Part shown: in pieces, positions 1 to 64,000 of the stretch
Layout: each line of letters begins with the position of its first letter
Numbering within the stretch: the stretch's first letter is position 1
Source of the DNA: Chiloscyllium plagiosum
Lineage: Eukaryota
Direction of reading: 5' to 3'
Length of the DNA: 64,000 bases
NCBI RefSeq assembly: GCF_004010195.1
Contig: NC_057751.1
Span: forward strand, 6,580,863-6,644,862
Notes under the pieces: generated by a model
Told to the model about the DNA's origin: nothing
Database searches by the model: none
The model's input: only the letters and a program-made list of their open reading frames with translations
Position numbers and translations under genes: made by a program

Positions 1-1720
1 ACTGATTGGAGGTAATAGGCTGGGATGGAGTCATCCTGTTTTTTGTGTATAGTACATACCTGGGCAGTTCTCCAAATTGTTGGGTGGATGCCATTGTTGT
101 AACTGTGCTGGAAAAACTTGGCGAGAGGAACCAGAAGTTCTAGAGTATGAGTCTTCAGCAGTATTGCTGCAATGCTTTCAGGCCCCTAGCCTTTGCAGTA
201 TCCGGTGCCTCCAACTGTTGCTTGAGATCATGTGGAGTGAATCAAGTCGGGCAACAACTGGTCTATGTAATGGTAGGTACCCGCGGAGGATGCTGAGATG
301 GATTATCCACTCAACACTTCTGGCCGAAGATTGCTGTGAATGCTTCAAGCATAATTTTTGCAATGATGAGTTGAGCTCTTCCATCATTGAGGATAGGGAT
401 ATTTGTGGATCCTCCTTCTCCAGTGAATTGATTGATTGTCTGCCACAATTCATGACTGGTTATGGCAGCACTGCAGAGTTTAGATCTGATCCATTGATTG
501 TGGGATTGGTTTGCTCTGCCTATCACTTGCTGCTTGTACTGTCCGGCATGTAAGTACTCCTGTTTGGTAGCTTCATCAGGTCGACACCTAACTTTTCAGT
601 ATGCCTGATATATTCTGCACTCTCTATCGAAACAGGATTGACTCCCTGACTTGATGGTAATGGTTGAGTGTGGGCTATGGGGTTATGAGATTACCAATTG
701 TGCTGGAGTATAATTCTGCTGCTGTTGATGGCTCACAGCGGCTCATGGAACCCAGTCTTGGGCTGCAACATCTGTTTGAAATCTGTCCGATTTAGTACAG
801 TGATAATGCCATGCAACACAATGGAGGGTATTCTCAATGTGAAGGCAGGACTTCATCTCCACAAGGACTGTGCGCTGGTCACTCTTACCAACACTGCCAT
901 GGACAGCTGCTTCTGCATCTGATAGATTGATAAGGATGAGGTAATTATCTATATATTTGGGATGCTATCTAGTTAACAGAAGTGGTCAGATGACTCAAAA
1001 GGAGCGGAGCTGGGGGCTCAGTCTTGTTCCAGCTGTTGTGAGTGTGAGCATCTAAGATAAAATGGTCCTGTTTGGTGTTTTACATGTGCCTCCCTTGTGT
1101 ATAATTACTGGTTCCCAGCGAATGACCAACTTAACAGAGAACAAGCATGCTTTTCCCTCACTACTTCCCACAAACCCAGCCTGGCAGTTACATCCTTTAG
1201 GAACTGACCAGCTCAGTCAGTAATGCTGTTACTCTTGATGGTGAACGTGAAAATCCCCCACCCAGAGGACATTTTGCCAGCCTCAGTGCTTCCTCCGAAT
1301 GTTGTTCAACGTGGAGAAGTACTGATTCATTAGCCAAGGGAGGACAGCATGTAATAATCAGAAGGAGGCTTCCTTGCCCGTGTTTAACCTGAAATCATGA
1401 TATTTCATGGGGTCAGGAGTCAATGTTGAGGATTCCCAAGGCAATTCTTTCCCAATGCAACATCACTGTTCCACCATTTGTGCTGGGTCTGTCATGCTAT
1501 TGGGAGAGAACATATCCAGGGATGGTGATGGTAGTATCTGGGATTTATCAGAACACTTCCATGAATATGACTGTGTCAGGCAGTTGCTGGACTAGTCTAT
1601 AAGACAGCTCGCCCAAGTTTGGCATTCGCCCCGAGATGGTAGTAATGAGGATTTTGCAGGGTTGACAGGGCTGTTTCTGCTGTTGTCTTTTCCAATATTC
1701 AAGTTGGTACCACGAGGTCC
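1..1720 (-). mobile_element. Degenerate CR1/L2-group LINE ORF2 fragment (endonuclease to RT start), interrupted at about 940-1130
   Basis: Minus-strand peptides such as 'INQFTGEGGSTNIPILNDGRAQL...LEAFTAIFGQKC'. Reverse-complement similarity to the plus-strand copy at 10200-11650 (both contain the 'gcagagtttagatctgat' segment). Many stops and frameshifts. Confidence 0.75.
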
Positions 1721-2933
1721 ATGTATGCTTTTGTTATCCACAAAGGGATGCTCCAGTTTTCAATGTAACAGCAGTCTGAATTCAAAAGAAGTCATTACGG
1801 GTGAAGCAATGTGTTGTGACAAACTACACCTGAATATAAGCCTTTCTGAATAGGAGCATTATCACAAAGGAAATGCGATTCTGTATTTCTGAAAAAACCC
1901 TGATTACAATCTCCTGATGCTCCTCAGAAAATCTGACCCATTACAGCTATTTCCATTTATTCAATGAGTATGTTTGATCTATAGTCATCAATGTCTGACA
2001 ACTAATGAACATCAACTTTGAATCATGTGTACATAAAACATAATCTTGGCATCTTCTTTCCAGAAAAAGAAAACCAGAGCAATAGTTATCCTTGACAATG
2101 AGGAATAGCAGAATCTTGAACCTGCAAGGATAGCATTGTGCCAGTAGCATAGTACCAGTGGGTGTTTAACATTTCATTCAATGAAAATTGAAATGTCTGA
2201 GATTATTTCATCATCTTGGAAATCCTACTCTATTTACCTTCATTTTTTTGTTTATGCCACATGTCTTGCAAGCTGCTGTAACATGAGGTTCTGCTAGTGA
2301 ATTTGACTTGGCAACCTAGTGTGTGACCCTTAAAAACCACCATTTATTTCATTATGGGGTTCCTTCCTGTTACTTAGAGGAGTTACACAATTTGAAGAAT
2401 GTAGTCACGAAACAGGACAAGTGTAAGCAGGCCAACTCTCACTGAGACATTATATTGGACAGTTTTCTCCAATCTGCTGTCACTGACAGCTGTTAGCTTT
2501 TTGAGGGTTATCATGGTTTGGTTGAATTTATATACATTGTGCACTACTGAAGGAACATGAATGGAATGTTAATACTATGGTTTAGCATTGGCAAAGGACA
2601 GTGAGCAGGTGGTATATCTGTCTTCTTCGTAATGGTGAATGCTTCATGTTTTCTGCAGTAGGAATAAGGCAGTTGACAATTTTAGCATGCCCAATTTATT
2701 GCTGTTACCAAATAAGTCAGGATTGATGACAATTAGTATGATGGATGGTGTTCAGTTCAATTTAAGTTTCTGATGGAATATATTACAGTAGTTGTACACT
2801 ATAAACGTACAAACCATGAGTCCTGGCCCAAGTTGGGCACCGTGCTTGTTGTTGACAAACAACCTTTTCATTTTGGTACCTCAGATCTTCATGATTTCTG
2901 AAACTGCCAAAGTCAAATATCACAGATCTATTA

Positions 2934-3025
2934 GAGTCATAGAGTCATAGAGATGTATAGCACGGAAACTGACCCTTCGGTCCAACTTGTCCATGCCGAC
3001 CAGACATCCCAATCTAATCTAGTCT
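2934..3025 (-). mobile_element. HER1/CR1 LINE 3' tail fragment
   Basis: 'agagtcatagagtcatagagatgtatagcacggaaactgacccttcggtcc' matches the (CTATGACT)n-ending tail of the 11651-13254 copy. Confidence 0.85.
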
Positions 3026-4399
3026 ATTGTTAGAAGTTTCACTCCATCATTTGGGTCTCCAATTTGTTTGAGCTTTACACCATTTGTCAGGCCAGACTGA
3101 ATGGATTGTTGCTGGGCTCTTTGCCTCTATTAAGATTAACTTTATTTCAAAATAGTCAATTTCTTTCTTAAAATTATGGGGAGAAAACACCATCTTCAAT
3201 ATTACAAGGTTTTCATTAAATTTTTAAGCATTCATATGTGCATTCTATACTTAATCAACCAGGCTTTTTGACATCTCAGTTCAAATGCTGCTTCCTCATT
3301 GGTTGCATTCCCTCCAAAGTCAATCCATTATGCTTCACAACTAACTTGCTGGAATTTAATTAGTTGTATCTGTTGCATTACAAACTATTTATGTCAAAGC
3401 TGCAGATAATGTCTGTTAAAAATATGCCAATAATGTCCATTTAGTTCAGCTGTTCTTATCTCTTAAGGATTACCCGTCAACGTGTTTGCAAACTCAGCAC
3501 TTGAATTGGAATTGCCAACCTGAGGGTGAGTCTCATGGCGTATGTCTATCGCATCTAATCACACGCCAAGCCTGGAAATGTTCACCACTCATTGGATGTC
3601 AGCCATAAGACCAGCATCCCTTGAGGTGTGTCATCTTCAAGAGCCTGCAGAGTGGCATCTGGCATCTCAGAATCACAGAATCTTATGGCACAGAAGGCCA
3701 TTCAGCATATTGTCAATGCACCAGCTCTTCAAATGAACATCATTCCCTCATGCTAATGTCCTACTTTCTCCCCTGTATCCTTGTACTTCAATTCTTTCCA
3801 AATAATCATCTAATGTACTCTTGAATGCCTCAATTCAATGTGCATCCACCACAGCTCTTTTTCTGGCTCCTCCCTCCCCCAGATCAGTTGCTTTCTCATG
3901 ATTCCTCCTTCTCATTAACAATTTCCACCTTTTGAACATGCTGATGAAATAAAGTTGAGCAGTTAGTCTCATTCTACAGTATTTCAATCGAATGATCCCT
4001 AGGAAATCTTTGCTCTCTTTATCATGGTTCCACAGTCAAGATCAGATTTTATTCTTGAAAATGGGAAATTTTATTTTGCTAACTTCTATTTTCTTTTGAT
4101 GTCAGCATTAACCATCACATGTAAGGGATAGATATATTGATGCAAATGCTCAGAGACTCACAGCACAGCAAAATATCAGTTAACATAAGCAAGCACTTAT
4201 GAGAGTAAAATACTTTTAACGGGAAGATCAAAGATCATTTGATCTTCAGTCAGAAGCTAAGGTAGTTTGTTTTGCTTTTAAAACTAAATAATCAACACAT
4301 TGAATTGTCAAATGTAAGTGAGCACACAAATGAACTATGAATTTTTAATATACTCCAATCCCAAAAATGCTGACTCAGGCCAAGCTCAAATGTTTTTAT

Positions 4400-4850
4400 A
4401 GAATCGCAAGATCATACAATTGTTGCAGCACATAAGGCAATCATTTGTCTGTACCAGTTTTTCAATTGAGGAATCACTCAGTGCAGTTTTATTAGCTTTT
4501 CTCCAAAATCCCATACATTCTCCCTTTGCAGACAACAGTCGAATTCTCTACTGCATGCTGCAATTGAATCTGCCCCCACCACATTCTCAGGTAATATATT
4601 CCAGACCTTAAGCATTTGCTGCATGAAGTATTTCTTCCCCATGTCTTTTTTGCTTATTTTCTCAATTACTTGTACCCTGTTCCCTCTGGTTCTTGATGCT
4701 TTCACTTATGTGAACAGTTTCTGCATTTCTCCTCACTCTGGGTCACTGATGATTTTGAATACCTCGATTCAGTCTCCTCAGTTTTCTTTTCTGCAGAGAG
4801 AGACAGTCCTAATTTATCCAGCCTGTCTTTGTTACTGAGGTTCCTGGTCC
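4400..4850 (-). mobile_element. Old CR1 LINE 3' end
   Basis: ORF 4478-4705 (-) 'SRTRGNRVQV...FMQQMLKVWNILPENVVGADSI' resembles the CR1 ORF2 C-terminus (TRGH...F.QRV...WN.LP). Confidence 0.7.
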
Positions 4851-5156
4851 CTAGTCTTGGTCTTTCAACTTGCTGCAAATGTGAGGATTCATAATACAGT
4901 TTTGTTTCAAAATGCCTCCATTAATTAAAGAGAAAATGGACAACCTTAAGTGTGCATTCAACTTACTCCTCGCGCTCCTTGGAGCAAGCCCATGTGACAT
5001 CATCCTTGTTCTGTTGGGAATATCCATTGACTTAATGGCCAGTGGAAAGGGCCAATCAAATCTTGTTTAATAAATCAGAAGCTGTAACACCTGAACGCAA
5101 AGGAACAGGCAGCTGATGTTACTGTTGCCAGACTGACACCCTCAGAGGCTCTAGAC

Positions 5157-5177
5157 AGAGAGAGAGAGAGAGAGAGA
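5157..5177 (+). repeat. (AG)n microsatellite
   Basis: Run of about 10 AG units seen directly. Confidence 0.9.
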
Positions 5178-6329
5178 AAGACAAAGACCTACTGTGATAC
5201 GTGCAAAGCAAATGAGCAACAACCATGCGACCAAAATGATTATAAAGTCTGTTTCCAGTTTTTAAAGAAGTCAGAACAGAATTTTAGAGGTTTTAGAACC
5301 AAGAGGTCACCAAATTGTACATTATGATTTGGAAGTCTGTTTGATTATGCTCAGAAAATTGAACGAAGGGGACTATGTTTAAAAAACATTAAAAACTTAA
5401 CCAGCGTGGAGAAATGCACCTATTGAACTTTCAGAGTGGATTTGCACTTTGCTTTAAAATGCTACATTTGGCTGAGAGCCCAGTGAAATCTGTGAACACA
5501 ACATAGGTTTGCGATTGCATTTAAGAGGTCCCAAGAAATAGTTTTTCAGCAAGCAGCTAATACATGCCCTAACAAAATAAGGTTTGTCAACTCATTGTGG
5601 TTTATTTGTGACAGTAAAAATATTAAAACATGAATTCTTTTCATGTCATCCTTTTCATAGGTCACTGGGAAATTCACAACTCGTGATGGTTTTGCCAGGG
5701 GTTGTGACAAACTATCTATTCCTTACTTGTTAGTTTTGATGAATTGCTCAATCACAGTTGGAATCACAACCAAGTGTCATCCTATCCATCAACATGAACC
5801 TAATGGACTGAATGTCCTATTTCACAGCAGTAAATACTTTTTAATCACTGATGTCCAGGCATATGAACATCAGGCAGACTGTCATTAGAAATAGGATCCG
5901 TTGGTAACTTTGCTCTGAGCACCCAAGGTAAACTCAGCTAAATGTAGATTCCCAGCTGTTATCCAAGCGACATGCTTTAGCTCTTTCTTGTTTAGTTTTG
6001 AATATTGATATTTAAATAGTGAGCAACCAGCTGGGAGGCATTACTAAGACTGACAAGTCTGAGACAATTGAATAAACATCAGTGTGTACCGTCATCAACC
6101 CAATGTGCTTCAGCAATCTCATCTGCTAATTCAGTTCCCACACACTGTTGAGTTTAGTCAATCTTCAGAGTCAACTTCATTCAGTCATGTCATCAATGTT
6201 CAACATGTAAATAAAACTGTTCAAATTAAAATCAATGGAAATGGGAAGGCAGAATCCCAAAAGTGGCAGCATTTTTTTTAACGGGATTCAACTTACAAAA
6301 CAAGCCAACGAGTTTAAACTCAGTGATTG

Positions 6330-7465
6330 AGAAACTTCGAGCAATGTTAATTTAGAACAAAATTAATCATCACGTGAACAAATTCAGGTTAATAAGGTAA
6401 AGCCAGCACAGATTTTTAAAGGGCATTTCATGTCTAACTGAAAGGCAAGATTCTGCAATTGCTGGAAATCTGACAGAAAAATACAAAGCGCTGGAGAAAC
6501 TCAGCAGGTCTGGCAGCATCTGTGGGAAGAAGCAAAGTTAAAGTTTCTTGTCCTTTCTGATGAAGAGTCACGGGATTCGAAAGATTAACTTTGCTTTCTT
6601 CCCAGAGATGCTGAACATCTCCAGTAATTTCCGTTTTTGTTCCAATGACACTTCTTCATAGATTGGTGGAATCGGCAGACAATGGACTGATGAAATCAAT
6701 GTGAAGAAGTATGAAATGACTCAGTTTGATTGAAACAATGTGGAGAGAAAATAGCAGATAATGTATCCAACTCTAAAAGGTGGTGATATAGCAAAGGGAC
6801 TGGATGTATTTGTGCATAAATCATTCAAGGTGACAGGACAAGTGAAGGAGTTGTTCACGGAGTTGTTCACAAAGCATGTGGAACAATAAGCTTAATCAAA
6901 TAGGCACAGAGTAGAAAAACAAGAGAACTATGTTCAATTTGTGCAGAACACAAATTCAGTGTCACATGAAGTGTTGTACGTGGTTCCAGGCACCACATAT
7001 TTTGAAGGAGGTTGAAGGAGCTGCAGAAAGAATCGATTAAAGATTCAGGACAATTGTTCAAGAAATTGTCCCAGAATTCCAGTTGCGTGCATGGATGAGT
7101 GAAGTTGAAATCAATTTCCTTTGAGAAGATTGAGATGATATTTTCTTATAAGTGTTCAAAACGATGAGGGGTGAGGACAGACTAGTTCAGGTGAAACTGG
7201 CACCATTATTGATGGAAGAATTAAGCATACGGTATTAAGGTATTTGGCAAAAAGACATTATGGCAACATGAGGAGAAAAAGCTTTTGACACAGCAAATAC
7301 TCGGGACCTGGAACTGCACTGCCTGAACAGGTTATGGAGGTGCATTCTATCACGGCACTCAAGAGGGAATTAGATTATTTGAAGTAGAAGAACGCTCAGG
7401 GAGGAGGCTGGAGAGGGGCTTGAGGTATCAACATGAAAGGCCAAATGGTGCATGTTCTGTAAATT
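6330..7465 (+). mobile_element. Old CR1 LINE RT/3' region, interrupted by a palindromic PLE insert
   Basis: 'aggttaataaggtaaagccagcacagatttttaaagggcatttcatgtctaact' resembles the CR1 motif LI..SQHGF.KG.SCLT. Degenerate CR1 3' region follows to about 7465. Confidence 0.65.
6441..6643. mobile_element. Palindromic Penelope-derived short element with hammerhead-like core
   Basis: Left arm 'ctggagaaactcagcaggtctggcagcatctgtgggaagaagcaaagttaa' is inverted relative to right arm 'ttaactttgctttcttcccagagatgctg'. CTGATGA at 6557-6563, stem GAGTC/GATTC, GAAA at 6579-6582. Confidence 0.75.
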
Positions 7466-7577
7466 CTGCACAAAGTATTTGATAATTCCATGAAAAGATG
7501 TGCAAATTGTGAAACGATCTCTGGATTCATGTTTATTGTTCAAATAAACTGTAAACTCCAAATTTGACTGGTAACAC

Positions 7578-7810
7578 AATCACCTCTGAAGTAGAAGATT
7601 GCAAGTTCAAAGCCTGCTTCACTGCTTAATTCACAAGTAACACTCCAATAAATATTGCGGCTGGATGATTAGAATTGCTGCCTTGTGTATCAAGGTGTTT
7701 AGAGTCTAGTGTTCCAAAACATTCTCTGAAGAAGGGTAGAGTCTTTGCCTAGTCTCTTAGCTCACATTACATCCTCAACTACCACAAAAAATCATTATCT
7801 TTTTTATAAC
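7578..7810 (+). mobile_element. Degenerate DeuSINE-like (SacSINE1/AmnSINE1-type) fragment
   Basis: Similar in order and content to the better copy at 55071-55497 ('tcacctctga..agaag...gttcaaa', 'gaagaagggtagag...tagtctcttagc...atcctcaac'). Confidence 0.45.
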
Positions 7811-7831
7811 ATCAGGGTACTTGGTTTTCAC

Positions 7832-8786
7832 TGTTACAGAAGATTGAAGGACATTTACGACCTCAGTTGACCTAATTACTGGATAAATCAGATCCCAGAC
7901 TTAAATCCAGCTGGACAGATGATATTTTGTTTTGTTTTTATTTTAATGAGGTCGTCTCACACTTAACCAAAAGCACACAATGTTTCAGATTTGGTTTTAA
8001 GAAGAACACAAGCTTATTTCACACAAGAAACGGAGATACATTAGATTAACCCAAACTATTCACACACAACATGCGGTTAAAGATTTTGAAACATACTAAA
8101 TAAATATCATTAATCTCAAAAACACTCCTTCACAAAACTGAAAACACGTCTCTATTGTACTCAATTGCATCATACTCACAAAACTTTTTCACTTTTACCT
8201 TGTTCAGTTTAATTTTACTGTGACTTCAACTTTTAGTTTGGAAAATCTGATAGTTTCTTTGCTGGAGCTTTCATGTGTCTGAGTAACCATGTTCTCAGCT
8301 TCAAAGTACTTCTTCAGGGTTTTGTTTAAGCTTCTGGTCTTGAACTATTACTAAACTCTATCTTCTAAGTTATCCATTTTTACTGTCTTCTCCCTTTGTT
8401 GGGAGCATTATTTTATGTATGCATCTTCACCCAGACTTCCATAGGAACTGCTCCAAACTGAAATTAACCAAAAGAAAAACCTAAGTTTCAAGATGTGGGT
8501 GATTCCCCGAAATGTGACCAAAAACCAAGTCTGGAAGTTAAAAAGAAAACTGATGCACAAGTGTTTCCCTTGCAGGTTTTTAGAAAGCCCTAAGGTTTGC
8601 AACCCCCCACCCAAGCTGCATTTTTGTCAAGTTATTTTAAAAGAAATCTACTTGGATCCAAAATGTTAATCATTAAACCCTTCAGAGACACAGGGGAAAA
8701 AACCTTTTTGTCATTAATTCAAAGATCAAACATTCACACTTTAAAAAAAAGTTGAAATACATGTGAATCACTCACCCTATATCACA
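7832..8786 (-). mobile_element. Putative solo LTR
   Basis: Bounded by TGTTAC...ATCACA. Composition and layout resemble the other LTR-like elements in the window. No target-site duplication found. Confidence 0.4.
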
Positions 8787-8897
8787 GATAAGGGATTGGG
8801 GAGAAAGGTGGAGAGACAGAAAAGAGAAGGAGAGGACATGTGGAAGAGAGTTCCAATAAAAGCAATTGATATTATGTTATGCCTCCTTCAGAAATTT

Positions 8898-9130
8898 GCA
8901 GAAATTGCTGGAAAAGCTCAGCAGGCTTGGCAGCATCTGTGGAGAGAAATCAGAGTCAATGTTTCGGATCAAGTGACTCTTCCTCAGAACTGTTCTGAGA
9001 AAGGGTCACTCAATCCAAAATGTTAATTCTGACTTCTCCCCATAATGTTGACGCACCTGCTGAGCTTTTCCAGCAATTTCTGTTTTTGCTTTTGACTACC
9101 AGCAGCCGCAGTTCTTTTATTTTTTATTTA
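8898..9130. mobile_element. Palindromic Penelope-derived short element (two opposed hammerhead-like cores)
   Basis: Arms at about 8898-8990 and 8992-9083 are inverted about a centre at 8991 ('cctcagaac t gttctgag'). The minus core reads GTT-CTGAGGA-A-GAGTC-ACTT-GATCC-GAAAC-ATT. Confidence 0.8.
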
Positions 9131-9284
9131 ATACAACTATTTTGTTCGGAATTGGGAGTTGGGATTGGAATTTTCAGAAAGAAATGACTAAATATTCCTT
9201 CAAGTTTAGGTGAGGGGGGATCAATTGTACACCTTAAAAAGTAAAGGTGAGTTTTATCAGACCAAAGAGCTACTCCCTTATGAC

Positions 9285-9425
9285 AGAAAGGTGACAAGTG
9301 GTGGTTTTATCTGGGGGTCACCTTTGCCTCAGACAAGGGGAAAGGTTTAAAAGGGGAGTCCAGCTGGTGCAGGAATTGAACCCATGTTGTACACATCACT
9401 ATTATCACAAATCAGCCATCAAAGA
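9285..9425 (-). mobile_element. tRNA-derived SINE fragment
   Basis: 'ggaattgaaccc' is a Pol III box B (GGGTTCAATTCC) on the minus strand, with a degenerate SINE body. Confidence 0.5.
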
Positions 9426-10199
9426 TTAATGCAGTTGATTAGTGGAGATGTGGAGTTGGTGAAGTATTCTGTAACTTTGGTTTGGTTACCTTGAAGGATC
9501 TAATAACATGAGGTCACAGGTCTCCCTCAGCAAATTAGATGAGTGATAAAAGTTCATGATAGATCAGGTCTTACATAGTCTGTGAAATCAACTGCTGAGT
9601 GAGGTGAGTACCTTTTGCCAATCTACGGTTTTCATATTATTAACTACGAGTGAATACAGAGTAGTATAAAGGCATTAATCACAAAGCAGGTTTTTTTCAT
9701 CACAATCATCTGAACGTGATTCAAAGGCTTTACAAAACGTCAAGTGTTGCAGGTTTGCACAGAGATTCTTTGTGTTGCCAGTGCTTTCTATTCTTGCATT
9801 GTACATTATTGAACTGTTCTGCTGATGCCTTACTGTTCTGTTGTGGCTGAAGGATCCTTACACCTCCGAAATGGAGAAATCTCCCTCTTAACTGTTGTGA
9901 GAACCGTGTTTCAGATAATGTTTGTTAACCTTGACAAATACTTGAACAAACTGCTCACTTACCAATATTACGTCGAGAGTGAGGAAGCAAAAGGTCAGGA
10001 GGAAAAAAATCTTTACACGTCAGTGAGAAGAGCATGTATCAGTTGATGGATAGTTCACAGAACGGTGTCTGAATCAGAAAAGTACCAAGCTTTCTGCACA
10101 ATAACTCAATATTTCAAATTCAAAAGCTTATATTACTGGAATGAAGAGTGCAGTAGGGCAAGCCAGGAGCAGCTCCAGGCATATCTTAAAATGAGGTGT

Positions 10200-11650
10200 C
10201 AACCTGCAGAAGCTACTATTTATTTGCCTAAAAACATAAGCCACAAGGTGATGGATGGCCTAAGTTCTTCCACAACATATCAGATCTAAACTCTGCAGGT
10301 CTGCCACATCCTGTCATGAACATTTGTGGATAAATATACAACACACTGAAGGAGTTTGCTCCATAAATATCCTCATACCCATCGACTGGGGAGCCCAGCA
10401 CATCAGTGCATAAGATAAAGGCCATCTTCCATTGCAGCAATCTTCCACCAAAAAATTGGTGAGGGCAAGATCCATCTCAGCTTCCTCCAGAGGTCCTTGT
10501 ATCACAGATGTCAGTTTTAATCCAGCTCCATTAATTTACATGACATCAAGAAATGGCTGAAGGCACTGAGCAATGTAAAAGTTTGTCTTCCAGAAATGTA
10601 CTTGTCTTCAACCAGGCTGTTCCAGTCAAGTTACAATATTGGTGTCTGAGGGAAAAGTGGAAAATTGCCCAGGCATGTCCTGCACACAACAGCAGGCTAA
10701 ACCTAACCCGGCCAATTAGTGACCCATCGGATTATTCACAATCATCAGTAAAGTGATGGAAACGTTATCAATATAGAATCAAGCAGCACTTGCTTAACAA
10801 TGACTTGGTCACTGACGCTCAGTTTGAATTCTGCCAAGGCCACACAATCCAGAACTTATTACAGTCTTAGTTCAAACATGGACCAAAGAGCTGAACTCCA
10901 GAGAAGTGAGCTGAGTGACTGCCTTTAACATCAAATCTGTATTTGACTGAATGTGACGTCAAGGAGCCCAAATAAAATTTTAGCGAATGCGAATAAGGGG
11001 GAAAACTCTCATTTGAAAAGATGATTGTGGTTGTTTGAGGTAATTCGTCTCAGCACCAAGCCACTCATGCAGGAGTTTCTGATACTCGTGTCCTCGGTCC
11101 AACCATCTTCAGCTGCCAATGACCTTCCTTCATGAGGTCATAAGTAGGATATTTGCTAATGTCTGTATAAAGTTCAACACCACTCAGGAGTCCTAAACAT
11201 TGAAGCAGTCAATGTCCAAATGCAGCAGCAGCTGGACAATAAAGAACAATATTGGCATCTACCCAGCAATGCGGAAAATTTGCCCAGGTATGTCCTGTAC
11301 ACAAAAAGCAGGACAAATCCAAGTTGGTCAATTCCCACCCAATCAGTCTACCCTCAGTCATCAGTCAAGTGACGCAAGGTTAAAAAGCAGCATTTGCTCA
11401 ACAACAACTTGCTCGCTAATGCCCAATTTGAGTTCTTCCAGGGTCACTCAGCTCTGACCTCATTACAGCCTTGGTTCAAACATTGACAAAAGACCTGAAA
11501 TCCAGAGGTCAGGTAAGAGTAATGGCCCTTGACATCAAGGTCTCATTTGAGCAAGTATGGCATCAAGGAGTCAGCACAATGGGTATCACTAGGCAAACTC
11601 TCCATTGGTTGGAGTCATACTTGTCACATTGGAAGTTGGTTGTGGTTATA
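10200..11650 (+). mobile_element. CR1/L2-group LINE RT region, two overlapping tandem pieces (junction at about 11240)
   Basis: Peptides 'WKIAQACPAH', 'MVQTLTKDLKSRGQVRVMALDIKVSFEQVWHQG...LHWLESYLSH'. The 'ggaaaatt(t)gcccagg' segment occurs at about 10660 and again at about 11275. Confidence 0.8.
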
Positions 11651-13254
11651 CAGTCATAGAGTCATAGAGATGTACAGCATGGAAACAGACCCTTCAGTCC
11701 AACCCGTCCATGCCAACCAGATATCCCAACCCAATCTAGTCCCACCTGCCAGCACCCGGCCCATATCCCTCCAAACTCTTCCTATTCATATACCCATCCA
11801 AATGCCTCTTAAATGTTGCAATTGTACCAGCCTCCACCACTTCCTCTGGCAGCTCATTCCACACATGTATCACCCTCTGCGTGAAAAGGTTACCCCTTAT
11901 ATCTCTTTTATATCTTTCCCCTCTCACCCTAAACCTATGCCCTCTAGTTCTGGTCTCCCCCACACCAGGGAAAAGACTTTGTCTATGTATCCTATCCATG
12001 CCCCTCATTATTTTGTAAACCTCTATAAGGTCACCCCTCAGCCTCCGCACTCCAGACAAAACAGCCCAAGCTTGTTCAGCCTCTCTCCACAGCTCAAATC
12101 CTCCAACCCTGGCAACATCCTTGTAAATCTTTTCTGAACCCTTTCAAGTTTCACAACATCTTTCTGATAGGAAGGAGACCAGAATTGAATGCAATATTCC
12201 AACAGTGGTCTAACCAATGGCCCGTATAGCCACAACATGACCCCCCAACTCCTGTACTCAATACTCTGACCAATAAAGGAAAGCATACCAAACACCTTCT
12301 TCACTATCCTATCTACCTGCGGCTCCACTTTCAAGAAACTATGAACCTGCACTCCAAGGTCTCTTTGTTCAGCAACACTCCCAAGGACCTTACCATTAAG
12401 TCCTGCTAAGATTTGCTTTCCCAAAATGAAGCATCTTGCATTTATCTGAATTAAACTCCAAGTGCCACTTCTTAGCCCATTGGCCCATCAGATCAAGATC
12501 CTGTTGTAATCTGAGGTAACCTTTTTCATTGTCCACTACACCTCCAATTTTGGTGTCATCTGCAAACTTACTAATCATACCTCTTATGCTCACATCCAAC
12601 TCATTTATATAAATGACAAAATGTAGTGGACCCAGTGCCAATTCTTGTGGTACTCCACTGGCCACAGGCCTACAGTCTGAAAAACAACCCTCCAACACCA
12701 CCATCTGTCTTCTACCTTTGAGTCAGTTCTGTATCCTAATGGCTAGATCTCCCTGTATTCCGTGAAATCTAACCTTGCTAACCAGTCTTTCATGGGGAAC
12801 CTTGTCGAATGCATTGCTTGCTGAAGTCCATATAGATCATATCTACTGCTCTGCCCTCATCAATCCTCATAAAGCTCAATCAAGTTTGTGAGACATGATT
12901 TCCCACGCACAAAGCCATGTTGACTATCCCTAATCAGTCCTTGCCTTTCCAAATACATGTACATCCTTTCCCTCAGGATTCGCTCCAACAACTTGCCCAC
13001 CACCGACGTCAGGCTCACTGATCTATAGTTTCCTGGCTTGTCCTGACAACCCTTCTTAAAGAGTGGCACCATGTTAGCCAATCTCCAGTCTTCCGGCACC
13101 TCACCTGTGACTATCGATGATACAAATATCTCAGCAAGAGGCCCAGCAAATACTTCTCTAGCTTCCCACCGAGTTCTAGGATACACCTGATCAGGTCTTG
13201 GGGATTTATCCACCTTTATGCATTTCAAGACATCCAGCATTTCCTCCTCTGTCA
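11651..13254 (-). mobile_element. HER1-type CR1 LINE, 5'-truncated (RT plus 3' tail), relatively young, nested in the older LINE
   Basis: Minus ORFs give 'KSPRPDQVYPR...NYRSVSLTS...SQHGFVRGKSCLTNL', 'SGVPQ...FADDTK', 'LVRPLLEYCIQFWSP' and 'TRGHRFRV...WNELPEEVVEAG'. (CTATGACT)n tail at 11653-11670. Confidence 0.92.
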
Positions 13255-14605
13255 TATGGAGGTCAGTCATTTGAGCTAAAGAACATCCATGCAGGAGTTC
13301 CCCAGGGTAGAATTCTCGGCCCAACCATCTTTAGCTGCTTCATCAATGATTTTCCCTCCATCATAAGGTCAGAAGTGGGGTTGTTCGCTAATGATTGCAC
13401 AATGTTCAACACCATTCACAATTCCTCGGATACTGAAACAGCCCATGTTCAAATGCAACAAGATCCTGTCAATATCCAAGCTTGAGTTGACAAAAGGCAA
13501 ATAAGGTTTGCACCTCATTCATGCCAAGCAATAATCATCTTGAATAAAAGACAATCCAACACCATCCCTTCACATTCAATGGTATTGCCATCACTGAAGC
13601 CCCTACGATCAACATACTTGGAGTTACCATTGATCAGAAATTTTGCTGGAATCACCACATAGAACAGTGGCTACAACAGCATGTCAGAAACGAGGAATAC
13701 TGTGGTGAGTAACTCATCTCTTGAGTCCTAAACCCTGTCCTTCACGTACAAGACATAAGTAAGGAGTGTGATGGAATATTCCTCACTTGCCTGGATGGAT
13801 GCAGTTCCAACAACACTGAAGAATCCTGACACCATCCACAACAAAATAGCCAACTTCATTAGTACCACATCCACAAGCACCCATTCCCTCTACCATCAAT
13901 GCTCAAGAGGAGCTATCTGGACTATCTAAAAGTTGCATTGCACAAATTCACAAAAAGTCCTCAGGCAGAACCTTCCACACCCATGACCACTGGTGGGTGG
14001 CACGGTGGCACAGTGGTTAGCACTGCTGCCTCACAGCGCCTGAGACCCGGGTTCAATTCCCGCCTCAGGCGACTGACTGTGTGGAGTTTGCACGTTCTCC
14101 CCGTGTCTGCGTGGGTTTCCTCCGGGTGCTCCGGTTTCCTCCCACAGTCCAAAGATGTGCAGGTCAGGTGAATTGGCCATGCTAAATTGCCTGTAGTGTT
14201 AGGTAAGGGGTAAATGCAGGGGTATGGGTGGGTTGCGCTTCGGCGGGTCGGTGTGGACTTGTTGGGCCGAAGGGCCTGTTTCCACACTGTAATGTAATCT
14301 AATCTAATCTAATCTAATCTAATCACTTCCATCTATAAGGACAAGGGAAACAGATGCAGGGAAACACCATCACATGCAAGTTCTCCTCCAAGCCACTCAT
14401 CATTCTGACCCGGAAATATATCATCATTCTTTCACTGTCACTGGATCAGAATTCTGGAATTCTTTCCCGAACAATATTGTAGATCAACCTACAGTACATG
14501 AACTGCAGTGGTTCAAGAAGGCAGCAAACTGCCAACTCCTTGAGGACAACTTGAGTTAGGCAATCAATACTGGCCAACCAGGGACACTAACATCCCATGA
14601 ATGCA
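13255..14605 (+). mobile_element. Continuation of the CR1/L2-group LINE (RT core to 3' end), interrupted by an HE1 SINE
   Basis: 'AGVPQGRILGPTIFSCFINDFPSIIRSEVGLFANDCTMF' (PQG and degenerate YADD motifs), 'WNSFPNNIV...WFKKAA'. Ends 'catcccatgaatg'. Confidence 0.85.
13992..14323 (+). mobile_element. HE1-type tRNA-derived SINE (V-SINE), full length
   Basis: Box A TGGCACAGTGG at 14006-14016, box B GGTTCAATTCC at 14050-14060, V-domain-like 'gtggagtttgcacgttctccccgtgtctgcgtgggtttcctccggg', HER1-like 3' part and (TAATC)n tail. Confidence 0.93.
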
Positions 14606-15234
14606 TCAAAATAAAATCCGATTTTGGGCTGGCAGTCGGCATGTAACATTTGTGCCACTCAAATACCAGACATAGAGGAGATGTCTATCTCCCTGTGCTA
14701 TTACAGTCCTTCTACAAATGGTGATTCCAGAATGGTATCAGATAGCAAAGACCAACGCTATTTTTCTGCAGACAAGGAACAGCACTCTAAAGTCAAAGTG
14801 ACCATGTGGTGAGGGGAATTGTAGAAGGTTTTCTATAACATTTTGACCCTCATCCTTTGTAATGTGAGGTCACGGAGTAGAGAGTTGCCTCTGCACATCT
14901 TGTTGATTATACATAGTCTGGTGAACAGTTGATGGGGTGAACCTGTCACTTTATGTCACTGGGCTACGTCAGCATCACTCTTCCAGCATCCACAAGTAGC
15001 TTTCTTGGCAAAGACACAGCTTGTGCTTTCAGTGAATGGTCATGTCTGAAAGTCAAAGGGGAACTGTCCATAGTGGAGTAAAGGAGTTTATTGTCAGTCT
15101 GGGGATGGTGCCACAGTCACTTTCAGACCTTATCTGATTGCAGTGTCCAGGGCAGACTGCGACCAGGTTGGGAGGATGAATTTGGTGAGAACTGTTGAAT
15201 GGATGTGACACGTACACATGGTGGAAGTTGTGAT

Positions 15235-15323
15235 CCTAAAGACGGGTTACACCCAAAACGTTGACTTCTCCACCTCCTGATGCTGCCTGGCTTGCTGCGT
15301 TCTTCCAGCCTCCCGCTTGTCTA
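15235..15323 (+). mobile_element. Short PLE terminal fragment with degenerate hammerhead-like core
   Basis: 'ctaaaga-c-gggt-tac-accc-aaaac-gtt...gatgctgcctggcttgctgcgttcttccagc' has the same layout as the other PLE ends. Confidence 0.6.
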
Positions 15324-16599
15324 TCCATGAATTTTGGCGAGATTGGTGTGCAGTGGCAGAGCTTGAAAAATTAGTGACCCTCTGAGGGAGAGTTACCAGA
15401 GAGATGATGAAGGCACTTATGTTAGTGCCCTTGGTGTTCTTGAATTCCTGAACATTCCTTTGAACTCAGTGTACAGCACTGATCTGGGCCATTACCTGGC
15501 AAAGCTTCTTGTCATCTACTCAAATGCATTCTTTAGGTGACAATTTTTGTTTTCTAATTCTGTAGTGAAGCACCTTAGGACATTTTACTGCCATAAAATT
15601 GCTACCCAAATACTGTTGAAGGATGTTTTCAGACCTGCGGCGTTCTGAATCCACATATGATTGAAATTACTTCCTTTCTGTCTCTCTTGTCTTTGTTTGA
15701 ACTCTTGAGCCTTTCAGACATGGCTCATGACCTTTGAATAAATTGTTTGATCTACAGATTATTTTGCCTTTTATTCGTTCCTATTTGTGCAAGGGCAGCA
15801 TTGATTGAGCAGAATAAAACTGGCAGAGTGAGGGCGACAGATTGCGAATAAGCATGCATTTTCTAAGGCTTAGGTATTGTGTTTATGAAGGGCAATAAGA
15901 TGGACCGACCTATGGTAGAATTAATGGCAAGATATTTTGATACGATTTTATACATATATATATTTTAAAAATCCATAAATAATTTCATATCTCCATATTC
16001 ACAATAAACTTTTCAGAGTTATGAATGATTGTCATTTTGCCCTGTTATCTGCTATACTGGCTTGAGTTACCTCTCTTCTAATTCCTTAATTTTTAGGTTA
16101 TCAATGGTACCATTGATAAATTCTGTGGCAACATTAAGCCTCACCTCCTTCTGCCTTTTGTCCATGTTATGAATATTATATGTCAAACAGATTCACAATC
16201 ACAGTGCACATAATTTGATTGTGTTTATGCTCAGTGATGGCATTGGGCAAAGTTACAATTTCATTAGAATCCTGTCCCTCCAGCTGAAATTAAGTAAACA
16301 CGGTTTTTAAAAATATGCAAATAAAATTCCCAAATATTGCCGTAAAATGAGATTTAGCAGGAAGAAATTAATTTAAACTAATTTCCAATTTCAGGCATTT
16401 TGAATATATTATGTTCTCTCTGAAGAGCTCTTAAAAAGTTCATTTAACTTTAAAATATACCATTGTGTTCAAATGAACCTTGCAGGAACATTGTTTGAAA
16501 CTCAGCTGTGTTGAGTCGGGATCACATCGCTCCAGACTTGTTACCAATTTTGTCCAACATGAGCAGAAGATCTGAATTGTGAAGGTAGGATGCGGGTTA

Positions 16600-17620
16600 C
16601 TACCCTTGTAATTAAGTCAGAATTCCAGCAAGTATGGGACCAAGACCCAATTAACTGGGGAGTAAACGTGAGGATGGCCTGGATCATACCTGCCACAGAG
16701 ACAGATGTCTGTAGTATTTGGAGGGTAATCATCTCAGCTTGATGTTATACAGTTCTGAGGACCAACACTCTTGAACTGACTCATCAATGACCTTCCCTTC
16801 AATATGAAGCCAATAATGGGATGGTCCACTGATGTAGTCAGTGTTTAGATCCACTTGCAGTTTCTTATACAATGAAGCAGATCATGTAATAAAACCTGGA
16901 CAATACCCAGCTTGGGCTGATGCGTGACAAGTAAAAATGGTGGAATGTAATCACCACGCAGCATGCAGAATGAGAATCAATCAAAGAGAGCCAAGCAAGT
17001 GGCAGTACATTTGCCAAGTCACTCAATGTCAACAATTTGGGAGGAATATGATTCACACAAAAGAACTGAACCACTGCTCAAATGAGGCTTTTTTGAGAAA
17101 CTGAATATTCGACAGAACAAGGCTCCCTCTAGCATTTCTTCATGCTGGGCTCAAGTTCAGTATTTTTCCTTGAACGGTTTTAACTGCAGCAATATTCAAG
17201 AAGCTTGATATCAACCACAATCATGCAGTTCATTGGCTTGGCAGCTTATTCATCAATTTAAACATGCACTATTTCCACCATTGATGCAAAGCTGCCTGAG
17301 GCACCATCCACACTGCAGTGATTTACCAAGGCTCCTGAGGCAACGCCTCTCATTTTCATGACTTATGCCATCGAGAGGAACCAGCACGGTAAAAGCATGG
17401 AATCACCATCACCTACAAACTAAATGCTCTCCTGACTTTAACATCTGTCACTTGTCCTTCATAATTGTCGTGTCAGAATCTTGAAATTTCCTGCTGAATG
17501 ATGCTGTGTTGCACCTTAATCATGACACACTTCTTCAAGAAAGACATTCGTCACTGACTTAGCAGGATAATTAGAGGTGGGCCATAAATGCTGGCTTTGT
17601 CAGTGACTTCCATATCCCAT
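16600..17620 (+). mobile_element. Highly degenerate CR1/L2-group LINE 3' portion
   Basis: Segments 'tcatcaatgaccttccctt', 'cttgggctgatgcgtgacaagtaa' and 'gccataaatgctggctttgtcagtgac..catatcccat' parallel the 13255-14605 copy. Confidence 0.6.
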
Positions 17621-17742
17621 TATAATATATAAGAATATTATGAATCATCTCTAGTGATGAAATAGTGAAGTATTTCAAAGCTGCATCATGCCCCATCTCA
17701 AAAACTAAACCCATATTTCTATTGGATTTCAACTCATTTCGT

Positions 17743-17960
17743 CATAGAGTTTTATAGCACAGAAAGGGACTCTTTGGCCCAACCAGTTAGGCTGACCATA
17801 ATCCCAAACTAAACTGGTCCCACCTACCTATGCTAGGTCCATATCCCTCCAAGCATGTCTTCCCCTCTTACTTGTCTAATTGTCTTTGAAATGTTGTAAC
17901 TGTGCCTGCATGCACCACTTCCTCTGGAAGTTAATTCCACACCCACACCACTCTCTTCGT
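17743..17960 (-). mobile_element. CR1 3' tail fragment
   Basis: 'catagagttttatagcacagaaagggactctttggccc...ggtccatatccctccaag...caccacttcctctgg' is similar to the HER1 tail. Confidence 0.7.
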
Positions 17961-18949
17961 AAAAGGAAATTTCAGATTTCCAGTCTCTCCAGTCATTTGC
18001 TTTTACCTTAATTTGGTTGTTCATCTCACTGTCAATGCATTGGCCAGCACTTGCTCAACAGTTCGAGAATCATATTGAACAGTTGAGTTTTGTTTCGGGT
18101 TTTACAATCATGGACTGGTTGAGTACAAATTGTATTTTGCCTGTTGTGATCAACTTAAGGACGAGTTAAAATTGCAGTTGTCATTTTGTGGAGACAAAAC
18201 ATCCCCAGCAAACATAGAAAGTTTGGCACTATTGCAATGGTCAAATTTCGGAAGTATCATTTAAAAAAAATAAGCTGAGCGCAAAGCAATTAACATTCAA
18301 AGGCAGTATGTGCAGACAGCAAGAGATGCATTCATGAGCGAAAGACAGTCTAAATTCAAAAGAAGACTGTAATTACTAAAGCTTTACTTCTCAGAAGAAA
18401 AGTTCCTTTCAGAGCAGGTCATTGTATCTTTGATCCATTGACCTGTTATTCTGAGAGGAAATGGACAGAATATTGGAAATAATCCAAATTAATTGAGACG
18501 GGTGACTGTTGGAATGCTGAACAGCAAGACACTTCAAGTAAAAGTATCAAAAAATAATTAATGATACCAGATGAGTTCACAATGTGATGGATGCAAAGCA
18601 ATGTAAGTTGTAAGTTTTTTTATTCAAAACCTGACTATCGTAATTAATCATACTAATTTTTGCAAATATTGCTGTCCCTCCTTTTGCTTAGCTTTCATAC
18701 TTGTCGAGGAATGATTGAATAGAACACAGTAAAGAGATGGGAGGAAAATTAACGCTGTGCCACCTTGCCCTCAGCATTTTGAGGGACTGCATTATCTAAA
18801 TGTAATCATGAGCAAGAATATCATCAAGATTGTTTGTCCCTCTATAAGCAGTACAAGATTATGATGAGTTAAGATGGTCAATTGGAGTGGCAAATTCTGA
18901 AGCCACTACATCCAATTTCTTTGCCACTGTTGCCATTTGATATGCCCTA

Positions 18950-19310
18950 TCCTTTTTGTGGCTTTAGCAAGGCCAGTGTTTATTGGCCATTTCAAATTGC
19001 CAGCCATTTTCTTGAACGACAGTGAGCCATTTGGTGTAGGTTTACCCAAGGAGCTTTTAAGAAGTCAGTTCTAGGGTTATAACCCAGGGACAATAAAGGA
19101 GTGGCAATATGTTTCCAAGTCAGGACGGTGAGTGTCTTGGAGGGAAACTTGCAGGTGGTGATGTTCCCATTTATCTGCTGCCTTTGTCCTTTGAGATGGT
19201 AAAGTTCACGGATTTGGAGAATACTGTTGAAGGAAGCATCGCAAGTTTCCAACATATGACCTGTGTTTGGTACACAATGCTATTTATGTAGCTTGGTGGT
19301 GGATGGAGAA
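18950..19310 (-). mobile_element. CR1/L2-group LINE 3' end
   Basis: Reverse complement of the 14330-14600 tail ('gggaaacttgcaggtggtgatgttccca'). Confidence 0.65.
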
Positions 19311-19950
19311 AAAGAAGTCAGCTGTCAAAATACATAAAATGTTATAAATAGTTAAATTTTAGCGAATGTGGAAAAATCATCAGCAGGAATGTGATTCAAT
19401 GTAAAGTTTTCAAATTGCTGTTTTTCAGACTCTCTCTTTAATTTCTCGTAAAACGGAGGAGTAAAGAGAGTTCGGTCACTTGTTCTGAATTCTACCAAAA
19501 TAAACATGAGATGCTTGGTGGATAGAGAACAAACAGAGCCCAGGGTGATTAACTATGTGGAGGCTGCAGGATGTTCTCACCTGCAGACAATATGTAGAAC
19601 AGTCATGCACCTAATGAGTTGACTGTTCATCTCCAGGACTCACAGGGAGGTGTCAGCTTTAAAAATGGCTGTACTTAAAATGGACTGGAATGAGGAACTT
19701 AAAAGGTTGATAATTAGCATTTCTACCTGGATATCAGGCATGTGAGATTCATGTTGCCCCAGGGAGATGGACGTTGACAACAAACAGGTCCAGAGACGTT
19801 CTCGTATTGAAATACTGGGTTTTTTTTTTGAAAGGCACTAAACACACAGATAAAAATCAGTCTTCAACCATTTGAGAGACAAGACCATGAACTAGACGCA
19901 GCCATACCTGAACCCGAAACAGAAAATGTTGATTCTATTGTCAGAGTCAT

Positions 19951-20270
19951 GATTAGATTAGATTCCTTACAGTGTAGAAACAGGCCCTTCGGCACAACCA
20001 GTCCACACCGACCCCCCCGAAGAGCAACCCACCCAGACCCATTTCCCTCTGACTAATGCACCCAACACTATGAACAATATAGCATGGCCAATTCACCTGA
20101 CCTGCACATCTTTGGACTGTGGGAGGAAACCGGAGCACCCGGAGGAAACCCACGCAGACACGGGGAAAATATGCAAACTCCACACAGACAATCGCCTGAG
20201 GCTGGAATCAAACCTGGGACCCTGGTACTGTGAGGCAGCAGCGCTTACCACTGAGCCATTGTGCCGCCCC
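19951..20270 (-). mobile_element. HE1-type SINE, full length
   Basis: Reverse complement of the 13992 element: 'gattagattagatt' tail, 'ggaggaaacccacgcagacacgggga', head '...ccattgtgccgcccc'. Confidence 0.92.
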
Positions 20271-23049
20271 ATGGTGAGAGTTCACATATGGATTGAAGAA
20301 ATTCAATATTTTGAAGATTTGAAGGATGCATGAATATTTGCCTCACTTTGGGCAAGAGGGAAAGAAACACAACTTTAACCCTCCAAGTTAAAAACAATTC
20401 CAGTATTAGAAGTTAACCAGCTGAGAAGTGAAAAGGGAAACAAGTCCTCAAGAGCTCAGAGTAAATTGACACTGTTTATCTGAGATTAAACTGTTTCTTT
20501 ATGGGGTAGTGTCAAGTATGATGCTCGTGGAAGATGCTCAGTCTCGTTAAAATGGAAAGTAGAATATTTTGTTTGTAATTTTCCCATTGAAGCATGTTGC
20601 CTTCAGTTGTTTAACAGGAAAATACTTAAAACTTAAAAAGCTTGTTGTGAGATCCTTTCAGTCAGTCACTGGAAACATCCATGTTTTTCAACAAGTTGTC
20701 ATACTTTAAGAGATTTGTGATAATAGTTTTAACATTGCTCCATAGGCTCTCACACCTCTACAGAAATCATCCTCCCAGAGCACCCTCAATGCTCCCTCAC
20801 ATTAGAAGGTCAAGCACATGATAAATGGTACAATAAATAAAATGCTTTGGAACTTGTTAGAATGTAACCCAGTTTTCTCATGTTATTCATACCCTATCTC
20901 AGATAACAAAATGTTTATACGAGAGTGATCTATGCCTCTCGAGAGGTCAGGAATGTATCTTGGAAAGAAAGAAAAAGCAGAATCCGAAAGGGCCTGTATG
21001 ATGTGGGATATGGAAACAAATGTCGCAGAGTCACACGAGAAGTCTGACGAGACCCATCTCGACATTGGGAGCAGCACGCTGTAACGTTTAAGAAAGCTTT
21101 GAGCATCAAAGCAGAATTCCCAGTCAGTGCTGTGGCTTTGCAGAGACCAGTGCAGGTGTTAGCACTTGAGTGGGCATCAGTCAGAGTCTGGACATTTTTT
21201 GTCTGGGGCTGTCAGGTTAGATTGCTCACTCCATTGAAACCATCCAGAGAAATGAATGGGTAGTGGGGTTGGGGAGGGTGTGGGGAACTAAGGTGGCTGC
21301 AGCTGTGGAATTGGAGGCTGGGTGGGGGTAAGTTGAGGAAGCAGGATGATGATGGTGAAGGGGACACCTGTATTTGGTAGGCATGGATCCTGTAAAGTAT
21401 GGATGGGAATTGGGGCATGAGAGATGGTGGTCTATCAACAGTGGGGAACACACTGGCTTCAAGAGTGTGTGGCAATATGTGACCATCACTGGCCTGGTCA
21501 GTTCACGTGCCAGGAAGTGGGAAAGGAAAGATGAATAGATGTAGGCTCATGAAGATAGAAGATGGGGATCTGGGGGGGAGCAAAGCCTATCAAGTCATGA
21601 ACGTAGAGTCACAGAGTTATACATCATGGAGGGTTCACAGTAAGGGATATCAGGGAGGGATCTGCATGTTTTGTGCCTCACTGCTGGGAACTGAAAGTAC
21701 TCAATGGGCAAGAAATTGGTTCAAGCATGCCCAGAGGGCCTGAGGTAGGTATCTCCATCTGTGAAGGAGGGGTCTGCAAAACCCACCAGTATGAGGTTCA
21801 ATCAAGGACAAACACATGGCACACAGACCCATGCACCGTACAGGATACAGATCTGCAGGGTCCATAATTCCTGGCAACTTTAATGTATTGGCTCCTTGGG
21901 TGCTGCACACCCCCCAACCATCTCATTTAAACCAACACATTTGCATGCAGAGGCCACAGTAAGAATTGATATGTTCGACCATGAGAGGCAATGGTGCCAG
22001 TGAAACCCATTTCCCTGGATATACTTCATTCATCTTGCTTTGTCATGCTGCAGATGGCTGTTAACATAGACATCAATCCTTAGTACATCCTGGATGGACA
22101 TAAAGTTTGGCATTGTGTTGGTATCGCTCATTGCTACGGGTGAAGTGCAAAGACAAATCAGATTTATTCCAAAAGTGATACCTTAAAGTGCACCATCACA
22201 TACACTAATAAAGTGCCCTTCAAAAGATTTATCTGCTTTCTTTTGCTTCCATTATGTTTTGGAGTTGTCCAGTTTTTAAAGCTGGGGAGAGGAAGCCTAC
22301 TCAGCAGTGCAGACTGTTGGTCTTTGAAGGTTTGGTAGTCTCACCGGAGGAGGCATGTATGTCAGGACAGCTCAGACAAGCTGAGGGTTTTTTTTGCCAG
22401 AGGCAAGTGGAGCCTCCTCAGCTTCAATATCCTAGAATCAGAGCTGTGCAGCTCGTATGAAGGTTGGGGCTCCCTCCACCTCTGAACTGTCCCATGAAGA
22501 GGACTGTTCCTCCTCTGACCGTGTGCCTCCTGTCATTGCCTATTCATCGTCAGTGTGTTATTGAACTCTCAAATAAAGTCCTGGAGTCCTGATATTGAGT
22601 TGAACCGAGTGCAAACATGTAGATGTGGTGATGTTGGTGCTTTTCTGACATTGCTCCTGCCACCTTGCACATTCAAAGGGCAAAGGAGGATGGTGTCCAT
22701 GAGAGCAGAAGATATACATGGAGCACGCAGAGTATTGTGGTGATGGCCAATTTGAATGAAGGCCAGCACAAGCAATCGACAAGCTCCAATCCCTTGGTCT
22801 CAGCTTTGATTTACAAGTCAGGAATTTGACCTGTCTCATTTCTTGCCGAAGGAGAGGATAGTGGGAGGTGTATATAATTGAAGCAATTTGGGACATTAAT
22901 GAGATGAAGGTGTATGGATATAGGATAGTTGCCTCAGAATAACAAGACTCTGAACTCACCAATTGGTTAAAGTTTCCTCTGCGCTGCAATTTCAATGTTT
23001 TCATTCCCACTGTATTTTCTCAACTTGCTTGCCTTTACTACTTCAGGCA

Positions 23050-23290
23050 GGGGAAGATTTGACCCCTGGTCAGCTTTTGTAGATACTGTTCGTGGAATTA
23101 GTGTGATCAGGATACTATCAAAGCCCCTTTCCTTCAAATAGTGCACTGAAAGTTTTACATCCACTTGAAAAGGCATATCAGCCTGTTTGACATCTCAGTC
23201 ACAATAGAGACCAGGATTGTCAGCCGAAGTTTTGTGTTCTCAGAATGTGAGCCGACAATCTTCAAACTGGTCTTGCACAACACCACTGAG
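23050..23290 (-). mobile_element. Degenerate DeuSINE-like fragment
   Basis: 'cttcaaatagtgcactgaaagttttacatccacttga' is the reverse complement of the Deu-domain-like 'gtagatggaaaagattccagggcactattttga' at about 55230-55265. Confidence 0.45.
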
Positions 23291-23959
23291 AATGTGCGAG
23301 CCCATTTGGAGCATTCACTGTAAAAATAAACTCTGCAAAATTACTCCCTGGCGAATGTGAAAAGAACATGCAATTGGATCTAAGAGCTTTTGTGTATTTA
23401 AGATTATTATGGGCTTAATTCACACCCCAAAGTAAACTATCAATATTTAATATCATGCAGAGGAAACAGTGAAAAGCTTCAAACCTTCACTCTATTCTTC
23501 TGAGAAATTCATTTTATCATGATGTAGCTGTTGACAGAGCAGCTTGTTCAGCAATATTTAAAGTACTGGTGAGACAGATTGATTGCTCCATAATTTCTAG
23601 ATTAAACATGGTTCCGGACAGTTTCCAAGCAACACAACCTTTATTATGAAATTCCATGCTCTTTAATAGCATGCAAAACAGTCAGTTAAATAAGCATTTT
23701 GGGGCACCGTGAAATGTTCATCCACTCTGCCCTTTTGCTCGAGATACCCGCTGTGGTTATTTCCTGATAACTGGGAATGGCTTTGAGCTTGTGCTCCTTA
23801 TGCCAGTGAATTCACACTGTTAAGAAGTGTTGTGACCCTCTTATACACCTTACCTTCTCTCCCAAATTATAGGATTGCAAAAGACCATGGCCCATTGCTG
23901 TCACCATTAAATTAGCAAGACATGAAGTTAAATGATGAGAGATATATCTGTGGGACTTT

Positions 23960-24150
23960 GTAGGTCCACAAGAGGCAAGTCAGGACTGTGATGGAACATT
24001 TCATCTGAAAAATGGACTTCTGACTGTGGCAACATTCTCACAGTGCTGCACTGTACAATTAGGTCAGACACTGTGCTCAAAGGTTGGATGTGAACCCATA
24101 GTTATCTAACTCAAAGAAGTAAGAATACCAGGAATGAGCCCAAGCTGATC
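23960..24150 (-). mobile_element. Degenerate DeuSINE-like head fragment
   Basis: 'tcatctgaaaaatggac..ctgactgtggcaacattctc.cagtgctgcactg...tgtgctcaa...tgaacccata...tgagcc' resembles the reverse of the 55071 element's 5' half. Confidence 0.45.
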
Positions 24151-24249
24151 CACAGGAAAGAAAGCAAAGTAAACATTTCCTCCAGGGAGATTGTTACCTG
24201 TGTGGCTTTAACGTAAATTTCTCGACCTTTGGTCTGGGTTTGAGCCTTA

Positions 24250-25103
24250 ACATAATTTGTGGATGACACCAAAGTTAGTGGTACAGTGGTCAGTGAAGAA
24301 GGTATCTAACATTGCAAAGGGATCTTGATCAATTTGGCCAATGGAACAAGGAGTGGCAGATGAAACCTAATTTGGATACATTTTTGTAAGACTTATACAT
24401 TTAATTGGAGAGCATTATCCGACAGAGAGACCTAGAAGTTCAGGTGCATAGTTCTTTGAAAGATGCATCTCAGGAAGACAGGGTAGTAAAGAAGGCATTT
24501 GGCACGCTTGGCTTCGTTGCTCAGACCATTGAGTATAGAAGTTGAGACATCATGTTGTTTTTACAGGATGTTGATGAGGCTACTTTTGGAGAACTGTCTA
24601 CAGTTCTGGTCATCCTGCTATAGGAAGGATATGATTAAATTGGAGAGAGTGCAGAAAAGATTTACAAGAATGTTGTCGGGACTGCTGTACGATTTAAGTT
24701 GGAGGGAGAGGGTGGATAGGCTAGGACCTTTTTCACTGGAACATTGAAGATTGAGAGGTGACCTGACAAATGTTTATAAAATCATGACATAGACAAGGTG
24801 ATTAGCAAAGGTCTTTTCCCTCGGAGAGGGATATCTAAACTATAGGGCATATTTTTAAGGTGAAAGGAGACACATTTAAAAAGAACCTGAGGGGCAACAG
24901 AGGTTGGTTTGTATTTCAAATGAACTGCCAGAGGAAGTGGTCCAGTTATAATATTTAAAAGACATTTGGACAAGAATATGAATAGGAATGCTTGAGAAGT
25001 ATTTGAGCCAAATGCAAGCAAGTGTGATGAGTTTAGTTTGGGAATTGGTCGGTTTGGAAGAGTTGGACCAGAGGGTCTGTTTCTGTGCTGATGAATCTAT
25101 GAC
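24250..25103 (+). mobile_element. HER1/CR1 LINE 3' fragment
   Basis: 'tttgtggatgacaccaaa' (F.DDTK), 'LLENCLQFWSSCYRKDMIKLERVQKRFTRML', tail 'ctatgactc'. Confidence 0.88.
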
Positions 25104-26279
25104 TCGATATATATTAAATCAAATTTCATTCCATTCAGTGGTACAGACTGCAGATACACAAACCAGTTTTGGAAAAACTAGTCAACATATTTCACGACAG
25201 CTGCTGAAGAGATAGAAGCTGATTTGTGGTATGGAAGTATTCATCATATGATGTGGGAAATTTAAAGTGATGTATGTCCATTACACATCGCATAGTAAAT
25301 TCAAAATGTTGCTATTATGGGATTCACATTCCTCATGTTGGATTGAGTCTAGGGTCAGGAAATTCTGTGAACTTTTTTGTCTTAATAGAGATCAACTGTT
25401 TCTCAAGTATTTCTCAGAAAGTCATATGTTGAAGGCCAACTCCAATACCATTAGTTGGACTGACACCTCAGTGAGGTCAGCTTGAGGTAAAACATGAAAC
25501 CAAGCAACCATTTTGTGTAGACACTGAACTCATGGGGAAAAAATACCCAGGGAATTTGCCGTCTCCTGGCCCACATTTTTCATTGGCTTAAAGCATTAAA
25601 CGCTGCTCTATTTATTTATGGAATGGGAACAATTCTGTGTGATATGTTTGCCATAACATCAATTCTTGAACTCTGAAGTAATTCACTGTTTGCAAAGCAC
25701 TTTGGAGAAATGCAGAAGTGGAAGATTCTATTCTTTGGCTTGCAATCACTTCGCAATTGACGTCTGAATGTTGCAGAGCCAATAATGGAAATTGAGAAGG
25801 AAGGCAGTACAGTTTCAGAGTCTTCACTCAATTCCACTTCCATCAAATTTACTGATAATTACTTGTAACGATTGTAATCCTGTCCACCAATTGGTTGCTA
25901 ATCATGGTGCATTCAGAGCCATAATTGTCAGATGTGTTTTCAGAAACCATTTCAGCAAGGCTACATGGGGATAGAAGATAGCCTTGTCTTTGGGTCTTCA
26001 AAACATGATTAGGGCCAGTTATCTGTAATCCAATACTAGCTGATCAGACTGCTCATTTGACATCCAGCAGACTGATAAGCAAAAGGTTCAACCAATCAAA
26101 TGTTGGGAATACTTCAGCCATTGTTTTTACACCCTGAAGAAAACTATTCTCGAGCAGTGGATGACTTCCCACTCCTTACCAACAAAGAGTTAACCAGACT
26201 GTTTGCAATCTTGGTGTAACATTTTCATTATTGTACTACCAATAAGACTGCTCATACCCACCTGAGTAACAGCCTAATG

Positions 26280-26730
26280 TTGCCTGTCTCAGTTTATCAG
26301 CTGTGGAAACCTTCATTCATGTTTTTGATTCTCCAGTTTTGACTGTTCTAATGCATTCCTAGCCAATCTCCCACCATCTACCATCCAAAAACTCAAGATC
26401 ATCCAAAAGTCTTGTGTGTATCCTGATTTGCAGCAAGTTCTGTTCTCCTATCATCCCTGTGCTCACTGACCAATATTGACTTTCAGTACAGTAACTCTTG
26501 TCACTGTTTGCAAACCCCTCGATGGCCCTTCCCTATCTCTGTAATCTCCAAATTATTGTTGCTCCTTTAAATTCAGCCTCTCATGTATTCCCAGTTGTAA
26601 CTGCTCCACCAATGGCGGCTGTGCCTTCACTTGTCGGGGTCACAATCTCAAATCCCTTTTGTATATTTCTGTTCCACTCCACCCCAATTTCCAAACTAAA
26701 TACACTTTCTAAAGCAATGCATTTGACCAG
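26280..26730 (+). mobile_element. L2 LINE 3' region
   Basis: Reads like the L2 consensus ETLIHAFV.SRLDYSNA.LA.LP.ST..KL..IQ...PI.PVL.DL.WL ('gaaaccttcattcatgtttttg...tgactgttctaatgcattcctagcc...atcatccctgtgctcactgacc'). Confidence 0.75.
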
Positions 26731-26910
26731 GTGAATGGAGTGTACTGCACGTTGACCTGAAACAAACATTCAGAAATACGGATTCAAGTTTTCCATCCAA
26801 AATTAGCAACAATTGTCATTAAGTTTTCCTTGCTTTGACCAATATTGATTAATTGAGGTTTTCAACTATAAGACTCATTCAACAGAGTCAGCGAAGTTAT
26901 TGGTTTTGTC

Positions 26911-27350
26911 AAGAACAAAGAACAGTACAGCGGTGGACCAGCGTCTTCGGCCCACCGCCCCTGCACTGACACCACCCCTGTACTGACATATGATGCCTTT
27001 TCTAAACTAAAAACCTTTTATCTTAATGTGGTGCATATTCCTCTATTTCCTGCCTGTTCATGTACCTGTCAAGATGCCTCTTAAAATTTGCTGTTGCATC
27101 AATTTCTCCATCTCTTCTGGCAGTGCATACTTGGCACTTTTCACTCTGGATGTGAAAAAAGTTGCCTCTCACATATCCTTTGTAAAATTACCCTCTTTTA
27201 CCTTCAACCTATGTCCTTGAATAATTGATATTTCTACCCTGGGGAAAACGAACTCTGACTATTCGATCCATGCTTCTTGTAACTTTGTAAACCTCTAATA
27301 AGTTGCCTCTCAGCCTCCAATGTTTAAGTGAAAATTGGAATTTGTCCAAT
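26911..27350 (-). mobile_element. CR1 LINE 3' end
   Basis: 'aagaacaaagaacagtacagc...cttcggccc' tail followed by reverse-complement CR1 C-terminal sequence. Confidence 0.7.
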
Positions 27351-27561
27351 AAATCCAACTTAATCACGTGAGCCTCTTGGAGCCATAGGTGACTATATGG
27401 AATTAAACCAGAAAAGTAAATGTTGAGTGGAACCTACCAGACCCTGAACAAGGTGGGCAATGGCAAGTTTGTTGGGAAAATATGGCGAGATCAGAAAAAA
27501 AAATCAGATTCTTGGCATCAAATTCAATTTTACTCTCATGATTTTAACAGTACGATGTACA

Positions 27562-27737
27562 AGTTAGGTGGATTGGCCATGCTAATTTGCCCGTAGTGTT
27601 CAGGGACATGTAAGGTAGGTGCATTAGTCATGGGAAAATGCAGGGTTGTAGGGATTCAATGGGTCTGGGTGGGATGCTCTTCAGAGGGTCAGTGTTGGGC
27701 TGAATGGCCTGTTTCCACACTGTAGGGATTCTATTCT
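27562..27737 (+). mobile_element. HE1 SINE 3' half
   Basis: 'gttaggtggattggccatgctaatttgcccgtagtgtt...ggcctgtttccacactgtagggattcta'. Confidence 0.8.
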
Positions 27738-28171
27738 GCAAAAGTAAGTTAAGAACCTTGCTACTGAGCGATGCACTTGCACGCATTAACATCTAATTGT
27801 TACTTTTACTTGCCTCGTTTGGATGCAGTTTGCTACTTTCTCAGACATTGGAGAGAAAATAGCCGGTGACAGCTCATGACATGAAAGTCTGAGTGATGGG
27901 CAAACCTTCATCCATGGAGGTTGATGTCAGACTTGGATCAATCTCACCACATCAATTGACATATCTCTGACTCACACATAATTCAGTTCACCACTTCCCC
28001 AGTAGTGACACCTTTCATTGTCATGCTCCTGCCAGGCCATTATCTATGCAGGGACAGGCAACCATCAGAGCAGCGTGCATCTCAGGCTCTCAGTTTTCTC
28101 TCTTAGCACTCATTCACTTTAAAAAACTGCAAGATGTTTGAGCAGAAGTTGGCCATTAAATCTATTGAGGT

Positions 28172-29372
28172 GAAAGTGACTGCAAATGCTGGAGATCACT
28201 TTAATAAGGCTGGAAGATTTTGCAGCAGAAGTTGGTGCTGGAAAAGCACAGAAGGTCAGGCAGCATCCAAGGAGCAGGATCCCGACTCAACACTGACATT
28301 TTCTACGAAACCACCGACTCCCATAGCTACCTGGATTACACCTCCTCCCACCCTGCCTCCTGCAAAAATGCCACCCCTTATTCCCAATTCCTCTGCCTCC
28401 ACTGCATCTGCTCCCAGGAGGACCAGTTCCACCACAGAACACACCAGATGGCCTTCTTCTTTAAAGACCGCAATTTCCCTCTCGTGTGGTTGATGATGCC
28501 CTTCAGCGCATCTCATCCACTTCCTGCACCTCCGCCTTCGAACCCCACCCCTCCAAGCGCAACAAGAACAGAAACCCCGCGGTCCTCACCTTCCACCCAC
28601 CAACTTCTCTATACATTGCATCATGATCTGCCATTTCCGCCACCTACAAATGGACACCAGAAGTATATTTCCCTCCTCACCCCTATCCGCTTTCCATAGA
28701 GACCGCTCCCTCCGCGACTACCTCAACAGGTCCACGCACCCCAGCAACCCACCCTCCCATCCCGGCACCTTCCCCTGCCACCATAGAAATTGCAAAACCT
28801 GCACCCACACGTCCCCCCCACCTCCGTCCAAGGCCCCAAAGGAACCTTCCACGTCTATCAAAGTTTCACCTGCACTTCCAAGTCATTTACTTTTTCTATG
28901 CAGTGGGGAGACAGGATGCCTACTCGCATAGCACATCTCTGGGACACCTGCACCAACCAACCCCACCACCTTGTGGCTGAACACTTCAACTGCCCCTCCC
29001 CCTCTGCCGAAGACATGCAGGTCCTGGGCCTCCTCCATCACCACTCCCTTACCACCCAACGTCTGGAGGAGGAACACCTCATCTTCCACCTCAGGACGCT
29101 CCCATCTCTTTATTCCAGTTTCAACCTTCCAGCTCAGCACCCACCCTCATGAGCTGTCCCATCTGTCCCACCTTCCTTCCCACCCTCCCTCTGACCTACA
29201 CCTTTACCCCCACCTCCATCCACTTATTGCACTCTCAGCCAACTTCTCCCTAGCCCCATCCCCCTCCCATTTATCTCTCCACCCCCGAGGCTCCCAGCTT
29301 TATTCCTAATGAAGGGCTTTTGCCTGAAACGTTAATTTCCCTGCTCCTCGATGCTGCCTGACCGGCTGTGCC
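28172..29372 (+). mobile_element. Penelope-like retroelement, 5'-truncated (RT thumb plus GIY-YIG region plus terminal repeat), with an inverted terminal-repeat piece at its 5' end (about 28172-28278)
   Basis: 'TDIFYETTDSHSYLDYTSSHPASCKNATPYSQFL', 'GTFPCHHRNCKTC', 'VAEHFN...QRLEEEHLIFHL'. Hammerhead-like core at 29306-29333 (G5 mutated). Confidence 0.88.
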
Positions 29373-29794
29373 ATTCAGGGAGACAACAGCTAATCTGAGC
29401 ATCCTCAACTCCACTTTCGTGCCTTTTCCCAATAATGTTTGGTTGCCTTCATGATTAAAAACTGTCTTCCTAATTCAGCCTTGAATGTACATAATGACCT
29501 CCAGAGCCCTGTCCAGCAAAGAATTCCACAGATTGACTGACCTCTGAGAGGAGGAATTCCTCCTCGTTTCTGTCTTCAATGAAAGACCAATGTTCAGAGA
29601 TTCATCCTCAGCTCTCCCACAAGGGGAAACAACCTTTCTGTATCTACCCTGACAAATCCCCTTGTGCTTTTTTTTTCAAAGGATACCCACTTTGATGTTG
29701 TATCACTGTTTGGATACTGGCAGTATCTCTGCCTTGCCTTGTTTTTTTTGCACATTGCCCAACCATTCAGAACTTAGAGACTCACAGTACTCAA

Positions 29795-30395
29795 ACAAAA
29801 CAAACAACTGTGGATGCTGGAAAACTGAATCCACAACAAAAATTCCTGGAGAAACTGAGCAGGTTTGGCAGCATCTGTGGAGAGAAAGCAGGGTTAATGT
29901 TTCAAGTTCAGTTCTGAGGAAGGGTCACTGGACTTAAAACGTGAACTCTGCTTTCTCTCCACAGATGAGTGGGCGGCACAGTGGCACAGTGGTTAGCACT
30001 GCTGCCTCACAGCGCCAGAGACCCCAAGTGGGCGGCACGGTGGCACAGTGGTTAGCACTGCTGCCTCATAGCGCCAGAGACCCGGGTTCAATTCCCGCCT
30101 CAGGCGACCGACTGTGTGGAGTTTGCACATTCTCCCCGTGTCTGCGTGGGTTTCCTCCGGGTGCTCCGGTTTCCTCCCACACTCCAAAAATGTGCAGGTT
30201 AGGTGAATTGGCCACGCTAAATTGCCTGTAGTGTTAGGTGCAGGGGTAAATGTAGGGGAATGGGTCTGGGTGGGTGCGCTTCGGCGGGTCGGTGTGGACT
30301 TGTTGGGCCGAAGGGCCTGTTTCCACACTGTAAGTAATCTAATCTAATCTAATGATGCCAGTTCTGCTCAATTTCTCCAGAAATGTCTGTTTTTA
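29795..30395. mobile_element. Palindromic PLE-derived element interrupted by an HE1 SINE
   Basis: Left arm 'ctggagaaactgagcaggtttggcagcatctgtggagagaaagcag'. Core GTT-CTGAGGA-A-GGGTC-ACTG-GACTT-AAAAC-GTG at 29911-29943. The right arm resumes after the SINE at about 30354. Confidence 0.75.
29968..30353 (+). mobile_element. HE1-type SINE with a tandemly duplicated 5' head
   Basis: A 59-bp head at 29968-30026 is repeated from 30027. Box B at 30085-30095, (TAATC)n tail. Confidence 0.93.
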
Positions 30396-30699
30396 GCCCC
30401 ACAGCACTGCTGCCTTGCTTTTTAATGCAGATACAAAGCTAGGCACCCTATTATGTCTGTCAGCAATAATCAGACAAGTGAATGGACATGTTGCTGTATG
30501 ATGCCATGCTACATCAAGGTTACACCTGCAGCATGTGTCACTCAGTTTTACTCAGCAAGCACACTGAATGTGCTTCAACAAATGACCATGACTCAGACAT
30601 AAGTTGAAGGTGAAAGGGGGTAATTTTTTAAAGGAGATGTGAGAGGCAAGTTTTCTTTTACATACAGAGTGATAAGTGACTCAGAGTTTTGGGGGAGTA

Positions 30700-31538
30700 G
30701 TTCTGTGTCAAGTTTAGGTAGACTGTCATCAGTCAGATTGTCCCAACACAATCAAGGACATCATCTGACCTCAACCAAGGGGCTTGGAGATTATCGGTCA
30801 TCTGCTTGGGCCATTCAGGCTCAGTGTTCCTTTTAACTGCACCGGTGCAATTGTTCAATGGTCTGCATATGATGAGTTGCATGCCGAAGAATTTTGCAGC
30901 ATTGACATCTGGTTATAGATTTTGCTCTTGTGCTCTGTGACCTTGGAGATTGGCACTGAAGGAAAGACAATTACCAGAAATGTTAGTCAGGGGTTCCATA
31001 CCATGACAGCACAGGGAGTGTCCAATGGTCAGTCCCGCATGTCCAATGTACTGGTTGGATGTAAGCCAGTCTGGGAGCTTCACCAAGATCAGTCATGGGC
31101 CTGGTCAATCATCAGTCAGGCCTAACATCCCAAGTCAGGCAATGAGCCATGGTCAGATTCGGGAGTCTATTCATTGCAGTATCAATGAATGCTCGAAGGG
31201 ACTAGTGCTGTGATGCATGAGTTGGGGAAGTCAGTTCTGGAGAAAGGAGGCAGTGGGCTGGGATGCAGAAGGGACAGTGAGTGTGACATGTAAAGTTGGA
31301 ATGTGATAATGCATTGGAGGGCACAGGTTACTGGGGGAGGGGAGACTTTCTGAGATAATCATCACGACCCTGGCTCCAATGGGGAGACAGTGCATCTCCA
31401 AGGTTTAAATCAGCTGGAGGCCTGAAGATTTGGGGTAAATTTGAGAGGGTAAAGATATAAGTGAAGATTTGGATGGGAACACTGGGAAGTTCAGAACTGA
31501 TGGATTCAATGAAGAGTACAAGGGAGAAAGTGTTGAGA
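30700..31538 (-). mobile_element. Old L2-like LINE fragment (host of the nested cluster; resumes at about 35730)
   Basis: Minus ORF 31328-31606 includes 'LHLNTFSLVLFIESISS'. The flank at 35740-35770 reads 'CTCTTTATCTTGGTGACAC' on minus (LFILGD, like the L2 endonuclease ILGDFN..HLN motif). Confidence 0.45.
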
Positions 31539-32691
31539 TGTAGAGCTCGAACACCTCTGTTAATTAAAACCAAACACCCAGAAAAGCTCAGCTCGCCTTG
31601 CCTCATAATCTGTTAAAAGTGTGTGAGTGAAAGAGAATTCCTAATTTCCAATATTTAAAGAAAAATAACAATTTATTTTCTGAACACTAGATAAACTATT
31701 AACAAACAGAACACCCTTTTTCTTAACGAATTATTATCTGACCCCAACTCTATAGAAATGCTGCTCCAATGACACAATTATTAAACAGTACATCGAATTA
31801 ATCTCAAGTCCACACAATTTCTGTCTTCTGTGAGGTTTCGAATTTTCCATCTGCTGATACCCTGGGACTTTTTCTTTCTTCTTACTGCGAGTATTTTTAC
31901 AGTAAAAGGTACCTTCTGATAGAGAGTACCTTTTTATATCTTTAAGAACAAGATGTTATTTGGGCAGTCAGCTGGCCGGCACTACGGCAATTGCTCTGCT
32001 GTTTGATGGCAGCTGCTTTGACCAAATGTTCAAAATGCCCTGGTTTTATATCATAGAGTCATCAAGTCCTACAATATGGAGACAGGCTGTTTGGCCCAAA
32101 CTGGTCCATGCCAACTAAAATGCCAACCTACGCTAACACCATTTCCCTACACTTGTCCCATATAATTCTAAACCTCTCCAATCTATGCATTTGCCCAAAT
32201 GTCTTTTAAATGGTCGTAATGTACCCGCCTCAACCACGTCCACATGCAAATCACCCTCTGTGTAAAATGTTGCCCCTCAGATTTCCTTTTATTCTTTCCT
32301 GTCTAACTTTAAACTGATGCCCTCTAATCCTCGATTCCCAAACACTGGAAAAAAGACTGAATGCGTTCACCCTACCCATGCCTCTCATGACCTTATACAC
32401 TTCTATAAGATCGCCCCTAGTCTCCTACACTCTAAAGCAAAAGGTCCTAGCTTGTCCAACTTCTCCCTATGACTCAAACCGTTGAGTCCTGGCAATATCC
32501 TTGTAAATTTCTTCTGCACTGTTTCCAGTTTAATAACATTCTTCCTATAGCAAAATGATTAAAACATAACACAATACTTCAAGTCCGACCTCACCAACAT
32601 CCTGCACAATTGCAACATAACTTCCCACCTTCTATACTCGATGCCCTGATTGATGAAGGCCAGTGTGCCAAAAGTCTTCTTCACTGCCCTA

Positions 32692-33064
32692 CCTGAGAAG
32701 CTGCTGATTAAAGAAATAGCTCCATGCTGATTCTCTATCTTCTGACATCACTCTCCTGCAAGAATCTGTGTTTGAATTTACCTTTTTGCCAAGGGGTGTA
32801 TTATAGGGCATTGCCGGAAATTGGAACAGCTATTTGTTAAGTTGTATTTTTGGGTTAGTTGGGTTTTAAAATAGTTACGTTATTCTAAATTTGGCTTTCT
32901 TTTGTACGTGTGTAAATAAATTCTGTTTTGTTTAAAACTGAGTGGTGGGGCCAGCTGCATCACTCCTGGAATATCCACTATACACCTGCTGAAAACAACT
33001 AGAAAAATTAGGGTCTGGGCTACCTTCTTAAAATGTTTTGAGGGGTCTGGCCTGGTCCACCACA
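32692..33064 (+). mobile_element. 3' half of an LTR related to the 49275-49913 solo LTR
   Basis: 'tgtaaataaattctgttttgtttaaaactg...gcatcactcctggaatatc...aaatgttttgaggggtctggcctggtccaccaca' closely parallels 49759-49913. Confidence 0.75.
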
Positions 33065-34203
33065 CTAACAATGATGCAAAAGTATCAGCCAGGGCTCCCA
33101 CAATTTCTTCTTGCAGCGTTCTTGGATATATCTGGTTAGGACCAGGAGATTTATCAACCTTCATACGTTCAGGTATATCCAACACCTCCTCTACTGTGAT
33201 ATAGATGGTCTCCAACATATGACCACTAACTTCCCCAAGTTCCCAAGACTGCATGTCTTTCTCCACGGTACACACAGAGGAGAAATATTCCTTGAGGACC
33301 TCGCCCAGCTCCTACGTATGCATGTCCACTTTGGTCCCTGAGGGGTCCTATTCTCTCTCTACTCATTCTTCTTCCATTAATATACTTAAAGAAGTTCTTT
33401 GAATTCATCCTAATCTTCTCAGCCAAGGCTATCTCGTGCCCCCTTTTCGCCCACCTGATTTTCTTCTTCAGTCACCTCCTGTATCCACTGTGTATCTCAG
33501 GAATTCCCTTGATCCCAGCTGCCTGTACCTGAGCCATGCCTCCTTCATTTTTCTGGTCAAAGCCTCAACATCTCTTGTCATCCAGGGTTCCCTATTCCTG
33601 CCAACCTTTCCCTTCACCCTTGCAGGAATATACAGAGTTTGAACTCTAGCTACCTTACTTTAAAAGGTCTCCCATGTATCGGAGGTCCCTTTGCCTGCAA
33701 AGAAACTACTCCAATCAACCCCTGCAAGCTCCTGTCTAATTCCATCAAAATTCGCCTTGCTCCAAGTTAGTGCTTGAACATGGGGCCAGTTTTGTCCTTC
33801 TCCATAACTAATTTCAAATGAGTAGAACTATGGTCACTGCTCCCAAAGTGCTCTCCCACCTGTCCTGCCCCATTTCCCAACAATAGGTCGAGTTTTGCCC
33901 CTTCCTGAGTAGTACCCTCTATGTAATGCTTGAGGAAACTTTGCTGAATGCATTTAACAAATTCCATCCCATCTAAGTCCGAAACACTCTGGCAGTCCCA
34001 GTCTATGTTCAGAAAATTAAAATTCCTTACTATGTAAGTCTCCCCAGTCTCTCTGCATATTTGTTCCTTTAATTTCCGTTGACTGTTTGGGAGCCTACAG
34101 TACAACCCCAATTATGTCACCACCCCCTTCTTATTTCTAGCTCCATCACCTTCCACCACCTCTGTCCCGCCCTAAAGCACCAGTACCCTGGCATATTAAG
34201 CTG

Positions 34204-34480
34204 CCAGAGTTTAGATCAGAGTGGTGCTGGAAAAGCACAGCAGGTCAGGCAGCATCCGAGGAGCAGGAAAATCAACGTTTTGGGCAAAAGCCCTTCATCA
34301 GGAATAGAGGCAGGAAGCTCTGTCCACCCGGGTGGCTTCCTTCTTCTGTTCCTGATGAAGGGCTTTTGCCCAAAACGTCGATTTTCCTGCTCCTCGGATG
34401 CTGCCTGACCTGCTGTGCTTTTCCAGCACCACTCTGATCTAAACTCTGGTTTCCAGCATTTGCAGTCCTCACTTTTGCCT
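34204..34480. mobile_element. Young palindromic PLE-derived element with two opposed hammerhead-like cores
   Basis: Near-perfect inverted arms at about 34204-34317 and 34336-34449. Central palindrome ccacccgggtgg at 34324-34335. Flanking duplication 'attaa(g)ctgccag'. Confidence 0.9.
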
Positions 34481-34863
34481 ACTACATTAACTGCCAGTCC
34501 TGTCTCTCCTTTAGCCATGTTTCTGTAATGGCCGTAATATCCCAGTCCCATGTACCTATCCACACGCTGAGTTCATGAGCCTTACCTATCAGCCTTCTTG
34601 CATTGAAATCGATGCAATTTAATCAAATAGATATTCCTTGCTCCATATCATGTTCCAGCCTGACCTGTCTCTTCATTCGACTATTTCTGATCACTGTCTC
34701 TCCTTCCACCTTCACATTTGCCTCCCTGTTGTTGAGGATCCCACCTTTGCCAATCTAGTTTAAACCTTCCCATGTAGCAATAGCAAATCTGGCTGCTAAG
34801 ATATTTGTCCCTCTCCAGTTCAAATGCCGCCCGTCCCGCTTGAACAGGTCACCTCTGCCCCAG

Positions 34864-35047
34864 GATGCAGGAGAGTCGGTTGAAAAGTGTGGCACTGCAA
34901 AAGCACAGCATGTCAGGCAACATCCAAGGAGCAGCAGAGTCAAAGTTTCAGGCATAAGGCTAAAGAGTTTATGCCCAAAACGTCGACTCTGCTGCTCCTT
35001 GGATGCTGCCTGAGCTGCTGTGCTTTTCCAGTGCCACACTTTCCACA
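34864..35047. mobile_element. Palindromic PLE-derived element inserted in CR1 ORF1
   Basis: 'aaagtgtggcactgcaaaagcacagca...catccaaggagcagcagagtc' is inverted against 'gactctgctgctccttggatg...tgctgtgcttttccagtgccacacttt'. Flanked by a direct repeat 'tctgccccag' (34854-34863 and 35048-35057). Confidence 0.85.
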
Positions 35048-37118
35048 TCTGCCCCAGACAACATCCCAATGATGTAAAAATCTGAATCCCTGTCCCCTGC
35101 ACCAATTCTTTAGCCACACATTTATCAGCCTCTTGTTCTTACCCTTACTCATACGTGACACTGGAAGTAATCTGGAGATTACCACTGTTGAGGTCCTGGT
35201 TTTTAAATTTTGTCCGAGCTCTCATTAATCACTGTGCAGGATCTCATCCCCGTTTTTACCTCTGTCATTTGTGCCAACGTGCACAATGATTTCTGGCTGC
35301 TCACTCTCTCCCTTGAGAATGTCCTGCAGCCACTTTGAGATATCCTGGTTCCTGGCACCCTTGAGGCAAATCACCATCCTGGATTACCGTTTACAGCCGC
35401 AGAATCTCCTGTCTGTCCCCGAACTAATCGGCCAACATCGTACCCTCTCATTGGTCTGATGTCGTCAATACAGTAAATTCAAGGGTTTTAGTATCCAAGG
35501 CATAATTTCAATTAATTGGTTAAATTTGGACTGGTGTCAAAACAGCAACTAAAATTCAGGCATCCATTTGACAGCCAACTGTTACAGGTATCCAGAACAG
35601 GTTTTGGAACAGCCTGTCTCTTAGCTGTTCTGTTCTGACAGCTGTGGCTGTACTTTAAATTTACTTTAAAATTCAGAAAACACTTTCTATCTTAAAGTGA
35701 ACATACACTCATTCGACTTCGTAACAAAACTAACTTTGAGGTGTCACCAAGATAAAGAGGCTATGAAGTGCTACCTGTATTGCCTTCCAACCTTATGCAA
35801 ATCACAAGTGTCCAATGAAAATGAGAAATGGCTGCCACCATGCCCAGGGCATGTAGAGTTTTTTGATGTCTGAAGACCCAGGTGACAATTGTGAGCAATG
35901 TGAGGCCCTTCAAGGGGCAAATCCCTGCAGTACTGGTTTGAGATATCTGTAATCATAGAATATTGCATGTGGAACAAACAATATTGACCATGTCATTCGT
36001 CATTACACTTGATGCACTTATTTTGGCTGACAGCATTAAACAGGGACCACACTGAGCTTTAAGTATACCATCAGTAGCATGAATTCCACAGGTCCAGGCA
36101 GTGACACTACATGTGTACATGTGTACATGATAGCAGCATGTTGCAGAAGCATGGTGCAGACATTAGTAAGGTGAGGAGTAGCAAATTGCACAACATAACT
36201 TGCGAAGGCTCATGGAGAGAAACCTTCCACAAGACTCCCTAAAATGTACACTTCTCCAATTTATGGTAAAATTCTGTGCAGATGCTGTGAACAAAGATTG
36301 AATTTTGCCATAATCAGGGAAATCAGACAATAATGAAGGAACACAGTGAGACTAGAGTCAGTATTCTAACATTATGTTGCAATGGGTTTTTGAAGTTTCA
36401 CACACACCTACAACATAGAGAAATGTTCAATAGTAGGAAGCTTATTTTAACTCTGACGGAATTAGTAAACAAACTTGTGGGAGGTGAATAGGCAGATCAA
36501 TAAAATATCCACTGTTCCTTAAAGACCAGACATAAAATTGCCAATAATGCAGCATTATGCACAGACACCAAAGCAGCACCTGAAGGCCAATGATAATAAT
36601 GTTATGTAAAATCATCAAAACAATTCTGAGTTGACTTAATCTTTTTGTGCCTTCAGATAATTACATTGAATGTCATTCAAAGGTAGGCAAGCAAGTCACT
36701 TGTCATGGTCCTTTGTCAATCCGATAGTTATTAATATGTGAAGTCATATCCCATTATAATTATCACTTCTGAAAGAAAGCTTCTTAAAATCATATTGTCC
36801 TAGCTGAGCACTAATTCTCCCTGATTATATTTCTGTGTAATTTATTAGGATTGGCTGCAGTAGTTTAATCACACGCTAATTACGCTTTTTCATTTAGAAC
36901 TGACAAGCTGGCTGAGTTTTAAGAAACTTCAGTAAAGTTTTCCTTGTCGTCTCTACAGAGACGCCTTGATTATTTGTGATTTAAATGTATTTTCTGTTTT
37001 GGCAAATTCAAGTGTTCAGTGAGGGAGAGGTGGGACACTTCACTTGCAGACATTTTCAGATCAAGCGTGGCAGGAGCTCATTACTGTGTAATGTTTCAAC
37101 ATTGGCCTTGGTTACACT

Positions 37119-37500
37119 GTCATAGAGTCATAAAGATGTACAGCACGGAGACAGACCCTTCAGTCCAAACCGTCCATGCCAACCAGATATCCCAACCCAA
37201 TTTAGTCCCACCTGCCAGGACCCAACCATATCCCTCTAAATCCTTCCTATTCATACAACCATATGCCTTTTAAATGTTGCAATTGTACCAACCTCCACCA
37301 CTTCCTCGCAGCTTATTCCACACACGCACCACCCTCTGCGTGAAAAGGTTGCCCTTAAGTCTCTTTTCTATCTTTTCCCTCTCACCTTAAACCTATGCCC
37401 TCCAGCTTTGGACTCTACCACCCCATGGAAAAGACCTTATCTGGTTACCCTATCAATGCCCCTCATGATTTTATGAACCTCTATGAGGTCACCCCTCAGC
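37119..37500 (-). mobile_element. HER1/CR1 3' end
   Basis: Closely similar to 11653-12045. Confidence 0.9.
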
Positions 37501-37589
37501 CCTGTCCTTTATTAAAAGTGACAATCCCACCAGAACACTTAAAACATTCGATAAGTAGTTTAATTAAAACAAAGATCTACTCTGTCACA

Positions 37590-37770
37590 GTAAAAATAGG
37601 CAGTGCTGGAGAAATTCAGCAGGTCTGGCAAAACCGTGATAAGAGAAACGGAATTAGCATTTTGAATCTAATGTGAATCGCCACACATATTGCCAGACCT
37701 GCTGAGTTTCTCAGGTACTTGGTGTTTTTATTTCAGATCTCCAGCATCTGTAGTACTTTGCTTTTATTTG
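37590..37770. mobile_element. Older palindromic PLE-derived element
   Basis: 'gagaaattcagcaggtctggcaa' is inverted against 'ttgccagacctgctgagtttctc'. Tail 'gatctccagcatctgtagtactttgctttta'. Confidence 0.75.
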
Positions 37771-37882
37771 AGTGTTCTACTCAATGATAGTTGTGCTTCC
37801 TTTGTCAACCTGAAGTTCAAGCAAGACAACATAGGCCATATGAGTAAATCACACCTCCAAGATACCTGTCATATTCTGCATA

Positions 37883-37910
37883 CTGAAGAAGGGCTTATGC
37901 CCGAAACGTC
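37883..37910 (+). ncRNA. Minimal type-I hammerhead ribozyme core (all core nucleotides intact; helix I not evident)
   Basis: CTGAAGA-A-GGGC-TTAT-GCCC-GAAA-CG-TC: CUGANGA box, 4-bp helix II, GAAA box, palindromic ACGU helix III, GUC triplet. Confidence 0.65.
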
Positions 37911-37973
37911 GATTCTTCTGTTCCCTGGATGCTGCCTGAGCTGCTGCGCTTTTCCAGCAACACATTTTCAGCC
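37886..37973 (+). mobile_element. 88-bp PLE terminal insertion with a 16-bp target-site duplication
   Basis: Direct repeat catattctgcatactg at 37870-37885 and 37974-37989 flanks the PLE end sequence. Confidence 0.88.
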
Positions 37974-38209
37974 CATATTCTGCATACTGCCTTTTGAACA
38001 GTTTTGAAAATCTTAATTCCTTTCAGCTGCTAGTGCATTTTCACAGTTACACGTGGCAACTAAACATTGAGAGAGTAACTTTCTCTGAGTAGCTTGCCTG
38101 TAGGTGCACATGACTAAGTGCAATTAATCATTCCAAGTGTATAAGGAGTACCAAACAATATCTTAAATATGTCTTGCTCTTCCGTTGCTGGGTATCACAA
38201 ATTAAGTTT

Positions 38210-39240
38210 TATTTTTTATTTGTTCACAGGGTTTGGATCTCACTGACGAGGCCAGAATTTGTTGTCTGTCCTGAATTGCTCTTGAAAAGATGATGGTGAG
38301 TTGTTTTCTTCAATTGCTCCAGTTCATGATAGTATGGTGCACCCGTACTACCCCTGAAAGGGACTTTCAGGACTTTGATCCAATGATAGTGACAGAATAG
38401 CACTATCTTCCCAGGATGGTGTGTGTGTTAGAGGAGGTCTTAATGTTCCTGGTACTCTTGAAGGCACTGGTGCTCCTTCTGGGTGGTAGGGCTTGTGGGT
38501 TTGCAAGTGCTATAGAAGAAGCCAAGGTGAATTTCTGCAGTGCAATTTGTTGAGGGTATACACTGCTACCACTGTATGTCCATGGCAGAGGATATGAATG
38601 TTGAAGGTGTTGGATGATGTCCAAATCAAGTGTGCTGCAATATCCTGGATTGTTTTGAGATTCTTGAGTATTGTTTAGCTGTATCCATCCAGACAAGTAG
38701 GTAGTATTACACTCTTGACTTGCGCCTTTGGAAAGTGGACAGGCACTGGGCATTAGGACGTAAGTTATTCATGGCAGAATTCCTAGCCTCTGACCTGTTA
38801 TTGTAGCCATAGTATTTCTATGGTTAGTCCAATTCAGTTTCTGGTTAATGATAACCCGTAAAATGTTGATAATGGGGATTCAGAGATGTTTATGCCAATG
38901 AATGTCAAGGGGAGATGCTGAGATTTTTCCTGTTGGAGACTACCATTGCTTGGCACTTGTGAGGTGTGAATGTTCCTTGGCAATTTTTGGTCCAAGCCTT
39001 GATGCTGTCCAAATCTTATTTACATCTGGACATGATTCCTCAGATACTGAAGTAGTCTGCTAATCGTACTGAAAATTGATGAACGTGCCCACCTCCAAAC
39101 TTAGTTTGGAAAGAAGGTCAATGATTAAGCAGTTGATGATTGGAATTTGGAGACTTTCTTGAGGAACTCACGCAGTATGCTGTCGAGGGATTGAGATGAT
39201 TGACCTCCTGTTATCACAATCACCTTCCTTTCTGCTTGGA
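38210..39240 (-). mobile_element. CR1/L2-group LINE 3' 1 kb
   Basis: Reverse-complement similarity to 13400-14600 ('gtatccatccagacaagt', 'ttgtagccatagtattt', 'gaatgtcaaggggagatg'). Confidence 0.78.
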
Positions 39241-40559
39241 TTCATGCCAATGCACTGTCAGTATGGCAACAGCCCAGTCCTTACTGAATAGTCCAAATGA
39301 AGCAAAAGATAGAGCAGAAATTTAGTTTGATGTTCACTTCTACTGGTACCCTGTTCAATTGCTGCTCCTTGATGATATCCAGGAGTTGGCACAACTTAAT
39401 TCTTTGATTCTGGCATCCACCTGACATCCAGATACATTATGCATTGGTGGATCCTGAGTTTCATTAGATTTCCTAAATTCAGATCTGCATTTTCACATCT
39501 GATGGCTTTCAGTTCTTTTACTAACTAAAACTGCCTACCCTGGTCTCTGGCAGATCTCTGCAGGATCCTCAAATGGGAAAAAGTGACCATAATGAAATTA
39601 TATAAAATCTTGGGTATAATTTACTGTTGCAAGGTTAACCACTCAATCACCAGTTAATAAAAACAAATTGCAGGAGATGTGACTGTTCAAATTTGCATTG
39701 CTAATTTGTCTAACCAAACCATCATGCAAGAGTGGAGTGGATTCAGTTATTATCCTCTTCTTGATCGAGTAGTTTGTGAAAGTGATGTCTCAGAATGCAT
39801 TAAGAATCATTATTTGAATGAGGGTTCCCATCAGCCAAGAAACAATAGCATTATTATCACACCATTATCAGGGGAGGCGCCAAAATGACCATGTTAAAAA
39901 AATTATATACTTTCTCCTCCTCTCTGACAGCTGCAGTAGCCTCCAAATCTCTGTACTGTGTTCATTCAATGACATAGAGTGGTGTCAGAGCACACCCCTG
40001 CATCACAGTGCCTTACAGCAGCTATCTACAATAGAAATTTCCCCAAATTGCAAAAGCACACCATCTGTCTCCAGTTTTCAAAAATAAGCTTCAGTGAACT
40101 CAAAATCAGTCAGCATACAAGATATGAAAGGCACAGCAATACTAATATGTCAGTGAGTGAATCAGATTTGCACAGCACACTTGGCCTTTCGAATTTTGTG
40201 TTAAATATCACATTGAGGTTCATTTCAAACTGTAAGGAAATTTGATTTCATTTTGCTTTTTCCTCTCAGATAATCTCTCAAAGTGCATTGCATGCATCAA
40301 GTTACTTTAAGATGCACTGCAAGCAAGTGTGGAAGCCACTTTTTGCACAAGGACAACTTGGTATTGAGTGCAAAATGCAAGTTGCACCAAGACACTCCCT
40401 GCTTTACGTGAAATAGTGTTTTGGATTTGCGTTTTGGAGATTTTCCACATCCATCTGAGCATGATTGCATTCACACATACGACAATGCAGCACTCTGGCA
40501 CAGTCTTTCAGAGAGGTGTGATTCCACAAATCTTCAAATTTAGACTTGCATCCTAACTT

Positions 40560-41200
40560 TCATAGGTTATTACAGTCCAGAAGTCAGCTATTCAGCTCGT
40601 CATGTCAGAGAGTCATTACAGGTCAGTAGAAGCCATTTGATCTATCAGGTCTGTGCTGGTTGCCTATGAAAAATCCAGTCAACCCAATCCCCTGCTGTAT
40701 CCCTGCAGCCCATTCTTTGGGTGAACTGTCTAAATATTTTCATTCTTCTGTTACTCCATGATCATCATTCAAATTCATTCTTTGTAAGTTTCTCTAAAAT
40801 CTGATACCTCCACAGTTTCAAAGAATGCAATCCAAAACTAGCTGTGATCAGAAATTTTGCGCTCAGTTCCCTTCTCGATCTTCAGCAATTCTTCTTTTAA
40901 AAATCTATGACCATGTTTCTAACCTGTTTGCCAGAGGAAGGTTTTTCCTTATCGAATGTTAACAAAGCCCTTTATAATTTGAATACCTCCTTTTGGTTTT
41001 CTAACCTCTGATAGTCAAAGCAAACTAATTTCAACGTGTGCCTTCTTTCCATTTAGCTCAATTTCCTCATCCTTAATATCTTCCTGGTCAGAATGTTCCC
41101 AGCCTTCGTTGAACTTGGTGCATAGAACAGTACGCAAATGTCCAGTAATTTGTCAAATGGTTAACATGATTTCTTTATTGCTGTCCTCCATGGTCTCCTT
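40560..41200 (-). mobile_element. Very old CR1 3' fragment(s)
   Basis: Tail-like starts 'cataggttattacagtccagaagtcagctattcagc' and 'agagtcattacaggtcagtagaagccatttg', followed by weak CR1-like sequence. Confidence 0.45.
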
Positions 41201-41498
41201 GCACAGCAACATCTCATGTAAAACTTCCTACTCTTTCAAACAACTGTGGTTGAGCCTGCCTTTGACAAGTTCATGCAAGTTGCAGCAAATGCAAAGCCAG
41301 CATAATTCACCATTCGATAGCTTCTCAAAAATGAATAAAAAATGTTCAAGACTTAAACATGCTGAGTCACAATGGTACTTGGATTGCATTGTTGTGTTTT
41401 TTGTGTGAAAGTTTGACTGTTGTATTTGCCCAGAGGCATTTTTGGCAAAACCTAACAGAACAGGAAAGTTACAGAGACTTGTCCTTTTAGTTTTTTTT

Positions 41499-42338
41499 AT
41501 CTGGGAGAACCCAGTACCGATCAGTGGTGAGTCCCCAAGATGGCTGATAAAGGGGTTTGGTGATGGCAGTGTCACGTCAGCAGTACGCATCTGTGCAAGG
41601 GGCATGGAAATAAGCAAAACTCCTTCCATTCTGACCATTCAGGCATTTCCATATCACAAACGACACAGTCCAAGTCAGAGAAAATATAATACCACTTCAC
41701 TAATCCAGTTTAATCCAACCAGAGAAAGCAACTGACTCATCTGATTCATATTTCAGTTCCCAAACTGACCATCAAATTGAATCTTGCAAATGAAATGTTC
41801 AAATTCTTATTGGGTTTTATAGCTATAGCGACTTTATATTGTATATATTTGTATATGTGTCTATATTTTTATATATGAAGTTGTAGGCTGTTGCAAATTA
41901 TATACCTGAACTAAGTGGAAATTCAGTTAATTGAGGTTAGAAACAAGGAGGTTGAGACAAATACAAGATGAAACAATGAACTACAGATGCTGGAAATCTG
42001 AAACAAAAATAGAAATTGCAGGAGAAACTCAGTAGGTCCAGCAGCATCTCTGGAGAAAAAGCAGAGCTAACATTTTGAGCCCATTGATCCTTCTTCAGAA
42101 CTGGACTTGAACCACTAACAGGATTGGTGAAGTGGCATTATTTTCCTATGCCTTGGACCTATGCCGTTTGTGATATGGGAATGGCTGAATGGTCAGAATG
42201 CAAGGAACTTTGCTTATTTCCATGCCCCTTGCACAGATGCTTACTGCTGACGTGACATTGCCATCACCAAACCCCTTTATCAGCCATCTTGGGGACTCAC
42301 CACTGATCAGCAACTGGACTGGGTTCTCTCCATAGATT
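41499..42338. repeat. Inverted repeat: arms at about 41499-41684 and 42141-42338, spacer about 455 bp
   Basis: The core 41519-41662 matches the reverse complement of about 42165-42308 with 7 mismatches in about 144 bp by eye. Confidence 0.95.
41975..42105 (-). mobile_element. PLE-derived terminal fragment inside the inverted-repeat spacer
   Basis: 'acagatgctggaaatctgaaacaaaaatagaaattgcaggagaaactcagtaggtccagcagcatctctggag...cttcttcagaac' is the same family as the 8898 element. Confidence 0.75.
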
Positions 42339-44093
42339 CTGTTGGAACTAGTAAGTTTCTGTTTTTGAGAGAAACACAAGTACTTGGATGTCTCCTTGAA
42401 GAACCATGACCTATAGAAAGACTGATCCATGAAGTAACAGGGTAACTGTAAGTCAGTCAGTGAAACTGATGAATGTGATCTTGACACAGAGAGAACGCTT
42501 GGAGACAGAAGTTGAAATGAAGACTGTCAGAGAATTAGTATTTCATTTGACAATACGAATGCATGTAGTGCAGGGAAGGAGTTGCAATTACTTTATCATC
42601 TAGATTTTGGGTGGAATACAGCGGATACGGGCAACAAACCAGTTCAGCATGATCTGGACCAGTGACAGGATGAGCCTCAGGTTAAGGACAGACAGGACCA
42701 AATTGTCACCTCCACTCCCTGGCTAACATCATTCCAAACCAAGACCTAGTGCAGGACATTGGGATAAGGCTTTTAATCCCACCTCAGCACTCCGATGCAG
42801 CCCCCACCCAAAGATTTCTAGAGGGAGAGTAAAGTTTTATTCTATTATGATGCACTGAGGTTAACCCAAAAGGTGAGCAAACAATAGCTAACCATTTACT
42901 ACTGATTTGTTTGTCACTATATGTCAAAGCAGATTTAATGCATTGGCTTGTATTTCAAATAAAATGGTTGAAAAAAGCCATTGTTCAGCGCGTACAATAA
43001 GCAACAATATTTTTCTCTTTAAAAACGACTTGTGCATTACTACTGCAGTGTTATTTCAAATGTACAAAATATGTCAGTGAAAATGATATGAAAGGGCCTG
43101 TTTGGACGCAAATGCATTTTAAAAGTGATGTGGGGATAGATGACAGATGACAAGAAAGGTAGACAGCAAGATCAAGTCATGTATATTCTGGATCTGTCTT
43201 TGTCTGGTTTACAAAGCTTTTTCCTTGCACAAGAAATGCAAGTTAATGAATGCTTCTGGTGTTTGTACTGCCATCTAGGGCAGTGAACCTGTGATTGGAG
43301 TAGTCTTCTGACACAGTCTTTTTACAACAGAACAATATGAATTATTGTGTATGGTGAACTGATCTTATGTAACTATCTGATAATCTTTGATATTTCCAAT
43401 CTGTCTTCGACATTTTCTTACAGAAAAGATCATTATGACAAAAGTTCATTGGAATGGCATTAACAAAATATTGGCTGTGGAATATTTATGCAGGGATCAT
43501 TAACCATTAAGTAGTCTGACATTTTAATAGTAGTCTGCGCTTGCTTTATCTTGAATAATTCTCTTCTCAAAAGTTAATAAAAAAGATTTCTGTGCAACAA
43601 AATAAAAAAGGTAGTTGCTGATCATAGAAACTGAATCAAATTATGTTTATCATAACACAAGTAAGGTCTTTAGATTTAATATCAATGTTACAAGTTTACT
43701 TCATTGCAGTATAGTTTTCAAATGTGGGATTTGGTGAAGCTTTTGTGTATTTTTGGAAGGAGAAAGGAATTTGTAGCCCAATGTGGTCTGATTTGTCAAC
43801 AAATTTATTGACAAAAATGTATTTTTAAACATTGTTTTCTGATTTTCATGTTGTTGCACAAAAAAATTATTTCAGCGGTAGATTCAAGGGTGGGGGCTAT
43901 TCTGTCCATAATGCTCGTACTGACCTTTTGGTTGACTTGTCCAGTTGACCTAACTTCCCAGCACTGCCTGTACAGCTCCATCAATGTTTCCTTTCAAATA
44001 ATTTTCCAGTTTACTTTTGAATACCATGAATGAATATACTACATCACACCTTTGGTAAGTGCATTCCAGATTACAAATGCTAAAGCAACACCT

Positions 44094-45215
44094 GTTTAAG
44101 AAGGACGGTAAATAGACCAGTGAGCCTGGCCTCGGTGGTGGGCAAGTTGTTGGAGGGAATCCCGAGGGACAGGATGTACATGTATTTGGAAAGGCAAGGA
44201 CTGATTAGGGATAGTCAACATGGCTTTGTGCATGGGAAATCATGTCTCACAAACTCGATTGAGTTTTTAGAGAAGTAACAAAGAGGATTGATGAGGGCAG
44301 AGCAGTAGTTATGATCTATATGGACTTCAGTAAGGTGTTCGACAAGGTTCCCCATGGGAGACTGATTAGCAAAGTTAGATCTCATGGAATACAGGGAGAA
44401 CTAGCCATTTGGATACAGAACTGGCTCAAAGGTAGAAGACAGAGGGGAGTGGTGGAGGGTTGTTTTTCAGACTGGAGGCCTGTGACCAGTGGAGTGCCAC
44501 AAGGATCGGTGNNNNNNNNNNNNNNNNNNNNNNNNNNNNNNNNNNNNNNNNNNNNNNNNNNNNNNNNNNNNNNNNNNNNNNNNNNNNNNNNNNNNNNNNN
44601 NNNNNNNNNNNNNNNNNNNNNNNNNNNNNNNNNNNNNNNNNNNNNNNNNNNNNNNNNNNNNNNNNNNNNNNNNNNNNNNNNNNNNNNNNNNNNNNNNNNN
44701 NNNNNNNNNNNNNNNNNNNNNNNNNNNNNNNNNNNNNNNNNNNNNNNNNNNNNNNNNNNNNNNNNNNNNNNNNNNNNNNNNNNNNNNNNNNNNNNNNNNN
44801 NNNNNNNNNNNNNNNNNNNNNNNNNNNNNNNNNNNNNNNNNNNNNNNNNNNNNNNNNNNNNNNNNNNNNNNNNNNNNNNNNNNNNNNNNNNNNNNNCTTT
44901 TCCCTGGGGTTGGGGAGTCCAGAACTAGAGGGCATAGGTTTAGGGTGAGAGGGGAAAGATATAAAAGAGACCAAAGGGGCAACATTTTCACGCAGAGGGT
45001 GGTACGTGTATGGAATGAGCTGCCAGAGGATGTGGTGGAGGCTGGTACAATTGCAACATTTAAGAGGCATTTGGATGGGTATATGAACAGGAAGGGTTTG
45101 GAGGGATATGGGCCGGGTTCTGGCAGGTGGGACTAGATTGGGTTGGGATATCTGGTCGGCATGGAAGGTTGGATCGAAGGGTCTGTTTCCATGTTATACG
45201 TCTCTATGACTCTAT
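44094..45215 (+). mobile_element. Young HER1/CR1 LINE (RT to tail) spanning the assembly gap, with a 7-bp TSD
   Basis: 'YMDFSKVFDKVPHGRL...SGVPQGSV' before the gap and 'TRGHRFRV...WNELPED' after it. aacacct at 44087-44093 and 45216-45222. Confidence 0.92.
44512..44896. other. Assembly gap (385 N)
   Basis: Run of n seen directly. Confidence 1.
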
Positions 45216-45371
45216 AACACCTCATGTCACCTTTGACTCTTTTGTCAATCAACAAAATCTCTACTCTGGTTCCTGAACCTTTTTATATACCTTATAAAAA
45301 CTATTGAAGTGTTTGGACACCTATATTATATCTGTCTTGAACATTCCCTGTTCTAAGTAAAATTCCAGCTT

Positions 45372-46684
45372 GAGTTTTTGAAGAAGAATCAAAGAGGATT
45401 GATGAGGGCAGAGCAGCGAACATGATCTATATGGACTTCAGTTAGCCATTCAACAAGGTTCCTCACCTGTGCCCGAAACGTCGAATCTCCTGTTCCCTGG
45501 ATGCTGCCTGACCTGCTGTGCTGTTCCAGCAATAAAGTTTCAACTGGTTAGCAAGGTTAAATCACATGGAGTACAGGGAGACCTAGCCATTTCGATAGAG
45601 AGCTGTCTTGAAGATAGAAGACAGAGGGTGATGATGGAGGGTTGGTTTTCAGACTGGAGGCCTGTGACCAGCGGTGTGCCAAAAGGATTGGTACTGGGTC
45701 CACTGCTTTTCATCATTTACATAAATGATTTGCAAGTGAACATAGGAGGTATAGTTAGTAAGCTTGCAGTTGACACTAAAATTAGAGGTGTAGTGAACAG
45801 TGAAGAAGGTTATCTCAGAGTACAACAGGATCTTGATCAAATGGGCTAATGGGCTGAGGAGTGGCAGATGGAGTCTAATTTAGATAAATGTGAAGTGCTG
45901 CATTTTGGAAAAGTAAATCAGGGCAGGATTTAAGCACTTAATGGTAAGGTCCTAGGGGTTGTTGCTGAACAAACTGACCTCAGAGTTTATAGTTCCTTGA
46001 AAGTGGAGTCTCAGGTAGATAGGATAGTGAAGAAAGCATTTAGTATGCTTTCCTTTATTCGTCAGAGCATAGAGTATAGGAGTTAGGAGGTCATGTTGCA
46101 GCTGTACAGGACATTGGTTAGGCCACTTTTGGAATATTGAATGTAATTGTGGTCTCCTTCCTGTAGGAAAGATGTTGTGAAACTTGGAAGGTTCATCAAA
46201 GATTTACAAGGATATTGCCCGGGCTTGAGGGTTTGAGCTATAGGGCGAGGCTGAATAGGCTGGGGCTATTTTCCCTGGAACGTCGGAGGCTGAGGTATGA
46301 CCTTAGAGAAGTTTATAAAATCATAAGGGGCATGGATAGGGTAAATAAACAAGGTCTTTTCCCTTGGTTGGGGGGGGTCCAGAACTGGAGGTCATAGATT
46401 TAGGGTGAGAGGTGAATGATTTAAAAGGGACCTAAGGAGCAACATATTCATGCAGAGTGTGGTATGTATATGGAATGAGCTGCCAGAGGAAGTGGTGGAG
46501 ACGAGTACAGTTACAATATTTAAAAGGCATCTGGTTGGGTACATGAATAGGAAAAGTTTAGAGGGATATAGGCCATGTGCTGGCAAATGGGACAAGATTA
46601 ATTTGGGATATCTGGTCAACATGGACAAGTTGGACTGAAGGGTCTGTTTCTGCGCTGTACATCTCTATGAATCTACGACTCTAT
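45372..46684 (+). mobile_element. HER1/CR1 LINE RT to tail, with a short PLE end inserted at about 45468-45544
   Basis: '[26 protein letters not shown]...LAVDTK', 'WNELPEEVVE'. Insert 'gcccgaaacgtcgaatctcctgttccctggatgctgcctgacc...aataaagtttcaa'. Confidence 0.9.
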
Positions 46685-48557
46685 CTGTCCAGTTAACCAA
46701 AGTCCCCTTATAGTAGTACCACAACAGTAAACAGTCTCTACTTTTCTCTTGCATAATCAAGCCAAAAAGCCCACATTGTATTTTAAAAATCATCTTCTTG
46801 TCTTACCACTGTGAAAACTGGACAAGTTAGAACTCAAAACAAAAGCTTACTCATTCGATTTTTTTTGTTCATTTAATTAAAGTGATGGTTAATCACTGAG
46901 CCACAATCTGCAGCCTTGTGTGACTTGCTTTCACAACAGAACCAAAGTTTATTACATCAAAAAGAACAATTTATCTAAATATCAAAGACAGCTATCAAGA
47001 TCTAAAATGCACAGCCATACAGTTTTTCCAACACCCCACTCTCAACTCTGATCTCCAACATCTGCAGTCCTCACTTTCTCCCATACAAAGGGTCAACCTG
47101 CTCTCCACGTTATCCATTTCAGAGGCTCGAGACCAGAGAAATGACACCTGATATCTCAAACTCTTTAGTCTTCTACTGACTCCTGACAGTTTATTGGCCT
47201 AAAACTGTCAAGACATGCGTATGATGTAAGGAATACCATTCATCACAATAGATCCTTGTGTTTTCTGTTCCTGCAACTCCTTTAAAATTGTACCACTTAG
47301 TTCAAATTCTCCCTTCTCGTGCAGCAATTTGTACAACCTTGCACTAAATTATTGGCCATGTGCTCATTTCAGTCAATCTGCCAATGTTTTGCTGAAGTGT
47401 GATATTCTCCTCCTTGTTGCTTAGAGCATTTCAAAGTTTTGTACTATTTGCAGTCTTTTATGCCCTATATCCCTTGGTCCAGGCTATTAAAACTCATCAA
47501 AAAAGTACTTGCTGTCCCAATACTAACCTCTGAGTTAATGCCAGTGAATACCTCCTGCTATCCGAAAACAACCAATTCTTTGATCAATCCTTCACCATGC
47601 CGATCTGCTTTCAATCAGTAACTATAATTTTTATCCTGTGATGACTGTTCTTTTGATCTCGTGGATTATAATTTTCCTAAGAAGTCAACAATATTTCTCA
47701 CCGAGAAGAATGCCATTCAGTGTCCATATGCAGTTGGCTGGTAAGGTCATGATAGGCATTGTTCCTGAACAGTTGCAATACCCCTTCCAGCAATTTCATG
47801 CAACAGTGTAGTTTGTGGGGTCACTGCATTGGTGTCGGACTAGTATCATCTTTTGGCCAGATGGAAAAAGGATGGGGCGCAGAGGGGGAGGTGTGCAGTT
47901 TCTACTGCTTACTGACATTTGGGAACCAAATTGAGTATTACAAGTGAGAAATTACAATAATTTAAACCTCACTTCTTTGTATTATGCATCTTACTCTTCG
48001 AACTACTCATCCAATAATATTACCACAATACAAACATATCCCTAAATTTCTCTCTTCTTCCAAATCCCAGTGTTGCATCAGATATCACTTCTCAGCCATC
48101 TGTTAGGACATGACTGCTCCCTTGTAACATAACGACTTAACATTGCAGGAATGTTGTTGCTGGGATAATAGCACAGTCACATTCCAAAATCCCAATGTGC
48201 ACTCACCCTCTTTATTTTGCCTCGTAATTTCCTCCAGCTCTGCAATTGGCCTTCCCAAGAACTATGAATTCCTCTGACTCCAGCTTGTGTAACGTTTTTG
48301 CCCTTTATCCAACCATTTGCTATTGAAGTGTAAACATTTCATGTGAATATGTAAGTAAGATAGGCAGCATCAACATTGGGAAACAATATCACATCACATG
48401 GTTATGTAGAGGAGGTAAAGCTGAGGTCATGATCAGTATTAGTATTTGCTGCACTGAAATAAAAGCTGATGTTTGTCATTATCAAAGGAATTTTGCATTC
48501 ATCACTGACCCCTCTCCTGGGCACAATCAAATCAGAACAGCTGACATTTGCCTCCAG

Positions 48558-48682
48558 CAGTCAAAAGGTGTGATGCAGGAAAAGCACAGCCCTGGAGATC
48601 AGAGCCAAAAAGTGGGGCTGTGCTTTTCCAGCGCCATGCTTTTTGACTCTGATCTCCAGCATCTGTGTTCCTCACTTTCACC
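48558..48682. mobile_element. Small rearranged palindromic PLE-end fragment
   Basis: 'ggaaaagcacagccc' is inverted against 'gggctgtgcttttcc'. Tail 'ctctgatctccagcatctgtgttcctcactttc'. Confidence 0.7.
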
Positions 48683-49274
48683 TATTTGTCTCTCGCAGCT
48701 TCGACTCCATCCTTTGGAATTCCTTCTGCCAACCTCTCTACCAACTCCCTGACTTTCTTGAAACCTTTCTCAAGCATTTGCTCACTCCCCTCCTCATATC
48801 TCATTTTGGTTGACATCCATTTTTTCAGATTGCATGAGTAAAGCAGAAGATTTTCCCACAGGATACGTGCATGTATCTGTTTGAAGGTTGTGATAGATGG
48901 CCTAGAATGTTTCTCAGTTTTATTTCCAAGTTTTCAAAAAATTTAGGAACATCAGAACATGAGCAAACTGAAAGATGACAGCAGCAAGTGCCACATTGTT
49001 GGCACTGAGAAGTGTCTCTTCCCATAATTATCTACTTTTGCATTGATACTGCATTTAAACTGCAGTTAAAATCCACAATTACTTTCCATTGTCGGGTACT
49101 TTTAGATGCATGCTGATGAAAATCATATTGCAAATTGCAATTAACAATCTGTTCTTCTGAAGACAAGCTTGTAATTATTTACAGCTCATGTCCTGCCTGG
49201 AACTGACAATTTGATTGGTTAATGAGCTAATGTGAGAGACAGGGGATCAGTGAATGTATTGGGTCAAGGTCTGG

Positions 49275-49913
49275 CGTGACAAAGCTGCTCCTTTAACGAT
49301 GTTATGCGGTCCTTGGCTTTTTTTTTCCCAGAGAAGTCGTAAACAACACAGACTCCAAAAAGTCTGTGGTTGTCAGCTTTTTGGGCCAATTTGATTCCAG
49401 CTCACAGATACTGCCTCAGGCAAAGGTTTTCAAGTTGAAAATAAAAACACTTGTACAATGAAAGGGGATTGGCCAGTTCACCATGCTCAGCTTTTCTCTG
49501 GTTTGGTTTTCGTTTTAGGACTTGTTTAGGAAAAAAGCTACTGGATCCAAAGAAGCAGGTCCAGGCTGGTACCTTCTCTCTCTGACTTCTCTCCTGTAAG
49601 AATGTGCGGTTGATTTTACCTTTCCTGCCAAGGGTTGTTCGGAATTGTTCCAAGTATTTGGAACAGTATCAGTAAGTTGGGATAGTCTGTTGGGTATTTG
49701 GTTATGGTAAATTATTCGGTATTCTGTACTGCTTTGTTTGTGTTTCATTCGTTAATCTTGTAAATAAATTTTGTTTTGTTTAAAACTAAGTGGGCTGACC
49801 AGCAGCATCACTCCTGGAATATCTGTGTTACACCTGCTTAAAACAACTAACAAAGGTAGAGTCTGGGCCACTTCCCTGAAATGTTTTGAGAGGGTCTAGC
49901 CTTGTCCATAACA
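49275..49913 (+). mobile_element. Solo LTR (about 640 bp) with a 4-bp TSD
   Basis: Begins CGTGAC (probably a mutated TG start) and ends ATAACA. Flanked by ctgg at 49271-49274 and 49914-49917. AATAAA at about 49763. A related partial copy lies at 32692-33064. Confidence 0.75.
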
Positions 49914-49929
49914 CTGGCAAGATTATGGA

Positions 49930-52410
49930 AAATTGTCACATTGCAGTCAGTCATTTTGCCAAAGAAGAATCGAAAATATGTATGAGGTTACACTCCTCTA
50001 CATGCTAAATGGCTCATTCAGCTCAACAGTCAACTCTTTGGATGGCATTTGTGGCATTGCGCCAGCACCTCTTAAGGACAGAGGGGGAGGAAAACTGATG
50101 ATAAAATCCTCTGTAGCCCCAAAGCATGAGTCAAGAAATTTGCATATTTGGCTTGCAGTTGTCGGGACAACAAATTCAAAGCTGTCATATGACAAGACCA
50201 AAGCAAATTTTGTATTGCATCCAGTTGGAGTGTCTGGCTCGTATCACATGTTTCACTCGTGAATCTAATTGCCTTTGTATCAGGAGGGTGATGGATTTGT
50301 GACAACCCTGTGCTATTTTTTGTTTGAGCACATTTCACTGATGGATCCTGATCTTGCAGACTTGTTTGCGACCTGCCATACTGTTCAGATTTTGGGCAGT
50401 GTTCCCAGTCTTCACTGGCAATTAATTTTGAGCAGCTCAAGCTCAAGTGAGCTCTTTTTAAAATGTACATGGTTGCAGAGTAGGATCTGCTCCAATGGCA
50501 GCAGACCATAATTGTGTCAGAGCATTTTGCCTTATCTGACAGTGGTTCCCTCTCTGCCAACAGCTCATCTGTCTGCTGAGTCAAATGGTCCCCTGCAGAA
50601 AATCTGTCTTGATATTACTGCAGTACGAACCTGTGTGATTAATGCAGATACCAGAAACTGGGTACCTAATGGTGTGTTGCTGCACAGACATGCATTCATG
50701 AACACTGTTTCATAAGACTCAAACTTCAATCATACTACAGTATCTATCACAGCACAATAAACTAATGAATGACTTTGCAGCCCTGAGAGTTGTGCCTGTT
50801 AAACACACAACATAGAGGGCAGCTATGCAGCAAACACTGGAGAACCATTGTCTGTCAAAGAGTCACCAACAGGCAAGAGACAGAAGGGGCTTCCGTCAGA
50901 CAGAGAACCATTGGTATCATTGCTGTCTGGCTGGAAGCTGGTAAAAGCAGAGGGAGGACCTTCCCTCATTATTGATGTCAACACAAATCAAAGCTTCTTG
51001 GTAAAGTATAATTCAATACTTCTTTTCCTTGTTGATAGTGCTTCGATGACTGATTGTTCAATTTCAAAAGCCTGCGCCACGGTCAATGCCACCTGTTCCT
51101 CATTTATATTTACCAAGGTACTTGGTTAATCATTTAACCTCGGTCAGCAGCTTAACTCTTGCTCTGCTGATAAGGGAGTGAATGTGAAGCAGAGGAACAA
51201 GCCATTCAGCCCAATGGGACCATAGCAGTCTTTATGCTCCACATGAATTTACTCCCATTTTATCTCAACTAACAATATCAACATAATCACCCATTCTTTT
51301 TTCCCTCATGTGCTTTTCTAGTTCCCTTTTAAATGCATCGATACTGTTTTGCTTGAGGACTTAGTTTGGCAGTATGGTCCACATTCCAACCAAGTACTCA
51401 ACTTACTGGCTTCCTTCATGAATATCTTAGAGGTTGTGAAACCCCGCTTAATTTCCCTGCTAACACCCTGACCAACTGGAATCTACCTGCCTGGTCTTTT
51501 TTTGTTTTTCAGGTGAGGTTGACAGGTTCCTGTTGCACTTACACGTCAACTATGGTTCATCTGATCAGCACCTTCTTTTCATGTTGTGTAAATTGTTGTT
51601 CCACTTCCAAGTTTGGTTTTTTGTGCATCAGCGATGATGAGGGCAAAAAATTGATTGTGCTTAAGTGTATGCATATTGCAATGAACCGAGCTGATAGTAA
51701 TCCTGGACAAGTTGGATCTCAGGGTGAAATCTGGCCTGATATATCATCAGTTTTATTTTCGCAGTTTTTTTGTCAACCATCATTGTCAGCTACTAAACAT
51801 GTTCACACATGATTGTCAATGTTCTTTAAGCAAGTTTACTGCAGAAAACAAGAGTGCAAATATATATTCATCTGCATATTTTGTAATCTACAAAGACCTT
51901 AACAACAGCAAAAAAGAAACATTCAACCCTTTTCCCCAGTAATATTCTTTACAGACACTCAACTCCAGTGAAGTAACAATCATCTCTGAACTCTGTAACG
52001 TCTGACTCAAATGATTCCTTCTGGCCATTCTCCTTGGACTGCAAAAGCAACTTTAGACTTGGTTTCAGTTCTGATGGCCTGGATGTCTTTTGTCAAATCT
52101 GATAGCCTGGATATTTCTGTCAACTCTCACAGACTGGAGACATCTACAAACAGAGGTCCTCTTCTTCTGGGATGAAGTTGCTATTCTCAAGTGAAAACTG
52201 ATTGTGACCCCTGGTCTGTCTTTCTGCATTTCATGAAAATTCATCGATTAACTCACCAGATCATTTAGTGAACTTTAAGTCACATGGTTTCTTGGAAAGT
52301 ATGTTTGAACTCACTGTTCAAAAATTATATCCTCAGTTCTTCAGACAAACAAGTCACTATCGCAGAAGTAACACCAAAAACCCATTTACTTCCATGTGAC
52401 AACAATATAT
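49930..52410 (+). mobile_element. Ancient, heavily decayed LINE ORF2 (APE endonuclease plus RT N-half; CR1/L2/Crack group), interrupted by a CR1 tail at about 51170-51420
   Basis: Four ORFs share one frame (49933, 50269, 50512, 50848). Ordered motif remnants: SLDG, DRGGG..IKSS, IW, GD, VQI...PS, frameshifted ADHNCV. Then 'FGFLCISDDEGKKL...AMNRADSNPG...PDISSVL.SQFF', 'KSANI...IYK...ETFNPF', 'FKSHGF', 'KQVTI'. Confidence 0.55.
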
Positions 52411-52477
52411 TATAAACTTTCATGACAAAGCAAACTATTTTTGAGCAATGAAATCCCACTGTAACATTTTGTAATAT

Positions 52478-53905
52478 TCAGGTTGAAAGTTTTGCTCTCT
52501 GAGCTGGAAGATTTGTTTTCAGACATTTTGTTATCACGCATGGTAACATCATCAGTGAGCCTCCATTGAAGTGCTGGCATTCTGTCCGGCTTTCTATTTA
52601 TGTGTCTTGGTCTGTTGTGGTGGGTGATATTACTTGCAGTTTTTTTTTCTGAGAGGTTGGTAAATGGAGTCCAAATTGATGTGTTTGTTGATGGAGGTAC
52701 AGTTTGAATACCACGCCTCTAGGAATTCCTGTGCGTGACCTTTTTTCACCTGTCCCAGGATGGATGTACTGTCTCAGTCAAACTGGTGTCCCTGATCACC
52801 CGTGTCAAAGAATACCAGTGATAGTTGGTTGTGTCTTTTGGTGGCTAATTGGTACTCATGTATGCTGGTGGCTAGTTCCCTGCCCATCTGTCCAGTATAA
52901 TGTTTGTTGCAGTCTTTAGAGGGTATGTTGTATACGACGTTCATTCTGCTGGTTGTTGGTACAGGATCCTTTAGATTCATCAGGAGCTGTTTCAGTGTGT
53001 TAGTAGGTTTGTGGGCTACAGTGATGCCCAGGAGCCAGAGTAGTCTGGTCGTCATCTCTGAGATGTCTTTAATGTATGGTAGTGTGGCTCGAGTCTCTCG
53101 GCGTGTTGTGTCTACTTGTTTAGATTTGTTGTGTAGGAATCGGCGGACTGTGCTTATCGGGTACCTGTTGTTCTTGAATACGTTGCAGAGGTGTTTTTCT
53201 TTGGCATCTCATAGTTCCTGGGTGTTGCAGTGTGTTGTGGCTCATTTAAATAATGTCCTGATGCAGCTCTGTTTGCGGATGTTGGGATGAGTATCTGGTC
53301 TGCGGATGTCACTTTCCTGTCGATGCTGGTCTGCAGCTTTCCATTGGCATTTTGTTCTATTGTGACATCTAGGAAGGGAAGTCTGTTGTTCTCTTCTTCC
53401 TTGGTGAACTTTATACCAGTAAAGATGTTGTTTATGTGTTTGTGGGCTTCTTCTAATTTGTTCCCTTGTAAATGGGGTCCAAGTCAATGTGTTTGTTGAT
53501 GGAGTTCTGGTTTAAATGCCAAGTCTCTATGAATTTCCATGCGTGTCTTTGTTTCACCTGTCCCAAGATGGATGTATTGTCCCAGTTCAACTGGTGTCCC
53601 GCATCGTCTGTGTGTAAGGATACAAGTGATAGTTGGGGCACCCAATGAGAGGGACACCATAACTCCAATAACAAACATGTTGATTTGAACCCCATTTACC
53701 AACTTCTCAGAAAGAGAATAAGAAGTAATGTCACCCACCACAACAGACCAAGAAAGTGGGACAGAACACAAGCACCACAACAGAGGCTCACTGATGATTT
53801 TACCTAACATGGTGACAAAACATCTGAGAACAAATCTTCCAGCTCAGTGAGCAAATGTACAACCTGAACCATAGCATGAGCTACAAATCCTCACAAAAAT
53901 CACAA
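52478..53905 (-). mobile_element. Second Penelope-like family: RT thumb plus GIY-YIG fragments, with a duplicated and inverted terminal region (plus-strand terminal piece at about 53660-53905)
   Basis: 'GITVAHKPTNTLKQLL...NVVYNIPSKDCNKHYTGQMGRELATSIHEY' (GIY-YIG), 'HPNIRKQSCIRTLFK', 'NWDNTSILGQ...AWKFIETWH'. Terminal sequence occurs at 52478-52700 (-) and 53660-53905 (+). Confidence 0.88.
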
Positions 53906-55070
53906 ATGTTGTAATGTTTTAAGAATGAATTTTATGATTTTTGCTGCATCCTCTGGCATTTTTGAACTGAATACTTTTTATAACTGACTAAGAACTCATT
54001 TTCTCTTTGCAAAAACAAATTCACATGTATGTCATCAATTCTTACAATGTACTTTGGGAATTTGAATAGTTATCTTGTGTACATATTGAACTCCCTCCAA
54101 GAAGAAATATCTTTCAGACGTCTTCCAGGTTACCCCTTTCTAAGGTGAAAGACCCCCGTCATGTAAAGCCTTTCCTGAGTGGTATACCATCCGACCTTCA
54201 GTATCATGGGCTTTTTCTCACATGTTTCCTTGTGCATTTTCATATTTTATAATATAGGGACTGGAACTGAACACAGTATTCCAAGTTCAAATCCAACCTA
54301 ATTCAAATCCAACCTAATTTGCCTGTACTTTTCTATTTACTTTGCGAGAAATGAATCTCATGCTTAGTTTGCCTTTTTTCCCCCGGCCTTATTAATCTGT
54401 GTTGCTATTTTTGATGTTTAGCTCATTTGCACCAATTCAGACCTCTTTCCCATTTGGACTCACTCACAAAAAAAATAACTATGCGACCTCTCCACTCTTA
54501 TATAAAACACAGGCAGAAGGGATTACCAGGTGTCTGTTCAGGTTAGGAACTAGTTTATATTTGTGCTTTGTCCAATTATTTATTGAAAATCAAATAATTG
54601 CATAATTTATTTGTGCTTATACCTTCTCAATGTTGCTTTATTTAGCTTTGTGATGTCAGAAAAATATGCTTTGCCAAAAGACATTGCAAGAATTCAGTAT
54701 GACAGCACGATAAAAGTGTAATGCTAAGATCAACTTTGTGAAAATCATCAATTAAGATGAATCTCATCAACTGTTAGCCTCAGCTATAATACAAAGCAAG
54801 TTACTGTATTAAACAATAAATTCTTTGTGGTGTTACAAATAGTAAGAAGTCTGTTCAGTTTAGTCATTTTTCCTTCATATTCAAGGCTTATACTTCTGTA
54901 TTGAAAATTGATTCATACAAATCATGTGACCACAATATTAAAGAAAGTAGCTTTTAAGCAGTTCGTGTTTCAAGTGCATTGTTGGCTTTACATGTAAAGA
55001 AATGGCGAGGATGTGGATTTGAACTGTGGTACTTCTTGCAGTGAAGCACATAAACATGACCTCTACCATT

Positions 55071-55497
55071 CAGTGGGCGCCACCTTCACCTCTGCATCAG
55101 AAAACCCTGGGTATGAGTCTGACTCCAGAGACTGGAACAGAAAAATCTTGGCTGATATTCCAGTATAACACTGAGGGAGTGTTGCACTAGAATAAGAGGC
55201 AAGATATGGATGTCATTGAGTGACTTATAAGGTAGATGGAAAAGATTCCAGGGCACTATTTTGATTAAGAAGAGGTGGTTTATTCCCAGTGTCCTGGCCA
55301 GCAGTTATCCTTCAGTCAACATCTGTGAAAAGAAAATGAGCTGGTCATTATCATTATGTTGTTCATGGAAGATGGATGTGTACAAATTGTCTGCTGTGTT
55401 TCTGCATTACAATGACTGCCCAAAATCATTTTTTAAAAAATGCTTTGGAATAAACACTGAGGATGTGAAAGGTGCTACCTAAATACGCGTCTTTTTC
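55071..55497 (+). mobile_element. DeuSINE-like element (SacSINE1/AmnSINE1 superfamily) with an L2-type tail
   Basis: Degenerate tRNA-like head. Deu-domain-like 'gtagatggaaaagattccagggcactattttga...cccagtgtcctggcca'. Tail 'gctttggaa...ctgaggatgtgaaaggtgctacctaaatac'. Confidence 0.7.
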
Positions 55498-56379
55498 TGT
55501 CAGAAATTTAACACTGGTCCTCAGTAGTGAGTTTCAGGCCAGCACTAACTGTTTGGCAATAAATCGTGTCCAATCTTTACATAGTGAGCTGCACATTAGG
55601 AAAGAAAATGTTAATCACTGCACTGGTGGCTCAGGAAGATACCTGTGAGTGATGGCAGTGAATCAAGAGATGCTATGAATCTCTCAGTACGCCATCAGCA
55701 GCCCCCTCCCCCCCCTGCTGTGCCACAGATGGGCAAGACTGAGAAAAAGCTGGGGAAGATCATTTAAACGGAATTTGGAAAACAAGTATCAGGTAATAGC
55801 AATGCTAATAGAGATATCATTCAATTGATAATCCGAAGGGGTTCAGCAAACCACCAGCTTATCAATTATTGAAAACACAATAGAATTAAATTGCATGAAT
55901 TTGTCATATTTTGAATCTGTTTGAATGCATTTAACAGCTTCGCACTTTTATTTCTATTTTCAATAAAATGTGCAGAGCTTAGGAGGATGGGACTGAGCTG
56001 ATGAAATTCTCCATGGGATGCAAAATTTTGCTGAGCCGTGGGTTGATTTGGAAGGACTGTAGTCTAGAAGTGAACATGCCAGGTCTGAATCATGTAGATA
56101 TGAGGGGAGTGGAACGTTCTACAGTTTCACACGAGTGCCTTTGTAGACATGGGAGAGTTTATGCAGATTCTCTTTCCTCAGCGGGTTACATATGTACATT
56201 TTAATGGTTCCATTAAAGGTTGACTTCTACTGATGTTTTTTCTTCACAGTTTTCCAATTCAAAACCATGTGCAGTGAATATGTCACTCAAGAAAATGCAG
56301 TCATCAGACTTCTTCCGAAATGGGGTTCTCATGGAATCAACCATAAACTCTGCTGTCCTTGTTCAACCCTTGCACCAAG

Positions 56380-56785
56380 ACTTTTTTGCCTATCTCAATT
56401 GTGCTTCTTGGCATCCAATCAAAAGGCACCTCATTTTATAAAATTCTTTTTCTTGTTCTGAAATCCCTCCACATGGCCTCATCTCTTGCTAACTCAGTAA
56501 TCTCCTGCAAGATGTCTGCACTGCTCTAATTCGTATCCCTTTTGCATCCCTGATCACAATTACTGTACCATTGATGGCCATTATTTCAGCAGCTATGTCT
56601 CCAACCTTTGAGAATTTTCTCCCCACACCTCACTGCTTCATTGCATCCTACCTCTTTGACCACCATTTTGAATATACGCTGTAATCTATCTTGATATGGC
56701 TTGGTTTTAAACTGTTTGCTAATGCTCCTTTGAAGTGCTTTGGGCTGTTTTAACACTGCTAAAAGTGCAGGTTGTTTTCTCTTGT
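56380..56785 (+). mobile_element. L2 LINE 3' end
   Basis: Parallels 26470-26730 ('aatccctccacatggcctcatc...taatctcc', 'ccattgatggccatt.tttcagc'). Tail 'gaagtgctttgggctgtttt'. Confidence 0.6.
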
Positions 56786-57571
56786 TTTACATCAACCCTT
56801 ACCCTGCTGAGAAAACTCAGCACTCAGAACATCACTCCAATAAAATTTACAAAGAGCACCTTGAGGGCAAAAAGGACTTTTTTCCTTTGCAGTGGGCTGT
56901 TTGGGAAGCCTGCAGGGCTGTTTTTGAAGACATTTACAATTGACTTTTTTTTATCGATTCTGTGTGTGCTAGCAGCGGGCAAAAATCATTGCCCTTGAAT
57001 CTTTTCTGTGTGAGAACTTCTGTGCAAAATGCTCTTCGGAGGTCTCTAATCTGCAAATATTGGCATGTCTGAAGATGCCACAAGTACTTAGTTTCCTAAA
57101 GTTTTAGTTTTGAAGTCAGTAGAAAGTATTCAAGAAGTTCTGTTTGTTTTAAATGATATAAATGGGAATATGATATTTATTTGTCACGCATGTGATGAAA
57201 ATATTGAAACAAAAACTTGCCAGGCAATCATTGCTAAGGATATTGCACTTTTAAATGATACTGGACATAATAATGATGAGCGATTTGAACACTCATTTTA
57301 AAGAGTTCCAATAAGATCTGACTGTCCACCATTGCAAAGTATTTTCATGGATCATAAATAAGTACATCAACATGTCGATAAGATAGCATTACTATTTTGA
57401 ATACAGTTGGGAAATGTGCACACAAAATGTTTTGAATGTTGCACTGCTATAGGTTACAATTAATGTTACTGGTAAAATTAGTTTGCGGAATAGCAAATGT
57501 AAAATCTTCCATGAACCAGTGCAATCAGTCAGCATCATTAACAGTATTTTTTTAATAACAAAATATTTAGA

Positions 57572-57918
57572 GGCATAGAGCTGCATGGCACAGAAACAGA
57601 CTCTTCGGTCCAGTTCGTCCATGCTGGCCAGATATCCTAAGTTAATCTAGTCCGATTTGCCAGCATTTGGCCCATATCCCTCCAAACCCTTCCTATTTAT
57701 GTACCTATCCAGATGCTACTTAAATGTTGTAATTGTACCAGCCTCCACCACTTCCTCTGGCAGCTCATTCCATACATGCACCACCCTCTGTGTGAAAAAG
57801 TTGCTCCTTAGGAGCCTTTTATGTCTTTCTTCTCTCACTTTAAACCAATGCTTTCCAGAATTGCACTCCCCTATCTGGGTAAAAGAGCTTGGCTATTCAC
57901 CCTATCCATGCCCCTCAT
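57572..57918 (-). mobile_element. HER1/CR1 3' end
   Basis: Closely similar to 11660-12005. Confidence 0.88.
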
Positions 57919-58649
57919 AAACGTCTTCTTGGCAATACTGTGCAGCTGTAACAATTCAGCAGAATCTCATAAATAGGCATTTTTAAGAAGAAATCTGTTC
58001 TCCAAATTTATGTTATCTGATATAAGTGAAATCTGTCCTGAACTATTTAATAGTTTTATGAGTGTGCACCTCTCAGATCTTTCATAAAATCAACATTTTT
58101 GGTGGGAGGGCAAAATGTAGATGTGGTATTGATTAACAGTTGTTTTAAGAAATGCCTCCTCAAAGGTCACATCACAACATATAAAGCATATGCTTCAGCA
58201 ATGAGTAGCATATGAAAGTTACTGCCATCTTATTAAGATAAAATTGTTAACTGTATTCAGAAGCAATAAAGTAGTTCACAATAAATTACCAAATCACAGA
58301 CGCCCGTATGGAACCTCTGCCGCGGCAGCTGTTTGTCAGCTGATTGCTCTAGAAATTGTCAGGAACTGTTGATTTCTCAGACGAGAATATTTTCCTATCA
58401 GAAAAATGGCACATTGTTCAATTCAGCGCGGCTGTGCAGAGTAGGTTGAGCTTGGGCTTGCTCACAACATTACCTGATGGATTGCTGCTTTTCGAATCCT
58501 CCACGGCAACATCACATCCTGTCTCTAGATCCTTCTCTTTCAAATTATAGCAACTTTCACACCTTCAATTTTCATGTCTCTGCCATTGTTAGCCGGGCCC
58601 TCAATTGCCCAAGCCCTGAGCTCTGGAATTTCCTTTAATGATAAATCCA

Positions 58650-58912
58650 TCCGAGGACAGGCTAAATAAAGACATGCATGGGAATTCAAACCAGAACTCC
58701 ATGAACAAACATTTCAATTTAGACCCCATTTACCAACCTTTCTGAAAAAGAACTGGAAATTATATCACCCGCCACAACAGACCAAGACACATAAATAGCA
58801 AGCGAGACAGAACACCAGTGCTTCATTAGAGGCTCACTGGTAATGTTACGGAGCATGGTGATGAAACGTCTGAGAACAAATCTTCCAGCTCAGTGAGCAA
58901 ACTTACAACCTA
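58650..58912 (+). mobile_element. Terminal fragment of the second PLE family
   Basis: Matches 53660-53865 ('ccccatttaccaac', 'gaggctcactg...gaaacgtctgagaacaaatcttccagctcagtgagcaaa'). Confidence 0.85.
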
Positions 58913-59304
58913 ATTTCCTTCCTAGATCTCTCCACTTTTCTGCCTCAGTCTATTTGAGTCAACCCTCAAAATGGAGCTCTTTAGCCAACCTTTTGGTACA
59001 ATATGAAACAAACTTTGACACTGAGCCCACATGAGGTGATCTAAAGACTGTTGACTAAAATCAACTTGCTATCTCCTTCATTGGATCTATTGTGCTTGTT
59101 ATTGTACCTATGAAGAACATGGTCAATGTTACTATCATAACTAGCTATATAGATGCAGGTTGTGTTGTTCATGGACAGATATGAATGAAGACCAAATCAC
59201 AGGTAGCTCATTATTCTGACTCCCTTGGGCCAGATGCGTCATTCATAAAATAATTGAAAAAAAAAATTCCCCTTGGCTTTTTTTTTGTGAAATTTTTAAT
59301 AACA

Positions 59305-61905
59305 AAACAGTCAAAGAGTGTCATGCTGGAAAAGCATAGCTGGTCAGGCAGCATCCAAGGACCAGGAGGATCAACGTTTCGAGCATAAGCCTTTCATCAG
59401 GAATGAGGTGGTGGCCCAAGGGGACTGAGAGATAAATGGGACGGGGTTGGGGTTTAGGGGGAGGTAGCTGGGAGCGCAATAGGTAGATGAAGTTGGGGGT
59501 GAAAGTGGTAGATTGAAGAAGAGGGTGGAACGGAGAGGTGGGAAGGAAGATGGACAGGTAGGACAGATCGAGAGGGCAGTGCCATGATACAGGGTTGGAT
59601 CTGGGATAAGGTGGGGGCAGGGAAAATGAAGAAACTGATGAAATCCCGTGTAGTTGGAGGGTCCCAAGGCAGAAGATGAGGCTTACTTCCTTCAGACGTC
59701 AGGTGGCTGGAGTTTGGCGGTCGAGGAGGCCCTGGTCTTGCATGTCCTTGGCGGAGAGGGAAGAGGAGTTATAGTATTCACCACAGGGCAGTGGCATTGC
59801 TTAGTGCATGTGTCCCAGAGATGTTCTTGGAAACGTTCCGTGAGTTGACGTCCTGTCTCCCCAGTGTAGAAGAGACCACATTGAGAGCAATGGACACAGT
59901 AGATGACGTGTGTGGAAGTATAGGTGACTGTTTGTCGGATGTGGAAGAATCTTTTGGCCCCTTGGACGGCGGTGAAAGGGGTGGTGTGGGCGCAGGTTTC
60001 GCAATTCTTGTGGTGGCAGGGGAAGGTGCCGGGAATGGAGGGTGGTTTGGTGTGGTCGTGGACCGAACACGGGAGTTGCGGAGGGAATGATCTCTCCAGA
60101 ATGCAGATAGGGGTGGGGAGGGGAGCACATTCCTGGTGGTGAGAGGTGCAGGAAATGGAGGAGATACTCTGGAGGGCATCATCGACCATGTGACAGGGGA
60201 AATTGCGGTCTTTGAAAAACAGGTCATCTGGGATGTTCTCAGATGGAATTGGTCCTCCTGGGAGCAGATGCGGTGGAGGCAGAAGAACTCGGAATAAGGA
60301 ATAGCATTGTTGCAGGAGGCAGAGTGGGAGGAGGTGTAGTCCAGGTAGCTGAAGGAGTCGATGGGTTTGAAGTAGATGTCTGTGTTGAGTCAGTCACCGG
60401 AAATGGAGATGGCGAGGTCCAGGAAGGGGAGAGGGGTGTCCAAGATGGTCCAGGTGAACTTGAGGTGAGGGTGGAAGGTGCTCGTGAAATAATGAATTGT
60501 TCAACCTCCTTGTGGGAGCACGAGGTGGCGCCAATACAGTCATCGATGTAGTGGAGGAAAAGGTGGGGAATGGCGCCTCTGTAGCTGCGGAATATGGACT
60601 GTTCCATGTACCCAAAGAAGAGGCAGGCATAGCTGGGGTCTATGCCGGTGCCCTTGGCTACCCCTTGGTCTGGAGGAAGTGGGGGGATTTGAAGGAGAAA
60701 TTGGTTGAGTTTAAAGACCATTTTAGCCAATCGAATGAGTGTATCAGTGGAAGGGTACTGGTTGCATTGGCCGGAGAGGAAGAAACACAGGGCTTGGGGG
60801 GCCTTTATCATGGCAGAAGGATGTGTACAGGATTGGAAGTCCATAGTGAAGATGAGGCGTTGAAAGCCTGGGAAACGAAAGTCATGGAGGAGATGGAGGG
60901 CATGGGTGGTGTCCCGAAAGTATGTGGGGAGATCCTGGACCAAGGAGGACAGGATGGTGTCAAGGTACGCAGAGTTAAGTTCAGTGGGGCAAGAGCAGGC
61001 TGACACGATGGGTTGACCGGGGCACTCAGGTTTGTGAATTTTGGGTAGGAGGTAGAACCAGGTGGTACGGGATTCCCAGACTATGAGGTTGGAGGCAGTT
61101 GGAGGAAGATCCCCTGAGGTAATGAGATTGTGGATGGTCTGGGAGATGATAGTTTGGTGATGGGAGGTGAGGAGGCAGTAGGAGGAAGTGTCCGTGAGTT
61201 GGCGCCTGTGGAGGTCGGTGCACCAAACCTACCACTTTGGTGCCCTTGTCTGCTGGTTTGATGGTGAGGTTGGGGTTGGAGTGGAGGGAGTGGAGGGCTG
61301 CGCATTGTGAGGGTGAGAGGTTGGAGTGGGTGAGAGAGGTGGACAGGTTGAGACGGTCAATGTCACGGCAGGAGTTGAAGATGAAGAGATCGAGGGTGGG
61401 TAACAGACCAGCACGGGGTGTCCAGGTGAATGAGGTGTATTGGAGAAGAGGTCCTCAGAGGGTGGGTGGAAGTCCTGATGGAAAAAGTAAGCACGGAGGC
61501 GGAGGCTGTGGAAGAAAAGTTCAAGGTTGCAAAGCATGTTGATTTCATTGATCCGAGGTCGTAGGGTAATCAAGGTGATGCCTTTACTGAGGACTGATTG
61601 TTCATCCTCGGTGAGTGGGAGGTTTGGGGGGGATGGTTAAAACAGCAGGGTTGGAAGCTAGGATCTGGTGTGGGGCTGGAATTGGAGTGGGGGCAGAGGC
61701 TGTCTCTGGAATGGGTGTTGTTATGGGATTGGAGGGTGACGTCATCACCAGAAATGACATTCATCCTGGGGCTCAGGGTGGGGGAGGGTGGTGGGAAGCG
61801 GTGCCTTCAGTGGCACCCGTGGGGCGGAAGTGACGTAACATGTCATGTATGCGATGTCATCGGCGATGTCCTGATGAGTGACATTAATGGGGGCGGAACT
61901 GGCTG
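59305..61905 (-). mobile_element. Near full-length, frameshifted Penelope-like retroelement (RT plus GIY-YIG endonuclease plus terminal repeat)
   Basis: RT motifs 'IFTMDFQS', 'QGVAKGT...PSYACLFFG', 'FLHYIDDCIG'. GIY-YIG 'VIYCVHCSQCGLFYTGETGRQLTERFQEH'. Terminal repeat at 59305-59640 with a hammerhead-like core. Confidence 0.92.
59373..59404 (-). ncRNA. Hammerhead-like core in the PLE terminal repeat (core intact, helix II closing pair mismatched)
   Basis: Minus strand: ATTC-CTGATGA-A-AGGC-TTAT-GCTC-GAAA-CG-TT. Confidence 0.55.
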
Positions 61906-64000
61906 AGGCACCATTTCATAACAGTAAAAGAAATAGTCACGAGTTGACCACAAAGCTTCAAAGCCTTTGCAATTGTTCTCTGAAAAGTAATAAATATTTC
62001 AACCAGCCATAACCACAGTTAGTTCACAATCCTCTCAGAGATTTCGCCTCGTCTCAATCCGATTGGATTGACACCTGTGCTGAGGGCTATTTTCCTGTGT
62101 TCCAGATTCCCCAGTCAGGGAAAATAAGTGCCTTCAGAATCTTCAAGTGTTCACTTTTCCAAATTTGAAGTTAGCTTCACTCTTAAACTCCTCTGCAGGA
62201 ATCAATATTCCAACCACAATATTCACAGCTCTTAAAACTCATGTCCTTTTAATGTTTTTTATAGAGTGTTTTCTAAGCTCATATGAGTAACAAATTCTTC
62301 AGACTTAAATCAAATGTCATATTTCACAACACGACAAGTGACTCACAGCTATTAATCATTTCCTTTCCTTTGAAAATTAGCACTCTGGATAAGTGTCAAA
62401 AACTACTGAAATGTAACTTGAAAGATATGTTTCCTCTGCTGTTTTTCAATATCCCTCTGGTTTGTTTACTAAATGAATACAACCAGCCATATATGTGCCT
62501 CAATGTAGTTCTCTTGAAATGATAATGCTGACAAGATTGTGGGTTTTTTTAAACTCAGAGAGGAAAGAAATACTGAAAATACACACCACGCACCTGCCAT
62601 GTTGCGACACAATCATTTACAGGTGTTGTTCCCTCAGAAAGGACCTGGACTGATGGAATGCCATTCGGTTCCAATACCAGCTACAATGAATTCGTTCCAT
62701 AAGGATTTATAATAGATGAACAGCAAGTTAAAACTAAGGTCACATTACACATTTGTAATTCAGGTCAATAAAGCAATTGTGGAAATCTTCAGATTAACCA
62801 ATGGACCTTCATGTGAAGACTCCTTAGTTTGTCAATACATAAATAAATGATACCTATACTGCTTCCCATAAAAAGGATCGGAACACAATACAGAAATAAC
62901 TATTGGTATTAGCTAAACAAGACTATTCATAAAGGTGTAGAATTTTGTCAATCACGTATGCGATGGGGAAATAAGGGCAAGACAATTAAACAGCCTCTCT
63001 CTTTACAAACTCTGGAATGCTTCTTACTGCAGATATTATCAGTAAAACTTCCAGGAAAGCTTTATGTCATTCAGTTTGCATCAAAGGATAACACACTGCT
63101 GATTGTGCTGTTCAGCTCAGTGTCCTTTGTAATCACCAGTCTGTGATTCACAAAATGTCAAAGAACTCTATGCCGAAATACATTCAAGTGTTTTAGCTCA
63201 TGAAGCAAATCAATAAGTTGAAAGCTGGCAAGTTCGTTGAGCGAAATTGGGAACAAGTAACCAATAGTCATGATTCCTATCATGACAATCCACGTGAGAC
63301 ATGAACACATGGCACAATTTATTCTCCTTTCGAGCTGTACGTTAACAAAATAAATTGTTGCCAATCATTGCGAATGCAGAAACCATAAAATATTCTAAGA
63401 AGTGAGACAGTCTGTGAACAGAGATCACCACCAAATGATAAAGCACTGATTCAGAATCTGAACCAAATGTTTGTGATTAGGAAAGCAGCTCAGGCTAGAG
63501 GTTAAATGTGAGTACAAGACAGAATGCATTTGATCTCTACCAGAGAATCATGTCCATGGAATGCTTTGGGGTTTAATAATGTTGTGATAGCCCCTGGTAG
63601 AGATCAGAAGAGTTCAGAAGAGTTGGCACAAGGACATGCTAAAGGGGCTCATTTTAACTGTTAGTAATGCCTCCAAGTTGATTGTATTGAATCTATCATC
63701 ATTCATTTTACACTCGAGCTGACTATTAAAATCAGGCCTAAAATGAGTTCCTGGTGGAGGATAATCATGACTATTTTTGTCAAAAATGATCGAACAATGA
63801 AAATGGTTGCGACATTCAGACAAGGTGAAGGTATTTTGGTGGTAAAATGGCAATCTCATGCAGCAAAGCCAAACAGCAATCTGCATGGAAAATGAAAAAT
63901 TTCACTTTGACTCAACTACTGCATAGGCACAACAGTGGGGCAAAGTAGACGTGAGTCTGAAATGTGAGTGTACTGCCCCCAATGTTGGACATGGTTCATT

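What the first reader, a model, noticed from the sequence alone, without database searches (positions are those of the whole stretch)
6557..59404. Dispersed minimal hammerhead ribozyme cores of three sequence families in Penelope-like element ends
Seen: about a dozen loci share the layout CTGA-N-GA, one extra nucleotide, a short hairpin, GAAA-CG-T-H. Consensuses built by eye: family A ATTC-CTGATGA-A-GGGC-TTWT-GCCC-GAAAC-GTC-GA(A/T)T (29306, 34301 minus, 34352, 37883, 45470 partial, 59400 minus); family B AGTT-CTGAGGA-A-GGGTC-ACTN-GACCC-GAAAC-GTT-AACT (6557, both arms at 8991, 29914); family C CTCA-CTGATGA-T-GTTACC-N6-GGTGAC-GAAAC-GTC-TGAG (52555 minus, 53791, 58837). Helix I and II sequences differ between families yet stay complementary, which is the covariation expected of a real RNA fold. 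Established: PLE terminal repeats carry minimal type-I hammerheads whose helix III is reduced to a palindrome and which are thought to cleave as dimers; an extra nucleotide after A9 is tolerated in a viroid hammerhead. Inference: shark PLE lineages kept such a ribozyme, all with the post-A9 insertion, and scattered it densely. Most individual copies here are mutated.
Basis: partly seen in the sequence, partly recalled or inferred. Interest (0 to 1): 0.72.

Follow-up and report, generated by a model that had tools for sequence, protein, structure and literature searches.

The report
Shark Penelope ends carry known hammerheads
These motifs are real, mostly mutated copies of the small hammerhead self-cutting RNA motif already described at the ends of Penelope-type jumping genes, and the start points of their genomic copies suggest that most were likely copied from uncut RNA and a few percent likely from RNA that had cut itself.

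Summary
Observation confirmed, novelty not. All 13 cited sites exist (0 hits in 3 shuffles). Four keep both catalytic boxes; none keeps the full fold. They are ends of three Penelope-like element (PLE) families in a shark-type genome, beside RT/GIY-YIG remnants. Exact core patterns occur 15,207, 96 and 383 times. The post-A9 nucleotide is a published hallmark of all metazoan PLE minimal hammerheads (PMC4209133), not a shark trait. Family A helix I usually has a U·U mismatch (141 of 181). A true compensatory change exists within family C.

Copy boundaries add something. Family A 5' ends pile up at the first base of helix I (65 of 288 within 4 nt), about 31 nt after a TATA-like box: probably the transcript start. 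In a young subfamily, starts at the predicted cut number 101, against 9, 35 and about 10 at neighbouring positions: a possible trace of cleavage in vivo. An extra cap G was not supported. The scan already noted both patterns in this genome. No cleavage was measured.

The parts
6486..6625 (+). Family B stub with inverted arm; core at 6557 keeps both boxes, helix III palindrome lost
8893..9085 (.). Family B head-to-head pair joined at the 5' edge of the ribozyme; cores at 8987- (boxes kept, stem II mismatch, palindrome lost) and 8995+ (G8 changed)
28233..29370 (+). 5'-truncated family A PLE: short inverted arm (28233-28283), decayed RT-thumb/zinc-finger/endonuclease remnant, pLTR with core at 29306 (G5 changed)
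29798..29965 (+). Family B stub with inverted arm; core at 29914 (G12 changed); a SINE-like repeat follows
34204..34449 (.). Family A head-to-head pair, arms 97% complementary; cores at 34301- and 34352+, both with G12 changed
34886..35043 (.).
37883..37969 (+). Family A stub starting at C3: core, stem II and palindrome intact, 5' strand of helix I absent
41971..42103 (-). Additional decayed family B copy, core at 42098
45470..45533 (+). Family A 3' half only, inside a LINE-like repeat
52470..53400 (-). Family C PLE 3' part: GIY-YIG-type remnant, TATA-like box, core at 52555 (stem II deletion, G12 changed)
53470..53870 (+). Inverted partner of the family C insertion; core at 53791 (G10.1 and G12 changed)
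58690..58901 (+). Family C 3' fragment; core at 58837 (A6 and G8 changed)
59317..61640 (-). Long decayed family A PLE: RT with YIDD motif, cysteine linker, GIY-YIG remnant, pLTR with core at 59400 (boxes kept, G10.1 changed)

Best explanation
The motifs are minimal type I hammerhead sequences in the terminal repeats of three Penelope-like retrotransposon families, and the scattered copies are mutated end-pieces, likely passengers, made when the element's enzyme likely copied the front of its own RNA.

Shown: the motif, its link to PLE protein remnants, head-to-head inversions, two 3' end points about 36 nt apart, and core conservation across subfamilies whose flanks diverge.

Inferred: (1) RNA starts about 31 nt after a TATA-like box, at the first base of helix I in families A and B and about 18 nt before C3 in family C, where A9-U-G10.1 is likely the start codon (about 0.7). 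(2) Reverse transcription starts about 90-125 nt further in, as measured for the anole element, and runs off the RNA's 5' end, giving short stubs that keep the uncut ribozyme (about 0.7). (3) The ribozyme cuts slowly, as an ACGU-paired dimer or with help from the element's protein, and a few percent of copies come from cut RNA (about 0.55). Cutting would remove the cap and, in family C, the start codon.
For: PLE link: homologues of the 59-61 kb ORF carry PF00078 and PF26215, some also PF01541. Same-strand PLE protein hits lie within 700 nt upstream of 43 of 318 A, 47 of 132 C and 2 of 131 B copies, plus B locus L048. Inverted arms: 76 of 223 A, 29 of 65 B, 27 of 110 C. 3' ends of A: 87 of 318 at +44 to +49 and 117 at +80 to +86 from the anchor, matching the published 30-40-bp tail (PMC8557442, PMC11167929).

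Fold: the extra base is A in 179 of 181 A and 36 of 40 B, U in 84 of 88 C. Pair 2.3-1.3 in C is U-A in 40 and C-G in 37 of 88. Pair 2.1-1.1 is C-G in A, U-A in B, A-U in C. Subfamily majority lines differ in the flanks but in the core only at N7 and loop 2, apart from G·U at 10.1-11.1 in some B and C lines.

5' ends: 27 of 288 A copies start at -4 and 65 at -5 to -2, against 0.54 per position upstream and 11 of 283 simulated uniform cuts (Fisher p 1e-11). B: 30 of 131 at -6 to -2.

Cut site, genome-wide: 101 starts against 9 (-2), 35 (+1) and 10 (+2, after 54 of 64 indel variants were set aside). In C, 79 of 132 copies read AUG at A9-U-G10.1, and 48 of the 79 stay open for 30 codons, the layout of anole PAc.
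Against: No cleavage or transcript start was measured. RNA reads showed both strands and no start or end peak. Family C shows no sharp 5' peak: 87 of 131 run past -60. B positions rest on 3 references.

In the 288-copy sample the cut site (7) is equalled by two other interior positions. Setting aside ambiguous prefixes gives 51 against 32 at +1 (p 0.048). Position -1 was not counted genome-wide, and only one subfamily was tested.

An extra cap G was not supported: 5 of 21 non-inverted copies. Genome-wide the raw count was 318 G against 225 A, but AG against AA is about 80 to 99 when scaled from the first 100 rows of each.

The D. virilis promoter is internal and TATA-less. In the anole, cleavage was not needed for insertion in vitro and no reads ended at the cut. 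Helix I in A is weak, and minimum-energy folding of the A and C reference copies did not give the hammerhead helix I or the dimer.
Confidence: 0.8

Rival explanations
1. The motif is kept as a promoter, translation-start or protein-binding element and rarely or never cuts in the animal. The excess of starts at the cut site comes from endonuclease preference for ATT or from microhomology at inverted junctions.
For: The anole enzyme prefers ATT, and catalytic mutants still insert in vitro. Both family A peaks lie at or next to an ATT. 23 of 100 listed cut-site rows end in CAG and may borrow the G from an inverted arm. A young C subfamily has G·U at 10.1-11.1. Naiads spread without hammerheads.
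Against: Starts at the G before ATT (101) outnumber starts at the A (35). Family B peaks at AGUU, not ATT. Catalytic positions stay fixed while flanks change. Some head-to-head pairs have both arms starting at the cut (C2:20821518 and 20821520).
Confidence: 0.3
2. The short copies are an independent non-autonomous element (retrozyme or SINE) that spreads as its own unit, possibly through RNA circles.
For: Most B copies are short and only 2 of 131 show ORF upstream. A 2026 preprint reports PLE-derived tandem retrozymes in one chondrichthyan.
Against: 5' ends are graded rather than fixed, long copies continue into PLE ORF, and 3' ends show the PLE tail. Window copies are single or inverted, not tandem arrays.
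Confidence: 0.07
3. The resemblance to a hammerhead is chance pattern-matching in old repeats.
For: The box pattern alone is not enriched in the window. Rfam reports no hammerhead.
Against: All three families fit the published consensus position by position, with compensatory changes at positions not used for selection.
Confidence: 0.01

Closest known systems
Minimal hammerheads (min-HHR) in pLTRs of metazoan PLEs, Cervera and De la Pena 2014 (PMC4209133; parts 1-2 of 4 and part 2 of supplement file 2 read; supplement file 1 could not be searched)
   Same: CUGANGA-H, G10.1-C11.1, GAAA, two-base palindrome, UH, short helix I with U-rich flanks; several families per genome; mostly single dispersed copies; some close pairs on opposite strands.
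   Different: Sharks were not found in the searchable supplement. Exact-match count of family A (15,207) exceeds their coelacanth and Xenopus totals (about 4,000 and 9,000). Family A has a U·U in helix I. The parts read do not map copy ends.
Poseidon PAc of Anolis carolinensis, Frangieh et al. 2024 (PMC11167929; parts 1-2 of 4 read)
   Same: Family C has the start codon at the beginning of stem II, the cut 28 nt later (26 in PAc), and family A has two 3' end points that define a tail.
   Different: PAc was tested: cleavage needs the protein and is dispensable for insertion in vitro. Nothing was tested here. They found no reads at the cut; genomic starts at the cut are in excess here.
Neptune/Nematis-type and Penelope/Poseidon-type EN+ PLEs (PMC8557442, PMC3846280; passages read)
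   Same: RT then GIY-YIG, 5' truncation, inverted 5' copy, tail, TATA plus Inr-like motifs in the pLTR. A shows cysteine motifs before the endonuclease; the C remnant does not.
   Different: Clade assignment is by motif only; no tree was built.
Non-LTR retrozymes (bioRxiv 10.64898/2026.07.22.740005; part 1 of 5 and passages read)
   Same: Type I hammerheads related to PLE pLTRs, present in a chondrichthyan.
   Different: Retrozymes are tandem arrays; these copies are single or inverted stubs.

Membership tests
PLE minimal hammerhead | CUGANGA and GAAA boxes with UH cleavage triplet | tested here: met
   Met at family level. Boxes intact in 131 of 318, 20 of 131 and 60 of 132 3'-anchored copies and in 4 of 13 cited sites.
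PLE minimal hammerhead | One unpaired nucleotide between A9 and 10.1 | tested here: met
   A in families A and B, U in C; published as conserved. The extraction pattern assumed one such base; the subfamily lines confirm the register.
PLE minimal hammerhead | G10.1-C11.1 closing stem II | tested here: met
   G-C in 137 of 181 A. B and C show many G·U (20 of 40; 43 of 88), partly CpG decay; G·U is the majority state in one young C subfamily.
PLE minimal hammerhead | Palindromic 15.2-16.2 with no helix III loop | tested here: met
   CG, or its decay forms CA and TG, in 171 of 181 A, 32 of 40 B and 79 of 88 C.
PLE minimal hammerhead | Short helix I (4-5 bp in the published description) | tested here: inconclusive
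   B 4 bp, C 3 bp, A 2 bp + U·U + 1 bp. Published examples include 2-3 bp.
PLE minimal hammerhead | Self-cleavage as dimer or with protein | not testable with these tools
   Only the indirect excess of genomic starts at the cut.
EN+ Penelope-like element | Motif lies in the terminal repeat downstream of an RT + GIY-YIG ORF | tested here: met
   A; Pfam GIY-YIG only at E 0.018, below cut-off. C. B: rests on L048 and L330.
EN+ Penelope-like element | 5' truncation, inverted 5' copy, 30-40-bp tail | tested here: met
   (tail measured for A only)
EN+ Penelope-like element | RT groups with a named PLE clade in a tree | not tested
   No tree built.
Non-LTR retrozyme | Tandem array of non-coding hammerhead units | tested here: not met
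   Window copies are single or inverted; no genome-wide array search was run.

The most novel reading that the evidence does not exclude
The genome keeps a two-state record of the element's RNA. Most stubs begin at the capped start, which is the first base of the ribozyme, and a few percent begin at the scissile bond. The minimal hammerhead would then cut in the germ line and act as a self-decapping switch that also removes the start codon in family C. This would be genomic evidence that these weak ribozymes work in animals.
Probability: 0.4. Interest if true: 0.55.

Novelty: new member of a known kind. Interest (0 to 1): 0.27.

Why it matters
The motif class and its post-A9 base are published, so the finding as written extends it to a shark-type genome with very high copy number. 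What is still open is whether PLE hammerheads cut in vivo and what for: PMC8557442 calls their function unclear, and PMC11167929 found no reads at the cut. With more than 80,000 family A ends, this genome allows base-level counts of where copies start, which makes that question testable. The scan has already noted both start patterns in this genome, so this window adds a recount with controls, not a discovery.

Tried and rejected
Rfam scan: no hammerhead family among 14 matches. Pfam on 10 ORF fragments: one weak GIY-YIG hit and one unrelated weak hit. PDB sequence search: nothing for two fragments.

First 5'-end mapping was discarded because references included inverted copies (script failed at B). 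The -9 peak was largely an artefact of missing subfamily references; it was remapped.

The +2 control was inflated by indel variants (54 of 64 rows, sorted by hand).

Extra G before the start: not supported. The test is indirect and small, so this is inconclusive rather than refuted.

Sequencing runs: no RNA holder listed. One raw single-cell poly(A) run laid 1,465 reads on both strands, 96% running on into unlike sequence, with no start or end peak; the second run laid none. This is read as passive inclusion in host RNA and not used as evidence.

Lunse et al. 2016 was not held; its dimer result is taken from a review's passage.

Literature searches listed no paper on shark PLE hammerheads and none whose listing reports copy starts at the cut; subscription papers and Repbase were not searched. 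Copies whose upstream sequence reads N were counted as censored (22 of 310). The sample comes from contig C1 only; 160 of 184 planned stretches were obtained.
Full report
Observation. Every cited site is present. Using three real genomic copies as references, 13 core-bearing hits appear in the window and none in three shuffles. They are the 12 cited cores plus an uncited family B copy at 42098-; the cited site at 45470 is a 3' half. The box pattern alone is not enriched (4 against 1.8 expected), and Rfam gives no hammerhead. The families are real repeats: exact core patterns occur 15,207 (A), 96 (B) and 383 (C) times in G000 with reversed controls at 0. Exact 3' anchors occur 83,881, 5,309 and 13,862 times. 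In the window 4 of 13 cited sites keep both boxes and none keeps the whole fold. In 3'-anchored genomic copies, chosen without regard to the core, a full minimal fold remains in 76 of 318 A, 10 of 131 B and 28 of 132 C (a few A copies were filed under B there).

What carries them. Window 59317-61640 minus is a long decayed element with an RT YIDD motif, a cysteine linker and a GIY-YIG-like end. Its RT finds 40 homologues, 39 at E below 1e-38, carrying PF00078 and PF26215 and in some PF01541. The best two are Chiloscyllium punctatum proteins, which match young loci at 94-98%. Family C follows a different GIY-YIG remnant without that linker. Same-strand PLE hits lie upstream of 43 of 318 A, 47 of 132 C and 2 of 131 B copies, one of the B hits probably unrelated. 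B's link rests on L048 and L330. Inverted arms (76 of 223, 29 of 65, 27 of 110) and two 3' end modes about 36 nt apart in A match published PLE anatomy (passages). The reading of A and B as Neptune/Nematis-like and C as Poseidon-like is by motif only.

The fold. Subfamily majority lines diverge in the flanks while the boxes, the extra base and the CG palindrome stay fixed. Pair 2.1-1.1 is C-G in A, U-A in B and A-U in C. Within C, pair 2.3-1.3 is U-A in 40 and C-G in 37 of 88 copies, a compensatory change between subfamilies; these are counts of related copies, probably one event. Energy minimisation did not recover the hammerhead helix I or the dimer for A and C.

What is known. Cervera and De la Pena 2014 (PMC4209133; parts 1-2 and one supplement part read) give the same consensus and name the nucleotide between 9 and 10.1 as conserved. 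They report several covarying families per genome, thousands of dispersed copies in coelacanth and Xenopus, no monomer cleavage and low dimer cleavage. Shark names were absent from the searchable supplement; file 1 could not be searched. A 2026 preprint finds PLE-related retrozymes in one chondrichthyan. For anole PAc the ORF starts at stem II, cleavage needs the protein, and it is dispensable for insertion in vitro. Family C has that layout: 79 of 132 copies read AUG at A9-U-G10.1, and 48 of those are open for 30 codons. The 'inserted' U in C is thus likely the middle letter of the start codon.

Where copies start. I noted the clustering before consulting earlier findings (note); the transcript-start reading came from them and was then tested. 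Of 310 mapped A copies 22 were censored by N. Of 288, 27 start at -4 (first base of helix I) and 65 at -5 to -2, against 0.54 per position upstream and 11 of 283 simulated uniform cuts (p 1e-11). B has 30 of 131 at -6 to -2, on only three references. C is mostly long (87 of 131) with no sharp peak. A TATA-like word stands about 31 nt before -4 in A and B and before -18 in C; it is a good TATA in B and C and a weak one in A. TATA and Inr-like motifs in pLTRs are published for rotifer PLEs, whereas the D. virilis promoter is TATA-less. An extra G from the cap was not supported: 5 of 21 non-inverted copies, and AG to AA about 80 to 99, scaled from the first 100 rows, although the raw G to A count was 318 to 225.

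The cut site. In the sample, 7 of 288 A copies start at the first base after C17, which two other interior positions equal, so the sample is inconclusive. Genome-wide, for one young subfamily with four non-templated letters required upstream, starts number 101 at the cut, 9 at -2, 35 at +1 and 10 at +2 after setting aside 54 of 64 indel variants. Removing insertion-like, tandem and inversion-ambiguous rows by hand leaves about 51 against 32 at +1 (p 0.048; against all three controls p 4e-7). Some inverted pairs start both arms at the cut. The rival is endonuclease preference for ATT or microhomology; it predicts +1 rather than 0. Position -1 and families B and C were not counted.

Mechanism, committed. 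Master elements keep a working-type minimal hammerhead at the very front of their RNA. Reverse transcription begins inside the first 90-125 nt and often runs off the uncut 5' end, which scatters short ribozyme-bearing stubs that then decay. A small share comes from RNA that had cut. Identity about 0.97, transcript start about 0.7, cleavage in vivo about 0.55. RNA data gave no test.

Verdict. Real, correctly identified, and a new member of a known kind. The feature offered as novel is a published hallmark. The scan lists 1,136 notes with these words in at least 37 genomes, including both start patterns in this genome. Interest 0.27.

Noticed in passing
L151, L155, L156, L158, L163, L167, L168, L174 (family C young subfamily): G10.1 faces U11.1 in the majority line of 23 copies while the neighbouring CpG is kept, so the source element likely carried the wobble and still spread.
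   Followed up: partly
G000:C2:128805990-128806081 and C16:30315962-30316022: Head-to-tail 31-nt units that restart at the predicted cut site.
   Followed up: no
G000:C2:20821493-20821545 and C98736:10552-10605: Head-to-head pairs in which both arms begin at the predicted cut, 1-2 nt apart.
   Followed up: partly
G000, listing: 9 of 100 rows look like a one-base insertion exactly at the scissile bond; similar insertions one base later appear in 2 of 35 rows.
   Followed up: no
window 6565-6578: Stem II of the 6557 copy differs from the family B consensus on both strands yet all five pairs can still form; possibly a further subfamily.
   Followed up: no
window 11520-13330, 44100-46700, 57550-57920: LINE-like RT remnants (CR1-type by recalled motifs) in several copies.
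   Followed up: no
window 13985-14204, 20057-20269, 30020-30242: Three copies of a short repeat, 86-95% alike, probably a tRNA-derived SINE (recalled resemblance); one directly follows the 29914 stub.
   Followed up: no
window 37592-37719: Very decayed inverted family B pair with no core left.
   Followed up: no
window 41519-41668 and 42159-42308: 150-nt inverted repeat, 94% complementary, enclosing the 42098 family B copy.
   Followed up: no
families A and B, downstream of the cut: They share about 30 nt of sequence after the ribozyme, so their terminal repeats are homologous; C is unrelated there.
   Followed up: partly
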